Part shown: piece by piece, positions 1 to 64,000 of the stretch
Numbering within the stretch: the stretch's first letter is position 1
How the letters are laid out: each line of letters begins with the position of its first letter
IMG/VR virus record: IMGVR_UViG_3300030397_000226
Location: 3,330 to 67,329 of that record
Strand: one strand, 5' to 3'
Length of the DNA stretch: 64,000 bases
Source: a virus
Notes under the pieces: generated by a model
Told to the model about the DNA's origin: nothing
Databases searched by the model: none
What the model saw: the letters and a program-made list of their open reading frames with translations, nothing else
Made by a program: the position numbers and the translations under genes

Positions 1-1386
1 CGTGACCAACTCGGTACCGCTGTCGGTTCGTTGGCGGACATCATCTCTGACCCAGAGTGGCAGGAAGGGATTCGTCAAGGCATCGGTCCCATCGTGAAGA
101 TGATTGGTAACCTGACCGCACAGTTCGCGAAGGGCGTTGCTGTCGTCGTCGAGTTCCTCGGGAAACACCCGTTCATCGTCAAGATTGGTCTGGCGTTGTT
201 CGCCGTAGCGTCCGCAGCCGCCCTGTTTGGTGGGGCCATGTTGGTGGTGGGTGCGACTCTCGCGACTGCCGTAGTGAGCGTTGTCGCTATGGCGGCTTCT
301 GCTGCTGTTGCGGCGGTAGCGTTCAAGTTGTTCGCGGCGACGATGTGGGCAGCGGTTGCTCCCATGTTGATTATCGCGCTCAAGGCCATTGCGATTGCGG
401 CGGCGGTCGGACTGGTGGTGGTCGCAGTTGCTGCACTCACAGCCGGTCTCGCCTACCTCTGGTACAAGTTCGGTGGCGGAAGCGAAGTCATCCAGAACAC
501 CCTGACTCTGTTTGGCGCTCTCTGGGAGGCCCTACAGAATTGGGGTGACGGAGTGACCAGTATCTCTGAGGACACCGCGTTCGCTCTCAAGAAGGGCGGA
601 ATGCTCGGCTGGTTCTCAAAGATGGTCCGTTGGATTCAAGAGGGGAAGAACTGGTGGGACAGCTTCAGCAACTCAGTCATCTACCACGCACAGCGCGCCT
701 GGTATGACACACTCCTTCCGGCGTTCAAGGCTGTCGGTCGCGCTCTCGGTGACCTGTGGCACGCGGGTAAGATTTTCGCGGCGACACTCGGACTCATCCA
801 GGTCGAGACTGCGAACGTGAACAACGAGTTCGACATCAGTTACGCTGGCGAGTTCTTCGGCACCATGATTGAGATGGCCGCTGAGGGTGTGGCGATGTTC
901 GCGGCTCTACTCCGTCACTTCATCGGATTCGTTCGGGGAGGTATCGAGTGGGGAGCCAAGTTCGCAGACCTCATCGACTGGGCAATCATCCAACCGGCGA
1001 AGGACGCGATGGCGGTGTTCGAAGCGGCGAAGGCTGCGGCTGAGGGTGACTTCACTGCGGGCAAGCTCATCATGATGGACCGTGCGGAGGAGAAGACGAT
1101 GCATCGGTCACCAAGCGAGATGGCAGGTGAGACGCTTGCGAAGCTCCAGTCCGTCGAGGACAAGCTCGCAGGACAGATTTGGGGTCCTGGCGACCGTGAA
1201 CCTCACCCGATGGACAGCGACCCAATGTTTGGTGGTGGCGGTGCCGGTATCGCAGGCATTCAGCACTCCACCAAAGCGCAGATTAACAATAAGACCGAAG
1301 TCACTTTGGAGCTTGACGGCGAAGTCCTTACTAAGAAGGTCATCGAAAACGTCAAGGAGACTGGTGAACTGAACTACGAGACGTAA
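1..1386 (+). CDS. Tail tape measure protein, C-terminal part (5' truncated by window)
   Basis: Frame is open from base 1; Ala/Gly-rich amphipathic helices with a hydrophobic block; lies directly upstream of tube-initiator/baseplate genes. Confidence 0.8.
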   Translation, partial: RDQLGTAVGSLADIISDPEWQEGIRQGIGPIVKMIGNLTAQFAKGVAVVVEFLGKHPFIVKIGLALFAVASAAALFGGAMLVVGATLATAVVSVVAMAASAAVAAVAFKLFAATMWAAVAPMLIIALKAIAIAAAVGLVVVAVAALTAGLAYLWYKFGGGSEVIQNTLTLFGALWEALQNWGDGVTSISEDTAFALKKGGMLGWFSKMVRWIQEGKNWWDSFSNSVIYHAQRAWYDTLLPAFKAVGRALGDLWHAGKIFAATLGLIQVETANVNNEFDISYAGEFFGTMIEMAAEGVAMFAALLRHFIGFVRGGIEWGAKFADLIDWAIIQPAKDAMAVFEAAKAAAEGDFTAGKLIMMDRAEEKTMHRSPSEMAGETLAKLQSVEDKLAGQIWGPGDREPHPMDSDPMFGGGGAGIAGIQHSTKAQINNKTEVTLELDGEVLTKKVIENVKETGELNYET

Positions 1387-1389
1387 GCC

Positions 1390-1923
1390 ATGGCCTTCGG
1401 AGAAACCCCCACACCTACTCGCGGACACATCACGGTTCCTGACCGTGGCTTGTCCCAAGGGTTCATGTTCAATCCGGCAAACGTGTCGGACAACAAAGGC
1501 GTGAACTACGGAACTGTGAACGTTCCCGGCGCGAGTCATCCCGTCTACCAGTATGGCTCTGGCGGGGAGCGCATCATCTCGTTCCAAATCTACCTCGATG
1601 GAGACCGTGGTCGGTTCGGACGCGAAGAGACAGGACGTCAGACGCTCAGCATCCGCAACGACATCAACTTCTACCAGTCGCTCCTCTACCCTGCGGAGTT
1701 CGATACTCTCGGGTTTGAGGCTGTGTACCCTCCCATCGTGCTCTTCACCTTCGGGCCGATGTTCAACAACATCCCGTGCATCGTGAAGGCTGCACCCTAC
1801 ACCGTGACGTACTGGACTCCTGGTCTGGAACCCGTACGCGCTACCATTAACCTAACGCTAGGCGAGCAAGTCGAAGAGAGTCAGACTGCGGACCAGCGGT
1901 ACATCATCGACGCGGACCTCTGA
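1390..1923 (+). CDS. Tail tube initiator / CIS-tube-like protein
   Basis: FMFNPANVSDNKGVNY..V.VPGASHPVYQY.SGGER.ISF.IYLDG and PPIVLFTFG resemble Afp7/CIS_tube-type proteins; position after tape measure. Confidence 0.7.
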   Translation: MAFGETPTPTRGHITVPDRGLSQGFMFNPANVSDNKGVNYGTVNVPGASHPVYQYGSGGERIISFQIYLDGDRGRFGREETGRQTLSIRNDINFYQSLLYPAEFDTLGFEAVYPPIVLFTFGPMFNNIPCIVKAAPYTVTYWTPGLEPVRATINLTLGEQVEESQTADQRYIIDADL

Positions 1924-1924
1924 T

Positions 1925-2254
1925 ATGGCTATTCGAACAGGAAGTCGTTTGCTGCAAACGGTGGTCGTTCAACCCAGGGACGGACTCACCGGAGAACCCA
2001 ATGCGCCCGCGTTCGTCGACATTCGTCCACAGATTCGGGACTTCGCGTTGGATGACCGACTCATCCACTACGACAACTTCGGCGAGTGGTCGAATCTCGG
2101 ACTGAAGTACCTGCTTGGCGCAGAGTACTGGTGGGCTATTGCGGACTTGTCTGGCGTGGTTGACCCATTCAACGAACTCACTCAGGACGCGAAACTTCGC
2201 GCACCTACTGTTGAACGCTTCCAGTTCGACATGCTGCCGGGAGACATTGTGTAA
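1925..2254 (+). CDS. Small LysM-like baseplate protein (gp53/tail X-like)
   Basis: LG.KYL.GAEYWWAIADLSGVVDPF..L motif; position before hub gene. Confidence 0.65.
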   Translation: MAIRTGSRLLQTVVVQPRDGLTGEPNAPAFVDIRPQIRDFALDDRLIHYDNFGEWSNLGLKYLLGAEYWWAIADLSGVVDPFNELTQDAKLRAPTVERFQFDMLPGDIV

Positions 2255-3573
2255 TGCCCGTCATCAGTCGTTACACCCAGGTCTACGCACCCAGGTTCTC
2301 CCTCGAAATCGATGGTGAGAATGCGGCTGATATTGCGCGTGATGTGAAGCAGTTCTCTTACTCCGACGATGAGGACAAGAGCGACGAACTGACTCTCATC
2401 CTCGTGAACAAAGGACTGAAGTATATCGACGACCCGCGCTTCGAGGAAGGAATCACGATGCGTGCTCGATGGGGCTACCCAGGGGACGTGTCAGAAGTGA
2501 TGCAGTGCGTTTTGTCAAAGGCCAAGCCTGGCTTTCCGCAGAACGGTATTCCCACGATGATTGTCAAGGGATTCGACCTCAGTCGTGAGATGCATCGAGG
2601 AGGCAACCCTCAGAACTGGGGCTCTGTTCAGTCGAGTGATGTGGCGCGAGGTATTGCGGACAGGTACTCATTGAACACGGACATTGAGGACTCGGACGAC
2701 GAACGCTCCGACAGCCGCATCCAAGCTGCCGGTATCACGGACATCCAGTACCTCAAACAGTTGGCAGACCAGATTAACTGGGACGTCTACGTTGAGGGCT
2801 CGACTCTTCACTTCCATCCGAAGAGGTACGACGCGCGTCCTAAGTTTGAGTTCACTTACTACAGCAGCAAAGTGGGCACATTGTTGGACTTCAATCCGAA
2901 CGTGAAGATGACCAAGCAGGCCAGGACTGGCAAAGCTGGCGCTGACACGAAGTCAGGCGAGTCTTCCGGGTCCGAGAACAAGGAAGGTGATTCTGATGGG
3001 AGTCCCAACGCATCGCTCGGTGACTTCCTCATCGATACCAACTCGGGCGAGTTCTCTGGACGTACGAAGGGGTCTGGTTCCAACTCTAACCAGTCGAGGC
3101 CGAACCCTGCGGCAGGTGAGCCGTGGTCGCTCATCGGAAACACCGCGTACTTCAAGATGAAGGCCATCGAGCAGCAGGTACTCTCACTCAACTCACCGGA
3201 GAAGAGCGAGAAGGTACGCAACAAGCACTCGGCTGCGGCTCAGGCGAAGATTGACATGAACGCGGTTGAAGCGAGTGCGACCATGATTGGGACGCCTCAG
3301 CTTCGCGCTAAGCAGAACATCACGCTCAAGGGTGTCGGTAAACGGTACTCTGGAATCTGGCGAGTGAAGAAGTCAACTCACACAATTATGCCAGAGAGCA
3401 ACATCTACACCGTCGCTTGTACTCTCACCCGTAACGCTCTCTCGAAGGGCAAGAAGGGGAACAGCGGCGAAAACAAGTCAAACAATAAGTCAGCATCACA
3501 GAACGGGTCGGAGTCGAGCGCACGTCAAGTCAACGTCGACACCAACACTGGTTCTTTCTCAGGATTCTCATGA
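2254..3573 (+). CDS. Baseplate hub protein (late control D / gp27-like)
   Basis: FSYSDDEDKSDELTL.L, QAAGITDIQYLKQLA...NWDVYVEGSTLHF, IGTPQLRAKQNITLKGVGKRYSGIWRVKKSTH. Confidence 0.8.
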   Translation: MPVISRYTQVYAPRFSLEIDGENAADIARDVKQFSYSDDEDKSDELTLILVNKGLKYIDDPRFEEGITMRARWGYPGDVSEVMQCVLSKAKPGFPQNGIPTMIVKGFDLSREMHRGGNPQNWGSVQSSDVARGIADRYSLNTDIEDSDDERSDSRIQAAGITDIQYLKQLADQINWDVYVEGSTLHFHPKRYDARPKFEFTYYSSKVGTLLDFNPNVKMTKQARTGKAGADTKSGESSGSENKEGDSDGSPNASLGDFLIDTNSGEFSGRTKGSGSNSNQSRPNPAAGEPWSLIGNTAYFKMKAIEQQVLSLNSPEKSEKVRNKHSAAAQAKIDMNAVEASATMIGTPQLRAKQNITLKGVGKRYSGIWRVKKSTHTIMPESNIYTVACTLTRNALSKGKKGNSGENKSNNKSASQNGSESSARQVNVDTNTGSFSGFS

Positions 3574-4223
3574 ACGACGGACCTTTCAACCCATACGCAC
3601 CTCCAAAGGCAGGTGGACGCAAGTACTTCGGAAAGTACAAGGGATTCGTGCGTCGAAACAACGACCCGGAAGGGCGCAGTCGCATTCGTTGTTTCTGCCC
3701 AGGTGTTATGGGTCCCACAGACGCGGACAGTCATTGGTTGGGATGGGCTGACGGGAACTTCCCGTGGCTTGGCGGGATTCACACTGCGGAGATGGGTCCT
3801 CCATTCACGAAGGACGAACAAGTCGAAGCTGAGGGCAAAGAGTACTTCGGTGTGTGGCTTGAGTTCGAAGACGGAAACCCTGACCACCCCATCTGGTGTG
3901 GGACGTTTATGATTGCTCGCACTGACGAGGACGCAGACCAGCTCGGTACGTCTGGCGGCGATTCGGTCCCTGGAGGTGGAGTGCTCGGTAACCCGACTCT
4001 GCCCGATGATGTGGAGGCAGGCCCTCTCGACCCTATCAAGGCAGAGATTACGAACGAGATTCGTTTGCGCGCTCCCAAGAACAGGGACATCGTTCTCGTT
4101 GTTGAGGGTGGTGGAGCTATGCTTCTCGGCCCGAGCGGCGCTCACATCACCGGGATTCAACTCACCCTCAATGGGAAACACATCTTCGCTACGGTCGGCG
4201 ACTACACGGGAGCGGTAGGGTAA
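3570..4223 (+). CDS. Baseplate spike, gp5/gpV OB-fold protein
   Basis: YFGKYKGFVRRNNDPEGRSRIRCFCPGV ... VWLEFEDGNPDHPIWCG is the gp5/VgrG OB-fold signature. Confidence 0.85.
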   Translation: MNDGPFNPYAPPKAGGRKYFGKYKGFVRRNNDPEGRSRIRCFCPGVMGPTDADSHWLGWADGNFPWLGGIHTAEMGPPFTKDEQVEAEGKEYFGVWLEFEDGNPDHPIWCGTFMIARTDEDADQLGTSGGDSVPGGGVLGNPTLPDDVEAGPLDPIKAEITNEIRLRAPKNRDIVLVVEGGGAMLLGPSGAHITGIQLTLNGKHIFATVGDYTGAVG

Positions 4224-4900
4224 TGGCTCGCGTAGTTTGCATGAAGATTCCTGAGCCGCCGACGCTGCTCAACATCACCATCCCCGTCATTGGTGACCTG
4301 AGTGGTGTAACTGACGTGGCGTTGAAGGCGTACAACGCTTGCGAGGACGCTCGTGCGTTCATCCAGAGCATTCAACCGGCGTTGGGAGCGTTCAGTCTTC
4401 CTCTGTGCATCCTGGGGTGCGTCATCTCCATCACTGAGGTGTTCACCGACGACTTCCCGTTCGTGGACCCAGTGGCTTTGCCTGCGATGATTGAGGCGTG
4501 CAGTTGTCTCGTCTCGTGGACCCCGTTTAGTTTCTGCAAAACTCTCAAAGACCTCATCATTGCTCTGTTGAGGTTGATGAGATGTATTCTCGGACTCATC
4601 GGAGACATCGTGGCGCTCGAAGCCAGATTGGCAGCGCTCGCGAACCTCGATTTGGACAGCACACTGTTGGCTTGCCTCACGGACCAGCAGAAGGCCCTTC
4701 TAAACACCGTCATTTCCTCGTTCGGTCCTTTCTCCAAGTTTTTTGATAGCATCGAGTTCCTGTTCACCTTCGTCGGTGTGCCCTTCCAGTCTTTGGGTAG
4801 CATCGCAGGCGACAACACTGCTGAAGTTGTGCAGGCAATCAACGCGGTCATTAAGGTTCTTGAGGAGATTTTCGAAGCAATCAGTTTGGTGTGCCCATGA
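4223..4900 (+). CDS. Hypothetical hydrophobic, Cys-rich protein in baseplate operon
   Basis: 225 aa ORF translationally coupled on both sides (TAATG, ATGA). Confidence 0.6.
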   Translation: MARVVCMKIPEPPTLLNITIPVIGDLSGVTDVALKAYNACEDARAFIQSIQPALGAFSLPLCILGCVISITEVFTDDFPFVDPVALPAMIEACSCLVSWTPFSFCKTLKDLIIALLRLMRCILGLIGDIVALEARLAALANLDLDSTLLACLTDQQKALLNTVISSFGPFSKFFDSIEFLFTFVGVPFQSLGSIAGDNTAEVVQAINAVIKVLEEIFEAISLVCP

Positions 4901-5358
4901 CGACTTCCCCATCAATTCTCGGTCTCGGTTTCGCGTACCCCTTCAGGCTCAACGCCAATAGGGCGAAGCCTCTCTTCCTCTCTGAGGAGGAGTTGGTGCG
5001 TTCCGACATGCACGCCTTACTGAACACTGATATTAAGGAACGCCCCTTCCTGGTGCGGAACGGCGTCCCCTTTGGTACCCGTATTCCTGGTCTTCTTTTT
5101 GACAACTCCACGACAGCCAAAGACACGGCGGTGTACGACGCCACGCGAAGTCTCAACACTTGGGAACCTCGTATCGTCCTTCTTCAGGTGACGGGCTCTG
5201 TTCAGTCTGAGGGAGGCGGCAAAAACAACTTGGTCATCGTGGACGTTATGTTCAGGTACAGAGCGACAAATAGGTTGGACAACTTCGTCAACCCATATCG
5301 AATCAACCCACTACCAGCTAACACTGACATCGTAGTGAGCGCAGGAGTTACCGGATAA
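4897..5358 (+). CDS. Baseplate wedge protein, gp25/GPW-like
   Basis: LGFAYPF, EEELVRSDMHALLNT...ERPF....FGTRI..LLF, LNTWEPRI; ATG overlaps upstream TGA. Confidence 0.85.
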   Translation: MTTSPSILGLGFAYPFRLNANRAKPLFLSEEELVRSDMHALLNTDIKERPFLVRNGVPFGTRIPGLLFDNSTTAKDTAVYDATRSLNTWEPRIVLLQVTGSVQSEGGGKNNLVIVDVMFRYRATNRLDNFVNPYRINPLPANTDIVVSAGVTG

Positions 5359-7745
5359 TGGCAGCAGGAGACGAAAACAGCCCCGTATTCGATTTCACCT
5401 CGATGGACTTTGCGTCCATGCGAGATGACTTGATTCGGTACGCTCAGCAGATTTTCACCGAGGAAGTCTGGACGGATTTCAACGACTCGAATGAAGGCAC
5501 TCGCCTCATCGAGTTGAAGTCGTATGCGACGGACCTTCTGTCGTACAACCAGAACGCTCGCGTGCGTGAGACGGTTGTGGCTTCACTCATCCGTCGTCAG
5601 AACTTCATCAACGCATCCAAGACGTACGACTTCGTTCTCAAGAGCGCAGCCCCGTCGACCACCGTATTGGAGTTCGGCATCGACCCGGCGTTCACTCCAT
5701 TCGTGCTTCCCTCGACGTTCAAGGTGTCGGATGCGGACCAAGTTATTTTCCAACCCGATGCGGACGTGAATGTTCCGGGTGCGGCGACTTCGATTCAGGT
5801 AGCCGCTACTCAAGGTGACGAGCAGTCGAACGAAGCCCTCGCGTTCTCCAATGGCGAGACGTTCCAGGTGTATCAACTCGCACAGCAGCCGCTCATCGAC
5901 GACACCCTCATCCTCACCGTCAATGGCGTTCAATGGGAACAAATCGTCAACTTCATTGAGGCTGGGCCTACTGACGAAGTGTACCGAATTGAAACGGATG
6001 AGGATGACATCACCACCATCGAGTTCGGTGACGGAGTGAACGGCAAGGTTCCTCCCATCACGCAGCCCATCGTGGCAACCTACAAGACGGGCGGCGGTGA
6101 CCAAGGAAACCTACCCATTGGGACCATCACGCGCTTGGTGTCCAGCCTCGCTGGTGTGAACTCAGTAACGAACGTGACTGCTGCAACAGGCGGCGGCCCT
6201 CGTCAGTCGCTCACGAGCGCGAAGCGTCTCCTCCCTCTGAGTATCAAAGCGAATCAGCGGGCGGTGACCCTTCAGGACTACGCGACTCATGCTGCGCAGA
6301 ACATCGCTGGCGTCTTGAAAGCAAAGGGCGTTGCGGGGTTGTTTGAGGCTGGCGGTTCGCCCGTCATCCTCTTCACTGTTCCCAATGGCGGGGGTGACGT
6401 GTCTCAGACTCTCGCGAGTCAGATTGTTGCGTACTTCCGAAGTGGTGCTGGTACCGAAGATGGAGAGCCAGTCGGTCTGGCAGGCAAGCGTGTCGTTCCG
6501 CGTACGGCGGCGTATGTTCGTTTGAGTGTGGAGATTGAGGTCTACGTTCGGCCAGGCTCCAATGCTGATGCCACGGGTGAGCGTGTCTCAAACATCTACC
6601 TCAATAGGTACAGTCTTGAGAACGTGGACTTCGCTGACGCCTTCGATTTGCAGGATGCGTACAACACAGCGGACCCCGTGGAAAAGAGAATCAACGGACT
6701 CCAGCGTGTGTTCCTTCGACGCTTCTCCATCGCTCCTCATGGTGGGAAGTATGTGAACAAGGCGACAACCGGCGACGGTACGGTGGACAACGTTACGACG
6801 AGCGTTGATGCTCAGCGCCGTGAATGGAACATCGTGGTTCGAAGCGGTGTCACTCTTGAGTTTGACGTCATCTCTCGACGCCTCGGCACTGTGTCACAGG
6901 TGTTCGACACGACTCTGATTGACGAAGAGGCGAACTACCAGGAAGACGAAGTGACTGGCCTCACTTTGCAGCCTCGTTACCAGGAGAGCGAAGAACTGTG
7001 GACCATCACCGAGAGTATCGGGACCACGCTCATCGTGAACCCGGTCGGCTCCGAAGGCACCAATGGTCTCCTCCAGAAGGCGACTCAGGGTGACGAGTAC
7101 GCCATCAACGAGCCTGACCCGAAGCCAGGCAAAATCATCCGGTCAATCCCTCTTGCGGACGTTGCGGACGGTGTGACGACCATCAGTGCGGACGACATCA
7201 CAGGATGGGTTGCTGGGGACCTCGCGTTGGTTCGTGAGGGGAGTCAGTCCGAAGTCAAGACGATTGATTCGACAGAAGCAGCGGCGCCCAATATCACCAC
7301 AATCGATGTGGATACCCTGGTGAACGACACCATCATCCCGGTCGCATCGACTGCGGGTTTGCAAGTCGGACGCACTGTTCAGTTGGGCGCTGCCGGGGAC
7401 ATCCGACGCATCGCCTCAATTGACCCTGGTGTCAGCATCACGATTGATGAGCCTGCTACCCAAGCCTACAATATCGGCGAAAACGTGTCCCTCTTCGCCA
7501 CCATCATCTTCACCACGCCGACACTGTTTGCGCTCACCACGTCGAGTACCGTCGACTACTACTGGGAAAGCACAGATGGGACTGTCGGTTTCGCCATCGT
7601 GAATGGAGCGACCGCCTTCGTTGCAGGAGACGAGTTCTATGTGGACACATATGGCGAAGCGGACGACATCAAATTGCGCCCGGAAAACTACTTACTATTT
7701 GAACAAGATGACCTCACCATCTTCACCATCGGGGGAGTCAAGTAA
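5358..7745 (+). CDS. Baseplate wedge protein, gp6/baseplate J-like
   Basis: DFTSMDFASMRDDL, WTDFNDSNEG..LIEL, IEFGDGVNGKVP, RAVTLQDY. Confidence 0.85.
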   Translation: MAAGDENSPVFDFTSMDFASMRDDLIRYAQQIFTEEVWTDFNDSNEGTRLIELKSYATDLLSYNQNARVRETVVASLIRRQNFINASKTYDFVLKSAAPSTTVLEFGIDPAFTPFVLPSTFKVSDADQVIFQPDADVNVPGAATSIQVAATQGDEQSNEALAFSNGETFQVYQLAQQPLIDDTLILTVNGVQWEQIVNFIEAGPTDEVYRIETDEDDITTIEFGDGVNGKVPPITQPIVATYKTGGGDQGNLPIGTITRLVSSLAGVNSVTNVTAATGGGPRQSLTSAKRLLPLSIKANQRAVTLQDYATHAAQNIAGVLKAKGVAGLFEAGGSPVILFTVPNGGGDVSQTLASQIVAYFRSGAGTEDGEPVGLAGKRVVPRTAAYVRLSVEIEVYVRPGSNADATGERVSNIYLNRYSLENVDFADAFDLQDAYNTADPVEKRINGLQRVFLRRFSIAPHGGKYVNKATTGDGTVDNVTTSVDAQRREWNIVVRSGVTLEFDVISRRLGTVSQVFDTTLIDEEANYQEDEVTGLTLQPRYQESEELWTITESIGTTLIVNPVGSEGTNGLLQKATQGDEYAINEPDPKPGKIIRSIPLADVADGVTTISADDITGWVAGDLALVREGSQSEVKTIDSTEAAAPNITTIDVDTLVNDTIIPVASTAGLQVGRTVQLGAAGDIRRIASIDPGVSITIDEPATQAYNIGENVSLFATIIFTTPTLFALTTSSTVDYYWESTDGTVGFAIVNGATAFVAGDEFYVDTYGEADDIKLRPENYLLFEQDDLTIFTIGGVK

Positions 7746-10700
7746 ATGGCAGCCGTAGCTCTAATCAAACTCTCACAGGGCGCCGCCGTTCCACCAGGAG
7801 GCCGCGCTCTCGTTGGCGTTCAGGCGACGAACGTTCTCATTGAGAACACGAACAACACTGACGTTGCGTCGTGGCGTATCGAGGTTCTGTACGCAGAAGA
7901 AGGACTGACGTTCGCTCCCACAGACCCCGGTACTCCCGTTCTCGTTGATGAAAACGCGGCGGACAGTACCCCGACCTCGGCAGGCAACCCGCTCAGCCCT
8001 GATGGTGTGGGCTCGTGGCGTATCCGACTCCAGGTCTGGGATGGTCCGAACTTCACAGGGAACATGGACGAAGACATTCGTGTCTTTTCGGTACCGACGC
8101 CCAACTTTGGGTTCATCCTGCCTCCGTATCAAGTCTTCCCTCTCCAGTTGTCGAACAAGCCGCACGAGCTGAACTTCGATGACCAGCCTTGGGGCTGGAC
8201 GGGTCTCGATTCCATCACTGGCGGCGTCCTCATCAATGAAGCGTTGAAGCTCATCGATGGCTCATCTCCTTCGTTGCAGAACAGCTACGTCGGAGGGAAC
8301 ACCATCACGACGGATGCTGGTAATGGTGACTTCGAGGTTCTCGGGACAGAGAACGCGACTATCGCGGTTGACGGATTCACCACACTCAATGGTGCAGCCG
8401 GAATCGGGATGACCTCCTCGGGAGGTAATATCAACCTGAACGCGACAACTGGTTTTGGTACTCTTGAAGCAGACCAAACCGCGACGTTGCAGTCCAACAG
8501 TGCGACTGCTCAAGTAGTCGGCGCGACGGGCGTCACCATTACTGTCGGTGCCGTTAACTGGGCGTGGCCCACTGTTGACGCTGCCGGAGTCCTTTCCTCC
8601 AATGGGGCAGGAGTCCTTTCCTTCGGCGCTGCCCCTGCGTCCACGCTTCAAGCGACGTACGAGGCGGGGAACACGATTGTCACGAGTGCTCCTGAAGGGG
8701 ACTTCTCCGTCACTGGCACGGAAAACGCGACGATTGCGGTCGACACGTTCCTCACGTTGAACGGCGGAACCGGCATTGGGATGACCTCCAGCGGAGGCAA
8801 CATCGATTTGAACTCGACGACCGGGTTCATGAATTACACGTCGGACCAAGCCGCATCGTTTACGTCAACGAACGGAATCGTCACCATTACGGGCGGTGGC
8901 GGGGTTCAAATCGACGCCACTACTGGCAACGCCACACTTGCGGCGGCTGCCGGGTTCACCACTGTCGCAGGCAATACCGGAGTAGGCGTTAACTCCGCGA
9001 CGGGGAACATCAACCTGACCGCTACCACTGGGTTCGGTGGGTTTGAGTCAGACCAGACTCTGACTTTGCAATCGAACAGTGCGAATGTTGTTGTCGATGC
9101 TGCCACAGTCATCAACCTCCAAGCACCTACGACTGTTGTTTCAGGTGACCTAGTTGTTCAAGGTGACAAAGTAATCTCTAACACTACGGAAGTGGTGGTC
9201 GAGGACAACTTCATCAACTTGAACCAAGGCCATACGACGAACGGCGTAGCGCGCCCAGGTGGTCTGGTAGTGAACCTGACGCCCCAGACTGCTGCTGTAG
9301 CTATCTCGGGCGGCGCGTTCACGAGTGCGACGACTGTCGAAGTTGCGGGCCTCACCATCGGTGCTGGCGACTACTTCATGATTGATGGCGCGGATGACCC
9401 GACCAACGATGGGTTGTATCAGGTCACGTCGTACGTTGACCCAGTGCTCACAATCAATGCGGCAGGTGACCCTTGGACTCAATCTGGGTTTACGACTGAC
9501 GCAAGTGTCGCGGGCACTGTCTCCCCGATGCAAATCACCGTCATTCGTGGCGGAACTGACGGTCTGTGGGAGCAAGGTGTAGGCACCTCCTCTCCGCTTA
9601 CGTTCTCCGACTTCGCGAGTGCGGCGAGTGTTACTCTGACTGGCGCGTACCAGGGCGGGAACACCCTGACGACTGATGCCGGAAATGGTAGTGCCATCAT
9701 CAACGGTACCGAAGGGTTCACCGTCGACATGGATGGAGCGGTCAGTATCGATGGTGCTGGCGGAACAACGCTTTCGTCTACCGACTCTGCTCTTCAGCTC
9801 CTCACTCAGGGAGGTTCACCAGGGAACATCACCATCACTGCTGGCGGTGGTAGCTCTTCTGCAACTGCGACCCTTCGAGCGGATGGCGAAGTCACTGTCG
9901 AATCCGTCAATGGTGGCGGTGCCAATCTGAACGGCTCTGATGGGGTCAGCGGCGGCAGTGGTTCTCCCGGTACCGTCCGAGGTGGTGCTTCGAGTACGAC
10001 TGGCGGCAATGGTGGAGCTGCACAGGTTCTCGGCGGGAACGTTGATGCGGGCTCCGCAAACGGCGTCGGTGGTGGCGTCAACATCACGAGCGGGTTCGGT
10101 CGAGGGAACGGCGACGGCGGGACTATCAGCATCACTGGCGGCACCACTGTTGGTGCTGGCACGGGTGAGGGTGGTCCAGTCCTCATCACTGGTGGTTCCG
10201 GTGGAACGGTCGGAGACGGTGGCGCTGTCTTCATGCAAGGCGGTGGAACAAGCACTGCGTTTGACGCTGGTGATGCGACCGTACGCGGCGGCTCCGGTGG
10301 TGTCGGCGGTACCGTCAATATCGAGGGCGGTCAGTCCACCAACAACAACGGCGGACAGGTCAACATCGAGGGTGGCCAAACTCCCGCAGGTGCGAACGGC
10401 TTCGTAGGTGGTTCGGTCAACATCATTGGTGGTTTCTCACAAGGAACTAACGCCCAGGCTCGTGGCGGTCACGTCTTCATCGACGGTGGTCCTGCGGCGG
10501 CGGGTAACCAAGATGGCGGTTCGGTCTTCGTCACCTACGGTGTCCCCTTCGGAACTGGTGATGACGGCTTCTTCCGTGTCCGTCACTCGGACAATACCAT
10601 CGCTGCGGAGTTCACCACGTCTACGGACTACGATGCTGCTTCAGTTGGCGAGGTACTCGCGAAGGGCGCTACGGGTCTTGAGTACATCAGTCCCACAGAC

Positions 10701-11327
10701 TCCGATGCGATTCACGACAACGTGGCAGGCGAGATTGCCGCAGTCACTTTGAAGAGTACGCCAGTATCTGGTGACTTCCTCCTCATCGAGGACAGCGCGG
10801 ATTCCAATAACAAGAAGCGCGTCACCGTTGGGTCTCTACCCTTCACGAGTGGTCCTGGTTCTTCCACAGACAACGCGATTGCGCGGTACAACGGAACCAC
10901 GGGCGACATCCAGAACAGCGGCGTCACTATTGATGACAACGATAACGTCAGCCTCGGTAACGCAGACATCCGTACTGCTCGACTCGTAACGTTCAACAGC
11001 GAGATTGACCAGGGGAACACGGGTGCGAGCCCGAACGTCGATTGGACTGCTGGCGCGAAGCAGCGGTTCACGATGAACAACGCGACTCCCGCATTCACGT
11101 TCACGGCACCTGCTGGACCTACGAACATGACTCTTGTCCTAGAACAAGACGGAGCCGGTTCTCGTAGCCCGACGTGGCCTGGAACGGCAAGAGCCACTGA
11201 TGGTTCCATCGACATCTCTTCCGCAGGTAGCAGTGTCACAGTCATCAACATCTATTACGACGGTACGAACTACCACATGACCAGCGTGCCCAACTCTGCG
11301 GGCAGCGTAACGACGAACTTGGTGTAA
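7746..11327 (+). CDS. Long Gly/Thr-rich tail fibre-like protein
   Basis: 1193 aa with internal repeats, a GGxVxIxGG tract and a C-terminal STDNAIARYNGTTG fibre motif; structural operon context. Confidence 0.7.
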   Translation: MAAVALIKLSQGAAVPPGGRALVGVQATNVLIENTNNTDVASWRIEVLYAEEGLTFAPTDPGTPVLVDENAADSTPTSAGNPLSPDGVGSWRIRLQVWDGPNFTGNMDEDIRVFSVPTPNFGFILPPYQVFPLQLSNKPHELNFDDQPWGWTGLDSITGGVLINEALKLIDGSSPSLQNSYVGGNTITTDAGNGDFEVLGTENATIAVDGFTTLNGAAGIGMTSSGGNINLNATTGFGTLEADQTATLQSNSATAQVVGATGVTITVGAVNWAWPTVDAAGVLSSNGAGVLSFGAAPASTLQATYEAGNTIVTSAPEGDFSVTGTENATIAVDTFLTLNGGTGIGMTSSGGNIDLNSTTGFMNYTSDQAASFTSTNGIVTITGGGGVQIDATTGNATLAAAAGFTTVAGNTGVGVNSATGNINLTATTGFGGFESDQTLTLQSNSANVVVDAATVINLQAPTTVVSGDLVVQGDKVISNTTEVVVEDNFINLNQGHTTNGVARPGGLVVNLTPQTAAVAISGGAFTSATTVEVAGLTIGAGDYFMIDGADDPTNDGLYQVTSYVDPVLTINAAGDPWTQSGFTTDASVAGTVSPMQITVIRGGTDGLWEQGVGTSSPLTFSDFASAASVTLTGAYQGGNTLTTDAGNGSAIINGTEGFTVDMDGAVSIDGAGGTTLSSTDSALQLLTQGGSPGNITITAGGGSSSATATLRADGEVTVESVNGGGANLNGSDGVSGGSGSPGTVRGGASSTTGGNGGAAQVLGGNVDAGSANGVGGGVNITSGFGRGNGDGGTISITGGTTVGAGTGEGGPVLITGGSGGTVGDGGAVFMQGGGTSTAFDAGDATVRGGSGGVGGTVNIEGGQSTNNNGGQVNIEGGQTPAGANGFVGGSVNIIGGFSQGTNAQARGGHVFIDGGPAAAGNQDGGSVFVTYGVPFGTGDDGFFRVRHSDNTIAAEFTTSTDYDAASVGEVLAKGATGLEYISPTDSDAIHDNVAGEIAAVTLKSTPVSGDFLLIEDSADSNNKKRVTVGSLPFTSGPGSSTDNAIARYNGTTGDIQNSGVTIDDNDNVSLGNADIRTARLVTFNSEIDQGNTGASPNVDWTAGAKQRFTMNNATPAFTFTAPAGPTNMTLVLEQDGAGSRSPTWPGTARATDGSIDISSAGSSVTVINIYYDGTNYHMTSVPNSAGSVTTNLV

Positions 11328-11331
11328 CCTC

Positions 11332-12057
11332 ATGGCAGTAGCTCACGATTCAACGGCGTCAGCGCTTATCTCTTTCCCGCTGAACCCCCAGACTGTCACT
11401 CATTCATTGGGTGACGGTTCGGGGAACGACCGGATTGTGCTTGCGTTTGTAGAGGCAGTTGGCGGCACGACTCATACGTTCACAACGAACGACTATGACG
11501 GGGTGGCGATGACGCAGCTCGCACAGATTACGTCTCCCACCCTCTTTGGGCGAATTACGTCAATCACGGTGTTCTATCTTTTAGATGCGAGTCTTCCTGC
11601 CACGAGTGGGTCCTACGATTTTGACTTCGAGATTGCTTCGGGGGCGTACGGTTCAATCGCCTCAGTGTCGTCCTACACAGGCGTGAGCCAGGTGGCTCCT
11701 CCTACCGCAAACGATAGCGACTCAAACAATCCTCCTCTTTCAGGTATTCAGACGGTGAACAGGACTCCGACCGGCGGTGCTGGTTTACTAGTTGACTTCT
11801 TTGCGGCAGAGCCTCAGTCTGGGCCTTTAACCGGCGCTCCGGGGGCTAGCCAAACGGAGCGGCTTGACTCTAGCGACATTGATGAGCTGCTTTGTCACTC
11901 TGAGAAGATTTACTCAAACAACAATCCTAATTCGATGAGCTACACCCCGAGTGGTAGCTATAACGCTTTTTCGTACCTCGTTGCGGAACTTGCTGAAGCC
12001 GGTGGCGGTGGTGGCGGTGGCACGAAGGCCGGAAACGAGATGGGCGCAGTAGGCTAA
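11332..12057 (+). CDS. Putative virion structural protein
   Basis: Ser/Thr/Gly-rich beta-type composition; between fibre and wedge genes. Confidence 0.5.
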   Translation: MAVAHDSTASALISFPLNPQTVTHSLGDGSGNDRIVLAFVEAVGGTTHTFTTNDYDGVAMTQLAQITSPTLFGRITSITVFYLLDASLPATSGSYDFDFEIASGAYGSIASVSSYTGVSQVAPPTANDSDSNNPPLSGIQTVNRTPTGGAGLLVDFFAAEPQSGPLTGAPGASQTERLDSSDIDELLCHSEKIYSNNNPNSMSYTPSGSYNAFSYLVAELAEAGGGGGGGTKAGNEMGAVG

Positions 12058-12061
12058 ACAG

Positions 12062-14587
12062 ATGGCGTACGGAAACTACTGGGGCGGTCAATGGGGTGGC
12101 GGAAACGTCAACCAAGTGTCGACCTTTGATGTCACGGCGGCTACGGCTATCTTGAACGTGACGGTGGAGGTCGACTTCAGCGAAGTCTTGTTGGACAACG
12201 CTGCACTTCTCGACCCTGCCAGTTACTCCATCCCCGGTCTGATTGTGACTGGCGTTGCGAAGACTGGTGCGTCACAAGTGACTCTTATCACTTCGTCGCA
12301 GTCTAGTGGCACGACCTACACGCTCACCGTTGTCGGAGACGTCCTGAATATCGGACTCTCCCCATTGGACAACAACATGGCTTCGTTCGGGGGCATCAGT
12401 GCCGCTGAGGCGTACGTCATCTCCAACATTCGAGCGAGCGCTCATTGTGAAGGCAACCGAGTTGACCTGACGTGGACCAATCCTGCGGGAGCGACGTTCA
12501 ACAAGATTGTGCGCCGTCAGAAGCATTGGCCTTTCGACCTCACGGATGACCACGATGTCCTCTATGAGGGGCCTGCTCTTGAAGAGTTCATTGACTCTGG
12601 CGTTCTGAGTCCCCAATTCGCACCCACCGCTGACCTTCCCGTAGGTACGGTCAACATCCCGGTTCCCTCGGTTCAGGCGTTCTCGGTTGGTCAAACGATT
12701 CGTGTCGAGCGACTCCAAGGTCCGTCGTACTTCGAGCTTCGCGTCATTACCGCAATCAACGGACTCTTTTTGCGCGTTGCTGAGTTGGAGAACGAGTACC
12801 CAGCAGCGGACTCTCGTGTCGCTCCTGCGTCCACTCTGCGAGACACGACATTCTACTACTACACCGTGCTCGTCACCGACTCGGTTTCTTTCCCCGCCGA
12901 CGATGAATGGGACTTCGAGGACAACAGCCGCGTTGCGGGTCTGTCACTTCGCCCAATGGATTCGAAGGAGACCTTCTTCTGGAAGAACACTCCACGCGAG
13001 CATCGTCGCCTCGACTCGACTTCTGAAGCCGAAGGCGGTGGTGGTGGGTTCCTAGACCAGTGGTACGATGTCATGGGCTGCTGGCTCAACAAGATGCGTG
13101 GATGGACGGAAGCCATCAACACGATGGCGGATGATGACGAGTCCCCGTTTGATTCTCTCACCGCGAAGAACTTCTCGTTGGGCATCGACCCTGATGGCTT
13201 CAGTTACGACTTCGAGATTCCACGTCGTACCGTATTATCCCTCATCAATGTGTACAAGCGACGAGGGACGTGCCCTGGAATCATTCGAGCCGTCCGCATG
13301 TTCACCAAGTGGGAGAGTGAGTGCGTCGAGTATGGTGCTCTCCTTCCCAGCTGCCGAGGTGGCGCAAAGAGTCTGAAGACTTGGGACGGGTCGAGCGAAA
13401 CGGTTGAACTCAACTTCCTACTTGCGTCCAATATCACGCAGGTTCCTGGCACCATCACCTACTCTGTCGCTCACGGCGGTGCAGATGGGCAGTTCAACGA
13501 TGGCGCGTTGCGCGGTCCTATCGGTGAAGTCGTCTGCGTTCAGACAAGTACCGAAACGGAATTCACGACTGTTGAGGCAGAAGCATTCCACCTGCTCACC
13601 AACAACCTCGCGGCTGGCGCCACTGCGGTTTTGGTAGACGACACGACTCTCCTTCAGCCACACATGACGGTGCAGCTCTCACGGGCGGACGGCACTGCTG
13701 CGGAGATTGTCGAAATCAACACAATCACTGCGGGCGTGAGCTTCACCATCAAGCGTCCCGATGGGTTGCAGAACAGTTACTCTTCCGGTGACGCGGTTTC
13801 CATCGAGCGAAACGTCTTCCGTACGGAGCTTGTGGGTAACGGCACTTGGGCGGACATCGGTGGCGGTCAGTACACTCTCACCGACCCGACTGCGCGCTGG
13901 ATGGATGGCGCCTGGAACGGGTACGAGATTCTCGACAACGGAAACACGAAACACACCGTCATCCAGTCGGACCTCAATACCATCACCATCGCTGCTGGCG
14001 CTCAGCCTCCTGATGGAGACTACGCCGTAGCGAGTGACTTCGCTTTGGGTGCGTCTTTTGCGGCTCGTGACCCAATGGTGAGAGTCATTGCGTACAACGG
14101 GGAGCATACCTTCCTGCTGGAGCCCACATACGATGTGCAGCTCAAGGGAACTAGGTTCGACCCGTTCAGTCCTCTCTACCAAGGTGGGGCTTTTGGCGCG
14201 GCACTGCTCGGTATCTACACTTCAGGCGACGTGGGTGTTCTCATCACAAGTGACGTCACACAGACGCTCGGCATCACACAGAACCCCTCTGGGGCAGGGA
14301 ACCAGTTCTTCCTCGACCCGAGTTCGCCCGCACCTACTCCCAACGCTCTTGTTGGGATGTACTTGAACCCGAACCAGAATCAGACTCAACTTTTCCGAAT
14401 TCTGGCGAACGATGCGACCTCGGTCACTGTGGCTGCTGACGTGAGTAGCCTCACTGTTCCAGGTCAAATCTACTACGTTTTGAACGAACGAGATGCGTCC
14501 CGGTTCCAGCGACTTTCTGCTAGACTGGGCCTACCGTCGCGAGAGTTCGCCCACCAAGACATCAACGTGCGAATCCTATTCGGCTAA
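12062..14587 (+). CDS. Baseplate wedge / tail protein I-like with Ig/FN3-like N-terminal domains
   Basis: RRTVLSLINVYKRRGTCPGIIRAVRMFTKWE resembles the P2 gpI/gp7 core; VDLTWTNP..ATF.KIVR and YYYTV are FN3-like. Confidence 0.65.
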   Translation: MAYGNYWGGQWGGGNVNQVSTFDVTAATAILNVTVEVDFSEVLLDNAALLDPASYSIPGLIVTGVAKTGASQVTLITSSQSSGTTYTLTVVGDVLNIGLSPLDNNMASFGGISAAEAYVISNIRASAHCEGNRVDLTWTNPAGATFNKIVRRQKHWPFDLTDDHDVLYEGPALEEFIDSGVLSPQFAPTADLPVGTVNIPVPSVQAFSVGQTIRVERLQGPSYFELRVITAINGLFLRVAELENEYPAADSRVAPASTLRDTTFYYYTVLVTDSVSFPADDEWDFEDNSRVAGLSLRPMDSKETFFWKNTPREHRRLDSTSEAEGGGGGFLDQWYDVMGCWLNKMRGWTEAINTMADDDESPFDSLTAKNFSLGIDPDGFSYDFEIPRRTVLSLINVYKRRGTCPGIIRAVRMFTKWESECVEYGALLPSCRGGAKSLKTWDGSSETVELNFLLASNITQVPGTITYSVAHGGADGQFNDGALRGPIGEVVCVQTSTETEFTTVEAEAFHLLTNNLAAGATAVLVDDTTLLQPHMTVQLSRADGTAAEIVEINTITAGVSFTIKRPDGLQNSYSSGDAVSIERNVFRTELVGNGTWADIGGGQYTLTDPTARWMDGAWNGYEILDNGNTKHTVIQSDLNTITIAAGAQPPDGDYAVASDFALGASFAARDPMVRVIAYNGEHTFLLEPTYDVQLKGTRFDPFSPLYQGGAFGAALLGIYTSGDVGVLITSDVTQTLGITQNPSGAGNQFFLDPSSPAPTPNALVGMYLNPNQNQTQLFRILANDATSVTVAADVSSLTVPGQIYYVLNERDASRFQRLSARLGLPSREFAHQDINVRILFG

Positions 14588-14602
14588 CATCAGGCAAACG
14601 AC

Positions 14603-17563
14603 ATGGCAGACATCACCAAAGAATCCTACAACGAAGCGAACCGATTCAGTAAAATCCTGTTCCAGCGCGGCAAGGACGTAATCGACTTCGAGTTGAATGA
14701 GTTTCAGGACGTTCAGCGCATCAACATCTACCGTGCATTGAAGGCCGGGTTCCAGCTCCCCACGTCTCCCCAGGTTGCAGGGTCGAACGACAATGGCTGG
14801 CTCGTCACCGGAACTGGTGCGAACAACGAAGTCACTATTGGTGAGGGGTTCCTGTTTCCTGATGGCATCTCGCTCATCAATCCTGCGGCGTTCGCATTCA
14901 ACGGACTCTCTACGAATAACGGAGGGAACCCGCGTATCGATGTGGTGTACGTCCGATTGGAAGAGCAAGAAGTCGCTGACCCCAACACGGTGGCGGAACT
15001 AGGAGAGACTTCGCGTCGTCGACAACTCGTCCCATCTATCGGTGTTGTTGAGGGAACACCTGCGGCAAGTCCAGTAGCTCCGTCGCTACCTGCGGATTCG
15101 TCCACTGAGATTTGGGAAGGCGGCGTTCGGTACTACGCGCTAGCAGAGATTCTCCGCCCCGATGGACAGGACAACATTGATGCGGGTGATGTGACGGACC
15201 TTCGTCTTCTGCTTCCTCCTGCAATTCTCGACTACATCACCGACCGAACCTTCTCCCCCGGAAACACCTTCCAAGAGTTCATTGGGCAGTGGGAACTGAC
15301 GTGCAGCCAAGACGCCTCCCAGTTGGCGGACTTCCGTGGCGCGGATGCGTTGAAGAACTGCATCGCCTATGTGAACGCCTTCGCTACCAATGTGGGCGTA
15401 GTGATTCGACTCAAGAACGGCGTCTACAACGTTGACGAAGAGCTTGAAATCAATGGGTCATGCAAGATTATCGGAGCTGGTCCTCGTGAGGTGTTTCTTG
15501 AAGTCGGAGGAGTAGGGCACGCCAACAATGTGTTCAACATCGACAACGACTCTGATGACTTCCACCTCGAAGGCGTCTCCCTCAACACGTCTACCGCACA
15601 GGCGACTGCGTTTGCTGTCACGAGCACGAATCTGCGTTGTGGCAAAATCTACGTCAAGAATTGTGACATCACCGGGCACATGAAGTTCACGAACCCAATC
15701 GACGGTTCGGGTGGTGATGTGGAAGCCAACAACGCGGAAGCGCCAATGCCTTCCATCGTTTTCGAAGACGTCCGATGGCGCAACATTTCGGACTCTCCGA
15801 ACCTTGAAATCTCCATTGGAGGCAGCACCACGCAAGGCTCGTACACGGGCGGTGTTTTGTTCAATCGATGCGGTTTGACTCAGGACACAGGCAACCACCC
15901 GTTCATGCTCGTCGACGACTTGGCGGGAGCGAACGCTTGGGGCATCCGTAACATCACCTGGGTCGACTCTTTCGTGCGTCTGCGTGGCGGCGACATTGAC
16001 CCGAGTGCTGGCACCTACGACGGCACCGACAACTGTGGCGTTCTCTACTTCGCGGAGAAGACCACGAACGTTAAGAGCGAGGTCGACAAGGTTGCGTTCA
16101 TTCGCACTCGTGTGTGGTCCGAGGGAGGCTTCGGCGCGAACCCTTGCGTCCAGTTCCTCGATTGGCGAAACACGGAGGATTCGAGCGGCGTCCATAATAA
16201 TGGTGGTTGGAACGTGTACGACCTCATCATTGAGGACAGCGACTTCGTTGCGGAGCCTGGCACTTACGGGGTGAGTCCTTTCCATCTCGGGCCTCGTGGC
16301 GGCGTGTACACCGTACCCATCCACCGCGTCGGTAACCCGATGAATGAGTCGTATGTGAACATGCCTCGCAAGCTGACCGTACGAAACATGAAGATTGGGT
16401 ACTCCAACGGCATCACTCTTGACCCAGACCCCAGCAATGCGACGTCTGGTCCTGTCCAGTACGGTGTGACGAGTCAGTTCGGCATCGACGTCGGAGGAGC
16501 AATGGTGCTCGCTGCGCGTGAGGTTGATGTCGATGGAATCAAGTTCGTGAACCCAAGTGCGGACAGTACGCTCGGTGAGGCAGTCGTTCTCGGGGCCATG
16601 AAGTGCGAATTCAAGAACTTCACTTGCACAGAGAAGTGGCATGCGGGTACGGGCTCTGTTCCGGCGTACCGTTTCTATGCGTGTGGTACTTCGGTCACAC
16701 GCGGTGACCAGGATGCTCTCTTCGAGGGAATCAACTACTCGTCGGATTTCGAAGGGTTCTTCGATTACGGCAATGCGCTCATCAGCCCTCGCCATCCTGG
16801 GCCCACACAGCAGCGTATCGTTTTCCGCAAGTGTAGGTTCCGCAACATCTCTCCAACGTTTGCCGACCCGGTTATCGAGATTCGAAACACTCTCGATGGC
16901 GTTGGCGTAGGTACGAATGTACTCATTGATGAGTGTCACTTCCTACAAGTAGACGACAACAACGCAGGCTTTTGCGAGATGGTAGATATTTTGGCAGAAG
17001 GCAGCCCTCCTCTCCCTGTGCGAGTTGAAGTCCGAGATAGCGTCTTTCGAGATACGAGAGGATACGGCGTGCGCTTTAATGGCCTCCTCGGTGGTGGAGT
17101 AGCGAGTCACGGTCGAGACGGGTTTTTCAAGGTCCATGATTGCTACTTCGAAGAGTGCGACTTGGGTGGCATCGACTTCTTCCAAACGAGCGACAGTGCT
17201 ACGAATGCGGACAACCGATTCTTGCCTGCTTTCACGGACAACACCTTTGTCGATTGCGGTTTCGGGTACAGCCCCGGAGCCCGGCAGTTTGCTGGCATCC
17301 TCATCGCTACCGAGGCCGTATTCGCGGACGGCCTGGACTTCTATTGGTTGCAAGTCACCGGAAACATCGGAGTCCGCAGTGGCTCTACGGGCCAGCCTCT
17401 CATCTACTTCCGTCTCCCCGATGCGAACGACTGTTCTTTCATGTCCGGTCTCGGTACTCCGAGTGGAGGTAACGTTGCTGTTCCTGGCACCTTCGCTTCG
17501 TTGCCTAACAATACCATCATGGTCCACAACAGCGGATTCCGAACCTCTAAGGAGAACCCGTAA
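14603..17563 (+). CDS. Tailspike/receptor-binding protein with predicted beta-helix
   Basis: N-terminal FSKILFQRGKDVIDFELNEFQ baseplate anchor, then IRLKNGVY...I.GSCKIIGAG (pectin-lyase-like start) and Asn/Asp-rich repeats. Confidence 0.7.
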   Translation: MADITKESYNEANRFSKILFQRGKDVIDFELNEFQDVQRINIYRALKAGFQLPTSPQVAGSNDNGWLVTGTGANNEVTIGEGFLFPDGISLINPAAFAFNGLSTNNGGNPRIDVVYVRLEEQEVADPNTVAELGETSRRRQLVPSIGVVEGTPAASPVAPSLPADSSTEIWEGGVRYYALAEILRPDGQDNIDAGDVTDLRLLLPPAILDYITDRTFSPGNTFQEFIGQWELTCSQDASQLADFRGADALKNCIAYVNAFATNVGVVIRLKNGVYNVDEELEINGSCKIIGAGPREVFLEVGGVGHANNVFNIDNDSDDFHLEGVSLNTSTAQATAFAVTSTNLRCGKIYVKNCDITGHMKFTNPIDGSGGDVEANNAEAPMPSIVFEDVRWRNISDSPNLEISIGGSTTQGSYTGGVLFNRCGLTQDTGNHPFMLVDDLAGANAWGIRNITWVDSFVRLRGGDIDPSAGTYDGTDNCGVLYFAEKTTNVKSEVDKVAFIRTRVWSEGGFGANPCVQFLDWRNTEDSSGVHNNGGWNVYDLIIEDSDFVAEPGTYGVSPFHLGPRGGVYTVPIHRVGNPMNESYVNMPRKLTVRNMKIGYSNGITLDPDPSNATSGPVQYGVTSQFGIDVGGAMVLAAREVDVDGIKFVNPSADSTLGEAVVLGAMKCEFKNFTCTEKWHAGTGSVPAYRFYACGTSVTRGDQDALFEGINYSSDFEGFFDYGNALISPRHPGPTQQRIVFRKCRFRNISPTFADPVIEIRNTLDGVGVGTNVLIDECHFLQVDDNNAGFCEMVDILAEGSPPLPVRVEVRDSVFRDTRGYGVRFNGLLGGGVASHGRDGFFKVHDCYFEECDLGGIDFFQTSDSATNADNRFLPAFTDNTFVDCGFGYSPGARQFAGILIATEAVFADGLDFYWLQVTGNIGVRSGSTGQPLIYFRLPDANDCSFMSGLGTPSGGNVAVPGTFASLPNNTIMVHNSGFRTSKENP

Positions 17564-17634
17564 TGGCTGCTTCAGTCAGGACCAAGGTGAGCAAAATCAA
17601 AACGCTCATTAGAACCAAGGTAGTGAAGACATGA
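17563..17634 (+). CDS. 23-aa basic microprotein MAASVRTKVSKIKTLIRTKVVKT (not in ORF track)
   Basis: ATG overlaps upstream TAA, TGA overlaps downstream ATG; GGAG at 17551. Confidence 0.55.
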   Translation: MAASVRTKVSKIKTLIRTKVVKT

Positions 17635-18557
17635 CGGACCTAGCAGTAGGAGACGAGTTTCGCATCGAAGCTGAGATTCTGAACGACGGAACCCTTTCGG
17701 ACCCGACGACTCTCACTCTCAGCGTCACTGATGGAGATGGTACGACGACGCTCTACACCTATGGTGTGGATGCTGAAATTGTTCGCACTGATATTGGCCT
17801 CTACGAAGCCGTGTTCACCACGACCACCGATGGTTTGTGGTCCTATGTCTGGAACGCGACAGGAACGTTCAGTGCTTCCATCTCGGATGCGTTTGAAGTA
17901 GAGGCTCAGGAGTTCGCGTTGTCCGTCACGGTACAGGACGATGCGGCTGCTGCTGTCGAGGGCGCCCGCGTGTCGGTGTTTCGTACCTCAGACGACCAGT
18001 TTGTCGGTAGTGGTGTGAGTGACGCTTCAGGCGCGCTCTCCGTAAACCTACCGAATGACGAGTACAAGCTCGTCACCCAACTTGCAGGGTGGATGTTCAA
18101 CTCCCTGACCATCACCACCAATGGAGCGACGGCGACCGTCGTGAGTGGTGTGAACCTAGGCACGAAGGTAGCTCCGAGTACGGAGCTTACCAAATTGCAC
18201 GGGACCATTTTGGAAGCCACCGGGGATGTACCCGACGCGGAAGTCATCATCGAGGTCGTGGGTCGAGGGAACCGCGCCTTCGTTGTGACGGACAACGTGG
18301 GCATCATCGACCGGAGTCTGGGCGTTGTACGCGGGAAGCGAATGCTGCGTCCCGACAAGGACGGCTACTGGGAGATTGACCTCATCGCGGGAATCGCGGT
18401 CAGCGTCTCCATTCCAGACCTCGGCTTCCGCATCATCACCCAGATTCCCAATGGGGTGGACTCGTTGGACATTCGGGATGCGCGTCCGTGGCCCGGTCCT
18501 GGTGGTGAGACTACTTCGGGCGTCTTCGATGACACCTTCGATTTGGAGTTTGAATAA
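17631..18557 (+). CDS. Virion protein with Ig-like and carboxypeptidase-regulatory-like domains
   Basis: LSVTVQD....VEGARVSVF.......G.SDASG...VNLP..EYKL is a prealbumin-like pattern. Confidence 0.55.
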   Translation: MTDLAVGDEFRIEAEILNDGTLSDPTTLTLSVTDGDGTTTLYTYGVDAEIVRTDIGLYEAVFTTTTDGLWSYVWNATGTFSASISDAFEVEAQEFALSVTVQDDAAAAVEGARVSVFRTSDDQFVGSGVSDASGALSVNLPNDEYKLVTQLAGWMFNSLTITTNGATATVVSGVNLGTKVAPSTELTKLHGTILEATGDVPDAEVIIEVVGRGNRAFVVTDNVGIIDRSLGVVRGKRMLRPDKDGYWEIDLIAGIAVSVSIPDLGFRIITQIPNGVDSLDIRDARPWPGPGGETTSGVFDDTFDLEFE

Positions 18558-20143
18558 TGAGCCTCAGAGACGATTTGATTGCACTCGCGGTAACTGTCCG
18601 CGACGAGACGAAGAAGAAGCGGAACACGGCGAAGCGCGTCGGTGGTCTGCTCTACGACATCGCCACGAACCTCGTGATTGCAGCGAGCACAGCGGAGGTG
18701 TCTCTGTGGGTGGACAACGAACAAGGCGACGACACCAACGACGGACTCTCGCAGGCGAACGCCGTTCGGTCTCTGGAGAAGGTGCTCGAAATCACCGGGA
18801 ACAATTACCTGGCGCGAACCACCATCAACATCGTTGGGAACGCTACGCCGTATGACCCGGCTCCTTTCTTCACTGACCGATTCGTTGCGCGGTTCCTTCA
18901 CATCAAGGGACACGGACACGACGAGGTTGTGGGAGACACGGCCATCACGTCGCAGAGTGGCATCACTGTCACAGTCACTCTCGGAGGAGCAGCGGACGCT
19001 TATCGAGGGATGCACCTGGAGCTGGATAACGGCGGAACCAAGTTCTACGGAACCATCGCGGAGAACTCGACGACCGATGTGACCTTGTGCGCACCAAAGA
19101 CGTTCAATATGGCAGCTACCGAGACTGTCCGCGTTGTGCGTCCTGCGGTGAAGTTCACTCCTGACGACTCGAAGCCTCTGCCTCAGTTCCGAGGCGACTC
19201 CACTCCTGCAATGGGCGGACCCTTCCGTGGGTTCTATTCGCGTGCGTCTATCGGAATGGTTTGGGAGAACGTCGAGTTCGCTGCTGCTCCCGGTGAGTAC
19301 AAGACCTACTACTTCCGAGGTTCACATTGTCTCGTCGGTGTCATCGTCTCTGGTGCAGCAGTCGGGTTCGGTCAAACGATTCGTTTCGTCGAGTCCAACA
19401 TCTGGTCGGGGAAGTGGGAACCAACGGGGAACTACCTCAACGAGATTGGCATCACTGACGAGATTCAGACTGGGTGGGGCCTCAGCATGATTGACTCAGT
19501 GGACCCAACACGTCCCGGCGTCATGGTGCTTGAGCGTGCGTACTGGCAGGGCAGCTACGTTGGTGGTCCTCCCCTCTTCCAGGGTGGCTCGTTCGCGCAG
19601 TTCTCGGACGGCTACCGTTTCACGGGAGCGGATGCGTACGACAACTATTCTGAGTGGCCGTACGAGGCAGTCCTCAGTGCGCTTCAGGATAGCCACATCG
19701 AGTTGCTCGACCGAACGAGCGCGGGCAACGGTTCCTGCTATGGCGGGATGAGTCAAGACACTGACAATCTCCCCTCACTCTATGCGGAAGACGGCAGCAC
19801 CATCAAACTTATCGGACCTCCGACTATCCGAGACCTGGGCGACGGCATCTTCGCTCACGCTCGCGGTGGTCGTATCGTTCTCGGAAACGTAACCCCATCC
19901 TTCCCTAATGGGGGAAGTGAATCGGGCAAACTTCTCGCCACTGATGGTGGGCGCATCGAGCTGGACAGCGGAGGCGGGATTGACTTCTCCGTCTACGATG
20001 ACGCAACGATTGGTAGTGTGAATGCTCTGACCCGCCCCGATGCGAGCGGAGCGTGGAGTGTCGGAGAGTCCGTGGCGGACCAAGCTGCCGCGTTCACCGA
20101 TTTGCCAAGGGATGGCGCTCCAGCCATCTATCGGAAAGGATAA
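18557..20143 (+). CDS. Putative second tailspike / beta-helix virion protein
   Basis: N-terminal VRDE....NTA.RVG motif; LWVDNEQGDDTNDGLSQANAVRSL is typical of beta-helix starts. Confidence 0.5.
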   Translation: MSLRDDLIALAVTVRDETKKKRNTAKRVGGLLYDIATNLVIAASTAEVSLWVDNEQGDDTNDGLSQANAVRSLEKVLEITGNNYLARTTINIVGNATPYDPAPFFTDRFVARFLHIKGHGHDEVVGDTAITSQSGITVTVTLGGAADAYRGMHLELDNGGTKFYGTIAENSTTDVTLCAPKTFNMAATETVRVVRPAVKFTPDDSKPLPQFRGDSTPAMGGPFRGFYSRASIGMVWENVEFAAAPGEYKTYYFRGSHCLVGVIVSGAAVGFGQTIRFVESNIWSGKWEPTGNYLNEIGITDEIQTGWGLSMIDSVDPTRPGVMVLERAYWQGSYVGGPPLFQGGSFAQFSDGYRFTGADAYDNYSEWPYEAVLSALQDSHIELLDRTSAGNGSCYGGMSQDTDNLPSLYAEDGSTIKLIGPPTIRDLGDGIFAHARGGRIVLGNVTPSFPNGGSESGKLLATDGGRIELDSGGGIDFSVYDDATIGSVNALTRPDASGAWSVGESVADQAAAFTDLPRDGAPAIYRKG

Positions 20144-20148
20144 GGAAC

Positions 20149-20409
20149 ATGAATGCAGTGAAGGGGCTCTTCGGGAGCCGGAAAGCGACGGTCGTCATCG
20201 TCCTCAACGTGGCGGTCTTCGTCCTCTATGGGATGGGGAAGATTTCGTGGAACGATGCCAGTGAGTTCGTCAAGTGGCTCGATTCCGTCTGGATGGGCGC
20301 TCACGCCTGGGAGCAGGGTCAGCTGGCCCGAGCGAAGGCGGTGGTCGATGGAGCCAAGGAGACGGCGGCTCAGGCCAAGCAACTCGTCGAGGAGCGTACA
20401 GAGGAGTAG
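20149..20409 (+). CDS. Holin-like small membrane protein
   Basis: 86 aa; GSRKATVVIVLNVAVFVLYGMG hydrophobic segment, charged C-terminus; last gene of the structural operon. Confidence 0.55.
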   Translation: MNAVKGLFGSRKATVVIVLNVAVFVLYGMGKISWNDASEFVKWLDSVWMGAHAWEQGQLARAKAVVDGAKETAAQAKQLVEERTEE

Positions 20410-20442
20410 GGACGCCATCTGACCTTCTCGGTCGCCCTCGCG

Positions 20443-20475
20443 CCCTCGGTTCTTTCGGGAACCGGGGGTTTTTTC
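20443..20475 (+). terminator. Rho-independent terminator
   Basis: CCCTCGGTTCT-TTCG-GGAACCGGGGG followed by TTTTTTCTT. Confidence 0.85.
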
Positions 20476-20481
20476 TTGGGT

Positions 20482-20510
20482 TTGACTCAACTGTGCGGTT
20501 CCTGTACCTT
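20482..20510 (+). promoter_or_regulatory. Sigma70-like promoter for the replication module
   Basis: TTGACT-N17-TACCTT. Confidence 0.65.
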
Positions 20511-20556
20511 AGACGTCCTTTTCCATATAAGAAAAAGAACGTTTAGGAGACCGTAG

Positions 20557-22035
20557 ATGACACAGATAATGCTCAGAGAGTGGGCCTATGTGCCTAAGAC
20601 TCTGCTGCGCGTGGCGGACGTGAAAGACGACCTGACCACCGAAAACGGGGCGTACTGGAGCGCTTCGAACAGCGGCGTCTCCACGGAGGGGATTCCGCGC
20701 TACCTGAAAATGTACGAGACGACGAAGACTCACGTCCTGGTCCCTCGAAACTGGGCGGGGCTCCCCGGATTGGAGAGCAAGCACGTCGAGTTCGCCGACT
20801 ATCGGTTCGACGAGGAAGGGACTGACATCGAGGAGTGGTGGGATAGTCATTGCTCCATCGAGCTGCGCGACGACATCCAGCGCGAGGCGGCAGAGGCGCT
20901 CCTCAAGGACGAAGAGGACAAAATGCTCTCACTCGCTTGTGGCAGAGGCAAGACTGTCGTGTCGCTCTTCTGTGCGAACAAGGGGAAGCGTCTCCCGGTT
21001 CTCATCGTCGTCCACACCAATGCGCTGATGGACCAGTGGCGCAAAGAGGTGAAGAAGTTCTACCATTTAGAAGACGAGGATATAGGACACGTCCAAGGTC
21101 CGAAGTGTGATTGGGAGGACAAACCTGTCGTCGTTGCCATGCTTCATACGTTGGTGAAGAAGAAGTTCCCTCAGGAATTCTACGACTACTTTAGGTTGGT
21201 CATCTACGACGAGGCGCATCGGCTGGGTGCAGCGTACTTTGCACAAGCGGCTCCCATGTTCCCTGGCGAGCGTTGGGGTTTGAGCGCGACTCATCGGCGT
21301 GAGGATGGAAACGATGTGTTGTTCAAGATGCACCTCGGAGAAGTGGCGTACGAGAACCTTGAGCAAGACTTGAAGCCTTCGGTTTACTTTGTTGAGACGG
21401 GCGTCAAACCTGACCTGTCGCGGTACATGTTCCGAGGGAGAGTGAAGTACGCTCAACTACTCACGGACCTATCGAAGCACGAAGGACGGAACGACCTAAT
21501 CCTGTCGTACCTAAACAAAGCACTTGATAAGGGCAGGACTGTGCTCGTGTTGGGAGAACGGGTCCAACAACTCCACGACCTCTGTGATGCGTGCGATGCG
21601 ACGGAATCGAAGAGCGTCCACGTTGGCTCGATGAAGAAGGCTGAACGGGAAGAAGCGCTCACCAAGCGAGCGGTGTTTGCGACACAACAACTCGCAAAGG
21701 AAGGGCTCGACCGTCCAGCCTTCGATACATTGTTTGTCCTAGTTCCGTTCGGAGGCAAGGGAAGATTGGAGCAAAGCGGCGGGCGTATCCTTCGTCTCCA
21801 TGCGTCTCGTACGTTTGTCAGTAGACGAAACGGTCGTCGCATCATCTTTCGCACCTCTGCGAAGAAACCTCCCAAAATCGTCATCTTCGTTGACCAGGAC
21901 TACCAGTCGAAATGGGAACCAGGAAAGAAGAGACGCAAGAAGGTACCGGGGATGGTGGCTGCTCTTGGAAACAAGATGCGCCGAAATCTCCAAGCAATTG
22001 GCTGGAAGGCCAGAACAATCAATGGAGCAAAGTAA
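20557..22035 (+). CDS. Superfamily 2 DNA helicase (UvsW/ResIII-like)
   Basis: LACGRGKT (I), DEAH (II), LSAT (III), KEGLDRP (V), QSGGRILR (VI). Confidence 0.9.
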   Translation: MTQIMLREWAYVPKTLLRVADVKDDLTTENGAYWSASNSGVSTEGIPRYLKMYETTKTHVLVPRNWAGLPGLESKHVEFADYRFDEEGTDIEEWWDSHCSIELRDDIQREAAEALLKDEEDKMLSLACGRGKTVVSLFCANKGKRLPVLIVVHTNALMDQWRKEVKKFYHLEDEDIGHVQGPKCDWEDKPVVVAMLHTLVKKKFPQEFYDYFRLVIYDEAHRLGAAYFAQAAPMFPGERWGLSATHRREDGNDVLFKMHLGEVAYENLEQDLKPSVYFVETGVKPDLSRYMFRGRVKYAQLLTDLSKHEGRNDLILSYLNKALDKGRTVLVLGERVQQLHDLCDACDATESKSVHVGSMKKAEREEALTKRAVFATQQLAKEGLDRPAFDTLFVLVPFGGKGRLEQSGGRILRLHASRTFVSRRNGRRIIFRTSAKKPPKIVIFVDQDYQSKWEPGKKRRKKVPGMVAALGNKMRRNLQAIGWKARTINGAK

Positions 22036-22505
22036 TGTCAAAATCAGCTGACGCTTACATCGGGTTCGGTGTGAAGTTCGAAATTGGAGAGGAGTTACCG
22101 TGGGGCGACGTCGACCCCGATGACTGGTGGCTCTTAGAGACCGGATTCAATTACGACGAAGGTGCGATTCCGTTCGCCGCCAACGGTGATTGGAAGCCAG
22201 AGTACGAGTTCGGAGCAAATGGAGGAGAGGCACTTTCAGAGAAGTACTTCGATGCTCGTCAGAAGTGGAGGGAAGAACATCCCTTCCCTGTAAAGCTATT
22301 CAAGTGTGGCAGCTACGAAGAGTGTGAGCTGTTCGCGTGCGTTCCTTCTTCCGTCATTCGTGGTGACTGGGAGGCAGGCGTCAGCTTCGCTTCACTTGGC
22401 CTCGACGACTGTAGTCTTGATGAGCTGAAAGCCTTCTTTGAGTTCGGAGCCAAGTACTTTCCTAAGAAGTCACTCAGTTGGTGGCTCGCAGCATTCATGG
22501 GGTGA
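22035..22505 (+). CDS. Hypothetical protein
   Basis: Coupled TAATG start; acidic, aromatic-rich. Confidence 0.6.
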   Translation: MSKSADAYIGFGVKFEIGEELPWGDVDPDDWWLLETGFNYDEGAIPFAANGDWKPEYEFGANGGEALSEKYFDARQKWREEHPFPVKLFKCGSYEECELFACVPSSVIRGDWEAGVSFASLGLDDCSLDELKAFFEFGAKYFPKKSLSWWLAAFMG

Positions 22506-22509
22506 AGAG

Positions 22510-22740
22510 ATGCCTAAGCAAACAGACAAACTGAAAGTCGTCAAAAAGACAACCCTCGAATTGGATAAGGGGCAGTGGAGTGCGCACTTCAATGTGCATG
22601 AGATGAAGGGTCGAGTGTACTGCAACATCAATGGGGGTGATGCACACCCTACGAACTTCTCGATTGAGTCACAGACTCAACTCCGTCACACCTATGACCT
22701 TTTGAAAGCCATCATTGAGGAAATTGACGGTCTCTCGTGA
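22510..22740 (+). CDS. Hypothetical protein
   Basis: ATG at 22510; stop overlaps next GTG. Confidence 0.55.
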   Translation: MPKQTDKLKVVKKTTLELDKGQWSAHFNVHEMKGRVYCNINGGDAHPTNFSIESQTQLRHTYDLLKAIIEEIDGLS

Positions 22741-23213
22741 CAACCAATGTCACACCTAACTTTACGGGAACGAACGAAGTGATTACATTCAGAGTCAGAG
22801 ATAAGGACCACCCTGACTACAAACCTCGCAAAGCCATCTATCGAGATGTGAAACGCGAGGGGCGATGGTTCGTGGTGGAAGGCGAACAACTAGAACTGTT
22901 CCAATTGAAGGTGCTCTGTCAGGCACTCGACCGGACCAGAGAAACCATTCTCCAATGGGAGAAGGATGAGCTGTTCCCCAAATCAATGTTCCGCGTACCG
23001 GGGTCAAGAATCATCCGTTGGTACTCGGGCGTTCAAATAATCAACCTACACAATCTGCTGCACTATAAGTACGGCAACACTAAGTCACTGCACTTCCAGA
23101 AAACGGCGTTCCTTCAGGACGTCCAAGAGGTCTTCTACGAACGGGAGGTCACGCAGGAAGGCAATGGCAAGTTCATTCTGGCAAAGAATCTTCGACAAGC
23201 GAAAGGTCACTAA
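22737..23213 (+). CDS. MerR/excisionase-like HTH DNA-binding protein
   Basis: LKVLCQALDRTRETILQWEKDELFP......IRWYS is a MerR-type HTH pattern. Confidence 0.6.
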   Translation: MTTNVTPNFTGTNEVITFRVRDKDHPDYKPRKAIYRDVKREGRWFVVEGEQLELFQLKVLCQALDRTRETILQWEKDELFPKSMFRVPGSRIIRWYSGVQIINLHNLLHYKYGNTKSLHFQKTAFLQDVQEVFYEREVTQEGNGKFILAKNLRQAKGH

Positions 23214-23215
23214 TC

Positions 23216-23656
23216 ATGAAACTCACTAAGGCACTCAAGAACAAGATTGAAAAGCTCCGCGAAGCTCAGGCGGCGGTACAGGCGTACGACAAGAAGCACG
23301 CCCGTGTGTTCAACAAGCGAGACGAGCTACTGGAAGAAGTCCAAGCGGCGTCCAATGCGTTGAAGGACGACGTACGCAAGCTCGCTCCTGGCGGCTCCAA
23401 GAGGCTGTCCGTCTTCAAGGATGCGGAGATGGAAGTCTCGGTTCAGTCGAAGCAACGCGCACCCGAGTACGATGTGCTGGTCGCTAAAGCGAAGTGGCCC
23501 GCGAAGGTGTTCAAGGCGTGTCGGAAGTCGGTCATCGATACAACGAAACTCGCTGAGTTCGTCGAAGACGGCACCATCGATGAGAAGCTCGTCAATGGGG
23601 CAATGAAAGAACGCGAGCAGTTGTCTGCTGCCGTTACCGTGAAGTTCAAGAAATGA
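23216..23656 (+). CDS. Hypothetical coiled-coil protein
   Basis: 146 aa, helical heptads, coupled to neighbours. Confidence 0.6.
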   Translation: MKLTKALKNKIEKLREAQAAVQAYDKKHARVFNKRDELLEEVQAASNALKDDVRKLAPGGSKRLSVFKDAEMEVSVQSKQRAPEYDVLVAKAKWPAKVFKACRKSVIDTTKLAEFVEDGTIDEKLVNGAMKEREQLSAAVTVKFKK

Positions 23657-23946
23657 GCGGACTGACTCAGCCGATTAAGTACACGGCTACTCTCAAGCCC
23701 GAGTTCATGCGTGAACTATCGGCTCTTCTCAACAAACACAATATCGATTCGCTCACCACCATTCCCGACTACATCCTCGCGGAACACATTGGGGTGAACA
23801 TCTCGGTGTTGGCTGACACGATGCAGCGAACGGCAACCTGGAAAGGGGAGGACAAGTGCAGCCTGTGCGGCGCGTTCGGTCCTCATGACCCTTGCGGTAA
23901 CTGCGAAGTAGAGGAAGACGATGAACAGGAAGAAGTCGAAGACTAA
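23653..23946 (+). CDS. Hypothetical protein with C-terminal Cys cluster
   Basis: CSLCG....PCGNC; ATGA overlap. Confidence 0.55.
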   Translation: MSGLTQPIKYTATLKPEFMRELSALLNKHNIDSLTTIPDYILAEHIGVNISVLADTMQRTATWKGEDKCSLCGAFGPHDPCGNCEVEEDDEQEEVED

Positions 23947-24271
23947 AGGCACGCTCGTGAAGAAGGTTGTACTCAAACGCACTGGTGGGGAACCGAGAGT
24001 TCTCCACGAGGAAGAAGAGAACGAAGAAATCGAGAGTGATGCTGAGCCCGGCGACAGCGTGTGCTGGACGTACGCGACGGCGGGAATCACTAGAAGCGCG
24101 AACTATCAATCCGTGACTCTCACAATCGGAGGAGAGATGCCATGGAAGTGCGCGCCCGGAGACACCAAAACCTTCCTCCGTAGTTTGAAAGCATTCGAGT
24201 CCATCATCGAGAAGCGAGCGGCGGACAAGATTGACGAAATGGATGAACTCTTAAAGGAGCTAGCAGAATGA
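23921..24271 (+). CDS. Hypothetical protein with basic N-terminus
   Basis: MNRKKSKTKGTLVKKVVLKR; stop overlaps next ATG. Confidence 0.55.
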   Translation: MNRKKSKTKGTLVKKVVLKRTGGEPRVLHEEEENEEIESDAEPGDSVCWTYATAGITRSANYQSVTLTIGGEMPWKCAPGDTKTFLRSLKAFESIIEKRAADKIDEMDELLKELAE

Positions 24272-24621
24272 AGACCGACCTAACAATCAGGCACGCCCAG
24301 AAGACCCAACCTTGGACGGTACCCTACGCATGGGACAAGACTCCATTGGTCGGGTTTGAGGGAAGAGAGTTGAGTGGACGACACGCACTCTTTCATGCCC
24401 AGAAGAGTCTGGGGAAGATAGCGGCGGTGTACGAAGCCGTTGACCATCGGAGCCTTGGCAACTGTCCCAAGGACGCAGAGATTGAAGTGATTCAGAACAT
24501 GAGTGCTGATCTTCTCACTGTCGCGTTGCGGTATGCGAATCTGTACGGGTTCGACCTCCAGAGCGTGTTGGTCCGACGAGTCGCAGAAAAGAATGGGGAG
24601 ACGTACCAGGATGAGCAATGA
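24268..24621 (+). CDS. MazG-like all-alpha NTP pyrophosphatase-fold protein (degenerate)
   Basis: C-terminal ADLLTVALRYANLYGFDLQSVLVRRVAEKN matches the MazG-like helix pattern; canonical acidic EExE motif not evident. Confidence 0.45.
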   Translation: MKTDLTIRHAQKTQPWTVPYAWDKTPLVGFEGRELSGRHALFHAQKSLGKIAAVYEAVDHRSLGNCPKDAEIEVIQNMSADLLTVALRYANLYGFDLQSVLVRRVAEKNGETYQDEQ

Positions 24622-24823
24622 AAGCGACTACGTTTCACTGGGGCAGGTCGAGTTTAAGCATGAAGAAACGAAGGCCGTTCTCTTCGACCTCTGGGACCAT
24701 GACGAAGAGGAAGTTTGGATTCCGAAGTCTGTCATCCACGAGGACTGTTTGCCGGTCAACGAAGACACCATCGAATTGGAGGTGAAACGTTGGTGGGCCA
24801 AGGAAGAGGGGTATGCGGAGTAG
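24611..24823 (+). CDS. Hypothetical protein
   Basis: ETKAVLF......EVWIPKS pattern common in small phage beta proteins. Confidence 0.55.
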   Translation: MSNESDYVSLGQVEFKHEETKAVLFDLWDHDEEEVWIPKSVIHEDCLPVNEDTIELEVKRWWAKEEGYAE

Positions 24824-25610
24824 AGAACTAGCCTCATTAGCGAAGAGCCCCAACCTAACGGACGGGGCGTTTCGTACCTATGTTGTACTCCTTGAGGAGG
24901 GTCCAATGACCTTGCTCAAACTGAAGGCAGTCAGAAAGGTAAAGGGAATCTCGAATCACGTTGTTTCCCTGGAAAAACAAGGACTAATCAAGTGCTCACG
25001 GTCTGGCAAAGTCAGCGTACTTGACAAGGTAGTTGACCTTCGTAAAATGGTTCCCCCCACGGGGGAGAACACTGGAAGTGCTCAGAGGAGTGGGAAGAAA
25101 CCTCCTAAGAAACTCAAACGAGTTTCAACAAGCGAGGTTGGGGACGCGAAGCGTTCCCTTCCGCGAGCGCTGCGAGCGATACAAACTGATGAACGCTTCA
25201 TCAAATCCCCCTCGTTGAAGGTTGCTCGAAAAGAGCTTGAAGAAGCTAAGTCTCTTCCCCCGGATGAATGGAGTAGTGTAGCTATCACCGGCTACTACAT
25301 CACCCAATGGGAAAAATGGTCAAGACGACCTTGGAGGGCCAGTAGGTCCGCACTCGGTGACATGTTCAAACAGCTCGACCTATTGGTACGAAGAACAGGA
25401 AAGGACGACACAATCAAAGCCATCAAATTGGTGTTCGGGAAGGGCTTCAATTGGTGCGACAACAAACTCGGACTCCTCACAGGGAGAGACGGGTACGCAA
25501 AACACATCGTCCCCGCATTGGTGAAACAGCGAACCATCAGAAAAGGGGAACAGTCGGAGTGGACTGGAAGACGGAGCAATAAGAAGGGAAACAAAAAGGT
25601 AACACTATGA
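24813..25610 (+). CDS. Putative replication initiator with N-terminal winged HTH
   Basis: LTDGAFRTYVVL....MT...L.......ISNHVVSLEKQGLI; lies upstream of the DnaC-like gene. Confidence 0.55.
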   Translation: MRSRELASLAKSPNLTDGAFRTYVVLLEEGPMTLLKLKAVRKVKGISNHVVSLEKQGLIKCSRSGKVSVLDKVVDLRKMVPPTGENTGSAQRSGKKPPKKLKRVSTSEVGDAKRSLPRALRAIQTDERFIKSPSLKVARKELEEAKSLPPDEWSSVAITGYYITQWEKWSRRPWRASRSALGDMFKQLDLLVRRTGKDDTIKAIKLVFGKGFNWCDNKLGLLTGRDGYAKHIVPALVKQRTIRKGEQSEWTGRRSNKKGNKKVTL

Positions 25611-25813
25611 ACGACGAACAGAAGAGGAAACTAGTCGCTGCGCTCGACAACGACGGAGTGTTTCCGGTGATGAAAGTCGGTGAGTACCGTGAGCTGTCCA
25701 AAGAAGGCGTGGCTCGTGGTCCATTTGTCCATGAGAAGAGAGGGCGTCGGTACCTGACGCGCGCTGGTCGTCATCTTGCCGTGGCGTACAAGGAGATGGG
25801 AGTCACTCAGTGA
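25607..25813 (+). CDS. Hypothetical protein
   Basis: 68 aa, coupled on both sides. Confidence 0.5.
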   Translation: MNDEQKRKLVAALDNDGVFPVMKVGEYRELSKEGVARGPFVHEKRGRRYLTRAGRHLAVAYKEMGVTQ

Positions 25814-26379
25814 ACGACGGAAAGATTCCGAAACGGTTCAAGACGGCCAGCATGGCGACTCTCGACAAGGAACAGTTCGGTATGGTCATCGAGTACTCGT
25901 CACACGCGAGTGGGTACACAAGGAAGGGCCGAGGTCTTCTTCTCTCGGGACCGCCGGGTGTCGGAAAGACTTGGGCGATTGCGGCGTTGATGCATGCTGC
26001 TGGTTACAAGAACACATTCGTCACGGCACCCGACCTCTTCGATTCGTACAAGTCGTTTGGCGAGCAAGCGTACAGTAGTTACCACGGTCAGCCGTGGGAT
26101 GAGGTGTTTGAGAGAACACCGTGGCTCGTTCTGAACGACCTAGGCAAGGAGTACCGCGCTGGGAACATGGGTGAACAAGTCGTCTACAAGTTGGGTCGAC
26201 TGTTGCGAGCGCGTAGCGAGCGGGGACTAGTTACCCATATCACCACGAACATTTTGTTAACCAAAAACGATGCCGATGATGAGACACTTGACTTCGTATA
26301 CGGGTCATCTATTATGTCACTTCTCCGGGAAACCATGGTTGCGTACACGGTCGATGGACCTGACAGACGCAGCGCATAA
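25810..26379 (+). CDS. DnaC/IstB-like AAA+ helicase loader
   Basis: LLLSGPPGVGKT Walker A; LVLNDLGKE Walker B variant; LVTHITTN. Confidence 0.85.
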   Translation: MNDGKIPKRFKTASMATLDKEQFGMVIEYSSHASGYTRKGRGLLLSGPPGVGKTWAIAALMHAAGYKNTFVTAPDLFDSYKSFGEQAYSSYHGQPWDEVFERTPWLVLNDLGKEYRAGNMGEQVVYKLGRLLRARSERGLVTHITTNILLTKNDADDETLDFVYGSSIMSLLRETMVAYTVDGPDRRSA

Positions 26380-26403
26380 CCAACCCATAACAAAGGAAAC
26401 ACA

Positions 26404-27414
26404 ATGCAATACAAGACTGTAGCAATGCAGAAAGTCTTCGACCGTCTAGGGCTGATGTCGGAGCGCAATGAGGATGTGATGGTCAAGGGCTCTGACTTTC
26501 AGTTCCTCCCCAACGGCACAGTGAAGTTACCCGACCTCGGTATCTTCTCTTTCACTGATTGGTCCTTCTCTCAGCTCTGCACGAAGCTGAAGGTCCCGAC
26601 TGACTTTGCGAAGCGTTCTCCGAAGGGCGAAGGAGCGGCTTCTCGCAAATGCATTCTCGACCACTGGAAGGAACGCACAATGGACGATAAGACTTGGCTC
26701 TTTAGGGTTAAGTTGAACAAGGACAAGGATGAGGAGTCTGGAAGCGTGGGCCGCGTCCGAGCTGTACTCAGCGACAAGTACTCCATCTACGACAATCTCG
26801 ACTTTGTGAATCTGCTGTCACCCATCATCAAACGCGAGAAGATGGTGATTCAGATGGGGAACGTCACCGACCAATCGTTCCATATGAGGGCGCTCTACGA
26901 AGAGACGGTGAACGTCAAGCCCGCCAAGGATGCGAAGGTGGGAGATGTTCACAGTGTGGGAGTTCACTTCGCCAACAGCGAGGTGGGTTCTCGCAATATC
27001 TCAGGCGACTTCTGCGTGTTTCGACTCGTCTGTACGAATGGGATGATTGGCTCCCCAGAGCATGAGCACCTTTTCTACAAGCGACACATCAACCTTGAGA
27101 AACACGAGATGCACAACGTGGTCATCGCCGGAATGGAGCAATCCCAGATGGTGAAGATGGGCGCGATTGACCAACTTGAGGAGTCTGCCAAAAAGAAGAT
27201 TGTCTCTGTGCCAGAGGAACTTCGTCGGTACCTCACGGGTCAACCCAAGATGTCCAACGAGATTCTCGACAAGTGCGTGAAGGCGTACGAAACGGAACCG
27301 TTCCAGTCCAAGTACGGGGTCATCCAAGCAATGACCCGTGCGGCGCAGGGACTGCCTATCGAGCAGCGTGTGTCATTGGAAGAACTGGCGGGACGGTACC
27401 TCTACGCTGCATAA
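26404..27414 (+). CDS. DUF932-family protein
   Basis: RVRAVLSDKYSIYDN, HFANSEVG, FRLVCTNGMI, SKYGVIQAMTRAAQ. Confidence 0.8.
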   Translation: MQYKTVAMQKVFDRLGLMSERNEDVMVKGSDFQFLPNGTVKLPDLGIFSFTDWSFSQLCTKLKVPTDFAKRSPKGEGAASRKCILDHWKERTMDDKTWLFRVKLNKDKDEESGSVGRVRAVLSDKYSIYDNLDFVNLLSPIIKREKMVIQMGNVTDQSFHMRALYEETVNVKPAKDAKVGDVHSVGVHFANSEVGSRNISGDFCVFRLVCTNGMIGSPEHEHLFYKRHINLEKHEMHNVVIAGMEQSQMVKMGAIDQLEESAKKKIVSVPEELRRYLTGQPKMSNEILDKCVKAYETEPFQSKYGVIQAMTRAAQGLPIEQRVSLEELAGRYLYAA

Positions 27415-27420
27415 CACTCT

Positions 27421-27539
27421 GAGCCCCACTTCCTCGGTCGGTAACCCTCTGGTTGTCCCAGGTGCGAGTCCGAGGTTCGCTCCGTTTCCCTTCCCCCTAG
27501 TACCTCGGTCGGGATAACATCCCGGGGAAGTGGTGGCTC
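27421..27539 (+). ncRNA. Candidate structured RNA / leader upstream of dnaB (element C)
   Basis: GAGCCCCACTTCCTCGG pairs with CCGGGGAAGTGGTGGCTC; inner CCGAGGT/ACCTCGG stem with a pyrimidine loop. Confidence 0.5.
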
Positions 27540-27561
27540 TTTCTATTTGAAAGGAAACATA

Positions 27562-28827
27562 ATGTCTATCGACGTTGAAGTTGCTCTGTTGACCAAGATT
27601 ATCGAGACTGAAGACTTGAGGTCTGTCGTCCGGTCGAAGGTCACTCCCTCGTTCTTTTTGGATGAGGATGCTCGCGACATCTTCGAGTACATGGCTGAAG
27701 TGTACCAGAAGCGCGGGAGGATTCCTTCTCTTAGTCTGCTCCAAAATGAGTACCCTGACTTTGAGCCTGAGGAGTCCGACGACGACATCCTTCTTTTGAT
27801 TGATGCTGTCAAAGACAAGAAGCTCTATGCGGACCTACAGCGTACGTTGTCCAAGGTCGCGGATGAGACGCGAGGAGACCCAACTGAGGGGCTTGCCGCA
27901 TTGAAGAAGATGAGTGTGCAACTCGCTTCGATTCACTCGACAGGTGAAGACCTCGACCTCACCAAGTGTGGCGATGACCTTCGAGCGGAACTGGAGAAGC
28001 TGAAGAACACGGAAGGCACATTGGGTATCCCGTGGCCTTGGGAGGCGTTGAATCGTGCGACTCTCGGAATCCACCTCGGCGAGTTCATCGCGTTCTACGC
28101 TCGACCCAAGTCGATGAAGACATGGGTGATGCTCTACGTCGCGTACTGGATATGGAAACAGACAGGGAAGTCGATTCTGTTTCTGACCAAGGAGATGACG
28201 CCCGAGCAGATTCGACGACGTTGGGCAGCAATGGCGTGCGAGTTGGAGTACAGCGCGTTTCGTGAAGGCCGCCTCAATGAGGATGAGGAGATTCGTTTCC
28301 ACGACTTCCTCGACCAAATCGAGGACGAAGGCGAGGCACCGTTCATCGTGTCGACAGTTGAGGAGCAAGGCGCTCCAGCGTTGACGGAGATTCAGGCGAA
28401 GATTGAGGACTTTCAAGCGGACATGGTGTTCGTGGACGGGCTCTACTTTCTCGCTGAGGACCCGAGCTGGAAGTCGTTCACGGTCATCACTCGTGGACTT
28501 AAACAGCTCGCCCAGCAGAAGAAGGTCGCCATCATTGGGACAACCCAGGCGAACCGTTCTGCGGAGAAGGGACGAGGAGCACTCAGTGAGGTGGCCTTCG
28601 GTGACTCCCTCGCAATGGACGTTGACGTACTCATTCGAATCATTAGGGAAGGACAACACAGGGACAACAACGAACTGTTGATGACTCTCCCGGCGTTGCG
28701 TGAGGCTCACGGCTGCACGTTCACTATCAACGCTCTCCCAGCTCACGACTTCACTCAGAAACATGAGTTCGAACAGGAAGAGGGAAGCGAAGCACTTAAC
28801 AGCACAGACGACGGAGCGATTCTATGA
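27562..28827 (+). CDS. dnaB: DnaB-like replicative helicase
   Basis: GIPWPWEALNRAT.G, YARPKSMKT Walker A, LFLTKEM, VFVDGLY, TTQANR, FGDSLAMDVD. Confidence 0.85.
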   Translation: MSIDVEVALLTKIIETEDLRSVVRSKVTPSFFLDEDARDIFEYMAEVYQKRGRIPSLSLLQNEYPDFEPEESDDDILLLIDAVKDKKLYADLQRTLSKVADETRGDPTEGLAALKKMSVQLASIHSTGEDLDLTKCGDDLRAELEKLKNTEGTLGIPWPWEALNRATLGIHLGEFIAFYARPKSMKTWVMLYVAYWIWKQTGKSILFLTKEMTPEQIRRRWAAMACELEYSAFREGRLNEDEEIRFHDFLDQIEDEGEAPFIVSTVEEQGAPALTEIQAKIEDFQADMVFVDGLYFLAEDPSWKSFTVITRGLKQLAQQKKVAIIGTTQANRSAEKGRGALSEVAFGDSLAMDVDVLIRIIREGQHRDNNELLMTLPALREAHGCTFTINALPAHDFTQKHEFEQEEGSEALNSTDDGAIL

Positions 28828-29153
28828 TGCCAGACCAGATGGATTGGAACCACGCACTCGCTGTCATCGGCCTCATTGTGTCGGTGGCGTTGAACACGGT
28901 GTTGGCGTGGTGGGTGCGTCGTCTTCAGGAGGAGAAGGCTGCTGAGATTCAACGCAAGGAGCGCAACGAGAAGTTGTTCCTGTACTGGGAGGCGATGCAT
29001 CAATGCACGAGCTTCATGAACGGCAGGCTGCGTCACACGCTGACCTCGTTCATTGGGGACGACGGACTAACCAAGTGGATGGCTGACCATCTACTCAAAG
29101 TGAGGGAGGCCAAGAAGCACGGCATCCTTCCAGATGTGGAGAAGTACCAATGA
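28824..29153 (+). CDS. Hypothetical single-pass membrane protein
   Basis: ALAVIGLIVSVALNTVLAWW hydrophobic segment. Confidence 0.55.
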   Translation: MMPDQMDWNHALAVIGLIVSVALNTVLAWWVRRLQEEKAAEIQRKERNEKLFLYWEAMHQCTSFMNGRLRHTLTSFIGDDGLTKWMADHLLKVREAKKHGILPDVEKYQ

Positions 29154-29485
29154 GTTTCGCAATATGGTTCGTGGTCCTATTGAGTGGGTTTAATTTGTAT
29201 CAGACACCCACAATACCCGTAGTACGTCGACCGCCTCCACCTGTGGTTCTACAGCCACGCCCTGTGTTCGTTCCACCACAGCAGCCTCGAATCGTGGTGG
29301 TCCAGCAGCGTCCCTCATGGCGTGAGGAGAAACGGCGGCGCGAGTATCGTCGGAAGCGACAAGAGGAAGCGAGACGGCGCAAAGAAGCCAAGAGTGTGTG
29401 GATGTACGGACTCCGCTACGGCGAGGGTCCTCTACAAAGAGACAAGCTCCCAAAGGAGCGAAAGCAACGCCGAATGGCGTGGTGA
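29150..29485 (+). CDS. Hypothetical Pro/Arg-rich protein with signal-like N-terminus
   Basis: Hydrophobic N-terminus; ATGA coupling. Confidence 0.45.
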   Translation: MSFAIWFVVLLSGFNLYQTPTIPVVRRPPPPVVLQPRPVFVPPQQPRIVVVQQRPSWREEKRRREYRRKRQEEARRRKEAKSVWMYGLRYGEGPLQRDKLPKERKQRRMAW

Positions 29486-29516
29486 ACATAATCAATAGAT
29501 TGAAAAAGGAAACAAC

Positions 29517-29849
29517 ATGAGCACATCAAAAAAGAAGCCAGTAATTCGTCAGGGAGACAAAGCAGCATTCGTGCGGAGTCTACCGTTCAGCACGCCAGCG
29601 AGCGAGGTCCGTGACCTTGCCAAAAAGAAGGGGATGATTATCTCCAAGGCGTACATCCACAATATTCGGTCGGCGGCGAATAAGGCGTCCCGTGTCGTCA
29701 TGAAGAAGGCCGGAAAGAAGACCCTCAAAGGCAAGCGGTCCACGCTGGAGAACAAATTCAAGGAGCTGGTGGTGACCCTCGGTCCTGCGCGAGCGAAGAA
29801 GCTCCTCACGCAGACGGAGACGGCTCTCTCGTTGGAGGCGCAACGATGA
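29517..29849 (+). CDS. Basic putative DNA-binding protein
   Basis: Lys-rich; AAGGAAACAACATG leader. Confidence 0.55.
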   Translation: MSTSKKKPVIRQGDKAAFVRSLPFSTPASEVRDLAKKKGMIISKAYIHNIRSAANKASRVVMKKAGKKTLKGKRSTLENKFKELVVTLGPARAKKLLTQTETALSLEAQR

Positions 29850-30157
29850 GTCGTCAGGTTATCCACAAGCACGTCCTCAACGCTGACCTCCTTAACAAGG
29901 TTCAGACGATTGAACTTGCACCCGCAGGTTCACTGCTCCGAACTGGAGTACAGGGCGACAAACTTGTGTTCTGGGAGTCCCACCCCATTGATTGGGAGGG
30001 GCTTACTGAGAAGATGCGCGCACACACCCAGGTTGACTTTTTAGTCGTGTTCACTGGGAGCGAGTTTGAGGCGGAAGGATTTACTTGGCTCGGCACAGAG
30101 CAGCTTGGTTCCTTCGTGTTCCACGTTCTCTACCGTGTACGAGCGAAGCATGGCTGA
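29846..30157 (+). CDS. Hypothetical protein
   Basis: IHKH.L......QTIEL.....LL..GVQG..LVFW pattern of a common small phage family. Confidence 0.55.
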   Translation: MSRQVIHKHVLNADLLNKVQTIELAPAGSLLRTGVQGDKLVFWESHPIDWEGLTEKMRAHTQVDFLVVFTGSEFEAEGFTWLGTEQLGSFVFHVLYRVRAKHG

Positions 30158-30533
30158 CTTATCTCTATCGCGGAAATTGTACGCGGCGTCAGTCGCGTTG
30201 CAGCACGATGACCCGAAGACGCATCGAGAGATGCTCATCGGTCTCTGTGCGGAAGTCCAGGCGGAACTCATGCCTCCGTTCAAGGACCTGCTGTGGAGAG
30301 ACAACACGGGTCGTTCGTGGAAAGTCGAGGACATGAATGATGGGCACATCGTCAACGCCCTGCACGTTTTGGCTCGACGTCCTGATGAACCATTGAGTCC
30401 GATGTTTAAGGCACTCTACTACGAATGCCGAGAGCGTTACCATCAGAAGAAGTTCCATAGATGGATGTGGAGGAAGTTCCTCGATGCTAGGAAACTGGCT
30501 CGTGAATTGGGGTGGCTCGATGACTCCGATTGA
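30150..30533 (+). CDS. Hypothetical protein
   Basis: WRDNTGRSWKVEDMNDGHIVNAL; coupled to neighbours. Confidence 0.5.
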   Translation: MADLSLSRKLYAASVALQHDDPKTHREMLIGLCAEVQAELMPPFKDLLWRDNTGRSWKVEDMNDGHIVNALHVLARRPDEPLSPMFKALYYECRERYHQKKFHRWMWRKFLDARKLARELGWLDDSD

Positions 30534-31506
30534 GGACTATCTGCGGGAAGCGGGAGCGCGTAGGGTTCGTCTGTCAGGCGATAACTACGTCTCCACCTGC
30601 CCGTTCCACAAGGACTCGAAGCCGAGCTTCGCGATGAACAAGAACAACGGCATGTTCGTCTGCTACTCCGCTCACTGCGGCGTTCAGGGGAATCTCTACC
30701 TGTTCTTAGTGAATGCACTCGATTACACCCCAGACAAGGCCAAGAAGGTTGTAGAGAACTTCGGTCTTTTTGAGTCGATTCAAAAGTACGAGGGAGGGTT
30801 CGCTACTCTGCCAGACTACGACGACCGACATCAATCTGGGGCGAAACCTGACGAAGCGAGCATTACGGAAGGGCAGCTCGGTCTCTACCAGTTCTGCCCG
30901 AAGTACATGACCAAGCGTGGGTTTAAAAAGAAGACCCTGAGGCGCTGGGGCGTCGGCTACGACTTCAGCACAAGTCGAGTCACTATCCCGGTGCGAGACA
31001 GGGACTGGAACCTCGTTGGAATCTCGAAGCGCGCGACTAAGGATTGGCAGGAGCCCAAGTATCTCCATCTCGGTTTCTCGAAAGGGAAACACCTGTACGG
31101 GGAGAACATGCGAGACGGTCACGATATAGCCATCGTGATGGAGGGTCAGCTGGACGTTCACTCGTTCAACCAGAATGACCTCGACAGCCCGTGGCTTCCG
31201 GTTTCCACGATGGGGACCAGGGTCACGAACCGTCAGATTAAGATGATGCGTAAATTCAAGACTGTCGTTTTGGCATTCGACAATTTCCGAATTGACGCTG
31301 ATGGGTTAGCGACGACCAAGAAGGTGGGGGATGCTCTCTTACCACACGTCGGAGCGAACTTGTTCGTGTTTGACTTTCAAACAACTAACGTGAAAGACTA
31401 CGGCGATTTACTAAATCAAGAAGTTGACTACGGCCGCATGATTCTGCCGTATGATTCCTGGCGCCTAGAATCGGACCAATGGTCCAACAATGAAAGGAGT
31501 GCGTGA
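30520..31506 (+). CDS. dnaG: DNA primase (CHC2 zinc finger + TOPRIM)
   Basis: CPFHKDSKPSF...CYSAHCG; RVTIPVRD; IVMEGQLD; VVLAFDN...DADG. Confidence 0.9.
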   Translation: MTPIEDYLREAGARRVRLSGDNYVSTCPFHKDSKPSFAMNKNNGMFVCYSAHCGVQGNLYLFLVNALDYTPDKAKKVVENFGLFESIQKYEGGFATLPDYDDRHQSGAKPDEASITEGQLGLYQFCPKYMTKRGFKKKTLRRWGVGYDFSTSRVTIPVRDRDWNLVGISKRATKDWQEPKYLHLGFSKGKHLYGENMRDGHDIAIVMEGQLDVHSFNQNDLDSPWLPVSTMGTRVTNRQIKMMRKFKTVVLAFDNFRIDADGLATTKKVGDALLPHVGANLFVFDFQTTNVKDYGDLLNQEVDYGRMILPYDSWRLESDQWSNNERSA

Positions 31507-32678
31507 TGCTGAAGGGTATGCGCAAGGTGAAGAAGGTCGCTAAGCGACTAGAAGATGAGCGAGGAGACTGGGGCGCGTACGTTCCCTTCTTCAAGCTAGA
31601 CGACGGCGAATCAGCCATCGTTCGTTTCAACGGTAGTGAGGACGAACCTCACATCTTTGAGTCACACAGCATTCGACGAGGCAACAAGTTCAGCGGCGTC
31701 AACTGCGCGAAGGACACACCCGGTCACGATGGATGCGTAGGCTGTTGGTCGAACTCCAATGGAGACAAGGGCGTTGGACGCCCAGCTTCGAAGGGCGCAT
31801 TCAACCTCATCGACCATCGGTGGTACCACAAACTACTTGACCGAGAGAAGAGTGACGGAGAGAACAAGAGGTATAAGTACATCCTCTGTTCCGATGACGC
31901 TCGATGTAAGTACTGCCGCAAAAAGAAGAAGCGCGAACACGGCGGACAAAAGCGCGTCACTTTCGCACTTCAATGGGCTCAACTCCTCGCGGCCACAGAT
32001 GAGAAGTTGTCCAAGAAGTGCAAGTCGTGTGGCGTCGGTCGCGTCAAGGCTGTCGGGTACGAAGACGAAGATGGCGAACCTGTCGACCCTCCCAGCGATG
32101 ACGAGGAGTTGGAAGAAGCTATCGAGAGTGGTGAAATCTTCGAGGTTCTTGAGTGCAACAAGTGCGAGGAACCGGAGCGTTGTACGTTGAATGACGCTTT
32201 GCTTGAAGTCACTCGCGTAGGGTCAGGCACCAACACGACCTACAAGTTCGACATCGAAGAGATTGTCGAGATGGAGGAGTGGGAAACAGAGTGCGAGCCT
32301 GGTGACCTGGAGGCTCAAAACAAGCCCCTCAGCGCGGAGAAGCAGGCAGGCGTCATTGGCGTACAGAATCCGTTCGGCAACTCAGCAGATGACGAAATCG
32401 ACGAATGGGATGACGAGGACGAAGAGGACGAAGAGGAGAAGCCTCGTAGGGGTCGAGGCAGACGTAGCAGGCGCCGTGATGACGATGAGGATGACGACGA
32501 AGATGAAGATGATGACGTCGCAGAACCTTTTGACGACGAAGACGACGATGAGGATGACGACCCTCCCCCACGCCGTCGCAGCAAGAAAAAGGTTGTGAAA
32601 AAGAAGGTCCGAAAGAAGGTCGCGAAGAAGTCTTCCAAAAAGAAGACGAAGAAAAGGTTACTACGCAGGCGTCGTTGA
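31503..32678 (+). CDS. Single-stranded DNA-binding protein (gp32-like, Zn-binding) with acidic and basic tails
   Basis: FFKLDDGESAIVRF, Cys clusters, EVTRVGSGTNTTY.F; poly-D/E then poly-K/R tail; lies between primase and polymerase. Confidence 0.65.
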   Translation: MMLKGMRKVKKVAKRLEDERGDWGAYVPFFKLDDGESAIVRFNGSEDEPHIFESHSIRRGNKFSGVNCAKDTPGHDGCVGCWSNSNGDKGVGRPASKGAFNLIDHRWYHKLLDREKSDGENKRYKYILCSDDARCKYCRKKKKREHGGQKRVTFALQWAQLLAATDEKLSKKCKSCGVGRVKAVGYEDEDGEPVDPPSDDEELEEAIESGEIFEVLECNKCEEPERCTLNDALLEVTRVGSGTNTTYKFDIEEIVEMEEWETECEPGDLEAQNKPLSAEKQAGVIGVQNPFGNSADDEIDEWDDEDEEDEEEKPRRGRGRRSRRRDDDEDDDEDEDDDVAEPFDDEDDDEDDDPPPRRRSKKKVVKKKVRKKVAKKSSKKKTKKRLLRRRR

Positions 32679-32685
32679 CTGAATG

Positions 32686-32711
32686 GGGGCGGGCAACCGC
32701 CCCTGTTTTTT
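32686..32711 (+). terminator. Rho-independent terminator
   Basis: GGGGCGG-GCAA-CCGCCCC followed by TGTTTTTT. Confidence 0.85.
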
Positions 32712-32733
32712 CAAACTAGGGAAAAGGGAAACA

Positions 32734-34848
32734 ATGAGCGGACGAATATGGCATCCGAAGATAACGAGTGAGGGACGGCTAGACCTCAGTCATGTCTGGT
32801 ATGCGAAGACCCCGGAGGATTGTGAGCAGGTTATGAGAGCCCTCGCAGACTCCAAGCTGACGGGGTTCGATACCGAGTACGGTGGATACGAACAGGACAA
32901 GCAGCACCCGGTGGGTAGGGTGAAGGGCTACGCGATGCAGTTCTCTACGGAGGAGCATCCGTACATCTTCGTGCAGTGCTGGGGTGAGGGGCGTCGAAAC
33001 CCTCATGTGTTCAAGCGGTGGTTTGAGGACGAGAGTGCCCCAAAGACCTTGCACAATTACAAGGCGGACGCCCACGTTGTCGCGGAATGGGGATACGACC
33101 TCAAGGGTCTCGCGGGCGACACAATGGTGATGGATTACACATTGAATGTGCCTCGCCCTCACTCGCTGAAGAACTGCTACTTCGACTACTTTGGGAAGGA
33201 CACGAGCGAGTATCGCGATACGTTCGTTCGGCCGAGGCAGAACAAGAACGGCACAGCTTCCAAAACGAACTACCTCCCCACCATTGCGGAGATGTTGGGG
33301 ATTGAAGGCATCGAGCTGACGGCCGGGAATGAAGACGCGCCGCTCTGGTACAAGAAACCGGGGTACATGAAGCGGTACGTTCCCGCGAGGGATGTGCTGG
33401 TCGACTACGCGGTGAAGGACCCGTTCTACACTCTGGAGTTGTTCAATTACCTTAAGGACAGATTGTCAAACATTGAGTGGTGCGCTCGCGGCTCGATGTG
33501 GGATTACTACAAGACGTTCGAACTCCCGTACACAGAGACACTGTTCGGAATGGAGCGGCGAGGCATGGCACTCAGCCAAGAGTTCCTCGACAACTGCGAT
33601 ACGACCATCATGAATGACGTGGTGGAGCTGGAACAGGAGTTCATGCGTGAGGCAGTGAAGCTCGGCGCGGACCCAGAGTCGATGCTGTCGTTCAACATGA
33701 ATGCGCCTCAGCAGATTGGCGGACTCTTCGATGGGTTCGGTTTCAAGTTCACCTCGTTCACTGAGAAGACGAAACTCCCTCAGGTGACGCCCGAGCAGCT
33801 CCACAAGAACCGCTCGAAACGCACCAGCAAAATCATCGATGCGTATCTCGAATGGAAACGACTGACGAAAATTCACGGCACCTATACGTTGCCCTTCCAG
33901 GAAGCGAGCAACTTCTACGGAGGACGTGTCCATACTCAGTTCAAACAGATTGGCACTAAGACGGGACGCCTCTCGTCAGCAACGCCAAACCTTCAGAACA
34001 TTCCGCGAGCGGGTGACACGGACAAGTACGGAATCCGAAAGGCGTTCGTCGCGGAGAAGGGAATGGTTCTAGCGGATGCCGACCTCGCTCAGGTTGAGAT
34101 GCGTTTAATGGCGCACCTGACCAATGACGAAGCGATGATTAAGGCAATCCTTCGAGGCCACGACTTGCACGCTGTGACGGCGGCGGACTGTTTCCGCGAA
34201 GTGAATGAGTTCGTTGCGGGCCAGAAGGCGGCAGGCATCCACGAGGACGACCTGTTCTGTGAGAATGGTCCGGTGAAGAAGGAGTTCCCTATTCCCAGGC
34301 AGCGCTCCAAGGGCCTCAACTTCGGTATCGCGTACGGGATGACGGAGATTCGGTATGCGAAGGAGACGGGCGCGAACAAGAAGGAGGCCATCCGAGTCCT
34401 CCGAGCGTTCTTCGACGGCAAGCCTGGTCTCGCGAAGGGAATCAAGAACACGCACCGTTTCTGTCACCGTCACGGATTCATTCGGACTCTCTTGAGGCGT
34501 TACGTTCACATTCCCGAGATTCACAGTCACAAGTTCGGCGAGATGAAGTACGCTGAGCGTCAGTCATTCAACTACGTCATTCAGGGGTCTGCGGCAGATA
34601 TGCTCAAAATGAGCATGCTCTTAATCGACAGAGACGAAGACCTCGCGGACATGGGAGTGACGATGAACCTCCAGGTCCACGATGAATTGGTTTTCCAGAT
34701 GCCCGACGACAAAGCTACCAGAAAGCGTGCGAAGCGACGGATTGAAGACTACATGAGTAGACCGTACAAACACTTTGGCATGAAGGATTTGCGGGTGCCC
34801 ACGCCTGCGGAACTCAACTTCGGTTACTCGTGGGCGGATGCGAAGTAG
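32734..34848 (+). CDS. polA: Family A DNA polymerase with 3'-5' exonuclease
   Basis: Exo GFDTEY / HNYKAD / YAVKD; TGRLSSATPNLQNIP; motif A DADLAQVEMR; motif B RQRSKGLNFGIAYG; motif C VHDEL. Confidence 0.95.
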   Translation: MSGRIWHPKITSEGRLDLSHVWYAKTPEDCEQVMRALADSKLTGFDTEYGGYEQDKQHPVGRVKGYAMQFSTEEHPYIFVQCWGEGRRNPHVFKRWFEDESAPKTLHNYKADAHVVAEWGYDLKGLAGDTMVMDYTLNVPRPHSLKNCYFDYFGKDTSEYRDTFVRPRQNKNGTASKTNYLPTIAEMLGIEGIELTAGNEDAPLWYKKPGYMKRYVPARDVLVDYAVKDPFYTLELFNYLKDRLSNIEWCARGSMWDYYKTFELPYTETLFGMERRGMALSQEFLDNCDTTIMNDVVELEQEFMREAVKLGADPESMLSFNMNAPQQIGGLFDGFGFKFTSFTEKTKLPQVTPEQLHKNRSKRTSKIIDAYLEWKRLTKIHGTYTLPFQEASNFYGGRVHTQFKQIGTKTGRLSSATPNLQNIPRAGDTDKYGIRKAFVAEKGMVLADADLAQVEMRLMAHLTNDEAMIKAILRGHDLHAVTAADCFREVNEFVAGQKAAGIHEDDLFCENGPVKKEFPIPRQRSKGLNFGIAYGMTEIRYAKETGANKKEAIRVLRAFFDGKPGLAKGIKNTHRFCHRHGFIRTLLRRYVHIPEIHSHKFGEMKYAERQSFNYVIQGSAADMLKMSMLLIDRDEDLADMGVTMNLQVHDELVFQMPDDKATRKRAKRRIEDYMSRPYKHFGMKDLRVPTPAELNFGYSWADAK

Positions 34849-34857
34849 GAGAATCAA

Positions 34858-35547
34858 ATGGCAGCAGACGAAGTAGGGGACGTCCAAGTCTCTGCGAACC
34901 CAGACGCACTCGCGAACCCGGTCACTCAGCAGCCTGCAACCGAGGCGGGGACCTATCTGGCGTTCGTTGAGAGCGTGGTGAAGTCGGACCTCGCGGAGAT
35001 TGTGTACGACGCCTTCCCCGTGGTTCAGAACGCGAACGTGCCAGCGGATGCGCGAATCAAGTGGCCTCCCGGTTACGGGACAAACGTGTCTCCTTGGGGC
35101 CAACAATTCGACCCGGTGACGGGTAAGCGCGAACGGACATGCGACAACGAGAATGGTCAGACTCGATGGACTGACTTTATCAACGCGACCGCTAAGGGCA
35201 GGCTCGGCTCACTCCAGGAACATGGGGACCTTGCGGTAGCGATTGCGACGGGAATCATTGCCGCCCTTGATGAGCACATCAATCAGTTCCACACCGGGAT
35301 TGGGTTGCGTGGAGGAACGGCGTCATTGGACAATGGTGGGCTCAGTTCTCCCATTTCAGTGCCTAACTTCAGCGCGTCCACTCGACTTGTTTTCTCCATC
35401 AAGAATTATGGACCGTTCGGCGACCCAGGCACTCTCCGCGCTCGCACGTCTGAGCGCACATACGGCGACCCAGGTACCTTCGTTGTACGTTCCGACCAAT
35501 TGTTCTTGAACAACACGGCCAGCTTCGACTGGTTAGCCTTCGGATAA
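34858..35547 (+). CDS. Hypothetical protein with virion-like C-terminal beta domain
   Basis: 229 aa, GGAG leader; C-terminal GTFVVRS....NTASFDWLAF. Confidence 0.5.
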   Translation: MAADEVGDVQVSANPDALANPVTQQPATEAGTYLAFVESVVKSDLAEIVYDAFPVVQNANVPADARIKWPPGYGTNVSPWGQQFDPVTGKRERTCDNENGQTRWTDFINATAKGRLGSLQEHGDLAVAIATGIIAALDEHINQFHTGIGLRGGTASLDNGGLSSPISVPNFSASTRLVFSIKNYGPFGDPGTLRARTSERTYGDPGTFVVRSDQLFLNNTASFDWLAFG

Positions 35548-35551
35548 AGAT

Positions 35552-36637
35552 ATGGTCAAACTAAGAGTCAATAAAAAGGCGTCTAAGAAGACGTCCAAAA
35601 AGAAAGCAACTAAAAAGCCCACTGTCGACAAGAAAAAGCTCGCCGCTCTTGAGGCGGTCGTCAAGAAAGTCAACAAGTCCCTCGGCAAAGACGGAGCAGT
35701 CTTTCTTGGAAGCCAACACAAAACCTTTACCCGGATGGGGACAGGGATTGTTGCTCTGGATTTCGTCATTGGCGGTGGCCTCCCTCGTGGTCAGATGACG
35801 ATGTTTTCCGGGGAGGACTCCACAGCTAAGACGATGTGCAGCATCCTTTCGGCAGCCAAGGTTCAACGTGAGGGAGGTACTGTTGTGTGGGTCGCAGGCG
35901 AAGGGTTTGACCGAGAATGGGCTGAGTCACACGGAGTCGACCTCGATTCCATCTTCGTCATTCAGGCAGATACCGGAGATGTGGCACTTGAGTCGGCCAT
36001 CTCACTGATGGAGGAGGCTCCTGTGGACTTGCTTGTCATCGACTCTGTGCAGTCGTTGGGGACGACTCGTGAGATGGAGGATGGCGTAGACCAAGAGTCC
36101 TACGGCAACGCTGGTGCCCCTCAGATGTGGGGACGAATCATGAGGCGATGTTACGCGGCGATGAACAAGATGGAGCAGGGACAGGAGACCGCCATCATAG
36201 CTATCTCTCAGGTGCGTAGCGCGGTAGGGAAACGCGGATTCAGGGGGATGACCCCAGACCCGGAGTCTTCAGGTATCAAGGCTCTCAAACATTGGAAAGC
36301 CGTCGAGGTGTTTTTCAAAAAGGGAGACTACGATTATGAGGGTGACAAAGAGAAGCGTAATATTACGCGCAGGCAATTCAAATTGAAGAACCTGAAGAAC
36401 AAGACAGCTACTCCGCATCGTGAGTCTAGTTTCGACTTCTACCCTCGGACGCGGAAGGTGGATAATCGAATCACGGCTGTTCGCCTTGCCAAAGCGTTCG
36501 GTTTTGTTGAGAACAAGGGCGCGTGGTACAAGGGGTATGGCGTCCGAGCACAAGGTGAGAGAGCCTTTGCAGACAAACTCGACCCTTCCGTTCTGCGGAA
36601 GATGGTTCAGGAAGTAAACCGGCAAGCAGCCGAGTGA
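35552..36637 (+). CDS. recA: RecA/UvsX-like recombinase
   Basis: TGIVALDFVIGGGLPRG, GEDSTAKT, LLVIDSV, IIAISQVR, GIKALKH, KNLKNK, KGAWY. Confidence 0.9.
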   Translation: MVKLRVNKKASKKTSKKKATKKPTVDKKKLAALEAVVKKVNKSLGKDGAVFLGSQHKTFTRMGTGIVALDFVIGGGLPRGQMTMFSGEDSTAKTMCSILSAAKVQREGGTVVWVAGEGFDREWAESHGVDLDSIFVIQADTGDVALESAISLMEEAPVDLLVIDSVQSLGTTREMEDGVDQESYGNAGAPQMWGRIMRRCYAAMNKMEQGQETAIIAISQVRSAVGKRGFRGMTPDPESSGIKALKHWKAVEVFFKKGDYDYEGDKEKRNITRRQFKLKNLKNKTATPHRESSFDFYPRTRKVDNRITAVRLAKAFGFVENKGAWYKGYGVRAQGERAFADKLDPSVLRKMVQEVNRQAAE

Positions 36638-36662
36638 CATAGTAATAGAAAGGATAAAGAAC

Positions 36663-36950
36663 ATGACACAACCAGCAGCTCCTCCTCCCCTCTTCCCTCT
36701 GAAGCTCTTCGGGGAAAAGTACTTCATCAAATCAGATGCGGTGCTGGGCGCTTTCGCATTGGAGAATCTGGCCGCACGAGGGGGCACCGTCTTCCTCGAC
36801 ACAATCAAGAGGTTTCATCTCACGTTCGTTGTGTACGACCCTGAGAACGACTTTCAGCCCACGCATCTCGTCGCGAACGGCGAATGGAAAGGGCCTGCTG
36901 TTCCTAGGGCTGTCAAAAAGAAGACCTCTAAAAAGACAAGGCGAAAGTGA
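36663..36950 (+). CDS. Hypothetical protein
   Basis: 95 aa, basic C-terminus, coupled to next gene. Confidence 0.5.
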   Translation: MTQPAAPPPLFPLKLFGEKYFIKSDAVLGAFALENLAARGGTVFLDTIKRFHLTFVVYDPENDFQPTHLVANGEWKGPAVPRAVKKKTSKKTRRK

Positions 36951-37366
36951 CCCAGTACGCACCACCCACTGGAATAGCCTGGTGGCGCGTCTCGTACCTG
37001 GGAGTACTCGATGAATTCAACCGACCCAAGTTCATCGGGTACTTCTACGGGAAGACCGCCTTCCAGGTCGGCAACAAAGCGGTGTCGCACATTCGTCGCG
37101 AGAAGATGTTCTACGTCGAAGGGTCGCCGGTCATCGCACACTGGAGCGCGTTCGACACCAAGATGGTGTGGGACACGGGAATGAAGGAGGAGGAGTTCAA
37201 TGCGAAAAGGGAGGCTGCTGGGTCGGTCATCGAACCGCTCGGCGCAGAAGCGTTTGGAGAACTCCAGAAAACAGGAGAACCGACTGGCGGACTCATCAAA
37301 CGGAAGAAGGCAGCCAGGAAGCGGAAATCAGTGGCACAGCAAGGGGGACGTAAAGGGAAAAAGTAA
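36947..37366 (+). CDS. Hypothetical protein (3' end overlaps resolvase gene)
   Basis: GTG overlapping upstream stop; globular-looking N-terminal 90 aa. Confidence 0.5.
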   Translation: MTQYAPPTGIAWWRVSYLGVLDEFNRPKFIGYFYGKTAFQVGNKAVSHIRREKMFYVEGSPVIAHWSAFDTKMVWDTGMKEEEFNAKREAAGSVIEPLGAEAFGELQKTGEPTGGLIKRKKAARKRKSVAQQGGRKGKK

Positions 37367-37583
37367 CGACCGAACGTGGCTCTACGAGTGCAAGGACACC
37401 GTAAAGAAGCAATTCACTTTGAAAGAAGTCACTCTCAAACAGCACATCGTGCAAGCTACGATGGAAGGGGCGTCAGCGGCATTCGTCTTGCGGTTTGAGA
37501 ACAAACGAGAGTATGTCGTAATTGAAAAGCATCTATTCGAGGAATTGAGAGATGGAAAAAGCAGACAAGACAACGAAGACTGA
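37200..37583 (+). CDS. Holliday junction resolvase-like PD-(D/E)XK nuclease 1
   Basis: SRKQENRLA...GRRQPGSG....KGDVK.....LYECK.T.KKQFTLK; GGAGGAGGAG immediately upstream. Confidence 0.7.
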   Translation: MRKGRLLGRSSNRSAQKRLENSRKQENRLADSSNGRRQPGSGNQWHSKGDVKGKSNDRTWLYECKDTVKKQFTLKEVTLKQHIVQATMEGASAAFVLRFENKREYVVIEKHLFEELRDGKSRQDNED

Positions 37584-37854
37584 AACACCTGAGCACCTAC
37601 AAGGGAAGGTGCCTTCTACGATTGACCAGGCCCTCACCCTGGTGAACAAACTACTCGTGGACGCGGAGGACGACCCGAACAGACTGGCTCTGCTTCGCCA
37701 GAAGGTGAACCTTGAGGAAGCGAAGAAGGTGGACCACTACCGACAGCGCGACATCGAGGCGCGTGAAATGCAGGCCAAGGCGCTGCGTATTATCGCCCGT
37801 GTTGCCCGTAAAGAAATGAAGGACGAAGGAGACGACGAAGATGGCGAAGGGTAA
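37552..37854 (+). CDS. Hypothetical protein
   Basis: 100 aa helical; coupled to neighbours. Confidence 0.5.
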   Translation: MEKADKTTKTETPEHLQGKVPSTIDQALTLVNKLLVDAEDDPNRLALLRQKVNLEEAKKVDHYRQRDIEAREMQAKALRIIARVARKEMKDEGDDEDGEG

Positions 37855-38179
37855 CAAGAAGTCTTCCAAGCGAATCACCAAAACGCCGTCTCAGTTGAAG
37901 ATGGCCCAAGCTCAACGACTCATTGGCTCTGAGTGTGATGCGGTGAAGGACCTTCTCATCGAGAAGAATAAGGCGTACGGGAACTCGTTTGCGGAACCCA
38001 TTGGCATCTTCGCGAAGGGGCTTGAGCCAAAGTCTCAGATTCGTGTGAGAATCGATGACAAGTTGACGCGGCTCAAAAAGGGGAGCGAGTATCCTGGTGA
38101 TGACACGGTTCTGGACCTCATCGGATATTTGGTACTCTACCGCGTGGCTCAACGCATGGAGGAAGAAGATGGAAAGTGA
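37841..38179 (+). CDS. Nucleotide modification associated domain 1 (DUF1599-like)
   Basis: DLLIEKNKAYGNS....VRIDDKLTRL......DDTVLDLIGYLVL. Confidence 0.8.
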   Translation: MAKGNKKSSKRITKTPSQLKMAQAQRLIGSECDAVKDLLIEKNKAYGNSFAEPIGIFAKGLEPKSQIRVRIDDKLTRLKKGSEYPGDDTVLDLIGYLVLYRVAQRMEEEDGK

Positions 38180-39161
38180 CATCGACCTCAGTGATGGCCA
38201 CGAGATTACCTCGTTGAACCTCACAGACGGGAACAATCCGATGGTGACCATTCACTCGAATGGCCACTTCTCTGCGTTCGGCAAGGACTACACTCAGGAC
38301 GGCGACAAGTTCGGGATGCGTCTTTATGAAGCACTTCACTTGTTTCTGAAGACGGGCTGCCCTGTTCTCGGCGCGGAACTCCTCGACCACGGGTACCTCA
38401 AACTCGTGGAGACGTGGGGCTCCGATGAACGCATCATCGAAGCCGCCCGTATGTCGACAGACAGTTCGTTCCACGGATGGGACCCGTACTACCAATGCAA
38501 GAACTGCCGCGCCGTTTGGCACGACGTGGAAGGTCAAGAGGTTCCCGACGGAGTGTGCGCTCAGAACTACGGAGGACCCTGTTCGTGGCAGTACAAACCG
38601 AAAGGTGATGAGGGACTGCTCTCGTATCTCTACAACCACAACCACGCGACTCCCTTTGAGATGGGTGGTGCGATTTTTGAGGTACAGGCTCCCATCTTCG
38701 TCTTCCGGGAGTGGCACCGTCACCGAACTCAGTCGTACAACGAGCTGAGTGCTCGCTACACTGACCTTCCTGCTCTGTACTACGTTCCCACAAAGGAACG
38801 TCTCTTGATGAACACGAGGACTAAGAACAAGCAGGCGGGAACGAAAGACGGCACGGAGCTGACCGAAGATGGCGCGGACTTCTTCATCGACACTCTGACG
38901 AAGCAGTACGAGAACTGTGAGAACATCTACCAAGGCGCGATGGATTCCGGCGTCCCCAAGGAGTTGGCTCGCTGCATCATGCCTGTTGGTCACTACACCC
39001 GAATGCGAGCGAGCGCGAACCTACGAAACTGGCTCGCCTTCATGACGCTTCGTTCTGCCCCCAACGCTCAGTGGGAGATTCGTCAGTACTCTGACGTCAT
39101 CAACGGACTGCTCACCTCGAAGTTCCCTCGTACAATGGAGTTGTTCAATGCCCAGACCTGA
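38169..39161 (+). CDS. thyX: FAD-dependent thymidylate synthase
   Basis: HATPFE, APIFVFREWHRHRTQSYNELSARY (RHRx7S), ELARCIMP, NLRNWLAFMTLR...AQWEIR. Confidence 0.95.
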   Translation: MESDIDLSDGHEITSLNLTDGNNPMVTIHSNGHFSAFGKDYTQDGDKFGMRLYEALHLFLKTGCPVLGAELLDHGYLKLVETWGSDERIIEAARMSTDSSFHGWDPYYQCKNCRAVWHDVEGQEVPDGVCAQNYGGPCSWQYKPKGDEGLLSYLYNHNHATPFEMGGAIFEVQAPIFVFREWHRHRTQSYNELSARYTDLPALYYVPTKERLLMNTRTKNKQAGTKDGTELTEDGADFFIDTLTKQYENCENIYQGAMDSGVPKELARCIMPVGHYTRMRASANLRNWLAFMTLRSAPNAQWEIRQYSDVINGLLTSKFPRTMELFNAQT

Positions 39162-39162
39162 T

Positions 39163-39369
39163 ATGGAGTCTCTCCCAGACAAGTTGTTGCGTCTGCGCGA
39201 CTACACACGGGATGAGGTGTTGAAGCAGTACGAGAGCATCGGACCTTCTGGTACGTTCGCTATTGAGTGCGTCATCAAGCCTGCCATCGCTCGTGCGGAT
39301 GAGGCCCTCAAAACGCATGATGCGGTAGCGATGATTAAGGCGGTCAAAGAGCTGGAGGAAATCAAGTGA
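39163..39369 (+). CDS. Hypothetical protein
   Basis: Short coupled ORF. Confidence 0.5.
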   Translation: MESLPDKLLRLRDYTRDEVLKQYESIGPSGTFAIECVIKPAIARADEALKTHDAVAMIKAVKELEEIK

Positions 39370-39713
39370 CAGCACACGCAGGTGAGCCTGTTTTCGACGA
39401 CCCTCATCTCTTCATGTTCGCGATTGCGGGAAAGACTCGCGATGAGGCTCGCAAAGCTCTCAAGCGCGTGGTTCAGGAGAAGGGGTATCACGAGAGTCAG
39501 TGGGACGAGATTCCCCCTAATGAAAAGGTTCTTTACGACAGAGCGTTTGTCGCGACCCGAGATATGGTTCGTGGCAACGCCTGGAGTTTCAAGGTGGATG
39601 AGAAAGAGCCCTACTCTATCGACGTCATCAATCAGATGAAGCAGACGATTCGCCGAATCATCTTCGTTGTCCGGTTGAAGGAAGCGAAGGGGCGTCACGA
39701 TGTCCATAGTTGA
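39366..39713 (+). CDS. Hypothetical protein
   Basis: GTGA-coupled ORF, 115 aa. Confidence 0.5.
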   Translation: MTAHAGEPVFDDPHLFMFAIAGKTRDEARKALKRVVQEKGYHESQWDEIPPNEKVLYDRAFVATRDMVRGNAWSFKVDEKEPYSIDVINQMKQTIRRIIFVVRLKEAKGRHDVHS

Positions 39714-40506
39714 GAAGGTGCGCAAAAAGAAAGTACTCAAAAAGCGCATCAAGAAGAAGGTCGTGAAGAAGACGCGGCCAGTGGTGAGGGAGAATCCGAA
39801 GGTGATTGCTCCTCCCCCGAGCGTCATCGGAATCATCGACGACGTAATCGAGGCAGACAAGGAAGTCGTTCGTTTCTTTCGGCCGTCCATGTTTCATGGG
39901 TGTCCGAGGGCGAACGTCTTTCACCACGTCATGGCTCCTCGCCACCCACAGCGAATCACCAACCGTCTACGTCGAATCCTCGACAACGGGAGCGCGGTTC
40001 ACGAGTGGGTGCAGGAGCACTACCTCTCTCGCCACCTCAAGTACTGGTTCATCAAAGAACCGAAGGTGCTCGCCAAAATCAACGGAGCCTATGTGCGCGG
40101 CTCCTGCGACGGTGTGTTCATCCGACGGAGCGACGGGTACCGATTCGGTATCGAGTTCAAAACGATTGGCCACACCTACTTCGAGCGACTCACGAAGCCG
40201 AAGCCCGAACACGTTCTTCAGGCGCGCATCTACATGCGACTCCAGAAGCTCGACTACATCGTCATCGTCTATTGGGACAAAGACAAGCAGTTCTTAAAGG
40301 AGTTCCCAGTCAAGGCTGACGATGCGGAATGGAAGAAAATCACCCAGCGAGTGAAGAAATTCAAAGGGTACGCGGACAAGTACGACGCTGCGAAGAACGA
40401 CCGCGATAGGGCCAAGGCTTTGCCTGTGTACAACCGTAAGGTTTGCGACCCCGACTTCTGTACATACACTGACTACTGCAAGAAGATGGGGGCTCCGCTC
40501 CCGTAA
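39700..40506 (+). CDS. Cas4/RecB-like PD-(D/E)XK exonuclease with probable Fe-S cysteines
   Basis: PSMFHGCPR, GSCDG...IEFKT, QARIYM, C-terminal CDPDFCTYTDYC (1+3 Cys layout). Confidence 0.85.
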   Translation: MSIVEKVRKKKVLKKRIKKKVVKKTRPVVRENPKVIAPPPSVIGIIDDVIEADKEVVRFFRPSMFHGCPRANVFHHVMAPRHPQRITNRLRRILDNGSAVHEWVQEHYLSRHLKYWFIKEPKVLAKINGAYVRGSCDGVFIRRSDGYRFGIEFKTIGHTYFERLTKPKPEHVLQARIYMRLQKLDYIVIVYWDKDKQFLKEFPVKADDAEWKKITQRVKKFKGYADKYDAAKNDRDRAKALPVYNRKVCDPDFCTYTDYCKKMGAPLP

Positions 40507-40520
40507 CGAAAGAATGAAAG

Positions 40521-40964
40521 ATGTCCAAACTGAAACTAATGTTTTTCTCATTGTTGATGGCACTGACCGTGGCAGGTTGTTCCGGTATGCCTCAGAAGGA
40601 GGTGATACTGCGGGACGCGACAACTCTGTCGAACGGGGCCGCTGTTACCATCTCCACTGCCCAGGCGACTGCGATGCTTCTGTACGAAGCACATCAGGTT
40701 GCGTACGTCGAGACGGAGGCGGCGAAGGAGGGGGCTACCAAGGCGAAAATTCGAGCTGGCCTTGAGCAGATTCGAGAGGACTGGGAACCCGTCAAGGAGT
40801 TGTTCAAACAAGCCATCGACGTTCACGGCGTTCTCACTGAACTCATTGAACGAGGAGACGACCTCATCACACTCGCGGAACAGACTAAGAAGCTGATGGA
40901 GCTTCAAGCCGAAATCGCTGACTTCATTTCCGACAAGCGGGAAGAAGTCTCCAATCTCAAATAG
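40521..40964 (+). CDS. Putative lipoprotein (helical)
   Basis: Signal peptide with lipobox LTVAG-C. Confidence 0.65.
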   Translation: MSKLKLMFFSLLMALTVAGCSGMPQKEVILRDATTLSNGAAVTISTAQATAMLLYEAHQVAYVETEAAKEGATKAKIRAGLEQIREDWEPVKELFKQAIDVHGVLTELIERGDDLITLAEQTKKLMELQAEIADFISDKREEVSNLK

Positions 40965-40977
40965 GAGGACCAGAGAA

Positions 40978-41184
40978 ATGACCATGCTAGTTGCATTTTT
41001 GAAGTTCATGGTGGGGATTGCCCCCGACATGTACGGCACCGTCAAGCACGCTCTTCGTGAGTGGAAAGAGCTAGATGACGCCAAAACGGAAGAACTCATC
41101 AAGGAAATTGAGCCCGCTGATTGGGGCGCAGTGGACAAAAAGGTCGACAACAAGGTAGACTCCCTGGACATCCCCGAGGAATAG
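40978..41184 (+). CDS. Hypothetical small protein
   Basis: AGGAGG leader; hydrophobic N-terminus. Confidence 0.55.
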   Translation: MTMLVAFLKFMVGIAPDMYGTVKHALREWKELDDAKTEELIKEIEPADWGAVDKKVDNKVDSLDIPEE

Positions 41185-41224
41185 CCCATCTTAGGGGAGC
41201 AACAGGTTGGTATTTGCCCGGAAT

Positions 41225-41284
41225 GGGGTGGGTGGTTCAGTTAGCGTTTTTGTTGTTTCCTTCGTTCGCTGAACCGCCCGCCTC
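41225..41284 (+). ncRNA. Candidate small RNA hairpin with anti-RBS loop (element A)
   Basis: 16-bp stem GGGGTGGGTGGTTCAG/CTGAACCGCCCGCCTC; loop TTTTTGTTGTTTCCTT. Confidence 0.5.
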
Positions 41285-41320
41285 GCTCTCTTCCAACTAG
41301 ACACAACAACAGACACAGCA

Positions 41321-41536
41321 ATGGCTAACTCAAACCTCAAGCGAGATAAGCGCATCGAAATCTGGCGCGGTAACTGGAACGCAATGTACGGCGCTCGACC
41401 CGAGCCCACTCGACGCGAAGACGGTTCACTCGTCATGTCTCCCAGCGTTCCGATGAACAACCCCGATGGGACTCCGATGACGCGCAAGCAACGTCGCAAG
41501 GTTTGGCGTGAGTCGAGAAAGTTGGCGCGGTCATGA
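41321..41536 (+). CDS. Hypothetical basic protein
   Basis: 71 aa; A/C-rich leader with no clear SD. Confidence 0.5.
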   Translation: MANSNLKRDKRIEIWRGNWNAMYGARPEPTRREDGSLVMSPSVPMNNPDGTPMTRKQRRKVWRESRKLARS

Positions 41537-41880
41537 GTGACGACAAGAACATGCCTATCCCCCTCGATACGAAGTTGGGGGAAATCACCATCCTACAGTT
41601 CGCGGACCTCCTGGAGTTCAAGGGAGACGTTCACCGTGCGCAGCTTGCCGAAAAAGAACGGATTCTATCTGAACGAGTCTTCGCGGACATTGACGGGGTG
41701 CGGAATCTCGCACACCCGTTTCGTATGCGCTCGAAGAAGGACGTACGCGAGTTCACGAAGCAGCTCGAAGAGTTCATCGACGCCTCCGAGAAAGGCGGCT
41801 CCCCGAAGTGCGAGTTCGTCGTCGCGATGGCGATTGTCTCACCCGATGGTGAAGTGACGAAGATGCCTTGGGATGAGTGA
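41533..41880 (+). CDS. Hypothetical protein
   Basis: ATGA-coupled on both sides. Confidence 0.55.
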   Translation: MSDDKNMPIPLDTKLGEITILQFADLLEFKGDVHRAQLAEKERILSERVFADIDGVRNLAHPFRMRSKKDVREFTKQLEEFIDASEKGGSPKCEFVVAMAIVSPDGEVTKMPWDE

Positions 41881-42368
41881 TGAAGCGTCTCAAGATAAAG
41901 AAGGCGGCGGACCCACTCAAGGCCGCTAAACAACGACTGCGCGAGCTACGTCTCCGCGCCCCGACACGGCCCGTCAACGACGACGGGACCGCTCTCAACC
42001 CACAACTCCCTCCTGACCTGACCGCGTTGAACGATGTCGAGATTGGACGACTCCACTCTCAGTTCGCGTGCATGGCTCAGTACGCCATAACGAGGCTGGC
42101 CATCATGGCGGTCGAGACTGCGGTGGCGAAGAAGGAAGAGAAGTTCGTGCGTGCGAAGGTGCGCACTGAGAAGTCTGGCACTGTTGCCGACAAGGACATG
42201 AAGGTAGACCTCGACAGGCGAACCAGGAGTGCGGGTCACCACACTCTGGTTGGCGAAAGCACTGAAGGGCTTACACGGGCAGTACTTGAGGGGTTCCTCA
42301 TTGGCCGTGATGCTACGTCGCGAGAGATGACCCGCCGGCACCGTACGGATTGGGGAAACAGGACGTAA
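41877..42368 (+). CDS. Hypothetical helical protein (possible recombination mediator)
   Basis: LPPDLTALNDVEIGRLHSQF then coiled coil; recombination neighbourhood; function is inference. Confidence 0.4.
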   Translation: MMKRLKIKKAADPLKAAKQRLRELRLRAPTRPVNDDGTALNPQLPPDLTALNDVEIGRLHSQFACMAQYAITRLAIMAVETAVAKKEEKFVRAKVRTEKSGTVADKDMKVDLDRRTRSAGHHTLVGESTEGLTRAVLEGFLIGRDATSREMTRRHRTDWGNRT

Positions 42369-42371
42369 CAC

Positions 42372-42713
42372 ATGGTTAACAAAGTACTAACAGATGAAGA
42401 TGTAGTTCCGGCACACAAGGAGCCGTACGAGTTTCGAGTGTCGAACAAGACCTCGGTCCACGACTTAGCGACAGGAATTCAGCGACACGTTGAAGAAGGG
42501 AAGTCGGTCGTGCTCTCGTGCATGGGCGTTGCTCCCAACTCAACTGCTGTGAAGGCGGTTGCGGTCGCGAACGGTCGTGTGGCTCCCCAAGGCTTCGTCT
42601 TCCTCATCATGCCCGCGTTCGGGTCAGCGATGGTCACCAACAAGGACCACCAAGGTGAAGTCGAGCGCACCACGATTCGGCATCAGATTGTCAAGTACAT
42701 CGTGGGGACGTGA
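42372..42713 (+). CDS. spoVS: SpoVS-family protein
   Basis: RVSNKT...LA..I........V.L...G......AVKAVAVANG.VAPQG......PAF.......ERT.I matches the SpoVS pattern over its full length. Confidence 0.85.
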   Translation: MVNKVLTDEDVVPAHKEPYEFRVSNKTSVHDLATGIQRHVEEGKSVVLSCMGVAPNSTAVKAVAVANGRVAPQGFVFLIMPAFGSAMVTNKDHQGEVERTTIRHQIVKYIVGT

Positions 42714-43207
42714 TGGCGAAAGCGTCACGGGACAAAGGGAAGAGAGGAGAACGCTGGCTAGCTACCAAACTGCGTGAATGGTTCCCCGAGTTCGCGAAGA
42801 GCATCGTACGAGGTCGGCAGTCTCGTGGGGCATCCAATGATGAACAGGACGTAAAATTTCCACTCATTTGGTGGGAGATGAAGTCCGGTAAGAAGCAGAA
42901 TCCACGCGCAGCGCTGGCCCAGGCGATTGAAGACGTAGCGACGAATGGAGGGGAGAAGATTCCCGTGGCCTGTGTCAAAGACGACAGGAAAGACGCATTC
43001 GTGGTTCTCCTATTGGATGACTTTTTGTTCCTACTCAAAGATGGGAACATGAAAGCCTTAAAGAAGGCTTACAGAAAGGAAACAACAGATGGCAGACGTA
43101 ACAAAGTATTACGAGATGGCGGCGGACGGGAAGTTCTATCTCGTCCTGGAGGACGAAGATGGAAACCCCGTATACGAGCCAGCCGACGAAAGTCTAAATC
43201 TCGTTGA
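42710..43207 (+). CDS. Holliday junction resolvase-like nuclease 2 (Hjc-type)
   Basis: SRDKGKRGER.LA..L, DV......EMKSGK, C-terminal VVLLLDDFLFLLK. Confidence 0.8.
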   Translation: MMAKASRDKGKRGERWLATKLREWFPEFAKSIVRGRQSRGASNDEQDVKFPLIWWEMKSGKKQNPRAALAQAIEDVATNGGEKIPVACVKDDRKDAFVVLLLDDFLFLLKDGNMKALKKAYRKETTDGRRNKVLRDGGGREVLSRPGGRRWKPRIRASRRKSKSR

Positions 43208-43670
43208 GATTGGGAAGACCGGAAAGTTCATTGAGGCCCGCGACCTCGCTGAGCTAGCCAAGCAGCGGGCAGCTGATAGTCACAAGGACTATTTCGAGGA
43301 CCCGACTAAGGCAAAGCAGCGAATGAAGTCGCAGGAAGCTCTCGCTCGTCAATTGGACGTTCTGAGTACGGACATGCGCGTACCTCCCACGGGACCGAAC
43401 GTACGCTACATCAAGGACGAGGAGTTCCTTGAGCTGCGGAAGACGTATGAGAAGGCACACGCTGTGGGGCAGGAGCGGGATTGCGACTTTCAGCCCCTCT
43501 CTTCGTACCACCACAAACTGACCACGAAGTCAGGGACCATCATTCGTCCCGTGTTCCAAGGCGAAGTAGGTATGGAAGGCCACACCATCCTCTGTCTGGA
43601 AGAAGGCTACGGAAAGGGTACTATGGTCGTTGGAGGTCTCGATGCCCAAGCAATACCCGAAGGGGAGTGA
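43089..43670 (+). CDS. Hypothetical protein
   Basis: AAGGAAACAACAG-ATG leader; 193 aa. Confidence 0.6.
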   Translation: MADVTKYYEMAADGKFYLVLEDEDGNPVYEPADESLNLVEIGKTGKFIEARDLAELAKQRAADSHKDYFEDPTKAKQRMKSQEALARQLDVLSTDMRVPPTGPNVRYIKDEEFLELRKTYEKAHAVGQERDCDFQPLSSYHHKLTTKSGTIIRPVFQGEVGMEGHTILCLEEGYGKGTMVVGGLDAQAIPEGE

Positions 43671-43872
43671 ATCCCGACTATCACGAGAAGGACTACGCGG
43701 TGCTCGTCTCGAAGGCACTGAGCACGAAGGCAAAGTGGTCAAGGACATTTGGGCACACAAGGAATCTCGACGACAACGAACCGTCAAGTTCACTGACGGG
43801 ACAGAGGCCAACATGGGAATCTTCGAGTTGGTCGGTCACCTGATTAAAGGACGAGTGAGGACAAAACGATGA
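43642..43872 (+). CDS. Hypothetical protein
   Basis: GGAGG before ATG; coupled to next gene. Confidence 0.4.
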   Translation: MPKQYPKGSESRLSREGLRGARLEGTEHEGKVVKDIWAHKESRRQRTVKFTDGTEANMGIFELVGHLIKGRVRTKR

Positions 43873-44327
43873 TGAGAAGCGGAATCAGCCCTGGGGCGGC
43901 CAAGCCCTGCAAAGACTGCCCTGGCAGTGACCCAGTAGAATCAATCAAAAAGTCAGCGACGTTTCTCGTCCAGGCTCACCAAGGGATGCAGGCCCTTTAC
44001 GGAACTCTCGCGACTCTCGCACGACAAGAGGGTGCAACTAAGGACGCGGAGGCTTACGAGAGAGCCGCTCAGCGTCACCAACAGATGGCAGAGTGGAGCG
44101 CTGAGGTTACGCTCCCAGATGGTGCAGAGGTAGACGAAGACGATGAAGACACTCTCAATGACACAAATCCACTTATGGCGACCGGAGATGGGAGCGGGTC
44201 TGGACCTGAAGCTCCTGAGGAAGGCAGCGGTGGCTCTAGCGGAGTACTCGACGGCGGGGAAAGCGGGAGTGAACATGGGGGACCCGAGGTACCTGGAGGT
44301 GGCCGGGTCGACGAAGAACCCGGTTGA
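43869..44327 (+). CDS. Hypothetical protein with acidic Gly-rich tail
   Basis: Helical N-terminus with CKDC; tail overlaps next ORF. Confidence 0.45.
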   Translation: MMRSGISPGAAKPCKDCPGSDPVESIKKSATFLVQAHQGMQALYGTLATLARQEGATKDAEAYERAAQRHQQMAEWSAEVTLPDGAEVDEDDEDTLNDTNPLMATGDGSGSGPEAPEEGSGGSSGVLDGGESGSEHGGPEVPGGGRVDEEPG

Positions 44328-44793
44328 GTCATTTCTCTACTGGTACCTCCTACATCTGGGGTACGGGGCGATGGCTCACGCCACTCTCATGCCCTGTACT
44401 CTGCCCTACGCATTTTGCGAGCAGTGGCAGACCGTTGGGACACTTCACGTCCCTTCCCCAGGTGACATCGTTCTATTGGCACACAAGGATGTGATTGCCG
44501 AAAAGACTGGACACAAAGGGTACCACGCTTGCGTGTGCGAATCGTGGGGGGACACCGAGTTCAAGTCCTACGACTACGGACAGTGGAACCAGATGTACAA
44601 TGTTCCGGGTGGCCGCAAGAACGTGCGCAAACTCGACAAGCCGTGGGTGTTCGAAACTCACCGCGTCATGGGGTGGGTGGACATCTCCAGACTCCCAATC
44701 ACTAAACCAGCGAAGCTGCCCGAGGGACTCGACATCGGCATCGCTGTTGACACAGAGAAAGAGTTCCATTTTTACACAGACAAGGACAACTGA
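44143..44793 (+). CDS. NlpC/P60/CHAP-like fold protein (catalytic Cys not evident)
   Basis: PSPGDIVLL ... GYHACV; adjacent to endolysin; start uncertain (44143/44158/44188). Confidence 0.45.
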   Translation: MKTLSMTQIHLWRPEMGAGLDLKLLRKAAVALAEYSTAGKAGVNMGDPRYLEVAGSTKNPVESFLYWYLLHLGYGAMAHATLMPCTLPYAFCEQWQTVGTLHVPSPGDIVLLAHKDVIAEKTGHKGYHACVCESWGDTEFKSYDYGQWNQMYNVPGGRKNVRKLDKPWVFETHRVMGWVDISRLPITKPAKLPEGLDIGIAVDTEKEFHFYTDKDN

Positions 44794-44796
44794 ATC

Positions 44797-45663
44797 ATGA
44801 GAACACTACGAGTAGGAATGCAAGGGGCCGACGTTGAGGCCCTTCAACACTTTGTGAACAACTACCTCGACCCCGACATCGGGGCTGACGGAGTGTTCGG
44901 GAGTAAAGAGACCAAGCCCGCCGTCATGAAGGTGCAGGCTATTGCGATGGAGAAAGGTCTCGACATTGGGGAAGACAAACCCGATGGCGTAGTTGGGAAG
45001 ATGACGACCGCTGCCTTCATGCAGATGGGGTGGGAGCCTGTCGGGTACACTCAGATTGAGGAGAAGGTCGACGAGAATTACGCGAAGCCTGACTACAAGG
45101 CTCTCCGTCAACACGAGCGCATCGCGAAGTTCGGTACTCCCGGCTCCATCGGCGAAGATGGTAAGTTCGTTCTGGATGAGAAGTTCCGCAAGGAGATTAC
45201 TTCAATTGATATTGCTGATTTTGTCACTCTCCCGAAGGATTTTGAGGGCTCAACCAAGCTGTTCCTGCACAAAAAGGTAAAGGGACAATGGAAGGCGATT
45301 CTCTCAGAGATTGAGGCACAAGGTCTGGGAAAAGATTTGCTGACCTGTGGAGGAAGTTGGGCGCCGCGATTCGTGCGCGGCTCACGGACGACTTTTTCGA
45401 GCCACGCATTCGGGACAGCTATCGACTTCAACGTCCCTTGGAACTACATGCGACAAACGCCCGCCCGAAAAGGAAAGAAGGGGTACCTCGGCAACATCGT
45501 CGCGATTTGCAAGCACTACAAAGTGTACAGCGGCGCGTGGTTCCGACGTCTCGACGGCATGCACCTAGAGAGTACGCATACCGACGAGGAGCTTGAGAAG
45601 ATGGGAGTCTTCAAAGGTACCAAGGAGCGACTGAAGAAGCTGGGCGAAGAGAAGGCGTCCTGA
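44797..45663 (+). CDS. Endolysin: peptidoglycan-binding domain + M15 peptidase
   Basis: LRVGMQGADVEALQ..DGVFG..DGVVGKMT; SSHAFGTAIDFN and DGMHLE zinc motifs. Confidence 0.9.
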   Translation: MRTLRVGMQGADVEALQHFVNNYLDPDIGADGVFGSKETKPAVMKVQAIAMEKGLDIGEDKPDGVVGKMTTAAFMQMGWEPVGYTQIEEKVDENYAKPDYKALRQHERIAKFGTPGSIGEDGKFVLDEKFRKEITSIDIADFVTLPKDFEGSTKLFLHKKVKGQWKAILSEIEAQGLGKDLLTCGGSWAPRFVRGSRTTFSSHAFGTAIDFNVPWNYMRQTPARKGKKGYLGNIVAICKHYKVYSGAWFRRLDGMHLESTHTDEELEKMGVFKGTKERLKKLGEEKAS

Positions 45664-46067
45664 TGGAGAAGTTGCGACTGAACATGAGAGCGACCGTTGA
45701 GTGCAAGTTCTCGGCGGCGCACCAGTTGGAAGGGCTGGGAGCGGACCACCCGTGTACGAGTCTTCACGGACACAACTACAAGGTGTGGATTACGTTCGAA
45801 GGGGAGCCTGACGAACTTGGGCTCATCATCGACTTCCGCTTGGTCAAGGACGTCATCAAGAAGATGTACGACCACAAGAACCTCAACGAGGTCATGCCTG
45901 GCCGAAACACCACAGCAGAGAATCTGTCGTTTGACGTGTTGCGCGTAATGAACGATGTGATTTTCAAGATGCAGGAAGAAGAGCGCGTCCGCGTCGTGCT
46001 GGTCGAGGTTCAGGAGACAGAGACGTCGAAGGTGCGTCTGGAGGTTGTACCTTATGAAGACGCTTAA
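45663..46067 (+). CDS. queD: 6-carboxy-5,6,7,8-tetrahydropterin synthase
   Basis: FSAAHQL....CTSLHGHNY, IIDF..VK, DHKNLN, TTAENL, VQETETS. Confidence 0.95.
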   Translation: MEKLRLNMRATVECKFSAAHQLEGLGADHPCTSLHGHNYKVWITFEGEPDELGLIIDFRLVKDVIKKMYDHKNLNEVMPGRNTTAENLSFDVLRVMNDVIFKMQEEERVRVVLVEVQETETSKVRLEVVPYEDA

Positions 46068-46734
46068 ATTGGTCGGTTTCCAGAAGCCCATCTTCTCCAC
46101 GGTTCAGGGTGAAGGACACCTGTCGGGTACTCCTTCGGTGTTCGTGCGCCTCCACGGTTGCGACTTCTCGTGCGAATGGTGTGATACCAAAGAGTCCTGG
46201 CGCGAGGGAAGCGACTACGACAATACGGACGTTGACGAAGTGATTGAGCTCATCAAGCTCAGTGGAATGGAGCATGTCGTCATCACTGGAGGGAATCCCA
46301 TCCTTCAGGGAGACTCGCTCCTCGACGTCGTACAGGAGCTGAAGGAGCACCACATCACCATCGAGACTCAGGCGTCCGTCTACCATGACATCGCCCGAGA
46401 CGCTGACCTCCTCAGCCTCTCCCCGAAACTCCACGACTGGCGTGAAGACGTCATTCAGGAGTTCCTGGATAACGCTCAAAGGGAGACGCAGTTCAAGGTG
46501 GTGGTGCCTTCGATGGGGGACCTACCCTCAGCACTTCGGAAGCTGGAGCGGGTGAACGAAATGAATCCGTACAAAACGGTTCACTATTTCATCCAACCGG
46601 AGTACAACGGCGGTCGTGCGCTGGTGAGGAGCATCATCGACTCGATTATCGAAAGTCGGTTCCTCGGTAGCATCAACCTTCCGAACCTGCGGGTCCTTCC
46701 TCAACTTCACAAAACGAGCCTCCACGTTGTCTAA
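46054..46734 (+). CDS. queE: 7-carboxy-7-deazaguanine synthase (radical SAM)
   Basis: FSTVQGEG..SGTPSVFVRLHGCDFSCEWCDT, VVITGGNP, LSLSPK, RVLPQLHK. Confidence 0.95.
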   Translation: MKTLKLVGFQKPIFSTVQGEGHLSGTPSVFVRLHGCDFSCEWCDTKESWREGSDYDNTDVDEVIELIKLSGMEHVVITGGNPILQGDSLLDVVQELKEHHITIETQASVYHDIARDADLLSLSPKLHDWREDVIQEFLDNAQRETQFKVVVPSMGDLPSALRKLERVNEMNPYKTVHYFIQPEYNGGRALVRSIIDSIIESRFLGSINLPNLRVLPQLHKTSLHVV

Positions 46735-47308
46735 GCCTGACCCCCTCGTCCGCGCTGTCCGAATGATGTTGGACGAAGCGGTCACCGTTAACGAGCCCGA
46801 GCTGCTTGACTTGAAGAACACGCCTCGGCGTGTGGCGAAGATGTACCGGAAGGAGTTGCTCTCATCGTACGAGTTCAACTCCGAGGTCGCTCTCAGAGAA
46901 AAATTCACCACGTTCCCCAGTCAGGGGAATCACGAGATGGTGACGGAATCGAACATCCAATTCTACTCACTATGTGCTCACCACATGTTGCCTTTCTTCG
47001 GCAAAGCTCACGTTGGGTACATTCCACACAACGAGATTGTTGGGCTGTCGAAGATTCCTCGTGTGGTCGAGTACTTCTCTCGTGCGTTACAGACTCAAGA
47101 GAGGTTCACGAGCCAGGTGGCCGACTTCCTCAACACCGAGCTTGACGCGGCGGGAGTGATTGTGATTACTGAAGCGCGTCACTTGTGTATGGAGATGAGG
47201 GGCATCGAAAAGCCTGAAACTGTGACTCGTGTTTCTGCGATTCGAGGGCGTGCTAGAGACCCCGTTGTGCGTGACGAATTTTATCGGTTGATTTCTTTGG
47301 GAAAATGA
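46727..47308 (+). CDS. folE: GTP cyclohydrolase I
   Basis: NTPRRVAKMY, FYSLCAHHMLPFFGKAHVGYIP, GLSKIPR, QTQER, ARHLCMEMRG. Confidence 0.95.
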   Translation: MSKPDPLVRAVRMMLDEAVTVNEPELLDLKNTPRRVAKMYRKELLSSYEFNSEVALREKFTTFPSQGNHEMVTESNIQFYSLCAHHMLPFFGKAHVGYIPHNEIVGLSKIPRVVEYFSRALQTQERFTSQVADFLNTELDAAGVIVITEARHLCMEMRGIEKPETVTRVSAIRGRARDPVVRDEFYRLISLGK

Positions 47309-47313
47309 CCTGA

Positions 47314-47342
47314 TTGACATTGACACGTCACAGTGACACAAT
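47314..47342 (+). promoter_or_regulatory. Sigma70-like promoter
   Basis: TTGACA-N17-CACAAT; spacer contains TGACAC-GTCA dyad. Confidence 0.65.
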
Positions 47343-47355
47343 GAACGAACTTACT

Positions 47356-47410
47356 GAATCCCGATTGACTGGTTTTGTTGTCCCTTTCCAGGCTTTCGGG
47401 ATTCGTTTTT
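47356..47410 (+). ncRNA. Candidate small RNA / leader hairpin with anti-RBS-like loop (element B)
   Basis: GAATCCCGA/TCGGGATTC and CTGG/CCAG stems; loop TTTTGTTGTCCCTTT; followed by GTTTTT. Confidence 0.5.
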
Positions 47411-47441
47411 CCAACCCATCATTCGATGAGGAGTAACAGAC

Positions 47442-48077
47442 ATGGCTAAGAAGAAGGCAACAAAGAAAACGACAAAGAAGGCTCCGAAGAAGAAGGCGCC
47501 TGTAAAGAAGAAGACGACCAAAAAAGCAACGAAGAAGACTGCGAAGAAGAAAACCACCAAAAAGAAGGCAACGAAGAAGACGGCCAAGAAAACCGTTGCC
47601 AAGAAGGCGTCCAAGAAAAAGACTTCTAAGAAGAAGGTTGCCAAGAAGACTTCAAAGAAAAAGGCAACTAAGAAGAAGCGCAAGCTCAAGGCTGGCGTCG
47701 TGAAGCAAACCAAGTCGGTTGAGTACCTGCGTGACGATGAGGGCAATATGTTCCGTCGCCGTCGTTCGCGTGCCAAGGAGTTGGATGAAGGTCCGACCGG
47801 CAAGGCGAAGCAGCTCATCACCGGACTCGATAAGCTGGAGATGGAAATCGAAGACCTCAAAGACAAGCAGCAGGAGAAATTCAAGCAGCTCGTCGAGGTC
47901 GAAGGGAACACGTTCCTCCATCCCGAGCGTGGACCCATGTCCATCATGCAGCGTAACGATGCGTACTACTGGCGTGTGAAACCGACTGGACGTTCCGCTG
48001 GTCAGGGCAGGCCCGTAGTGAACGAGTCCACTTTGGAAACAGTAGACGCGGAAGACGAAGAGGCAGGAGACTTCTGA
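47442..48077 (+). CDS. Histone H1-like Lys/Ala/Thr-rich protein with C-terminal globular part
   Basis: About 85 aa of KKATKK/KKTSKK repeats. Confidence 0.75.
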   Translation: MAKKKATKKTTKKAPKKKAPVKKKTTKKATKKTAKKKTTKKKATKKTAKKTVAKKASKKKTSKKKVAKKTSKKKATKKKRKLKAGVVKQTKSVEYLRDDEGNMFRRRRSRAKELDEGPTGKAKQLITGLDKLEMEIEDLKDKQQEKFKQLVEVEGNTFLHPERGPMSIMQRNDAYYWRVKPTGRSAGQGRPVVNESTLETVDAEDEEAGDF

Positions 48078-48081
48078 GCCA

Positions 48082-48495
48082 GTGGGACAGAAGTTCGCGG
48101 TTGCGGTAGAACCCAACGCCCGTCCGAAACTCAAGAATGGTCGCATGGTGCGCAGCAGGACAATCGTCTACTGTCACACTGACCAGGCAGATTGGGCTTC
48201 GGGCGGGGAACCTGCCCACTGCAACGTCTTCGACTTCAAACCATCGTTCCGCACCTGCAAGCGGTGCAAGCACAACCACGGCACTATGGAGATGGGGTGT
48301 AGTTCCGTTCCCCAGAAGGGGATGTGCAACAAGGATGCGAAACGGGACAAGTACGGCGTCGTCATCAGGAAGGGCAATCCTGACTTAGTTCATGACGCAC
48401 GACACGAGGACTGTCGGAAGTGTTACCAACGTCACATCTGTCTGTGGCACAAATTGAACGCAGTCTCTAAGGTAAGATTGCGAATTATCCCCTGA
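48082..48495 (+). CDS. Cys/His-rich putative metal-binding protein
   Basis: CKRCKH, CRKCYQRHIC and further Cys residues. Confidence 0.55.
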   Translation: MGQKFAVAVEPNARPKLKNGRMVRSRTIVYCHTDQADWASGGEPAHCNVFDFKPSFRTCKRCKHNHGTMEMGCSSVPQKGMCNKDAKRDKYGVVIRKGNPDLVHDARHEDCRKCYQRHICLWHKLNAVSKVRLRIIP

Positions 48496-48525
48496 AAGAA
48501 GTGAATCCACTCACTTTCATAGGGG

Positions 48526-48555
48526 TTGACACCGAATCACCCCATCGACTAGGAT
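48526..48555 (+). promoter_or_regulatory. Sigma70-like promoter
   Basis: TTGACA-N18-TAGGAT. Confidence 0.5.
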
Positions 48556-48586
48556 GGAGTGTCTTTCAAACGAAAGGGAACAACCT

Positions 48587-48871
48587 ATGCGGGTCTGGCG
48601 CATCAAGCGACGGGCCTCAACCGAGTTGTCTATTGACGACAAGGTTTGGTGGCTGGCAGATAGTCTAAAGACACCGAAACAATTGAACCTAATCATTAAG
48701 CGCCAAGACGCGGGAGGAGTCTTCCTCGATGCAGTTGGCGAAATCCACGGCACCGGAGAATCCGGTCGCATTCTCATTCAACTCAAACAACCAACCGATG
48801 ATATGGAGTGCGAATTCCTGAAACTCAATTTGGAAGAACAAGGCATTCGCATAATTAAAAAGGAAGTATAA
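48587..48871 (+). CDS. Hypothetical protein
   Basis: AAAGGGAACAACCT-ATG leader. Confidence 0.5.
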   Translation: MRVWRIKRRASTELSIDDKVWWLADSLKTPKQLNLIIKRQDAGGVFLDAVGEIHGTGESGRILIQLKQPTDDMECEFLKLNLEEQGIRIIKKEV

Positions 48872-48876
48872 GTACA

Positions 48877-49806
48877 ATGGCAAACACCAAAGCTGAACTC
48901 GCAAAGAAGGGCCTCGCAGAACTGCGGAAGATTGCGAAGCGTCACAAGATTAATCCGACTGGTAAGCGTCAGGCGCAGCTGGTTCGTGAAATCATGAAGA
49001 AGCAGGCGACTGCGAAGGGTAAGGGCACTGCCGCTGACCCGGATGCAGGCAAGACTCGTCGTGCGAAGACCTCAAAGAAGACGACCAAAAAGACCACCAA
49101 GAAGGCTGCCGCAAAGAAGACGACTAAGAAGGCATCTAGCCGCTCTTCATCCTCAGCGGCGAGCGCGGCGTCCGACAAGTCAGAGGTCACGGCACTCAAG
49201 AAGAAGGTCGATGCCCTGGAGGCCAAGGTCGAGTCATTGGAGAACCAGACTCGCGGACAACTCGCTACCGCCATTGCTCAGTGCATGGACGAACTCGGTA
49301 TCGAGCGACCGAAGGAGTGGCAGGACGCGGCTTACCGAAAGATGCTGAAGAAGCGTAAGGAGGAAGAAGAGGCCGAGGAGGAGGAACTCGATGACGACGA
49401 GGAGCTGGACGACGACGAAGAAGTCGATGAAGAGGAAGGCGATGAAGAAGAAGTCGACGAGGATGCCGAGGAAGAGGACGATGAAGAGGAAGTCGATGAT
49501 GAAGACGAAGAGGTCGACATCGTAGACGAAGATGGTGACGAGGACGAAGACGAAGAGGAGCCTGACGACGAGGAGGAAGAGGGCGACGATGAGGAAGAGT
49601 CCGACGAAGAAGAGGACGAAGAAGAAGGTGATGAGGAAGAAGAAGAGGAAATCACCGAGGAAGAGCTGAACGAGATGAATCTGTCCGAGCTGAAGGACTT
49701 GGCCAAGAAGGTCGGGTTCCGAGGTGCGGGTCGGTACAAGTCAGCCAACAAACTTCGCGAAGCTCTCATCGAGGCTTTGGAAGAGGAAGACGAAGAAGAG
49801 GAGTAA
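48877..49806 (+). CDS. Polyampholyte protein with two Rho_N/HEH-like helical ends, a basic tract and a long D/E tract
   Basis: ELAKKGLAELRKIAKRHKI and ELNEMNLSELKDLAKKVG...KLREALIEAL; about 100 aa of almost pure D/E. Confidence 0.7.
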   Translation: MANTKAELAKKGLAELRKIAKRHKINPTGKRQAQLVREIMKKQATAKGKGTAADPDAGKTRRAKTSKKTTKKTTKKAAAKKTTKKASSRSSSSAASAASDKSEVTALKKKVDALEAKVESLENQTRGQLATAIAQCMDELGIERPKEWQDAAYRKMLKKRKEEEEAEEEELDDDEELDDDEEVDEEEGDEEEVDEDAEEEDDEEEVDDEDEEVDIVDEDGDEDEDEEEPDDEEEEGDDEEESDEEEDEEEGDEEEEEEITEEELNEMNLSELKDLAKKVGFRGAGRYKSANKLREALIEALEEEDEEEE

Positions 49807-49811
49807 ACAGT

Positions 49812-50294
49812 ATGGCCGTCAAAAAGAAGACGGCGGCGAAGAAAACGGGAGCTGCGAAAGCGGCTCCCTCTTCGTCGTCTAAGAAGAAGGTAACCAAGAA
49901 GAAAGTGACCAAAAAGGTCACGAAGAAAAAGGCAACCGCTAAGAAGGCGGCCAAGAAGACCACCAAGAAAAAGAAGAAGGCCAAAAAGAAGCCTTTGACC
50001 TTGGCGGACAAGCAGGCACGTCGTCTCATCGAACAAGCACCGGAACGTGACGAGGAGCATGAGCTTCCGAAACACATTTATCCGGGTGCTCGCGTCAAGG
50101 TGTTCTACGAGGGTGAGGACACCGAGGCGATTGTGGAGTTCGTCCATGAAACGAAGGACATCTTCATGCTCAAGTCCCTCAAGGACAAGAGTCACTTCGC
50201 CTGTGCGGAGCGGTACATCAAACCACTCAAGACGGCGAAGAAGAAAGTTCTGAAGAAGCGAACCAAGAAGGCTTCGAAGAAGAGCGAAGAGTGA
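49812..50294 (+). CDS. Histone H1-like protein with small SH3/KOW-like C-terminal domain
   Basis: KKVTKK repeats, then IYPGARVKVFYEG....AIVEFV. Confidence 0.7.
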   Translation: MAVKKKTAAKKTGAAKAAPSSSSKKKVTKKKVTKKVTKKKATAKKAAKKTTKKKKKAKKKPLTLADKQARRLIEQAPERDEEHELPKHIYPGARVKVFYEGEDTEAIVEFVHETKDIFMLKSLKDKSHFACAERYIKPLKTAKKKVLKKRTKKASKKSEE

Positions 50295-50301
50295 TTCGAC
50301 G

Positions 50302-50340
50302 GGCTCCGGGGATGGCGACGTCCTCGGGGCCTTCTCACTT
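50302..50340 (+). terminator. Probable terminator hairpin
   Basis: GGCTCCGGGGA/TCCTCGGGGCC stem followed by TTCTCACTT. Confidence 0.45.
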
Positions 50341-50356
50341 GTGCTAGGATGGAACG

Positions 50357-51466
50357 ATGCAGGGAACCAAAGTCTACATGGCGGGTGCGGAAGTCAGCGC
50401 ACTAGCGGAGTCGCTCCTCAACAATGGAGTGAAGCGAATCCTCTGGTCCTACTTCTACATCATGGAGATGAAGCGAGAGAGGCAGCTCGCGTCGTACATG
50501 GAGCAGAACCCTGACGTCTCGTTCTTCCTCGACTCCGGGGCGTTCACCTACTTCACCAAGTGGAAGAAGGACGCATCCAAACTTCCGCACTACGAGAAGT
50601 ACGTCGAGCGTTACTTCTCCTACATCGATGAGTATGGACATCTCTACGACCGCATCGCGGAGCCCGACCTCGACAACACCGTACCCGGTGTGACGAATAG
50701 AGACGTGTCACATTGGTTGAATGAGATGCTCCTCACTTGGCCCGACCTCCCCGTCCTTCCGGTGTGGCATGGGTGGCGCGGCCAGGACGAATGGAACACC
50801 TACCTGTTGGACGACCGAATCAAGTTCCTCGGACTCGGACGCCAAAGTGGAGACTCTGGGCTCATGCGGAAGTTGGTGGTTCAGGCGCGTCGAGTCGGGA
50901 AACCCGTACATGGGTTTGCCCAAACGAAAGTGAACACTTCGCTCAAAAAGATTCCGTTCGACAGCGTTGACTCGACCTCGTGGCTGACGGGGCAGCAGTA
51001 CGGCACCATGTACGTCTTCCAGGGGAACAAGTTCATCACCCTCGCGAATGCGAATGATGGGAAGCGACGACGCAAGCTGTACCGGAACTACTTCAAGGCC
51101 ATTGGGTGCGATTACAAGAAAATCGAGGATGATGACGTCCACGAAGTGAGGAAGGCCAACGTGCTCGCCTGGAGGATGCTGGGGGACCGTCTCGCGGAGA
51201 TTCAGAAGCGACGGGCGGAAACGGACGTCACTCACGGTCTGGAGCGTCCTGAGGGCGATTCGGGGGGCGTGGTGAGTCTCTCTCGTGGCGAATCCGGCGA
51301 AGCGTCCCAGGGCGTCCCCAGGGCGCGGGAACGGGCGGTTTCAGCATTCAGCGAGGGTGGAATACTTCAGAACTTCAGACAGCGGGGCGATGAAGTCGCA
51401 CGCATGGGGGAGCGCCCGCGAGAGCGGGAGAGAGCGCCGTCAATTAGTTCGGCCAAACAGAGGTGA
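50357..51466 (+). CDS. dpdA: DpdA-like DNA guanine transglycosylase (7-deazaguanine insertion)
   Basis: ILWSYFY, FFLDSGAFT, LPVWH, FLGLG, VHGFA, PFDSVDSTSW are the phage DpdA/TGT-fold motifs; queD/queE/folE nearby. Confidence 0.85.
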   Translation: MQGTKVYMAGAEVSALAESLLNNGVKRILWSYFYIMEMKRERQLASYMEQNPDVSFFLDSGAFTYFTKWKKDASKLPHYEKYVERYFSYIDEYGHLYDRIAEPDLDNTVPGVTNRDVSHWLNEMLLTWPDLPVLPVWHGWRGQDEWNTYLLDDRIKFLGLGRQSGDSGLMRKLVVQARRVGKPVHGFAQTKVNTSLKKIPFDSVDSTSWLTGQQYGTMYVFQGNKFITLANANDGKRRRKLYRNYFKAIGCDYKKIEDDDVHEVRKANVLAWRMLGDRLAEIQKRRAETDVTHGLERPEGDSGGVVSLSRGESGEASQGVPRARERAVSAFSEGGILQNFRQRGDEVARMGERPRERERAPSISSAKQR

Positions 51467-51469
51467 ACA

Positions 51470-51928
51470 ATGTCAATTCCAATGGGTGAAAAAGGTAGCA
51501 TCGAGGAAAGCTACCACACAGTTATCGTTCTCTTCGCGTTCATGCGGGAGTTCCTGAAACACGTCCCCCCAGAGCAGTCGCTCGCGGTGATGTCGCTGGT
51601 CGAGCGAGAGGTGCGTTCAGGGACGACACCGGATGCGGATGTGGTCGCCAAGAAACTCGTGATGCTGGTCGAGCTGGAGGCGGAATACGCGAAGATGCGG
51701 AGGGACCCCGGCCAGCAGACCGGATACGAGAAGTTCAAGCAAGAGTTCGACGGCGAGGTAGCGCGAGCGCGTGGTACCCTGACCCCCGAGATGCGGAAGG
51801 AACTCCAGGAGAAGGCGCCCGAGGCGTTGAAGGAAATCGACGCGCTCTACGCGAAGATTGGCGGAATGAACCCGGTCTTCGACAACGTGTTCGACAGCTT
51901 GACGAAGGCGAGGAAGCCCAATGGCTAA
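51470..51928 (+). CDS. Hypothetical helical protein
   Basis: 152 aa, coupled to next gene. Confidence 0.55.
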   Translation: MSIPMGEKGSIEESYHTVIVLFAFMREFLKHVPPEQSLAVMSLVEREVRSGTTPDADVVAKKLVMLVELEAEYAKMRRDPGQQTGYEKFKQEFDGEVARARGTLTPEMRKELQEKAPEALKEIDALYAKIGGMNPVFDNVFDSLTKARKPNG

Positions 51929-52856
51929 GAAGTTCAAAGTAGTTCGGAAGAAAAAGACAGTTAAGAAGAAGCTCAAACTGAAGAAGAGCACTTCGGAACC
52001 GAAAGCCGAAGAGAAGAAGGCTGAAGAGACGGCCATTGCCAAAACCGATGAAGTGACTCTGGCACAAGCGGGAGACATCGGACCCAAGGAGCGCGATACC
52101 GTCTCGATGGTGATGGAGGGTTCCGTTCATCTGCCGGTGGTGACTGCCGAGTCGACCGACCTCGCGCTGGAACACTCGAAACTGGAGAAGCTGCCGAAGT
52201 TCGCTTGTTCGACCTGCACCATCTCGTCTGAGTGTCCCGAGTTCAAGGAGGGTTACGTTTGTGCGTTCAACGACGCCTTCAGCGCGTTCGGAAATGTGCG
52301 CAGCGTAGACAACGTGATGGAGTTGATGCGGTTCGTTGTGAACAAGAACTCGACTCGAATGATGCGTGCTCTGCTTCAGGAGGAGATTGTTAGCGGTGGA
52401 CAGTTGGACCCACAGGTAACCCGTCAAACCGAGGTTGTTCTTGGTCAATTGGAACGTATTGTCAGACTCTCTTCACAAGTGAAGAAAGTTGGGGTACAAT
52501 TCTCTGGTCCTGGCGCGTTACAGACGGCGACAAATGACAGCCAGCAAGGTGGAGGGATTCTATCGAAACTCTTCGGCAGCGTTCAGGAACCAATCAAAGA
52601 TGAGGCCGATGCACCTCTCAATCTAGCATCAGATGCAACAGTTGAAGTAGAAGGGCAGTCAATCGATGTGCCTGGAGGAGACGAGCCAAATGGCGAGAAC
52701 AATCAAAATGCGACGGGCGGGGTCCAAGAAGAAGACCAAGCCCCAGGAGTCTTCGACGAAGAAGCCAACGTATCCCAGGGAGAGCGACCTCTCACCGGGA
52801 GTGGTGGAACGTCTAATGGAGGCTCTGAGGTGGTGGAGATGGGGAGTACCGCCTGA
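51921..52856 (+). CDS. Cys-cluster protein downstream of dpdA
   Basis: FACSTCTISSECPEFKEGYVCAF four-Cys cluster; basic N-terminus, acidic C-terminus. Confidence 0.6.
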   Translation: MAKKFKVVRKKKTVKKKLKLKKSTSEPKAEEKKAEETAIAKTDEVTLAQAGDIGPKERDTVSMVMEGSVHLPVVTAESTDLALEHSKLEKLPKFACSTCTISSECPEFKEGYVCAFNDAFSAFGNVRSVDNVMELMRFVVNKNSTRMMRALLQEEIVSGGQLDPQVTRQTEVVLGQLERIVRLSSQVKKVGVQFSGPGALQTATNDSQQGGGILSKLFGSVQEPIKDEADAPLNLASDATVEVEGQSIDVPGGDEPNGENNQNATGGVQEEDQAPGVFDEEANVSQGERPLTGSGGTSNGGSEVVEMGSTA

Positions 52857-53112
52857 GGGAAAGTCACTCTTCCAAACTGAACTCGATGTCTGTGGCGCTT
52901 TCGACGATTACTGTGAAGTCATGGGTATCGACAACGGACTCGACACCGCGAAAGCGACACGCGACATGCGGGGACCTACAGAACGACGTGTGAGTCGTTC
53001 GATTCCACGGCCTGTCCCTCCACCAGAGCCTGCCCCGATTCTGAAGAAGGTCGTACTCAAGAAGGCCAAAAAGAAGAAGAGCAAAAAGTTCAAGCTCAAG
53101 AAGGCGGGATGA
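52816..53112 (+). CDS. Hypothetical protein with Lys-rich C-terminus
   Basis: Start uncertain; ends KKVVLKKAKKKKSKKFKLKKAG. Confidence 0.4.
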   Translation: MEALRWWRWGVPPEGKSLFQTELDVCGAFDDYCEVMGIDNGLDTAKATRDMRGPTERRVSRSIPRPVPPPEPAPILKKVVLKKAKKKKSKKFKLKKAG

Positions 53113-53113
53113 G

Positions 53114-53422
53114 ATGTCTGACTTCGACACAGTGCGAGGAGCACTCACCACTCTGGAGGCTTTGAACCAGAAGTCGGCACATCCTGACCTCACCCCTGGT
53201 GAACTTCAGCGGACGCTCGGAGCCATCAAGACCGCGAAGAAGCTGGTCATCGAGAGTTACTGTATGGCCCACACTGCGGCCACTATGAAAGAGGATGTCG
53301 ACCCCGTACGGTTCACCTTCCTCGTGAAACAAACAGCCGAATTTGCGTCCTGTCCTATTGGTCTTGACGTAATCAAACTTCTCTATGGAGAAAGGGAGTA
53401 CAATGAGCGAACAAGTGAGTGA
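53114..53422 (+). CDS. Hypothetical protein
   Basis: 102 aa in co-oriented array. Confidence 0.5.
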   Translation: MSDFDTVRGALTTLEALNQKSAHPDLTPGELQRTLGAIKTAKKLVIESYCMAHTAATMKEDVDPVRFTFLVKQTAEFASCPIGLDVIKLLYGEREYNERTSE

Positions 53423-53906
53423 GTTGGTAGAGACGTGCTATGGCACGAAGCCAGCCGAGGATAGAATCATCCACGTTGACCGTGAGGTGGTGGTGACTCA
53501 GGAAAAGGCAGTGCGTGCTGACCCCGAATACGGGCCTGTCGGTTTCGTTCTTCTCCTGGTGGCAGTCATTGGTTGTATCTGTGGGATGTTCATCGGTTAC
53601 TACACGAAAGGTGACGACGAACCCGAACAGGCTGAGGCGGAAGTTGCAGAAACAACGGACGAGTACGATGACAGCGCGTGCGGTGCGCTGGGCAAGGAGT
53701 ACTCTGACTACTTTGTCAATATCCACTCGTTCAATGTGGATGCGGTTCGTCATCCTGTTCACGGATGCACACTTGAGGTGAAGCCTGAGCGTCGAAAGAA
53801 GTACACTCTCACAGGCAAATACATTGAAGCCTATCTCGCCATGAAGGTGGAGGCGGCGAAATTCCCACAACCGGAGGAGAAGGAACATGACAGCTCTCGC
53901 TATTGA
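53403..53906 (+). CDS. Single-pass membrane protein
   Basis: GFVLLLVAVIGCICGMFIGYY transmembrane segment. Confidence 0.6.
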   Translation: MSEQVSELVETCYGTKPAEDRIIHVDREVVVTQEKAVRADPEYGPVGFVLLLVAVIGCICGMFIGYYTKGDDEPEQAEAEVAETTDEYDDSACGALGKEYSDYFVNIHSFNVDAVRHPVHGCTLEVKPERRKKYTLTGKYIEAYLAMKVEAAKFPQPEEKEHDSSRY

Positions 53907-54447
53907 AAAACTGAACAGTGTCGCCCACGCGGCGATGGAACCTCGTGGAGTAGGGTCGACCTATTGCGCGGTGAACGCGGTGAAGAACACACCGAGTGCT
54001 ATCTTGGTCACGCACGACTCTCAATTCGGCGACCGCATTAGCAAGGAGCACAACATCGAGACACGTTCCATTCAGAGTCCTCAACGTCTGATGGGTCACA
54101 ATGGTCCGATTGTATTCGACCACTATGCGGTGTGGTTCATTTGTGCGGGTGCAATTAAAGCAATCGAGGAGTGGCGAGAGAAGTCAGAGGAGAACGCGCG
54201 GTCTGCGGACAAGGAGAGAGCTGAAAAGGTAACCGCTCAGCAAGCAGCCAGTAGTTACATTCAGCGAATCGAGGAACTCGAAAAGGAGGTCGCGCTTCTG
54301 AAGACTGACCAACACCGAGTCTGGGAAGACGGACTAATGGCGTCCGATGAGTGTCAGCAGATTGGATTGGATGCTGCTCTTGAAGCGTACGGACCCAACC
54401 CGTTTGAAGGAGGGGAAGATGTCGGAGAACAAGCAAGTCAAGGTTGA
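53887..54447 (+). CDS. Hypothetical protein
   Basis: RGVGST and PIVFDH hint at a degenerate P-loop-like fold; C-terminal coiled coil. Confidence 0.5.
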   Translation: MTALAIEKLNSVAHAAMEPRGVGSTYCAVNAVKNTPSAILVTHDSQFGDRISKEHNIETRSIQSPQRLMGHNGPIVFDHYAVWFICAGAIKAIEEWREKSEENARSADKERAEKVTAQQAASSYIQRIEELEKEVALLKTDQHRVWEDGLMASDECQQIGLDAALEAYGPNPFEGGEDVGEQASQG

Positions 54448-54664
54448 TTGCTGTCCGTTGCTTAAGGACGTCATCAGTCGTCCAAAAGACACGGATAAGC
54501 TGGGCCTGATGTTGGACAAAGAGATGCTCACTGGACGCGAGTTCTTACTCATCAGGATGAGAAAGGCGAAGAAGGGCACCTCTGAACACTGGAATGCGGT
54601 GTTTGCTGAAGTGAGCTACTGCCCTTTCTGCGGGAAGAAGATAGAGCGGACGGATGGAGGGTGA
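54419..54664 (+). CDS. Small Cys-containing protein
   Basis: DCC and YCPFCGKKI. Confidence 0.55.
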   Translation: MSENKQVKVDCCPLLKDVISRPKDTDKLGLMLDKEMLTGREFLLIRMRKAKKGTSEHWNAVFAEVSYCPFCGKKIERTDGG

Positions 54665-54789
54665 CTGCGGCTTTTGTGGAAAGAGGATACTCTACCTGGG
54701 TGCTGGGCATTGTTCCCCCAAGTGCTGGCAAGAGTCGATGAGGTTGAAGGAACGCGGTAAGAAGAGATTCAAATTAAAAAGGAGCAGGC

Positions 54790-55509
54790 ATGAGAAACTT
54801 AGTAGTAGCAACGATGATGGTCGGGTGTTCCGCCTCAACAGGAGAAGTCGATGACAGAGAAACAGCGCCAACCGATTCCTTTGGGAAAGTGGACACTGGT
54901 GGGAGTGGGGGTGGGTTGCCTCTTCATGACGGCGGTTCATTTGGGGGCGATAGTTCGTCATCTGGGGGCTCTCCGAGCGATGGAGGCAACCCAGGTTTGC
55001 CTACAGGCGGTGTCGATTCGAGCGGAGGAACTGACACCGGAGGGACGCACTCAGGAGGTCAACCACTGTCTGGAGGTAGCGGCGGGGGACTGGTAGGCGG
55101 AACAGGCGGGGAAACGTCCACAGGAGGCGTCTCAGGCGGTTCTGGCGGGTCCGTGGGGACTGGCGGACAGGTTGTGGATTGCGGGGACCCGTGCGCGGCG
55201 ACAGAAGGCGTCTTTGATGGCGAGAATGTCGTGCAGCAGCCCATCTGCGGTCCTGTCATCGACGATTGTGACGAAACCGTGTATTGCGGCGAATGCGTGG
55301 CTCCTGATTGCTCCCAGGACCCCATCTACCCCGCGTACTGGAACAACCACTCGTGCGATGACCCTGACCTCCCCCACAAGTGGCATTGTGCCGATTTGAG
55401 GCTCGTCAAATTCACCCCGTATTGCGAAGTCGCATTCGAGGTCATCAATCCCATCCTGAATCCGGGCTCACCCCACACAGTGATGGAAGGAGTAGTATGT
55501 TGTGAGTGA
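54790..55509 (+). CDS. Gly-rich, Cys-rich putative lipoprotein
   Basis: MRNLVVATMMVG-C lipobox-like; GGSGG/GGTGG linker; disulfide-type C-terminal domain. Confidence 0.6.
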   Translation: MRNLVVATMMVGCSASTGEVDDRETAPTDSFGKVDTGGSGGGLPLHDGGSFGGDSSSSGGSPSDGGNPGLPTGGVDSSGGTDTGGTHSGGQPLSGGSGGGLVGGTGGETSTGGVSGGSGGSVGTGGQVVDCGDPCAATEGVFDGENVVQQPICGPVIDDCDETVYCGECVAPDCSQDPIYPAYWNNHSCDDPDLPHKWHCADLRLVKFTPYCEVAFEVINPILNPGSPHTVMEGVVCCE

Positions 55510-55711
55510 CGCTGACAAATTGCAGAACTTCATTGGTACCGTTGAGGCTATCGAGAAAGTGTCCGACAAGGTTGTCACTGTTAAGGTGCGTCGAGTGAAC
55601 GGTAAGGACCAACCGATGCCTCACGTTATCCAGCTTCAGCTCTCAAAGGGCGAAGTCGAACGATTGGGGATTCGGTACGGAACCGACATCTCTGTTCAGG
55701 TGCAGACATGA
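55502..55711 (+). CDS. Small OB/TOBE-like hypothetical protein
   Basis: FIGTVEAIEK......VKV....L.L...EVERLGIRYG. Confidence 0.45.
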   Translation: MSDADKLQNFIGTVEAIEKVSDKVVTVKVRRVNGKDQPMPHVIQLQLSKGEVERLGIRYGTDISVQVQT

Positions 55712-56007
55712 GGGACTTTCTTACATTCGGCGTGATGTGGTTCTTCTCATGCATCATGGTCGCTTTTTTCTCTCTCGGTTGCGCAGGAGTTGTAGCGACA
55801 GGACTCTGGGCTCTCGACTTCATGGAAACGAACCAGTTTAGTCATCTACTCATGAAGTACGGACATCTCGTATTTTTGGCAGTTTCGTTCGTTGTAGCGA
55901 CCGCTGCCTTTTTAGGACAAAAGAAAAAGGAACACGAAAAATGGCAAACCAACAAATCACAGACCTCAAGCGTACCCACCGACTCAAGTTCGTCATCACG
56001 GCACTGA
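55708..56007 (+). CDS. Two-TM membrane protein
   Basis: Two hydrophobic segments; ATGA coupling. Confidence 0.5.
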   Translation: MRDFLTFGVMWFFSCIMVAFFSLGCAGVVATGLWALDFMETNQFSHLLMKYGHLVFLAVSFVVATAAFLGQKKKEHEKWQTNKSQTSSVPTDSSSSSRH

Positions 56008-56219
56008 AGGGGGAGGAGGAAATCGTCTTCGAGTTTCCTGGCGTAGCCAAACTCAACGAGTTCTTCAGAGCAACCGACAACGTGCAGTTCTACGGACACA
56101 ACCGGGATGGTGACGGGTACTACCACTCCAAGGGGGACATCGAGATTAAGGACCTTGACAAGACGTGGGTGCTCAAGGCGAAGCAAGCGGAGGACGGGGA
56201 TGACACCGGAGAAGGTTGA
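55941..56219 (+). CDS. Hypothetical protein
   Basis: AAGGAACAC leader. Confidence 0.55.
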   Translation: MANQQITDLKRTHRLKFVITALKGEEEIVFEFPGVAKLNEFFRATDNVQFYGHNRDGDGYYHSKGDIEIKDLDKTWVLKAKQAEDGDDTGEG

Positions 56220-56652
56220 GGAACTGGTTCGCCAGTATGTTCGCGAAGCTCAGGAGCGCGGACTTGTTCTCATTCATGACCAATTCTTCACCCCTAGTGG
56301 GAATGATTGTTGTGGACTCGGGGCCTGTATGCTTGCCAAATACAACTGGAACTTTGAGGACGTCAAGGTCGCACTCTATGAGTTCGTGGAAGAGGACGAA
56401 GCGCTCGCAGCCGAGGATATGGATTTCGACGACCTAATGATATTCTGTGCAGGTCTCGCCGCTCAGACTTTTGGGCTAAGCGTGTACGAAATAAATGCGT
56501 TCACTAACGGATTCGATGGTTCAAAGATTCCGTCTAGTACCCCGGAATCAAAGCCTTTTTACGAGGCAGGTGCTCGCTTGCGTCATGACTTTTTCCCGGA
56601 GGACAGACCGGGTACAATAGATGAATCTCAGCAGGGACAAGCTGAGTCTTAG
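56200..56652 (+). CDS. Hypothetical protein
   Basis: GGAGG leader; acidic. Confidence 0.55.
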   Translation: MTPEKVEELVRQYVREAQERGLVLIHDQFFTPSGNDCCGLGACMLAKYNWNFEDVKVALYEFVEEDEALAAEDMDFDDLMIFCAGLAAQTFGLSVYEINAFTNGFDGSKIPSSTPESKPFYEAGARLRHDFFPEDRPGTIDESQQGQAES

Positions 56653-56661
56653 GAGGTAACA

Positions 56662-57315
56662 ATGTTAAAAGAACTCGTTTTGGGTTTCATTCTCGCGTTG
56701 AGGCCCGCGTGGCACGCCGAAGACTGGGACTTGGAGACAAAGGAGGAAAGAGACGCAAGAAGGGAAATGATTGTTGAGGTGGCTGAGGAAGTATCCTTTG
56801 AGGGCCACACTGACTTTAACCCAGCGGACAATTTGGCACTCACCTTGATTCTGTGGAAGTTCGAAAGCGGAAACTTCGAATACCACGTTCATGGGAAAGG
56901 CGAGAAGTCACCGCTGGGCACACAGGACGGCGGACGTGCTGCCTGCTTGGGTCAGATTCATCGGAATGCGATGAAGGAAGAGGAGTGGCGGAACCTAGCG
57001 GGCCGTTCTCGTGAAGCGACCAAGCGTTGCGCAATTCGTACCCAGGAAATCTTCGCCTACCATGCGCGCCGTTGCAAAATCCGGCACAACATCCCCAAGG
57101 AGCGTAGGTGGAAGACCAAAATGACGAAGTACGAAGCGTGGGTACTCTTCACGGCGTACGGCAGTGGTTTTCGCTGCGACATGCAGAAGTCGAAGAACAT
57201 GATTGACCGAATGACGGCTTACGACAACCTGAGGAAGAAGTTGCCGAACCACGTTCCTGTCAAACATGAGGAAAAAGAAGAAGAAGAGAAGGACACTGAG
57301 ACAGAGAAGTCCTAG
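56662..57315 (+). CDS. Lytic transglycosylase/lysozyme-like protein
   Basis: ILWKFESGNF (catalytic Glu), CLGQIH (GLMQ-like), FTAYGSG (AYNxG-like); hydrophobic N-terminus. Confidence 0.6.
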   Translation: MLKELVLGFILALRPAWHAEDWDLETKEERDARREMIVEVAEEVSFEGHTDFNPADNLALTLILWKFESGNFEYHVHGKGEKSPLGTQDGGRAACLGQIHRNAMKEEEWRNLAGRSREATKRCAIRTQEIFAYHARRCKIRHNIPKERRWKTKMTKYEAWVLFTAYGSGFRCDMQKSKNMIDRMTAYDNLRKKLPNHVPVKHEEKEEEEKDTETEKS

Positions 57316-57317
57316 TG

Positions 57318-57326
57318 TGTTACAAT
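57318..57326 (+). promoter_or_regulatory. Extended -10 promoter
   Basis: TGT-TACAAT just after stop codon, followed by a structured leader. Confidence 0.55.
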
Positions 57327-57405
57327 TGAACGTCGTCAATTAGACGACACGGATGGGCGCTCTCCATTGAGGGCGCTCACTCCACCTAAAGGTGAAGGAG
57401 TAGAA

Positions 57406-57564
57406 ATGGGTAGCTATGTGGTTGTTGCCGAGATTAAGACCGGCAAAGAAGAGAAGCGTTTGGGTCCGTACAGTGAGCGGAAGGCGGAACGTGTCGCTAA
57501 CATCATGATTGAGCAGAGTGTGGACACAGAGAAGTATACGGTGACTGTGGAGGATGCGAAGTGA
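57406..57564 (+). CDS. Small hypothetical protein
   Basis: GGAG SD inside a hairpin; coupled to next GTG. Confidence 0.5.
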   Translation: MGSYVVVAEIKTGKEEKRLGPYSERKAERVANIMIEQSVDTEKYTVTVEDAK

Positions 57565-57794
57565 GTAGAGGAGAGGCTCTCAACTGTCGCAAGTGTGGAA
57601 GAGTCCACCTGCGGATTGTCAGACTGAAACAGAGGACTCCGCGCAACGTTGTGGCGAAGTGGAAGTGCCGTTTCTGTGAGACGTTTAACGCGATTGAGTT
57701 CGTCCCACTGATGGAGGCAGGGAAGGCTTCGGTTGAAGACATGAATGGGTACTTGGAAGAACTAGGAAGGGCGGTAGCAAATGGCCGAGGTTGA
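57561..57794 (+). CDS. Zinc-ribbon protein
   Basis: CRKCG ... WKCRFC. Confidence 0.55.
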   Translation: MSRGEALNCRKCGRVHLRIVRLKQRTPRNVVAKWKCRFCETFNAIEFVPLMEAGKASVEDMNGYLEELGRAVANGRG

Positions 57795-58038
57795 GGTGGT
57801 GAAACTAGACGGAGTAGGTGTTCCGGTCGTCATTACTCGACATGAGGGCGGTGTCCTCATTCTACACTTGTGGGCGGAGATTCAGAGCGCGAACATGCGA
57901 AAGTTCCCTGGAGGTAAGGTGTTGCGTCGAGAGGACGGCAAGGTCATCAAACCTGAGGGGTGGACACCTCCTGACATAGAGAGTGCGGTTAAAAGAGACA
58001 CACTGTGCGCGTGGGCCAGTTACCCAAAGGAGAAGTAG
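57781..58038 (+). CDS. C-terminal fragment of a PRA-PH/MazG-like NTP pyrophosphohydrolase
   Basis: WAEIQSANMRKF.....RREDGKVIKPEGWTPPDI is the family C-terminal motif; the N-terminal catalytic half is absent. Confidence 0.55.
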   Translation: MAEVEVVKLDGVGVPVVITRHEGGVLILHLWAEIQSANMRKFPGGKVLRREDGKVIKPEGWTPPDIESAVKRDTLCAWASYPKEK

Positions 58039-59799
58039 ATGGCTTATCAGACGTTACTTAGTTTCTGGGACAAGGAGAGCGGCTTCGTCCGTGTCTTCGA
58101 AAGCGTTGGCAGCGACACGTTCGAACTCCGAGACTCCAAGGGTCTGGTGCGGATATGTTGCATGTCCCATCACGACATCATCACTTGGCAGCTCTTCGTC
58201 AAAGACGAGACGTGGGGAGAGGACGCGGCGGACCCTCAAGACCTCGACGTCGATGGAGCACTCCTTCAGGCCCATGCGGTGCTCGACACTGATGTGAGCG
58301 TGGCGGAAAAGACGCGAGAGGCTCTCGGTGCTCCTCCTGAGAAGAAGACACTCAAGTTGAGGTCGTCATGATTGTGGAGGCGATTGAAGATGCACTCTTT
58401 TTGTTCGCACTCTGTGCGCCACTGGCAGCGTACATCGTGAAGGTGTTCCTATGAAACGAAGAACAGCACTCCAGTCCATTCTCGCACTCTCTGCCATACC
58501 TGCGGTTCCTCCCGTCATTGGGAAGATGGGACCAATCGGTGAACCAGTGAAGTGTTTGAGTATGGCAGACATCCAAAACGCTGTGCGTCAGCTTGAGGAG
58601 AACAACGTTCCACCATCTCCCGATGGGATGTACACGTTGGTTGTCCCAGGCTCGCTCTATGCGTCTCCTGTGGTGGGTAACTGCCACATCATCCCTTACG
58701 ACTACCCCAACGAAGACTGATGACTTACGAATCACTAGAAGAGATTGAGGTTGACGGAAAGACCTACAGCATTCTGGCACAATGCCAAGGGTGGATGCTG
58801 GTCCGAGACATGGACGGTATGGAACAGTATGTTGGCCCCAAGGACGCTGACCCTGCTGACTGTCCCGTCACCGAACTGATGGAGAGGAGAGGCGAGCGAT
58901 GACAGATGAACAGATAATCCGAGCGGTGATTGGCCTCACCATGTTGGTCGCAGGCTTCGGTCTGGGAGTGACTTATTGTTTCTTTCGATTTGAGCGGCGA
59001 CTCAAAAAGCACTTACCAGAGAAGGAGCATCTCGTGGTTGCTCCGGTGCCTTCTCCTAAGCGGACGTTCTGTCCGAGGTGCGGGAATACAGTTGACCTTA
59101 AAGACTGCGACAAATGCGGATGGAAGCAACCCGATGACGTCCAAGGCTAGTCAACTTGCCTTTAATAAGTCCGACTTCGTAGCGATTAGTGAGGACTTGA
59201 AAGCGCGAGGGAAAAACATCTCACCTCAGCAAGTGGAGGCAGCGTGGCGGCAAATGGTTCGGCACGCACGAAATATGACTCCTGAGCAAGTTGAGGAAAT
59301 GAAGAAACGGGTCGTCGATGACGTAATGAATCGATTGAAAGAGAAAGGAATACTGAAATGAAGGTGCAATCTAAAGTTTTACCAACACCGGCCAACAACG
59401 GTGAACCTGAGTCTACTGTCGAATTGTCTGAACTCTATTCGGGCATGAGCATCAAAACTGAGAATGGCGTGTTCCACGTCTGCGAACGAGATGGTGGGCT
59501 GGAAATCTGCTTCAACGGTGGACGCTGGTATAGGTGGGTGAGTGCGTCTGGTCCTGAGCCTATCCCTTTCGGCGACCACCTACCCAAGGCGGAAGAACCA
59601 GACGGACAAAATGGAGGGTGAGCCTCTCTCCTACAAACGAGGGTTCCGTCGGCTGCATTGGGATAAGCGTGGTCGACGAATAGCGCGGTTCGTAGACGGT
59701 AGCGTGTGGCGAGAGACATGGAACCGTGACCCAACACCATATCGAAGGCGAATTACCTTGGAATGGGAGTGTATTCATCCACCCAAAGAAGTGATATAA
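58039..59799 (+). other. Array of small coupled hypothetical ORFs: 58039-58371, 58368-58454, 58451-58720, 58720-58902, 58899-59150, 59134-59361, 59358-59621, 59611-59799
   Basis: Head-to-tail ATGA/TGATG coupling; 58899 has a TM segment plus CPRC/CDKC. Confidence 0.55.
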
Positions 59800-59800
59800 T
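59792..59800 (+). promoter_or_regulatory. Extended -10 promoter
   Basis: TG-A-TATAAT perfect consensus 22 nt upstream of ATG 59822. Confidence 0.65.
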
Positions 59801-59821
59801 TCAATTAGGAGAACAAAACAG

Positions 59822-60675
59822 ATGTTGCGAGTGAAACACATCATTGCCGCCCTTCAGAAGTGCGACCCCGAGGCCAGGGTGTGGGTGGGTAAGACCAAGA
59901 AGAATAATCGGTTTGACGTACTAGGAGCCAACTGCGTTGTCCCATTCGATGATATGGGTGAACCTCAGGTGCGTATCGTCTTCGATGAGCGGCTTGTTGG
60001 CGGCGAAGCCTCAGGCATGAACGGCCAAGACAATGGGTAGAGGCTGGGGTAATATGCGGCGCCACAAGGCGAACCCGAACTATTCGACAAGTAGGCGTCA
60101 CAAGGACATCACAGTTGGTCCTGCCAAAGTCGAACATAGGATTTACGAGGACGGCCATGGTGAGGTCTGGACCGTCAATCAACGAGGTCAGTCTCTGAAA
60201 ACCAAGTCCTACGGTGAGGCGTGGCAGTTTCGTCCTGGCTCCCTCATTCGGCAGATGTATGAATTCAGGGACGAGTTGAAACGTGGTCGTTAAGTTCTAT
60301 GACAAACTCGCCCCGGTCTTTAAGGGCATCTCGGTTAAAGGCAAGAACGACCGGATTCTGATGGTCGATGGCGTAGTGGTAGCAATCAATGGAGAGAGAA
60401 GAATGAACGGCGATACTGCGAGGAAGATGGATGCGCTGGTCCGCAAGTGCAACGTGCATTTCAGCTTCAAGGCGTACATCCACGACCTGGAGAAAGCGGA
60501 GTGGGGTAATCCGTACTGGGGCGCTCTTTGGGAGGACGGAGTAGGTGACAGTTGTGGGCGTCTTGCGGAAAAACCGGGAATTGAGGAACACAAGTTAGTG
60601 GCTCTCGTCGACAGGGTGTACGATGAGCTGCTCGGTTCCGTACCCGAGGACATTCAATCCAAAGTGAAAGAGTAG
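59822..60675 (+). other. Three small hypothetical ORFs: 59822-60040, 60033-60293, 60283-60675
   Basis: Coupled, co-oriented ORFs. Confidence 0.55.
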
Positions 60676-60678
60676 ATA

Positions 60679-61161
60679 ATGGCATACTACGTTTGTTTGA
60701 TGAAGAAGCCTTCGACCAAGAAGGAGAAGACCAGGATGGTGAAACATGTTGGTCCGATGTCGTTGGCTAAGGCGAAGCCGTTCCAGGATTCAGTCACGTT
60801 CGATGCGGACAAGTTCAGTCTGGTCATCAGGAAAGAAGACCACATTGGCGCGCACGAGTTCTCTGGCAGCAAGGAGACGCAAGACGACCCTGAGATGAAG
60901 CGACCTGCGGCGGTGACGATTACCAAGGGGAGAGGCAAAAAGAAGAAGGTCACTAAGGTAGCCATCCCTAAAAAGCGTGTTCAGAAGAAGCGACGACCGA
61001 AGAAGGTCGACCCAGATGAGGGGCCCCGTGGAAAGGGTGGCGCTCCTGGCGGACAGGTTGGTGACCCACCTCCCGTAGACAAGGACCCTCCTGGTCAGTC
61101 TAAGAAGGCTACCAAAAAGAAGACCACGAAAAAGGCAACCAAGAAGGCGTCGTCGAAGTAA
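60679..61161 (+). CDS. Lys-rich protein with histone-like C-terminus
   Basis: Ends KKATKKKTTKKATKKASSK. Confidence 0.6.
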   Translation: MAYYVCLMKKPSTKKEKTRMVKHVGPMSLAKAKPFQDSVTFDADKFSLVIRKEDHIGAHEFSGSKETQDDPEMKRPAAVTITKGRGKKKKVTKVAIPKKRVQKKRRPKKVDPDEGPRGKGGAPGGQVGDPPPVDKDPPGQSKKATKKKTTKKATKKASSK

Positions 61162-63935
61162 TGGACCCTTGGGAGGAACTACTCAACGAATACGCAGATG
61201 CTCAACGTCTGGGCGACGTTGTGCTGGTAGTATCTGGGAGCCGATTTGGGGGCGTGGCATTGCTCGGTTCCGAAGAGAATCAACTCATTGCGTACCATGT
61301 GATGACAATGGCAGGAGTTCCTCCTGAGCAGAAGAGATGACAAAATGAGCGACGACAATGAGAACAACGTAGTTTCGTTAGACTCAGCCAGGCCACACAT
61401 GCGAGGTCCGGCGAAGTGTTTGAACTGTGACCACGAATGGGAGGCTGTTGACCTCGTTGGTTCTCAGATTCTCGAATGTCCCGAGTGTGGTTTAGACAAA
61501 GGAATCTGGGCAGCTCTCAATCTTCCCAAGGAGGGCGACCTCGTTTGGACGTGTAACGGATGTGATGGAATCTACTTCTTTCGCGTCTCTGGTGAAGGAT
61601 GGATGTGCGCAACCTGCGGTCTGACGCAGGAAGGCGTTCATGACGATTGACAAAATAAAAGGAAACAACATGGAAGACCTAGAAACGAAAAAAGTACCTG
61701 GCGGTAGGGCGGTTGAGCTGAGTGACAACATCGACTTTGCGGTCATTCGATTGGGTAACACATATCGACTCTGCTTCACTGACCGAGACGATGACACGCT
61801 CATCAATGAACCTGACTTGGGTAAGGCTGACTTGTCCAAAGTGTCTCGTTTCATCGAGTACATGAGGACGCTCTGATGCCTAGGGAAGAGTTGTGGGAGT
61901 TCAAGGTACGTCTGGGCGAGGCGTGCGGACATGAAGAGGTCGCTAAGGTTTTGCGAGAGCTGTTCGACCACACCGGGGAGGTAGAGGAGTGCAGCAATGC
62001 TACTTCATTCAACGACTTCGACAAGAACCTGAACATCTGCGTGATGGATAGGGAGTAGCGATGTTTGGTAACCCAAAGCACATCTTCGTCGATTATCCCG
62101 GCATCCTCCGACACAGTGAGTGGCCAAAAGAGTCGTTTCAGAGGAGTCTCGCGAACGTGAAAGAAGTGATGAATCCAAATCCCTGCACTAATGATGGTCC
62201 TTTTGTTGTGGAACACTTCGTTCACGATGAGTGGCATTGTCGTCAGGTCAACTGCGCTATGGGAGGAGAGTTCAACACCAAACTTGCGGAGTTGATGAAG
62301 TTTCAGCCGTATCAACTTGAGATTCTGAAGAGCCGCGACCCGGCCCGCTCGCACTCCTTTTCCCTTCCGCGAGAATTTTTTGGACCATTGAAGGAGTGAC
62401 ACAATGAGTAGCGACTATAAGGACCATAAGGACGCGAAGCCTCTCACTGTGCTGGTGAGCGAAGGACTTCAGGGGGACGTGGTGAAAGACGAACCTCTGA
62501 ACGTCATTGACGACAGGACGGCTGCACAGAAGAGGGAGGCGAACACTGCGTGGAAGTACTACTCGAATCAGCCGTTCCGAATGTTTGCGGACAAGATTCT
62601 GGAATATGCGAGAACCCTTGGGTACAGCGATGACGAATTAGAGCAGGTCTTTGAGGCTGCGCGAGAGAAGCGAAAGCGCGACTCTGAGAACTTTCAGACG
62701 TTCAAACGAGAATGGGGTGCGGATGCGGTCATTGGTGTAGATGAGGGCAAGGGGCCTGATGAGAGCGTCGAGGTGAGACTCTATCCACACAGTTGGAGTA
62801 GGAGCGAACATCACCAAGGGTGGGAATGTAACCGTTGTGGCGAGTTCTTTTCTGAGTTCGATGCTTCAGCAAACGGGATGAGGCCCGAGTTCGGGTGTAA
62901 GGACCACTGATGGCGAAACCGACTTTTGATGAACTTTTGGAGCGAAGCAGTTTGGGTACTCCTGAAGTGAAGGCTGCCCGAGCGAGCGTTTCAGATGAAC
63001 AGGTACAGCGAGTACTGCGAAGAGCGGATGAGTTGAGCGCCGAAAAGAAAGGAAACAATAAGATGGATGTGTGGACAAACGATATTGACTGGTTCGTGGC
63101 TGAGAGCGAGGAGCACGCTCGCAAGATTCAACATGAGATGGGTTGCGAGGACCAAGACGAGGAGTGGAGGAAGGAACCGGACGACCTCGTGCTCAGCTCT
63201 CACTACATTGATGGCTGGTATGCGGGAGGGGAACAGCGTCCCTACCCCAAGTGGGTGGACGACGAGGCTGAGGCGCGTGCTGAGAAGTTCGATGCTGAGG
63301 TGAGTGATGAGGAAGCGACCTACGTTGTGTGGGCTCCCTGTTGGATGTGGGCCAAGTACGAAACGGGTTGTTTCAGGAGTACCGAGATATGAAGTGTAGA
63401 GGGTGTGGAATCTGGTTCGTGGGGATGGAGGCTGAGCGTTGTCGTGAATGTTCGACCGTTCACAGTTTCAAACTCTACTGTGTGGGTGTGCTAATCATTG
63501 CAGTCAATTTGGCAATTGCGACTGCGTTTAAGGTGTGGGGATGAAACGGAACGTGAAACTGAAGAGGCAGCTTCGTAGGAAGGTTGCTGAACACAAGAAG
63601 ACCATCATGTTGTGGAGAGGGACTCACTACGTCTGGGAGCGGTACAGTTCGTTGGCCCGCCATCAGATTCGACATGCGAAACACAGGATTGGGAAACTGG
63701 AAGCGATGGCGTCCAGGTTGTAGGGGACAATATGATTCGATTGTTTTGTAGGCACGACTGGGAAGTGCGAGTGAAAACGAAAGCCTCTCCATTGGAGTCA
63801 ATCAGGGGAGGCGACCCTAGGTTCGTTCGTGAAGCGATTGAGGCGATGAATGGCTCCACGTCTGTGGTCATGACCTGCAAGAAGTGTGGGAAGGTCACAA
63901 CACAGACCCTACCAGGGATAGAGATGACGAAATGA
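61161..63935 (+). other. Array of small hypothetical ORFs: 61161-61340, 61345-61650 (Zn ribbons), 61670-61876, 61876-62058, 62061-62399, 62404-62910, 62910-63392, 63389-63544, 63541-63723, 63732-63935
   Basis: Coupled co-oriented ORFs with SD sequences; several CxxC motifs; a further ORF starts at 63932 and runs off the window. Confidence 0.55.
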
Positions 63936-64000
63936 GTGAACTGAAACCGTCAATGCAGTCTGAGAGAGACACACCTCTGTTGGTGTACCATGGTCGTGAG

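Follow-up and report, generated by a model that had tools for sequence, protein, structure and literature searches.

Hairpins with anti-Shine-Dalgarno-type pyrimidine loops at three module boundaries of an aquatic phage genome: tentatively, cis-acting leader elements

Three stem-loops with large, pyrimidine-rich loops (A, B, and C) precede three blocks of genes, each at a module boundary, in the genome of an uncultured aquatic phage. Their best reading, in which our confidence falls a little short of even, is that they are leader hairpins that act in cis, either as attenuating terminators or at transcript ends, and bear C/U loops of the anti-Shine-Dalgarno (anti-SD) type. The phage is represented by a contig of 69.5 kb (~74% complete), and all positions refer to the window, the whole stretch of 64,000 nucleotides that was analysed, whose + strand is the mRNA strand. 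Element A is found before dnaB, B before a RusA/SpoVS recombination block, and C before an operon for a Lys-rich protein. They are single elements lying 6-14 kb apart and their loop sequences differ. Folding recovered all three at the positions given in an initial annotation of this DNA (27421-27539, 41225-41284, and 47356-47404), with 82-88% C/U in the loops. The significance of folding is confined to the + strand, in agreement with the proposal that these are strand-specific structures at the RNA level. The relatives used for comparison have 40-49% PolA identity to this phage.

Each of the three elements lies in the untranslated region ahead of its downstream gene and most likely works in cis, on the RNA that contains it. 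Leaky intrinsic termination (attenuation) would be the role of A and C, and B would be a hairpin that marks a transcript end or takes part in processing or RNA stability. Jointly they would control the amount of RNA and translation that enters the next module, and short hairpin-ended RNAs would be left behind. The loops, which contain CCUU or CCCUUUC as does the 3' tail of 16S rRNA, could pair with purine-rich ribosome-binding regions generally, and loop-leader complementarity would then be mainly compositional rather than a per-gene address. Oversized C/U-rich loops may be a selected trait of this phage clade.

Element A (27421..27539, + strand) begins 7 nt past the stop codon of a DUF932-like gene. 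It is a 119-nt multibranch fold (dG -55.3, z -4.1) with a three-way interior, closed by a 17-bp stem with one bulge in which 27421-27437 pairs with 27522-27539. On its 3' side follow a U-rich tail, TTTCTATTT (27540-27548), the dnaB ribosome-binding site (RBS), GAAAGGAAAC (27549-27558), and the dnaB ATG at 27562. Loop A (27484..27500, + strand; GTTTCCCTTCCCCCTAG) is 82% pyrimidine and partly unpaired, with part of its GUUUCCC paired in the MFE structure. The hairpin position before dnaB is kept in relatives, where the loop is C/U-rich in one and ordinary in two. In L008 the hairpin has 19 bp and the loop CUUCCCCCUUUCU, with ACTTTTT after the stem, and CTTCCCCCT is common to this loop and loop A. 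L022 has a classical terminator and L021 a hairpin with a 5-nt loop; the loops of these two phages are ordinary (5-7 nt). Clear U-tracts follow the positional homologues of A in L008 and L022, and none follows in L021.

Element B (41225..41284, + strand) is a simple hairpin in which 41225-41246 pairs with 41263-41284, giving 22 pairs (five of them G-U) and a 16-nt loop. Its fold is strong on the + strand (dG -39.5, z -6.3). Since that of the minus strand is much weaker (-21.7, z -1.2), the signal lies in the + strand RNA. No U-tract follows B (CTCGCTCTCTTCC; CUCGCUCUCUUCC), no positional homologue of it was found in the relatives, and the next gene (ATG 41321) has a CA-rich leader without an SD. 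Read as its reverse complement, loop B (41247..41262, + strand; TTTTTGTTGTTTCCTT) gives exactly AAGGAAACAACA, which in this phage is the consensus strong leader. On the minus strand AAGGAAACAACA occurs once, as loop B itself, and on the + strand it occurs three times, each just before a start codon. These three leaders, all perfect complements of loop B, lie at 29506..29517 (overlapping the first base of ATG 29517-29519; 110-aa protein), 43076..43087 (preceding ATG 43089; 193-aa protein), and 61659..61670 (overlapping the first base of ATG 61670-61672; 68-aa protein), and no function was assigned to any of the three proteins. The 12/12 match at three start sites reported in the initial annotation is thus confirmed, the loop concerned being that of the 41225-41284 hairpin and the sites beginning at 29506, 43076, and 61659.

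Element C (47356..47410, + strand) consists of a 9-bp basal stem (47356-47364 with 47396-47404), an internal loop, a 4-bp apical helix, and a 15-nt loop, followed by GTTTTT (dG -21.5, z -3.4). Just past the folE stop codon, at 47314..47342 on the + strand, is a putative sigma-70-type promoter, TTGACA-17-(TG)-CACAAT, identified by its consensus match. Promoter and hairpin are predicted to delimit an RNA of ~62 nt or else the leader at the 5' end of the operon for the Lys-rich protein (ATG 47442). The same unit, a TTGACA promoter, a hairpin with a C/U-rich apex, a U-tract, and a Lys-rich gene, is found after folE or the gene in its position in this phage, L032, and L003, with TTGACA 20 nt past the stop codon in L032 and overlapping it in L003. 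The stems of the three hairpins are unrelated (z -3.3 to -5.1). Loop C is TTTTGTTGTCCCTTTCC (47373..47389, + strand), and its GTTGTCCCTTTCCA is kept as GTTGTCCTTTCCA in the hairpin apex of L032, GTTGTCC(C)TTTCCA being common to the two apices over their unrelated stems; the L003 apex is C/U-rich. Such conservation of the apex suggests that the loop itself may have a sequence-specific partner, which a pure terminator would not need. Over the two to three sequences compared per element, a loop motif shared over differing stems is seen in the post-folE apex of this phage and L032, and for A it is limited to CTTCCCCCT in L008, the loops of L021 and L022 being ordinary.

How far the loops are single-stranded and complementary to leaders beyond their composition differs among the three. 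Mean P(unpaired) is 0.97 for loop B and 0.81 for loop C, and loop A, at 0.60, is partly paired. Complementarity was compared with two null sets, 500 composition-matched shuffles and 141 natural pyrimidine-rich 16-mers. For loop B, the longest exact complement of 12 nt has p 0.006 (shuffles) and 0.007 (natural tracts), and complements of at least 8 nt occur in seven leaders versus 1.1-1.2 expected (p 0.016; 0/141). Overall, its complementarity exceeds composition (p 0.002-0.02; 0/141), a point against reading B as a purely cis-acting hairpin. Of the three loops, B alone has specific complementarity to the consensus leader, AAAGGAAACAACA. For loop A an excess is seen only at the polA leader, 32716..32732 on the + strand (CTAGGGAAAAGGGAAAC), 5 nt past a canonical terminator (32685-32711). 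The previously noted 15/17 match to this leader was reproduced, and it belongs to the reverse complement of the loop in the 27421-27539 hairpin. As the single best duplex it stands out (-24.8 kcal/mol; p 0.024 for shuffles, 0/141 for natural tracts), the remaining measures for loop A show no excess over the null (p 0.25-0.9), and the match is absent in L008. For loop C there is no excess over chance (p 0.46-0.75). TTTTGTTGT is common to B and C, with p estimated at roughly 0.04 given the U-richness of both loops. A and C therefore pair with start regions as any C/U-rich loop pairs with purine-rich leaders, and the suggestion of a hairpin family addressing a defined gene set through a leader barcode finds no support beyond B.

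Oversized, C/U-rich, anti-SD-like loops recur in L008, L032, and L003. The two most stable large-loop hairpins over all loci are B and the L008 hairpin (-35.9 kcal/mol each), and their loops are 88-100% pyrimidine versus 45-46% in the background. Leader-specific complementarity is absent from the L008 loop (p 0.83), and the 12 shuffle p-values for the three other loops compared in relatives are 0.10-0.92.

As terminators the three elements are of unequal quality. After the stem, C has G and then UUUUU, and A has UUUCUAUUU. Two canonical Rho-independent terminators exist in the window (20443-20474 and 32685-32711). A and C share with them a position immediately ahead of the next gene, a G+C-rich stem, and a U-tail. 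The canonical terminators have 4-nt loops and 6-7 U, in contrast to loops of 15-17 nt here and to B, which has no U-tract. A short apical loop (about 3-8 nt) was found in none of A, B, and C, which have 15-17-nt loops or a multibranch interior, and a terminator consensus scan with loops of 3-8 nt does not list them. Loops of this size are atypical for efficient intrinsic terminators, which counts against the reading as attenuating leader hairpins, and for B, with neither U-tract nor relative, a role as terminator is weak. Read-through of terminators seems to be the norm in this genome because the canonical one at 32685-32711 likewise stands directly before polA. No promoter is recognisable between hairpin and next gene start for A, B, or C. 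Upstream, none was found for A, and the only site before B is a weak 9/12 consensus match inside the preceding gene. Neither the window nor five related loci gave a gathering-level match to Rfam 15, and permissive scans of the three elements gave chance-level hits only (best, EcpR1, 22.9 bits versus a gathering threshold of 60, E 0.14). ARAGORN found no tRNA or tmRNA.

Several other explanations compete with cis-acting leader hairpins. B, and perhaps C and A, might yield small RNAs whose loops repress SD or leader regions in trans as LhrC, RsaE, and cuckoo RNAs do, C as the ~62-nt primary RNA and A and B by termination or processing, with B addressing at least seven genes that carry AAAGGAAAC(AACA). 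We consider this rather unlikely, even though loop B, unpaired at 97%, complements three leaders perfectly over 12 nt, its 12-nt and seven 8-nt or longer complements survive both null models, the promoter, terminator, and loop motif of C are conserved in relatives, and anti-SD C/U loops, terminator loops included, have published precedent (PMC4132741, PMC4615179, PMC2790875). The sole element with its own promoter, C, is unspecific; A, without promoter, is specific for one target, and that match is absent in L008; B has only its weak 9/12 site; the loops of L008, L003, and L032 do no better than shuffles against their own start regions; and with three loops tested, p ~0.006-0.02 for B is only moderately strong. 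A bolder version, in which B (released from the upstream transcript) and the post-folE RNA C are phage anti-leader RNAs that act in trans to shut off a strong-RBS class of the phage itself, AAAGG(G)AAAC(AACA), is improbable; this class of at least seven genes would include dnaB and three ORFs without assigned function, and the RNAs would form a self-directed translational timer whose sequence address extends beyond the SD core. The loop of B might instead be coding, as part of a putative 21-codon ORF (41207..41272, + strand) for a small hydrophobic peptide, or for a leader peptide whose translation melts B. This ORF has a TTG start with the SD AGGGGAG 7 nt upstream, spans the 5' arm and the loop, which reads VFVVSF, and stops in the 3' arm. 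The explanation is nevertheless far-fetched, since the analogous ORFs through C and its counterparts in relatives have no SD and are not conserved as peptides, and since it leaves the 12-nt antisense match unexplained.

There is very little probability in a cis switch, in which each loop would form a pseudoknot with the RBS of the next gene and gate its translation. It is true that GUUUCCCUUC in loop A is 9/10 complementary to the dnaB RBS GAAAGGAAAC 50 nt downstream, that CCCCUUUC in the L008 loop is 8/8 complementary to the RBS of its own dnaB (GAAAGGGG), that 7 nt of B can pair with ACAACAA in the leader that follows, and that another part of the genome (4972-4992) has a genuine hairpin that sequesters an SD locally. 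However, an anti-SD-like loop matches any strong SD, which makes the 9/10 and 8/8 matches generic. Moreover, the gene downstream is in no case among the eight top-ranking targets of loop A, B, or C, C-type loops in three phages pair with their own downstream start regions no better than shuffles (p 0.51-0.88), and the 5-nt pre-dnaB loop of L021 has no anti-SD. Proteins might also be the partners, either through RNase III-type processing in the long stems or through a pyrimidine-tract factor (S1, Hfq, a Csp-type antiterminator, or a phage protein) that binds the loops and controls read-through. RNase III-type processing sites lie between early genes of T7, and with 22 pairs the stem of B is as long as RNase III substrates are. 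The loops are rich in U and C and single-stranded, and the Lys-rich operon is preceded in three phages by a promoter and then a terminator, an order that typifies antitermination control (as at lambda PR'-tR'). This explanation is likewise doubtful, because no CSD, RRM, or Q-type antiterminator gene (including the Q-family, PF06530) was found in the 69.5-kb contig (~74% complete), and no protein-site-like motif is common to all loops.

If the elements are attenuators with anti-SD loops, a clade of uncultured phages dependent on the host's RNA polymerase would use them to meter expression from one to the next of its replication, recombination, and chromatin-like modules. A lytic-type phage that directs a C/U-loop RNA against its own genes would be a rarity, and B would be an instance if the consensus leader is truly its target. 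The post-folE unit is compact, present in three phages, and described by no RNA family; standing directly before the gene for a Lys-rich, histone-H1-like protein, it offers a handle on the control of that operon.

Known phage systems share parts of this arrangement. The c4 antisense RNA of P1/P7 and the CI RNA of P4 are hairpin RNAs co-transcribed with their targets, and their loops pair RBS-proximally on downstream genes. In c4, two loops act on two defined sites in one operon to control immunity, whereas the candidate targets here are scattered. In lambdoid phages, the PR' promoter, the 6S RNA, and the intrinsic terminator tR' are followed by an operon that needs read-through. Element C is similar in its constitutive-looking promoter with a terminator within 60-105 nt ahead of an operon, but no Q-family gene was found, the operon is Lys-rich and chromatin-like rather than late structural, and the apex is conserved in sequence. 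In bacteria, C/U motifs in the hairpin loops of LhrC of Listeria monocytogenes, including the terminator loop, pair with SD regions (PMC4132741), and the Rsa RNAs (RsaE among them) and RNAIII, UCCC-loop sRNAs of Staphylococcus, have anti-SD C/U loops (PMC2790875). Their UCCC and CUCCC...UUUU loop motifs are similar to UCCCUUUCC in C, UUCCCUUCCCCC in A, and CUUCCCCCUUUCU in L008, with no sequence or Rfam relationship to A, B, or C. These RNAs are chromosomal trans sRNAs that have promoters and were shown experimentally, whereas the phage elements are known from sequence, only C having a putative promoter and only B showing target-specific complementarity. The cuckoo (alpha-r14) family carries anti-SD-like loops, CCUCCUCCC, over highly variable stems (PMC4615179). 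In a manner that resembles the arrangement here, a conserved anti-SD-like loop (9-27 nt) is combined with variable stems and members are recognised only by loop motif and shape; cuckoo RNAs, however, have 2-4 adjacent hairpins with an identical motif, not single elements with differing loops and no Rfam match. C/U anti-SD loops over variable stems are therefore an established design principle in bacteria, contrary to the initial annotation, which knew of no such description, and what the phage adds is a new instance and a new context rather than a new mechanism.

The three intergenic hairpins reported in the initial annotation are present at 27421-27539 (A, before dnaB), 41225-41284 (B, before the RusA/SpoVS block), and 47356-47410 (C, after folE). 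All of them exceed shuffled sequence by far in folding stability (z = -4.1, -6.3, and -3.4 for A, B, and C, respectively). The stem of B has 22 pairs, of which 5 are G-U. Since its complement folds much less stably (-21.7 vs -39.5 kcal/mol), it is the + strand RNA of B that is under selection. The open loops that had been assumed are predicted for B (41247-41262; P unpaired 0.97) and C (47373-47389; 0.81), but loop A (27484-27500) is only partly open (0.60). A contains a direct repeat, CCTCGGTCGG, at 27431-27440 and 27503-27512. Both copies are able to pair with CCGAGG (27470-27475), and the resulting alternative interior folds are near-isoenergetic (within 1.5 kcal/mol of each other). An early co-transcriptional hairpin is predicted to take up part of the closing stem of A. 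Each element is single-copy, which rules out repeats or MITEs. The sequence is identical in DNA runs X1-X4, and because the hairpins have no variants there, natural covariation is absent for A, B, and C. A smaller hairpin is found at 4972-4992, in the gap after the gene at 4223-4900. It is of the classical local SD-sequestering type, formed by CUCUUCCUC and the SD GAGGAGGAG that serves the GTG start at 4996.

It had been proposed that the loops are antisense to the phage's own ribosome-binding leaders and form a translational regulon addressed by a "leader barcode". The matches themselves exist. AAGGAAACAACA is found before three starts, and its single minus-strand copy is loop B; AAAGGAAAC has seven + strand copies, each immediately 5' of a start codon; and loop A is complementary to the polA leader at 15 of 17 positions. 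As the leaders are purine-rich and the loops pyrimidine-rich, the null must preserve composition. Each loop was tested against roughly 100 start regions (-22 to +6, gene starts being heuristic) under two nulls: 500 loop shuffles and 141 natural pyrimidine-rich 16-mers from the same strand. The antisense match of loop B (16 nt) to the leaders is specific. Its exact match of 12 nt has p = 0.006 (shuffles) and 0.007 (natural 16-mers), and matches of at least 8 nt occur in seven leaders vs about 1.1 expected (p = 0.016 and 0/141). For loop A, the polA duplex alone is exceptional (-24.8 kcal/mol; p = 0.024 and 0/141), other measures being ordinary. Complementarity of loop C is ordinary (p = 0.46-0.75). 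The barcode is thus upheld statistically for B but not for the other two elements, and with specific antisense in one of three loops the regulon interpretation is mostly unsupported.

A near-identity search of GenBank phages gave no match, and DnaB scans of IMG/VR and species genomes gave relatives at 33% identity or less, or none. PolA homologues at 40-49% identity led to the syntenic contigs L003, L005/L032, L006, L007, and L008, and a DnaB profile reached loci L021 and L022. Relatives found via endolysin and FolE have neither synteny nor the post-folE unit described below. Comparisons involve only two to three homologous sequences per element. In L008 the pre-dnaB gap is 147 nt, as in the window phage. 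It has a 19-bp hairpin with loop CUUCCCCCUUUCU, followed by ACTTTTT and the RBS GAAAGGGGAAAC, and a second hairpin with loop region CCACUCCCCCUCCCUC. In L021 (DnaB identity 57%) the pre-dnaB hairpin loop is 5 nt, and L022 has a textbook terminator. These loci indicate that the hairpin position before dnaB is conserved, but the C/U loop not always.

Other features were seen in these contigs. In L003 (~5855-5945), the gap before dnaB contains a tRNA-like 3' half, with a GGTTCGAGTCC T-loop and an acceptor strand ending ACCGCACCA; some 130 nt upstream is a 5' GCGGTAC that matches it. The element is called by neither ARAGORN nor Rfam, and may be the remnant of a tRNA, an interrupted one, or an att-like site. 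Long intergenic regions in L003 (964-1328), L005 (4397-4620), and L007 (4647-5051) fold at -84 to -150 kcal/mol. In these regions, AT-rich palindromes or GAATTAAGA tandem repeats lie between arms of alternating purine-pyrimidine (CGCGCACG...). Replication origins and packaging sites are candidate functions, and the window showed no counterpart.

Judged by sequence, a unit following folE is conserved in the window phage, L032, and L003. TTGACA comes directly after the stop of the upstream gene, an AT-rich -10-like hexamer is located 15-17 nt past it, and one or two hairpins follow, the final one having a C/U-rich apex and a U-tract. The window phage and L032 have GTTGTCC(C)TTTCCA in common at the apex on unrelated stems. 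The predicted RNA is about 62 nt in the window phage and 100-105 nt in L003 and L032. In all three phages the next gene (window 47442-48077; L032 12130-12402; L003 21739-21870) encodes a Lys-rich low-complexity protein, also strongly acidic in L032, so this histone-H1-like gene goes along with the RNA unit. The gap preceding the 48587 gene has a second good sigma-70-like promoter (TTGACA-18-TAGGAT, 48526-48555), and the leader of that gene, GAAAGGGAACAAC, is a near-complement of loop C.

The purine-rich strand has few pyrimidine-rich 15-mers (66 tracts over the 64 kb). Among large-loop hairpins at all loci, B and that of L008 are the two most stable, with loops 88-100% pyrimidine, and L032 and L003 have more C/U-rich large-loop hairpins; these censuses are permissive or blind to interrupted stems and are used qualitatively. 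The canonical terminators of the genome (n = 2), in contrast, have 4-nt loops. Oversized C/U-rich loops thus recur as a real trait among the intergenic hairpins of this clade. What is robust in the finding is this trait, not gene-specific antisense.

The window covers the greater part of an IMG/VR virus contig (69.5 kb, aquatic metagenome). Its + strand carries all genes, those identifiable being DnaB, primase, PolA, RecA, RusA, SpoVS, and queD-queE-folE. The RusA-like ORF (42713-43207) has a C-terminal extension of about 50 aa and overlaps the next ORF (43089-43670), whose start has a perfect consensus leader, by 119 nt. Transcription by host RNAP is a working assumption, made because the gaps contain sigma-70-like promoters and neither a Q antiterminator nor a T7-type RNAP was found in the contig; a control search for the latter was equally blank, making that blank uninformative. 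Promoter and terminator calls are consensus matches. Within 32685-32733, a canonical terminator (stem GGGGGCGGGC/GCCCGCCCC plus T6) ends 22 nt upstream of the polA start with no promoter in between, so polA relies on read-through.

No promoter was found by consensus search between A, B, or C and the next gene, so the downstream genes need read-through of the hairpins. A and C have U-rich tails, and true terminators are among their positional homologues. From these features A and C are read as terminators within leaders that would be leaky and attenuating. B, which lacks a U-tract and whose stem is as long as an RNase III substrate, is read as a candidate transcript-end or processing hairpin. 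A role of loop B as an anti-leader RNA in trans, to which its specific match would point, seems unlikely. The search of relatives turned up no counterpart of B at its position, and the relatives' loops have no specific complementarity to their own start regions. The A-polA match, too, is not present in L008. Loop B is also part of a candidate 21-codon ORF (41207-41272; MVFARNGVGGSVSVFVVSFVR) with a TTG start and a good SD (AGGGGAG, 7 nt upstream), which crosses the 5' arm and then the loop and has its stop codon in the 3' arm. Small ORFs crossing C and the relatives' hairpins have neither SD nor peptide conservation.

Pairing of the loop with its own gene's RBS, as a pseudoknot in cis, is weakly indicated for A and L008 but fails for C. 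Shuffled loops match the purine-rich start region of the Lys-rich gene at least as well as C-type loops do, shuffles being blind to purely compositional pairing. Recognition by a protein (RNase III, a pyrimidine-tract binder, or an antiterminator) would fit hairpins of this kind, but CSD and RRM families, like Q, were not found in the 69.5-kb contig, and this idea is somewhat less probable even than an anti-leader role of B. The attenuating and processing readings are preferred.

The structures and the composition signal are both real. The loop cores, CCUU or CCCUUUC, are identical to the 16S 3' tail and hence match the SD type of the phage (GAAAGG, AAGGA). The initial annotation knew of no description of such an arrangement, but in principle a design of this kind is already known. 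LhrC has anti-SD C/U-rich loops, its terminator loop included (PMC4132741), staphylococcal UCCC-loop sRNAs have a comparable loop design (PMC2790875), and in the cuckoo family the anti-SD loop is conserved while the stems vary (PMC4615179). The loops of A, B, and C resemble all of these in being C/U-rich and complementary to the SD.

Follow-up and report, generated by a model that had tools for sequence, protein, structure and literature searches.

Genes and features around the hairpin

The window, that is, the whole 64,000-nt stretch of DNA that was analysed, comprises bases 3330 to 67329 of a linear IMG/VR virus record of 69,555 bp with an estimated completeness of 74%. All credible genes in the window are carried by the + strand and are closely packed; no tRNA or tmRNA gene was found in the window, and the phage possesses 7-deazaguanine genes. 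Searching 50,697 phage records by megablast and blastn gave no DNA match to the window, and the polA protein is less than 30% identical to that of any phage on record. By these sequence comparisons, the phage has no close cultured relative. The hairpin studied here, element A, is surrounded by a replication/recombination block with the following features.

38097–39161, + strand: gene for a ThyX-like protein
39700–40506, + strand: gene for a Cas4/PD-(D/E)xK exonuclease
Between the exonuclease gene and the gap, + strand: a 147-aa gene, then a 68-aa gene
41185–41320: gap of 136 nt between the 68-aa gene and ORF71, holding element A
41205–41296, + strand: possible extension of the helix by GGUUGG/CCAACU and GGA/UCU, with internal loops, in the minimum-free-energy fold of the whole gap
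41224–41246, + strand: 5′ arm of element A, G-rich, pairing with 41263–41285 in 22 of 23 positions
41247–41262, + strand: loop of element A (loop A), 16 nt, unpaired, TTTTTGTTGTTTCCTT / UUUUUGUUGUUUCCUU; 41251–41262 is the exact complement of AAGGAAACAACA
41263–41285, + strand: 3′ arm of element A, C-rich, with the tail CTCTCTTCCA and no U-tract
41303–41313, + strand: CA-rich stretch of the ORF71 leader, 8–18 nt before the AUG, which can pair with loop A
41321–41536, + strand: ORF71, an Arg/Lys/Trp-rich orphan gene; its stop codon and the start codon of the gene that follows overlap as ATGA
3′ of ORF71, + strand: a 115-aa and a 163-aa gene, then genes for a SpoVS-like protein, RusA and a 193-aa protein

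U-tract terminators of the phage are located at 20440–20475, 32683–32712 and 47356–47410; each contains five to seven T in a row, if a single interrupting C or G is allowed in the first two. The terminator at 32683–32712 is canonical (GGGGGCGGGCAACCGCCCC then TGTTTTTT) and lies directly 3′ of the stop codon of the preceding gene; polA probably starts at ATG 32734 behind AAAAGGGAAAC rather than at 32683. The positions of the terminators suggest that a single long transcription unit extends from polA to about 47410, with element A in its middle. A survey of sigma-70-like promoters returned too few sites for defining transcription units. GC-rich intergenic hairpins are also present at 50303–50340 (GGGCUCCGGGGAU...GUCCUCGGGGCC, 3′ of a gene ending at 50294 and followed by a weak U tail) and at 20162–20180 (GGGGCUCUUCGGGAGCC).

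In the preliminary description of this DNA, element A was given a stem of 16 bp. The stem in fact has 22 pairs in 23 positions, comprising 16 Watson–Crick pairs, six G·U pairs and one U×C (1×1) mismatch, and is the longest on either strand of the whole 69,555-bp record. Element A also ranks in the top six 80-nt windows by stability. The + strand RNA folds at −39.5 kcal/mol (z = −6.34), with none of 200 dinucleotide shuffles being as stable, and the − strand reaches only −21.7 kcal/mol (z = −1.18). The + strand folds and the − strand does not because six of the seven non-Watson–Crick positions of the stem are G·U when read on the + strand, for which we calculated P ~1e-4 if mismatches are random. 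This bias points to selection on the + strand RNA or on single-stranded + DNA, and speaks against selection on a palindrome in the DNA or on a transcript from the − strand. Outside the stem, another fold of the region predicts a different outer helix from the extension at 41205–41296. The second-longest stem of the genome (36997–37049; 20 pairs, loop CAACCGACCCA, −24 kcal/mol) is found within the coding sequence of a 139-aa gene (36947–37366).

The loop of element A is one of only four + strand windows of 16 nt in which T occurs 11 times or more, and opening it costs 0.18 kcal/mol. A 16-nt fully open loop is typical of pairing loops and atypical of a plain terminator or stabiliser. The stem is GC-rich, as in an intrinsic terminator, but it is followed by CUCUCUUCCA in place of a U-tract, and the loop is far from the short apical loop (about 3–8 nt) of such terminators; on these features element A is not a canonical terminator. 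No convincing promoter for a separate sRNA was found: the only candidate, a weak TGGACA-N18-TAGACT, lies within the gene upstream, and the scanned region holds three promoter-like sites against 3.4 expected. No Rfam family reached its gathering score anywhere in the window, and lowering the threshold to E values of up to 10 on 41150–41350 gave only chance matches to generic miRNA-precursor models and EcpR1 and none to C4. A 21-codon upstream ORF (41207–41272) behind GGGGAG and a − strand ORF (41499–41191) were rejected, as neither has a coding signal. Origin of the gap and ORF71 by duplication was likewise rejected; the rest of the genome is similar to them only by chance words.

It is possible that element A is a purely structural intercistronic hairpin, acting as an RNase III processing site and/or as a barrier to 3′ exonucleases, and that the complementarity described below is incidental. 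Bacterial RNase III requires a helix of about two turns (at least about 20 bp of near-continuous double-stranded RNA), a length that the near-perfect helix, with 22 pairs and a single 1×1 mismatch, reaches. The hairpin is intergenic, lies in a long same-strand operon bounded by the U-tract terminators at 32683–32712 and 47356–47410, and folds specifically on the + strand; moreover, intercistronic stabilising or processing hairpins are common, which gives this explanation a high prior. Such a hairpin would set different stabilities for the polA-to-68-aa and the ORF71-to-RusA parts of the transcript, as the sites in T7 early mRNA do. It would, however, leave the 16-nt open loop unexplained, since stabilisers and terminators usually have loops of 3–8 nt.

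ORF71 scores as coding in its own frame (+0.26, against −0.43 and −0.55 off frame), and its product is a small basic protein with both termini rich in Arg and Trp. Protein searches, including 1.84 billion cluster representatives and the ESM Atlas, found no homologue; the sole match among the 1.84 billion proteins was rejected as an artefact of a 12-fold tandem repeat. The gene was said to have a leader lacking a Shine–Dalgarno (SD) sequence, and we agree: ORF71 has no SD and its leader is CA-rich. The ACAACAA of this leader, placed at 41293 in the preliminary description, is actually at 41303–41309.

Pairing of the loop with this leader had been put forward as a pseudoknot, and a cis translational switch could work in this way, the loop pairing with 41305–41313 and thereby masking or organising the ribosome landing site of ORF71. 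The best cis pairing, between 41249–41257 of the loop and 41305–41313, has 9 bp including one G·U (−8.5 kcal/mol) and stops 8 nt short of the AUG; opening the leader site costs only 0.93 kcal/mol, the gene has no SD, and by a geometric estimate a linker of 19 nt could be long enough to bridge the 22-bp stem. The pseudoknot is thus geometrically possible, but its nine pairs are weak and A-U rich, close to the genome-wide mean for duplexes with the loop (−6.5 to −7.1 kcal/mol, sd 2.6), and it has no other support. Searches at E values of up to 10 gave no match of element A or element B (described below) to a curated model of riboswitch or H-type pseudoknot leaders such as preQ1. We therefore consider a cis switch very improbable.

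Complementarity between the loop and ribosome-binding sites

The loop had been described as antisense to a sequence at several gene starts, and this holds: AAGGAAACAACA, hereafter the tag, is matched exactly at 29506, 43076 and 61659 and with one mismatch (10 nt) at 63049. An ATG follows every + strand copy of the tag within 0–3 nt. The sites are as follows.

29506–29517, + strand: tag AAGGAAACAACA; its final A begins the ATG (29517) from which a 110-aa gene is translated; firm ribosome-binding site
43076–43087, + strand: tag AAGGAAACAACA; 1 nt before the ATG (43089) of the conserved 193-aa gene; firm ribosome-binding site
61659–61670, + strand: tag AAGGAAACAACA; ends in the A of an ATG; the gene starts at 61670 or, in frame, at 61640
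63049–63060, + strand: near-tag AAGGAAACAATA; 2 nt before ATG 63063, which may be internal to an ORF from 62910

That the tag covers the SD and spacer, as the preliminary description had it for all these sites, is well founded for the ribosome-binding sites at 29506 and 43076, but the copies at 61659 and 63049 may be inside longer ORFs. The start at 43089 agrees with alignments of orthologues, which have different ribosome sites. No U-tract terminator is present in the 1.8 kb between loop A and its complement at 43089, and the 193-aa gene is probably on the transcript of the hairpin, 1.8 kb downstream. In frame with the possible ORFs from 61640 and 62910, the tag reads K-G-N-N-(K)-M (61659–61672 and 63049–63065), and the coding score of 62910–63062 is weakly positive. 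The 61659 and 63049 sites may represent internal initiation or mis-called starts.

The reverse complement of AAGGAAACAACA is found in loop A only. Tag and anti-tag together give five matches against 0.44 expected, a number reached in none of 100 shuffles, and at least three 12-nt sites were obtained for 0.4% of composition-matched loop permutations (P ~0.004, a post hoc value, as the hairpin was picked for this property). Among the repeated 11-mers beside start codons, AAGGAAACAACA is the sole tag whose reverse complement is fully unpaired in a strong hairpin. The strand specificity of the fold, the accessibility of the loop, its exact complementarity to the tag and the excess of matches over chance are thus computed properties of this genome. 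Genome-wide, exact complementarity of 11 nt between any start region and any + strand site is at chance level (47 sites vs. about 43 expected).

The 12-bp duplex of loop and tag has a predicted energy of −14.9 kcal/mol, or up to −17.9 kcal/mol with flanks, whereas the generic 16S tail binds the tagged sites more weakly (−6 to −10 kcal/mol); opening the targets costs 0.7–2.0 kcal/mol. Shorter forms of the tag (AAAGGAAAC) precede dnaB at 27562 and the genes at 26404 and 65253, suggesting that the tag is an extended form of the ribosome-site style preferred by the phage. Regarding the earlier suggestion of a trans-acting sRNA, the capacity for pairing is supported by the energetics and by the permutation value (P ~0.004), but a separate sRNA is not, given the lack of a convincing promoter, a U-tract and conservation.

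A candidate fourth element (58971–58985), T-rich and complementary over 11 nt to the variant tag of 63063, was rejected: it shows no fold signal, and the stretch codes for part of a transmembrane helix. The gene concerned (58900–59361) probably starts at ATG 58900 (ATGA overlap, SD GGAGAGGAG), and its N-terminal transmembrane helix includes 58971–58985.

Elements B and C and related phages

Element C (27484–27500, GTTTCCCTTCCCCCTAG) is part of a multi-stem element before dnaB and is complementary in 15 of 17 positions to the polA ribosome site (32716–32732, CTAGGGAAAAGGGAAAC). This duplex is the best that the stretch can form in the window (−26.8 kcal/mol vs. a mean of −7.6, sd 3.9), and the polA site is its only other match with three or fewer mismatches (0.13 expected). 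As a second and independent match, it raises confidence that the pattern is not due to chance. The purely structural explanation of element A accounts neither for this parallel case nor for the exact 12-nt match of the loop to a tag repeated three times. We regard it as unlikely on its own, although it is the main rival, and an antisense role would remain compatible with it.

Element B is a hairpin at 47356–47404, with a 17-position stem unrelated to that of element A, a 15-nt loop (UUUUGUUGUCCCUUU) and a U5 tract. Loop B has no exact target, and comparison of its region with Rfam at E values of up to 10 returned nothing beyond generic hairpin models. Upstream of it is a strong promoter-like sequence, TTGACA-N17-CACAAT with an extended-10 TG, which the hairpin follows about 13 nt later (47314–47410). 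A promoter followed by a terminator-like hairpin could either produce an RNA of about 60 nt or control read-through before the charged-protein operon.

The likeness of loops A and B, which both contain UUUUGUUGU and agree at 12 of 15 positions although their stems are unrelated, raises the possibility that element A is an operator for a phage RNA-binding protein, for example the ORF71 product, serving autoregulation or antitermination with element B as a second site, by a logic like that of lambda N with boxB or of the coat-protein operator hairpins of RNA phages. The ORF71 product is small, basic and Arg/Trp-rich and arrived together with the hairpin, and element B directly follows the strong promoter-like site. 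The likeness of the loops, however, is marginal once their U-rich composition is taken into account (P ~0.04–0.05), ORF71 has neither a recognisable RNA-binding domain nor a homologue, the idea draws on composition alone, and the exact complementarity to the tag is left unexplained. A protein operator is, in our estimation, improbable.

The exonuclease has 27 homologues among 5.8 billion proteins, the best of which is 56% identical, so there is no sister phage in the data. Comparison was made with three IMG/VR relatives at about 50% identity by exonuclease alignment. In one (L004), the homologue of the 68-aa gene directly overlaps the start of the homologue of the 115-aa gene (GTGA), without a gap or ORF71; in another (L005), the equivalent genes adjoin, and neither gap nor ORF71 is present. 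The hairpin and ORF71 are therefore missing at the homologous junction in at least two of the three relatives, the third having no detectable homologues of the flanking genes. These absences suggest that the hairpin and ORF71 are a lineage-specific insertion or were lost in the other phages. The three relatives showed no enrichment of the loop motif, no comparable hairpin with a pyrimidine loop and no tag/anti-tag pair, and searching viral contigs and metagenome contigs with the loop-plus-stem pattern gave no match in either. A look-alike hairpin with G-rich and C-rich arms in G001 was rejected because it lies within a proline-rich coding region. In relative G002 (L004:5729–6156), a gene with a lipoprotein-like signal peptide start (MKKWISIFALSSALSGC) lies between the exonuclease gene and the 68-aa homologue and occupies the place of the 147-aa gene of the window.

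With an element that is lineage-specific and unconserved, in a genome where chance complementarities of 11 nt are plentiful, one may ask whether it has any specific function, or whether the hairpin is a relic of the ORF71 insertion and the loop match is fortuitous. The G·U bias of the stem, its stability (z of −6.3), the triple 12-nt match and the tight packing of the genome argue against this, and we give the idea little credence.

Proposed mechanism and comparison with known systems

Taking these data together, we tentatively favour, at somewhat less than an even chance, the reading that element A is an operon-embedded RNA with an anti-ribosome-site loop that represses the tagged genes. In the operon RNA of the + strand, the 22-bp stem would display the fully open, U/C-rich 16-nt loop, which would pair with the private tag AAGGAAACAACA from the SD across the spacer up to and including the first base of the AUG. 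The regulated starts would be those of the 110-aa gene (29517) and the 193-aa gene (43089) and probably also 61670 and 63063. Pairing would block binding of the 30S subunit and expose duplex RNA to RNase III, so that expression of the tagged gene set would be lowered once the operon bearing the hairpin is transcribed. We infer that the hairpin RNA accumulates, either within the mRNA or as a processed fragment, and RNase III processing may release or stabilise it, which is compatible with the antisense role. Pairing in the cell and its repressive outcome are likewise inferred.

Against the antisense reading, a full 12-bp helix in a closed 16-nt loop needs strain, the three relatives revealed no conservation or covariation, and two of the four targets are insecure. 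Trans, long-range cis and purely structural roles are indistinguishable by sequence alone. A broader proposal, which we put forward with slightly more reserve, is that of a private regulon, in which a 12-nt ribosome-site tag marks a subset of genes and one operon-embedded loop silences them all, element C acting likewise on polA. If the pairing is functional, a class of phage genes would be timed by a few dozen RNA bases and not by a protein such as T4 RegB or RegA. A ribosome-binding site with a private extension would then mark the members of the class, temporal classes could be predicted from sequence in uncultured phages, and the tag/anti-tag pair would be a compact, portable device for synthetic control of translation. 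As a single instance without relatives, the present case is by itself weak evidence for such a system.

The early mRNA of T7 carries intergenic RNase III hairpins whose apical loops are small and whose stems contain an internal loop where cleavage occurs. Like these sites, element A is a long stem, about two helical turns in length, between genes of a polycistronic phage transcript; no antisense role is known for the T7 sites.

Small RNAs with CU-rich or UCCC loops directed against SD sequences include LhrC of Listeria and RNAIII, RsaE and SprD of S. aureus, and their contact sites are loops, terminator loops included (PMC4132741). Element A shares with them an unpaired pyrimidine loop with a UCC core and a U run, complementary to the purine-rich SD regions of several targets, and a block of translation initiation would be the expected outcome in both cases. 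These sRNAs have their own promoter and terminator, whereas element A is embedded in an operon without either, and its targets would be the phage's own genes. It also differs from their short generic SD seed in its exact 12-nt pairing with a private tag, which extends through the spacer to the AUG, and it has no sequence or structural homology to them (no Rfam match).

In the icaR mRNA of S. aureus, a UCCCCUG motif of the 3′-UTR pairs with that mRNA's own SD, blocking initiation and creating a substrate for RNase III (PMC3868564). As in icaR, the anti-SD motif of element A is in an untranslated part of an mRNA, and the site at 43089 is probably in the same transcript, 1.8 kb downstream. In contrast to the self-regulation of icaR, one loop would serve three or four sites, at least one of which (29517), and probably three, are in other transcription units, and the motif is presented on a 22-bp stem.

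The c4 antisense RNA of P1 and P7, from the immI operon, pairs with the region of the downstream icd ribosome site and so shuts off downstream genes (Citron and Schuster 1990, cited in PMC8198154). Both c4 and element A are phage-encoded RNAs with exposed sequences; c4 has its target in its own operon, and the loop of element A is complementary to the 43089 ribosome site, which is probably on the same transcript. Element A has one loop in place of two pairing segments, several dispersed targets, no immunity context and no match to the Rfam C4 model.

Because it lacks an Rfam match as well as its own promoter and terminator, and because it would recognise a private 12-nt tag instead of a generic SD seed, element A is best regarded as a member of none of these groups. 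In its predicted function, it resembles the pairing loops of LhrC, RNAIII and RsaE, the anti-SD motif of icaR mRNA and the c4 RNA of P1.

Follow-up and report, generated by a model that had tools for sequence, protein, structure and literature searches.

What do five small genes, among them genes for extremely lysine-rich and highly acidic proteins, do inside a viral DNA-modification locus? The locus lies in a 69.5-kb viral contig (IMG/VR record IMGVR_UViG_3300030397_000226), of which we analysed a window of 64,000 nucleotides (positions 3,330 to 67,329 of the record; coordinates below count from the first letter of the window). Within it, five tightly packed + strand genes at 47442-50294, referred to here as the cassette, are flanked by folE on one side and dpdA on the other. 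A first-pass annotation had described this set as sitting exactly between the two genes, bounded by a promoter and a terminator-like hairpin; all five open reading frames were found in place, as were a sigma-70-like site upstream and a GC-rich hairpin downstream.

45663-46067, + strand: queD (Pfam PTPS, 2.7e-23), upstream flank
46045-46734, + strand: queE (Pfam Radical_SAM/Fer4_12), upstream flank
46727-47308, + strand: folE (PF01227 GTP_cyclohydroI, 6.6e-59), upstream flank
47314-47342, + strand: sigma-70-like cassette promoter, TTGACA-17-CACAAT, 10/12 matches, extended -10 (TG before the hexamer)
47356-47404, + strand: leader hairpin in the promoter-to-gpA interval, large C/U-rich loop followed by GUUUUU (-28.3 kcal/mol, z -1.7)
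47442-48077, + strand: gpA, 211 aa; Lys/Thr/Ala tail 1-92, conserved core ~118-183, acidic C-terminal tip with a final Phe
48082-48495, + strand: gpB, 137 aa, Cys-rich, GTG start; N-terminal half conserved, with the pattern MGQxWA...VYCHT...CxxC..N.G
48526-48555, + strand: second promoter-like site, inside the cassette before gpC, TTGACA-18-TAGGAT, 10/12 matches
48587-48871, + strand: gpC, small protein of 94 aa, start codon backed by homologue alignment; directly precedes the gpD gene (in relatives, the DE gene described below)
48877-49806, + strand: gpD, 309 aa; HeH/Rho_N module 7-47, GKGTAADP motif, Lys tract 62-87, helical segment ~100-160, Asp/Glu tract 159-267, second HeH/SAP-like module ~264-296
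49812-50294, + strand: gpE, 160 aa; Lys tail 1-71, small beta domain ~85-133, Lys tail 134-160
50289-50340, + strand: GC-rich closing hairpin after gpE, 14 bp (-32.7 kcal/mol, z -3.1)
50357-51466, + strand: dpdA, DNA guanine transglycosylase (phrog_887, 3.8e-27), downstream flank
60679-61161, + strand: further Lys-tract protein outside the cassette, Lys tracts at residues 85-106 and 137-160

Each of the five cassette genes is preceded by an SD-like motif, and the gaps between them are 4-5 nt, with the exception of the gap before gpC. Junctions that are tight here are overlapping in relatives, in which the gpC gene and its downstream neighbour either overlap or have 5-nt spacing. Since the U run in its tail (UUCUCACUU) is weak, the closing hairpin is best described as terminator-like and not canonical; a simple terminator scan made no call at 50289-50340. 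The cassette as a whole belongs to a replication and nucleotide-metabolism block that is distant from the structural genes.

The three upstream genes, which also match PHROGs 2389, 2076 and 2197, are genes for the synthesis of 7-carboxy-7-deazaguanine (CDG), so that the locus brings together DpdA and precursor-synthesis genes (FolE, QueD, QueE), the combination that defines phage Dpd systems (Pfam, PHROGs). None of the five cassette proteins matches a known Dpd component. QueC was not found anywhere on the 69.5-kb contig, so CDG may be the end product of the pathway, as for phages covered by PMC10516641. The same gene set without QueC has been reported for Campylobacter phage CP220 and Cellulophaga phage phiST (PMC10516641, in the part of that source available to us); here it flanks the cassette, whereas no such charged proteins are described for the CP220 and phiST clusters in that part of the paper. 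A DpdL-type QueD paralogue was likewise not seen on the contig, whose single PTPS gene retains the CxxxHGH motif. We considered gpB as a candidate for the missing QueC or DpdL, and dropped it on finding both the PP-loop and the PTPS signatures absent (Pfam).

We then looked at related contigs. Since the folded parts of the proteins are conserved at the protein level in more than 10 of these, the cassette genes can be taken as real. A phage linker-histone and chaperone system that compacts or shields phage DNA until it is modified, or condenses the host nucleoid, had been proposed from the single sequence, and absence of linkage with dpdA in relatives had been set beforehand as an outcome that would count against it. 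That outcome was not seen: at every locus with both sides visible, queD/queE/folE stand on one side of the cassette and dpdA on the other (L008, L011, L012, L013, L015+L010, L018+L014 and L021), and it adjoins que genes in L016, L017, L019 and L025. We identified 93 DpdA homologues, 34 of them at 45-65% identity, and the cassette keeps its slot although DpdA identity drops to 36%. gpA is missing at the most distant locus, L021. The broader arrangement SpoVS ... queD-queE-folE ... dpdA is common to all relatives, so the linkage may be inherited synteny and not a sign of shared function.

This placement raises the possibility that the proteins help 7-deazaguanine insertion, by presenting, opening or coating duplex DNA for DpdA or by offsetting the added negative charge that carboxy-deazaguanine brings to DNA. 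In bacterial Dpd systems the DpdB ATPase supports the former role. The constant position within the modification locus across divergent DpdA proteins, together with a pathway that may end at CDG, is consistent with such helpers. Against them, a varying set of genes intervenes between cassette and dpdA in relatives, an enzymatic or ATPase signature was found in none of the five proteins (Pfam, PHROGs), and the characterised DpdA phages 9g, CAjan, phiST and CP220 have no reported need for such proteins in the portions of PMC6884629 and PMC10516641 available to us. Homologues were also absent from 50,697 cultured-phage records searched by tblastn with five queries (gpA core, gpB, gpD N-terminus, gpE domain and the L008 Tudor segment). 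We regard a helper role as rather improbable.

By blastn, matches to jumbo phages were confined to the GAA/GAG-rich acidic tract. Scans of IMG/VR with DpdA and with the gpA core found nothing, while a scan with the DE N-terminus recovered one locus, and literature searches covering phage proteins with SAP, Tudor, acidic or Lys-rich features turned up no account of such a cassette. The cassette is a real and undescribed gene set, conserved in an uncultured phage lineage, whose function we infer from its proteins.

The first of these, gpA, is the polycation. Lys makes up 51% of its residues 1-92, with Thr at 17% and Ala at 14%, and its core was modelled by AF2 as one long helix together with a three-strand beta meander (pLDDT 88.8). 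This model had no fold match above background (best Foldseek E 1.2, best VIA-align Z 4.3, with every alignment confined to the long helix), and PDB sequence profiles gave nothing meaningful. A search of 1.84 billion proteins gave 72 representatives at E<=1e-3; judged by sequence, gpA is a member of a new family, comprising some 70 sequence clusters, that carries a Lys-rich or AT-hook N-terminal tail. Its homologues are found at the corresponding position in L008, L011, L012, L013, L015, L016, L017, L018, L020 and L025. AT-hook cores (RGRP/GRPKG) occur in the gpA-family members P0110 and P0151, as well as in the DE protein of L007, and the motif is absent from gpA and gpE of the phage under study. 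A scan of species-representative genomes with the gpA core gave two matches, both in MAGs, which were rejected because they reflect a short stretch, FLHPERGPM, that DinB-like proteins share by chance.

The polyanion is gpD, in which an acidic tract of about 100 residues had been claimed to lie beside a basic tract, as is indeed the case: the Asp/Glu tract spans 109 residues at 78% Asp/Glu, the Lys tract precedes it, and the protein has a net charge of -61. The N-terminal module matches Rho_N (PF07498; 1.2e-08, 35.2 bits against a cut-off of 24.9, in two stretches; Pfam), a family that scores 20-22 bits in the relatives' proteins, and its profile matches Rho residues 11-54 among PDB profiles (E 0.008). 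Residues 264-294 match SAP (PF02037) at 2.3e-4 and 21.1 bits, below the cut-off of 23.9. This architecture is kept in seven homologues, while the acidic tract itself is of low complexity and varies in sequence and length. The annotation had proposed gpD as an acidic chaperone; with two predicted HeH DNA-binding modules, it is not a free one.

It had also treated the acidic protein and the second basic protein, gpE, as separate partners. In every relative the gpD-like and gpE-like parts instead form a single polypeptide, here called DE, in the order HeH, basic, poly-Asp/Glu, HeH, Tudor-like, basic tail; they are split only in the phage under study. From these alignments, gpE is the split-off C-terminal module of an ancestral DE protein (hhalign against the relatives' C-terminal domain: 86% probability, E 5e-6, 27 columns). 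It is the most divergent member of that domain family. When its domain was used as query in a word-based search, the only match was to itself. Its long Lys tail (42% Lys and 20% Ala in residues 1-71) is unique to this phage; residues 134-160 are 41% Lys. The reading frame of gpE is offset by -1 from that of gpD and has no stop on its upstream side; a frameshift joining the two was judged unlikely on finding a slippery heptamer absent from the last gpD codons. The profile of the DE C-terminal domain matches the Tudor domains of PHF1, PHF19, MTF2 and SMN (E 3e-4 to 0.1), and Agenet matches the L007 DE protein at E 0.004 (17.9 bits against a cut-off of 27). The scores behind this Tudor-like assignment are marginal; the alignment of the domain contains one conserved Trp, which is missing in gpE, and a conserved aromatic cage is not evident. 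Complex prediction for gpD and the gpE domain with gpC as partner scored 0.01, which gives no answer and is evidence neither way.

The two other proteins, gpB and gpC, are carried by only part of the lineage. gpB has eight conserved Cys positions in the family alignment and six relatives among 5.8 billion proteins, with homologues in L012, L015, L016, L020 and L025; it had no relative in Pfam, PHROGs or PDB profiles, and its AF2 model (pLDDT 44) was left unused. The start of gpC, first given as 48554, was corrected to 48587 on the evidence of homologues, which are found in L012, L015, L018, L021 and possibly L008; no Pfam or PDB-profile relative was found.

The charge pattern is shared across the lineage. 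In the tabulated relatives gpA carries +18 to +42 and gpD/DE -27 to -64, charges of the same order of magnitude and not balanced, and the polycation gene adjoins the polyanion gene in six of the seven (L021 lacks gpA). Tail composition is retained across relatives, although tail sequence and length vary. Lys tails also recur genome-wide, on RecA, a PD-(D/E)XK nuclease and other proteins, and the RecA and nuclease tags are present both here and in relative L011. The protein at 60679-61161, in which a further Lys-rich tail had been noted, does have two Lys tracts and belongs to no Pfam family. Such tags may just reflect a style of DNA-binding protein specific to the host.

Do these tails make the proteins "H1-like", as the first-pass annotation had called them? 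The description holds for composition, as both gpA 1-92 and gpE 1-71 have the Lys/Ala/Thr/Pro-rich, disordered character of H1/H5 tails, and fails for domains: neither protein had any Pfam match at E<=0.1, the H1/H5 winged-helix domain (PF00538) included, no cassette protein matched chlamydial Hc1 or Hc2 (PF07432, PF07382) at the same threshold, and the fold of the gpA core model differs from the H1 winged helix. Hc1-like genes have been reported in metagenomic "moraphages" (PMC12619734). Like Hc1, Hc2 and the moraphage proteins, which are thought to condense DNA, gpA is a prokaryotic or phage protein of H1-like Lys-rich composition; unlike Hc1 and Hc2, it has a conserved core of its own and an acidic partner gene.

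Chlamydial Hc1 expressed in E. coli condenses and silences the nucleoid, and the resemblance in tail composition suggests a second possibility, host shut-off, in which the Lys-rich proteins would condense and silence the host nucleoid early in infection and the acidic protein would keep them harmless until delivery. The near-consensus host-type promoter suggests early expression, and similar roles have been proposed for H1-like genes in metagenomic jumbo phages (PMC12619734). However, apart from the missing Hc1 or Hc2 family match, electrostatic tails cannot distinguish host from phage DNA, the phage's own recombination enzymes bear the same tags, and the second "H1-like" protein of the relatives has a short basic tail only and is strongly acidic overall. 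Host shut-off seems quite doubtful.

The acidic tract suggests instead an anti-defence decoy, a DNA mimic that would absorb host restriction enzymes or nucleoid proteins while the HeH modules hold it near phage DNA. Its length and composition fit such a role, as does its co-location with an anti-restriction DNA-modification system. The DNA mimics Ocr and ArdA, however, are folded proteins with patterned charges, unlike the variable, low-complexity tract of gpD, and a decoy leaves the constant polycation neighbour unexplained; we consider it very unlikely. Packaged counter-ions, Lys-rich proteins that would be taken into the capsid together with the genome, in the manner of internal or core proteins, and neutralise the charge of the DNA, would suit the extremely positive gpA and gpE, yet are highly improbable given genes that lie under a host-type promoter in a replication/nucleotide-metabolism block ~27 kb from the tail/baseplate genes, and a gpE equivalent that belongs to a net-acidic protein in relatives.

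Known systems offer closer parallels for the pairing of charges. The C-terminal tail of linker histone H1 and prothymosin-alpha are reportedly a eukaryotic disordered polycation/polyanion pair, as Borgia et al. are said to have described in 2018. By analogy, a Lys/Ala/Thr-rich, putatively disordered polycation is here encoded beside a protein with an Asp/Glu tract of ~100 residues, with net charges opposite in sign and similar in size; unlike that pair, gpA has no winged-helix domain, the acidic gpD/DE carries HeH and Tudor-like domains, and there is no homology. Pseudomonas jumbo phage PaBG (NC_022096.1, 88996-90933) encodes a similar trio, gp124-gp126, in which two proteins with Lys-rich tails flank one with ~100 Asp/Glu among replication genes, and the acidic C-terminal tips resemble that of gpA. 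The shared similarity is confined to low-complexity DNA and protein, neither HeH nor Tudor-like modules are present in the acidic protein of PaBG, and the trio showed no association with deazaguanine genes. The resemblance is an analogy and apparently convergent. The gpD modules themselves recall known families: the N-terminal one passes the Rho_N cut-off and is echoed by a second copy at the C-terminus (compare PF07498 and PF02037), although its neighbours in the polypeptide are polyampholyte linkers and a Tudor-like barrel, in place of the RNA-binding and ATPase domains of Rho. The DE C-terminal domain likewise resembles the Tudor/Agenet "Royal family" (best E 3e-4), whose members differ from DE and gpE in that the latter score below curated cut-offs and gpE lacks the conserved Trp.

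The best explanation for this combination, and one that we put forward as possible, if somewhat short of probable, is that the cassette is a charge-driven DNA-organising set in which a polycation and a DNA-anchored polyanion are expressed with the 7-deazaguanine machinery. The reality of the genes, their domain content, the charge complementarity, the fusion in relatives and the conserved placement in the modification locus are established. Under this charge-driven model, the five genes would form a conserved operon with its own promoter, encoding non-enzymatic, charge-patterned DNA-binding proteins. The Lys-rich tail of gpA (AT-hook-bearing in some relatives) would bind DNA non-specifically, with the helix and beta-meander core supplying specificity or self-association, while the two HeH modules and the Tudor-like barrel of gpD/gpE would anchor on DNA or on a partner. 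The ~100-residue Asp/Glu tract of gpD would then act as a tethered polyanion that competes with DNA for the Lys tails of gpA and gpE and for the short tags on RecA, the nuclease and other DNA enzymes, and this competition would keep the tails soluble and exchangeable. The outcome would be a nucleoprotein phase, dynamic and driven by charge, that forms on phage DNA as it replicates and as DpdA inserts 7-deazaguanine. In a stronger form, which we think unlikely, the cassette would encode a charge-coded chromatin or condensate: the DNA-anchored polyanionic scaffold and gpA would build a replication/modification compartment, Lys tags would recruit RecA, the nuclease and other clients, and unmodified DNA would be sheltered until DpdA acts.

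In summary, the locus defines two protein families that have neither a Pfam nor a PHROG entry, the gpA core and the HeH-acidic-Tudor protein. If the charge-driven model is true, these phages would organise their DNA by a matched polycation/polyanion pair, the principle that eukaryotes use for linker histones and their acidic partners, here built of unrelated components and coupled to DNA hypermodification. The model would also hint at what the Lys tags carried by many phage DNA enzymes are for, may indicate non-enzymatic helpers of 7-deazaguanine modification, and would offer a tractable pair of proteins with which to study how charge organises DNA in bacteria.

The five open reading frames that the first-pass annotation had placed between folE and dpdA (gpA-gpE, 47442-50294, plus strand) are present as it described. 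Each is preceded by a Shine-Dalgarno-like motif, and neighbouring frames lie 4-5 nt apart, the exception being a 91-nt gap ahead of gpC. Comparison with homologues moves the gpC start from 48554 to 48587, behind AAAGGGAA. The terminator-like hairpin after gpE was also found, as a 14-bp, GC-rich structure (z -3.1) with a weak U run.

Upstream of the cassette, plus strand: queD, queE and folE (Pfam, PHROGs)
47314-47342, plus strand: predicted near-consensus promoter TTGACA-17-TG-CACAAT, followed by a leader hairpin
48526-48555, plus strand: second predicted sigma-70-like site TTGACA-18-TAGGAT, inside the cassette in the gap before gpC
Downstream of the cassette, plus strand: dpdA (PHROGs)

The source is a 69.5-kb IMG/VR viral contig (estimated completeness 74%), of which the window forms bases 3330-67329. 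Tail and baseplate genes occupy the first 20 kb; beyond about 20 kb the genes, almost all of them on the plus strand, have functions in replication, recombination and nucleotide metabolism. Since its DNA polymerase I shares less than 30% identity with any counterpart in cultured phages, we assign the contig to a deeply uncultured lineage. Because gpA, gpB, gpC and gpE matched no Pfam or PHROG family, and tblastn searches of 50,697 cultured-phage records with the gpA core, gpB, the gpD N-terminus, the gpE domain and the Tudor segment of the related contig L008 returned zero homologues, relatives were sought through DpdA. This yielded 93 homologues, 34 of them at 45-65% identity, with a second group at 34-40%. 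The loci compared combine the neighbourhoods of several of these with loci from searches using the gpA core and the N-terminus of DE, the single protein equivalent to gpD plus gpE.

Gene order in related loci (L handles; A, B and C are gpA-gpC equivalents)
L015 with L010: folE, A, B, C, DE, dpdA
L012: folE, A, B, C, DE, Dam-like gene, dpdA
L008: folE, A, C-like gene, DE, two genes, dpdA
L013: folE, two small genes, A, DE, two genes, dpdA
L011: queE, A, DE, one gene, dpdA
L018 with L014 (same sample): folE, one gene, A, two genes, C, DE, several genes, dpdA
L021 (DpdA 36% identical): folE, three genes, C, DE-like gene, vWA gene, dpdA
L016, L017, L019, L020, L025: partial views, same kind of arrangement

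Placement of the cassette inside the deazaguanine locus is constant, and a wider order of SpoVS, queD, queE, folE, cassette and dpdA is common to every locus. Linkage to dpdA, whose absence from relatives would have counted against the first-pass reading, thus holds; as the wider gene order is shared by all relatives, it is not yet separable from inherited synteny. Two small Cys-motif proteins, with CGGDCY(K/S)CPNPE or KPAP(A/S)YN(D/H)C, recur between folE and gpA (L018 7385-7936 and L020 325-885; L012 5822-6232 and L025 8517-9011) and are absent from the window. Between DE and dpdA, L008 (8888-9826) encodes a protein of 312 residues that has an LRQLYYQLV-type motif and recalls the winged-helix regions of Spo11/Topo VI-A or JetD.

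In every relative, the gpD and gpE equivalents form one polypeptide of 317-442 residues. Its first HeH module and a GKGTAADPKPK motif are followed by basic tracts and acidic ones, a helical segment and further acidic sequence; next come the second HeH module, a linker of acidic residues and a small beta domain, with a short tail of basic residues at the end. The DE-like protein of L021 has Ala-Lys-Pro repeats in place of the first HeH. The split into two genes is confined to the window, as is the 70-residue Lys tail of gpE, the start of whose domain matches the domain of the relatives (hhalign probability 86%, E 5e-6). A frameshift joining gpD to gpE (49680-49815) is unlikely: there is no slippery heptamer, though the gpE frame (-1 relative to gpD) is open upstream. 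The N-terminal HeH of gpD scores above the Pfam Rho_N cut-off and also matches the Rho N-terminus in the PDB. The C-terminal domain profile of DE matches the PHF1, PHF19, MTF2 and SMN Tudor domains, with E 3e-4 at best, and one member has an Agenet match (E 0.004); we call this domain putatively Tudor-like. In L008 the DE frame opens 74 codons earlier (7535-7756) with a CxxCxCC...CxxC stretch: either the start is set wrongly or an extension resembling a zinc ribbon is fused there.

A search of 1.84 billion proteins with the gpA core profile gave 72 representatives (E<=1e-3), nearly all 91-240 residues long; in these the core lies towards the C-terminal end, after a Lys/Ala/Pro-rich tail whose length differs widely. 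AT-hook cores are present in two members, and acidic C-tails in several. An AlphaFold 2 model of the core (pLDDT 88.8) predicts a 35-residue helix and a three-strand meander, for which Foldseek and VIA-align returned no related structure. The gpA C-terminus (48045-48077) is an acidic tip ending in Phe (Leu in the closest relative), recalling SSB-type acidic tips and similar to the Asp/Phe-rich tips of Lys-rich PaBG proteins (L024 3146-5083). Bacterial DinB-like proteins (L022 8001-8069, L023 8001-8153) were rejected as relatives, their short FLHPERGPM(S/T)L motif mimicking the core and giving false tblastn matches. For gpB, six relatives were found among 5.8 billion proteins, with no usable AlphaFold 2 model. 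PDB sequence profiles gave no known relative of gpC, which always directly precedes DE; in L012 and L018 the two genes overlap.

The charged tracts were borne out: residues 1-92 of gpA are 51% Lys, both gpE tails are 41-42% Lys, and gpD has a 109-residue acidic tract (78% Asp/Glu), all encoded by imperfect tandem repeats whose period ranges from 12 to 57 bases. Net charges are +42 (gpA), +35 (gpE) and -61 (gpD) in the window, and +18 to +42 (gpA) and -27 to -64 (DE) across the loci tabulated, the adjacency of polycation and polyanion being conserved. Lys tracts occur in 8 of 81 plus-strand frames, nearly always terminally, those of the cassette being by far the longest; the frame at 60679 has them too, as first noted.

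31503-32678, 35552-36637, 39700-40506, 51921-52856, 60679-61161: five proteins with short terminal Lys tracts outside the cassette, among them RecA and a PD-(D/E)XK nuclease; the other three are unannotated

RecA and the nuclease carry theirs at the N-terminus, and both are tagged in the same way in L011. In the 391-residue protein at 31503, two acidic tracts directly precede the Lys tail. The acidic repeat of DE coincides with a contig start or end in four relatives (L007 1-989, L014 1-849, L018 9590-9841, L025 10001-10396); metagenome assemblies seem to break at this low-complexity tract, which will hide the cassette in surveys.

QueC (PF06508) was not found anywhere on the 69.5-kb contig, so 7-carboxy-7-deazaguanine may be the end point of the pathway, a case discussed for other phages that lack QueC (PMC10516641); alternatively, QueC may be host-supplied or encoded in the 26% of the genome that the contig lacks. 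The sole PTPS gene retains the QueD CxxxHGH motif, and there is therefore no DpdL-type paralogue. That extra charge on the modified DNA calls for polycations is speculation.

Taken together, these are real genes that include two new families and DNA-binding modules, with a fusion linking gpD to gpE. The first-pass observation is thus confirmed and extended, while its interpretation, a linker-histone and chaperone system, is supported in part: the tails resemble H1/Hc1 in composition, but there is no Pfam match to these families and the gpA core is modelled as helix plus meander. H1-like genes have been described in metagenomic jumbo phages (PMC12619734), and the nearest analogue, the PaBG gp124-126 trio, shares the charge logic without homology; we found no published description resembling the cassette. 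The Lys tails would bind DNA, the tethered Asp/Glu tract would compete for them, and together they might give rise to a dynamic nucleoprotein phase on the phage DNA while it is replicated and modified, a tentative reading that we place somewhat below even likelihood. Its rivals invoke condensation of the host nucleoid, a dedicated helper of DpdA, a DNA-mimic decoy or packaged counter-ions. Judged from their sequences, the cassette proteins would belong with phage DNA-organising proteins, a known kind.
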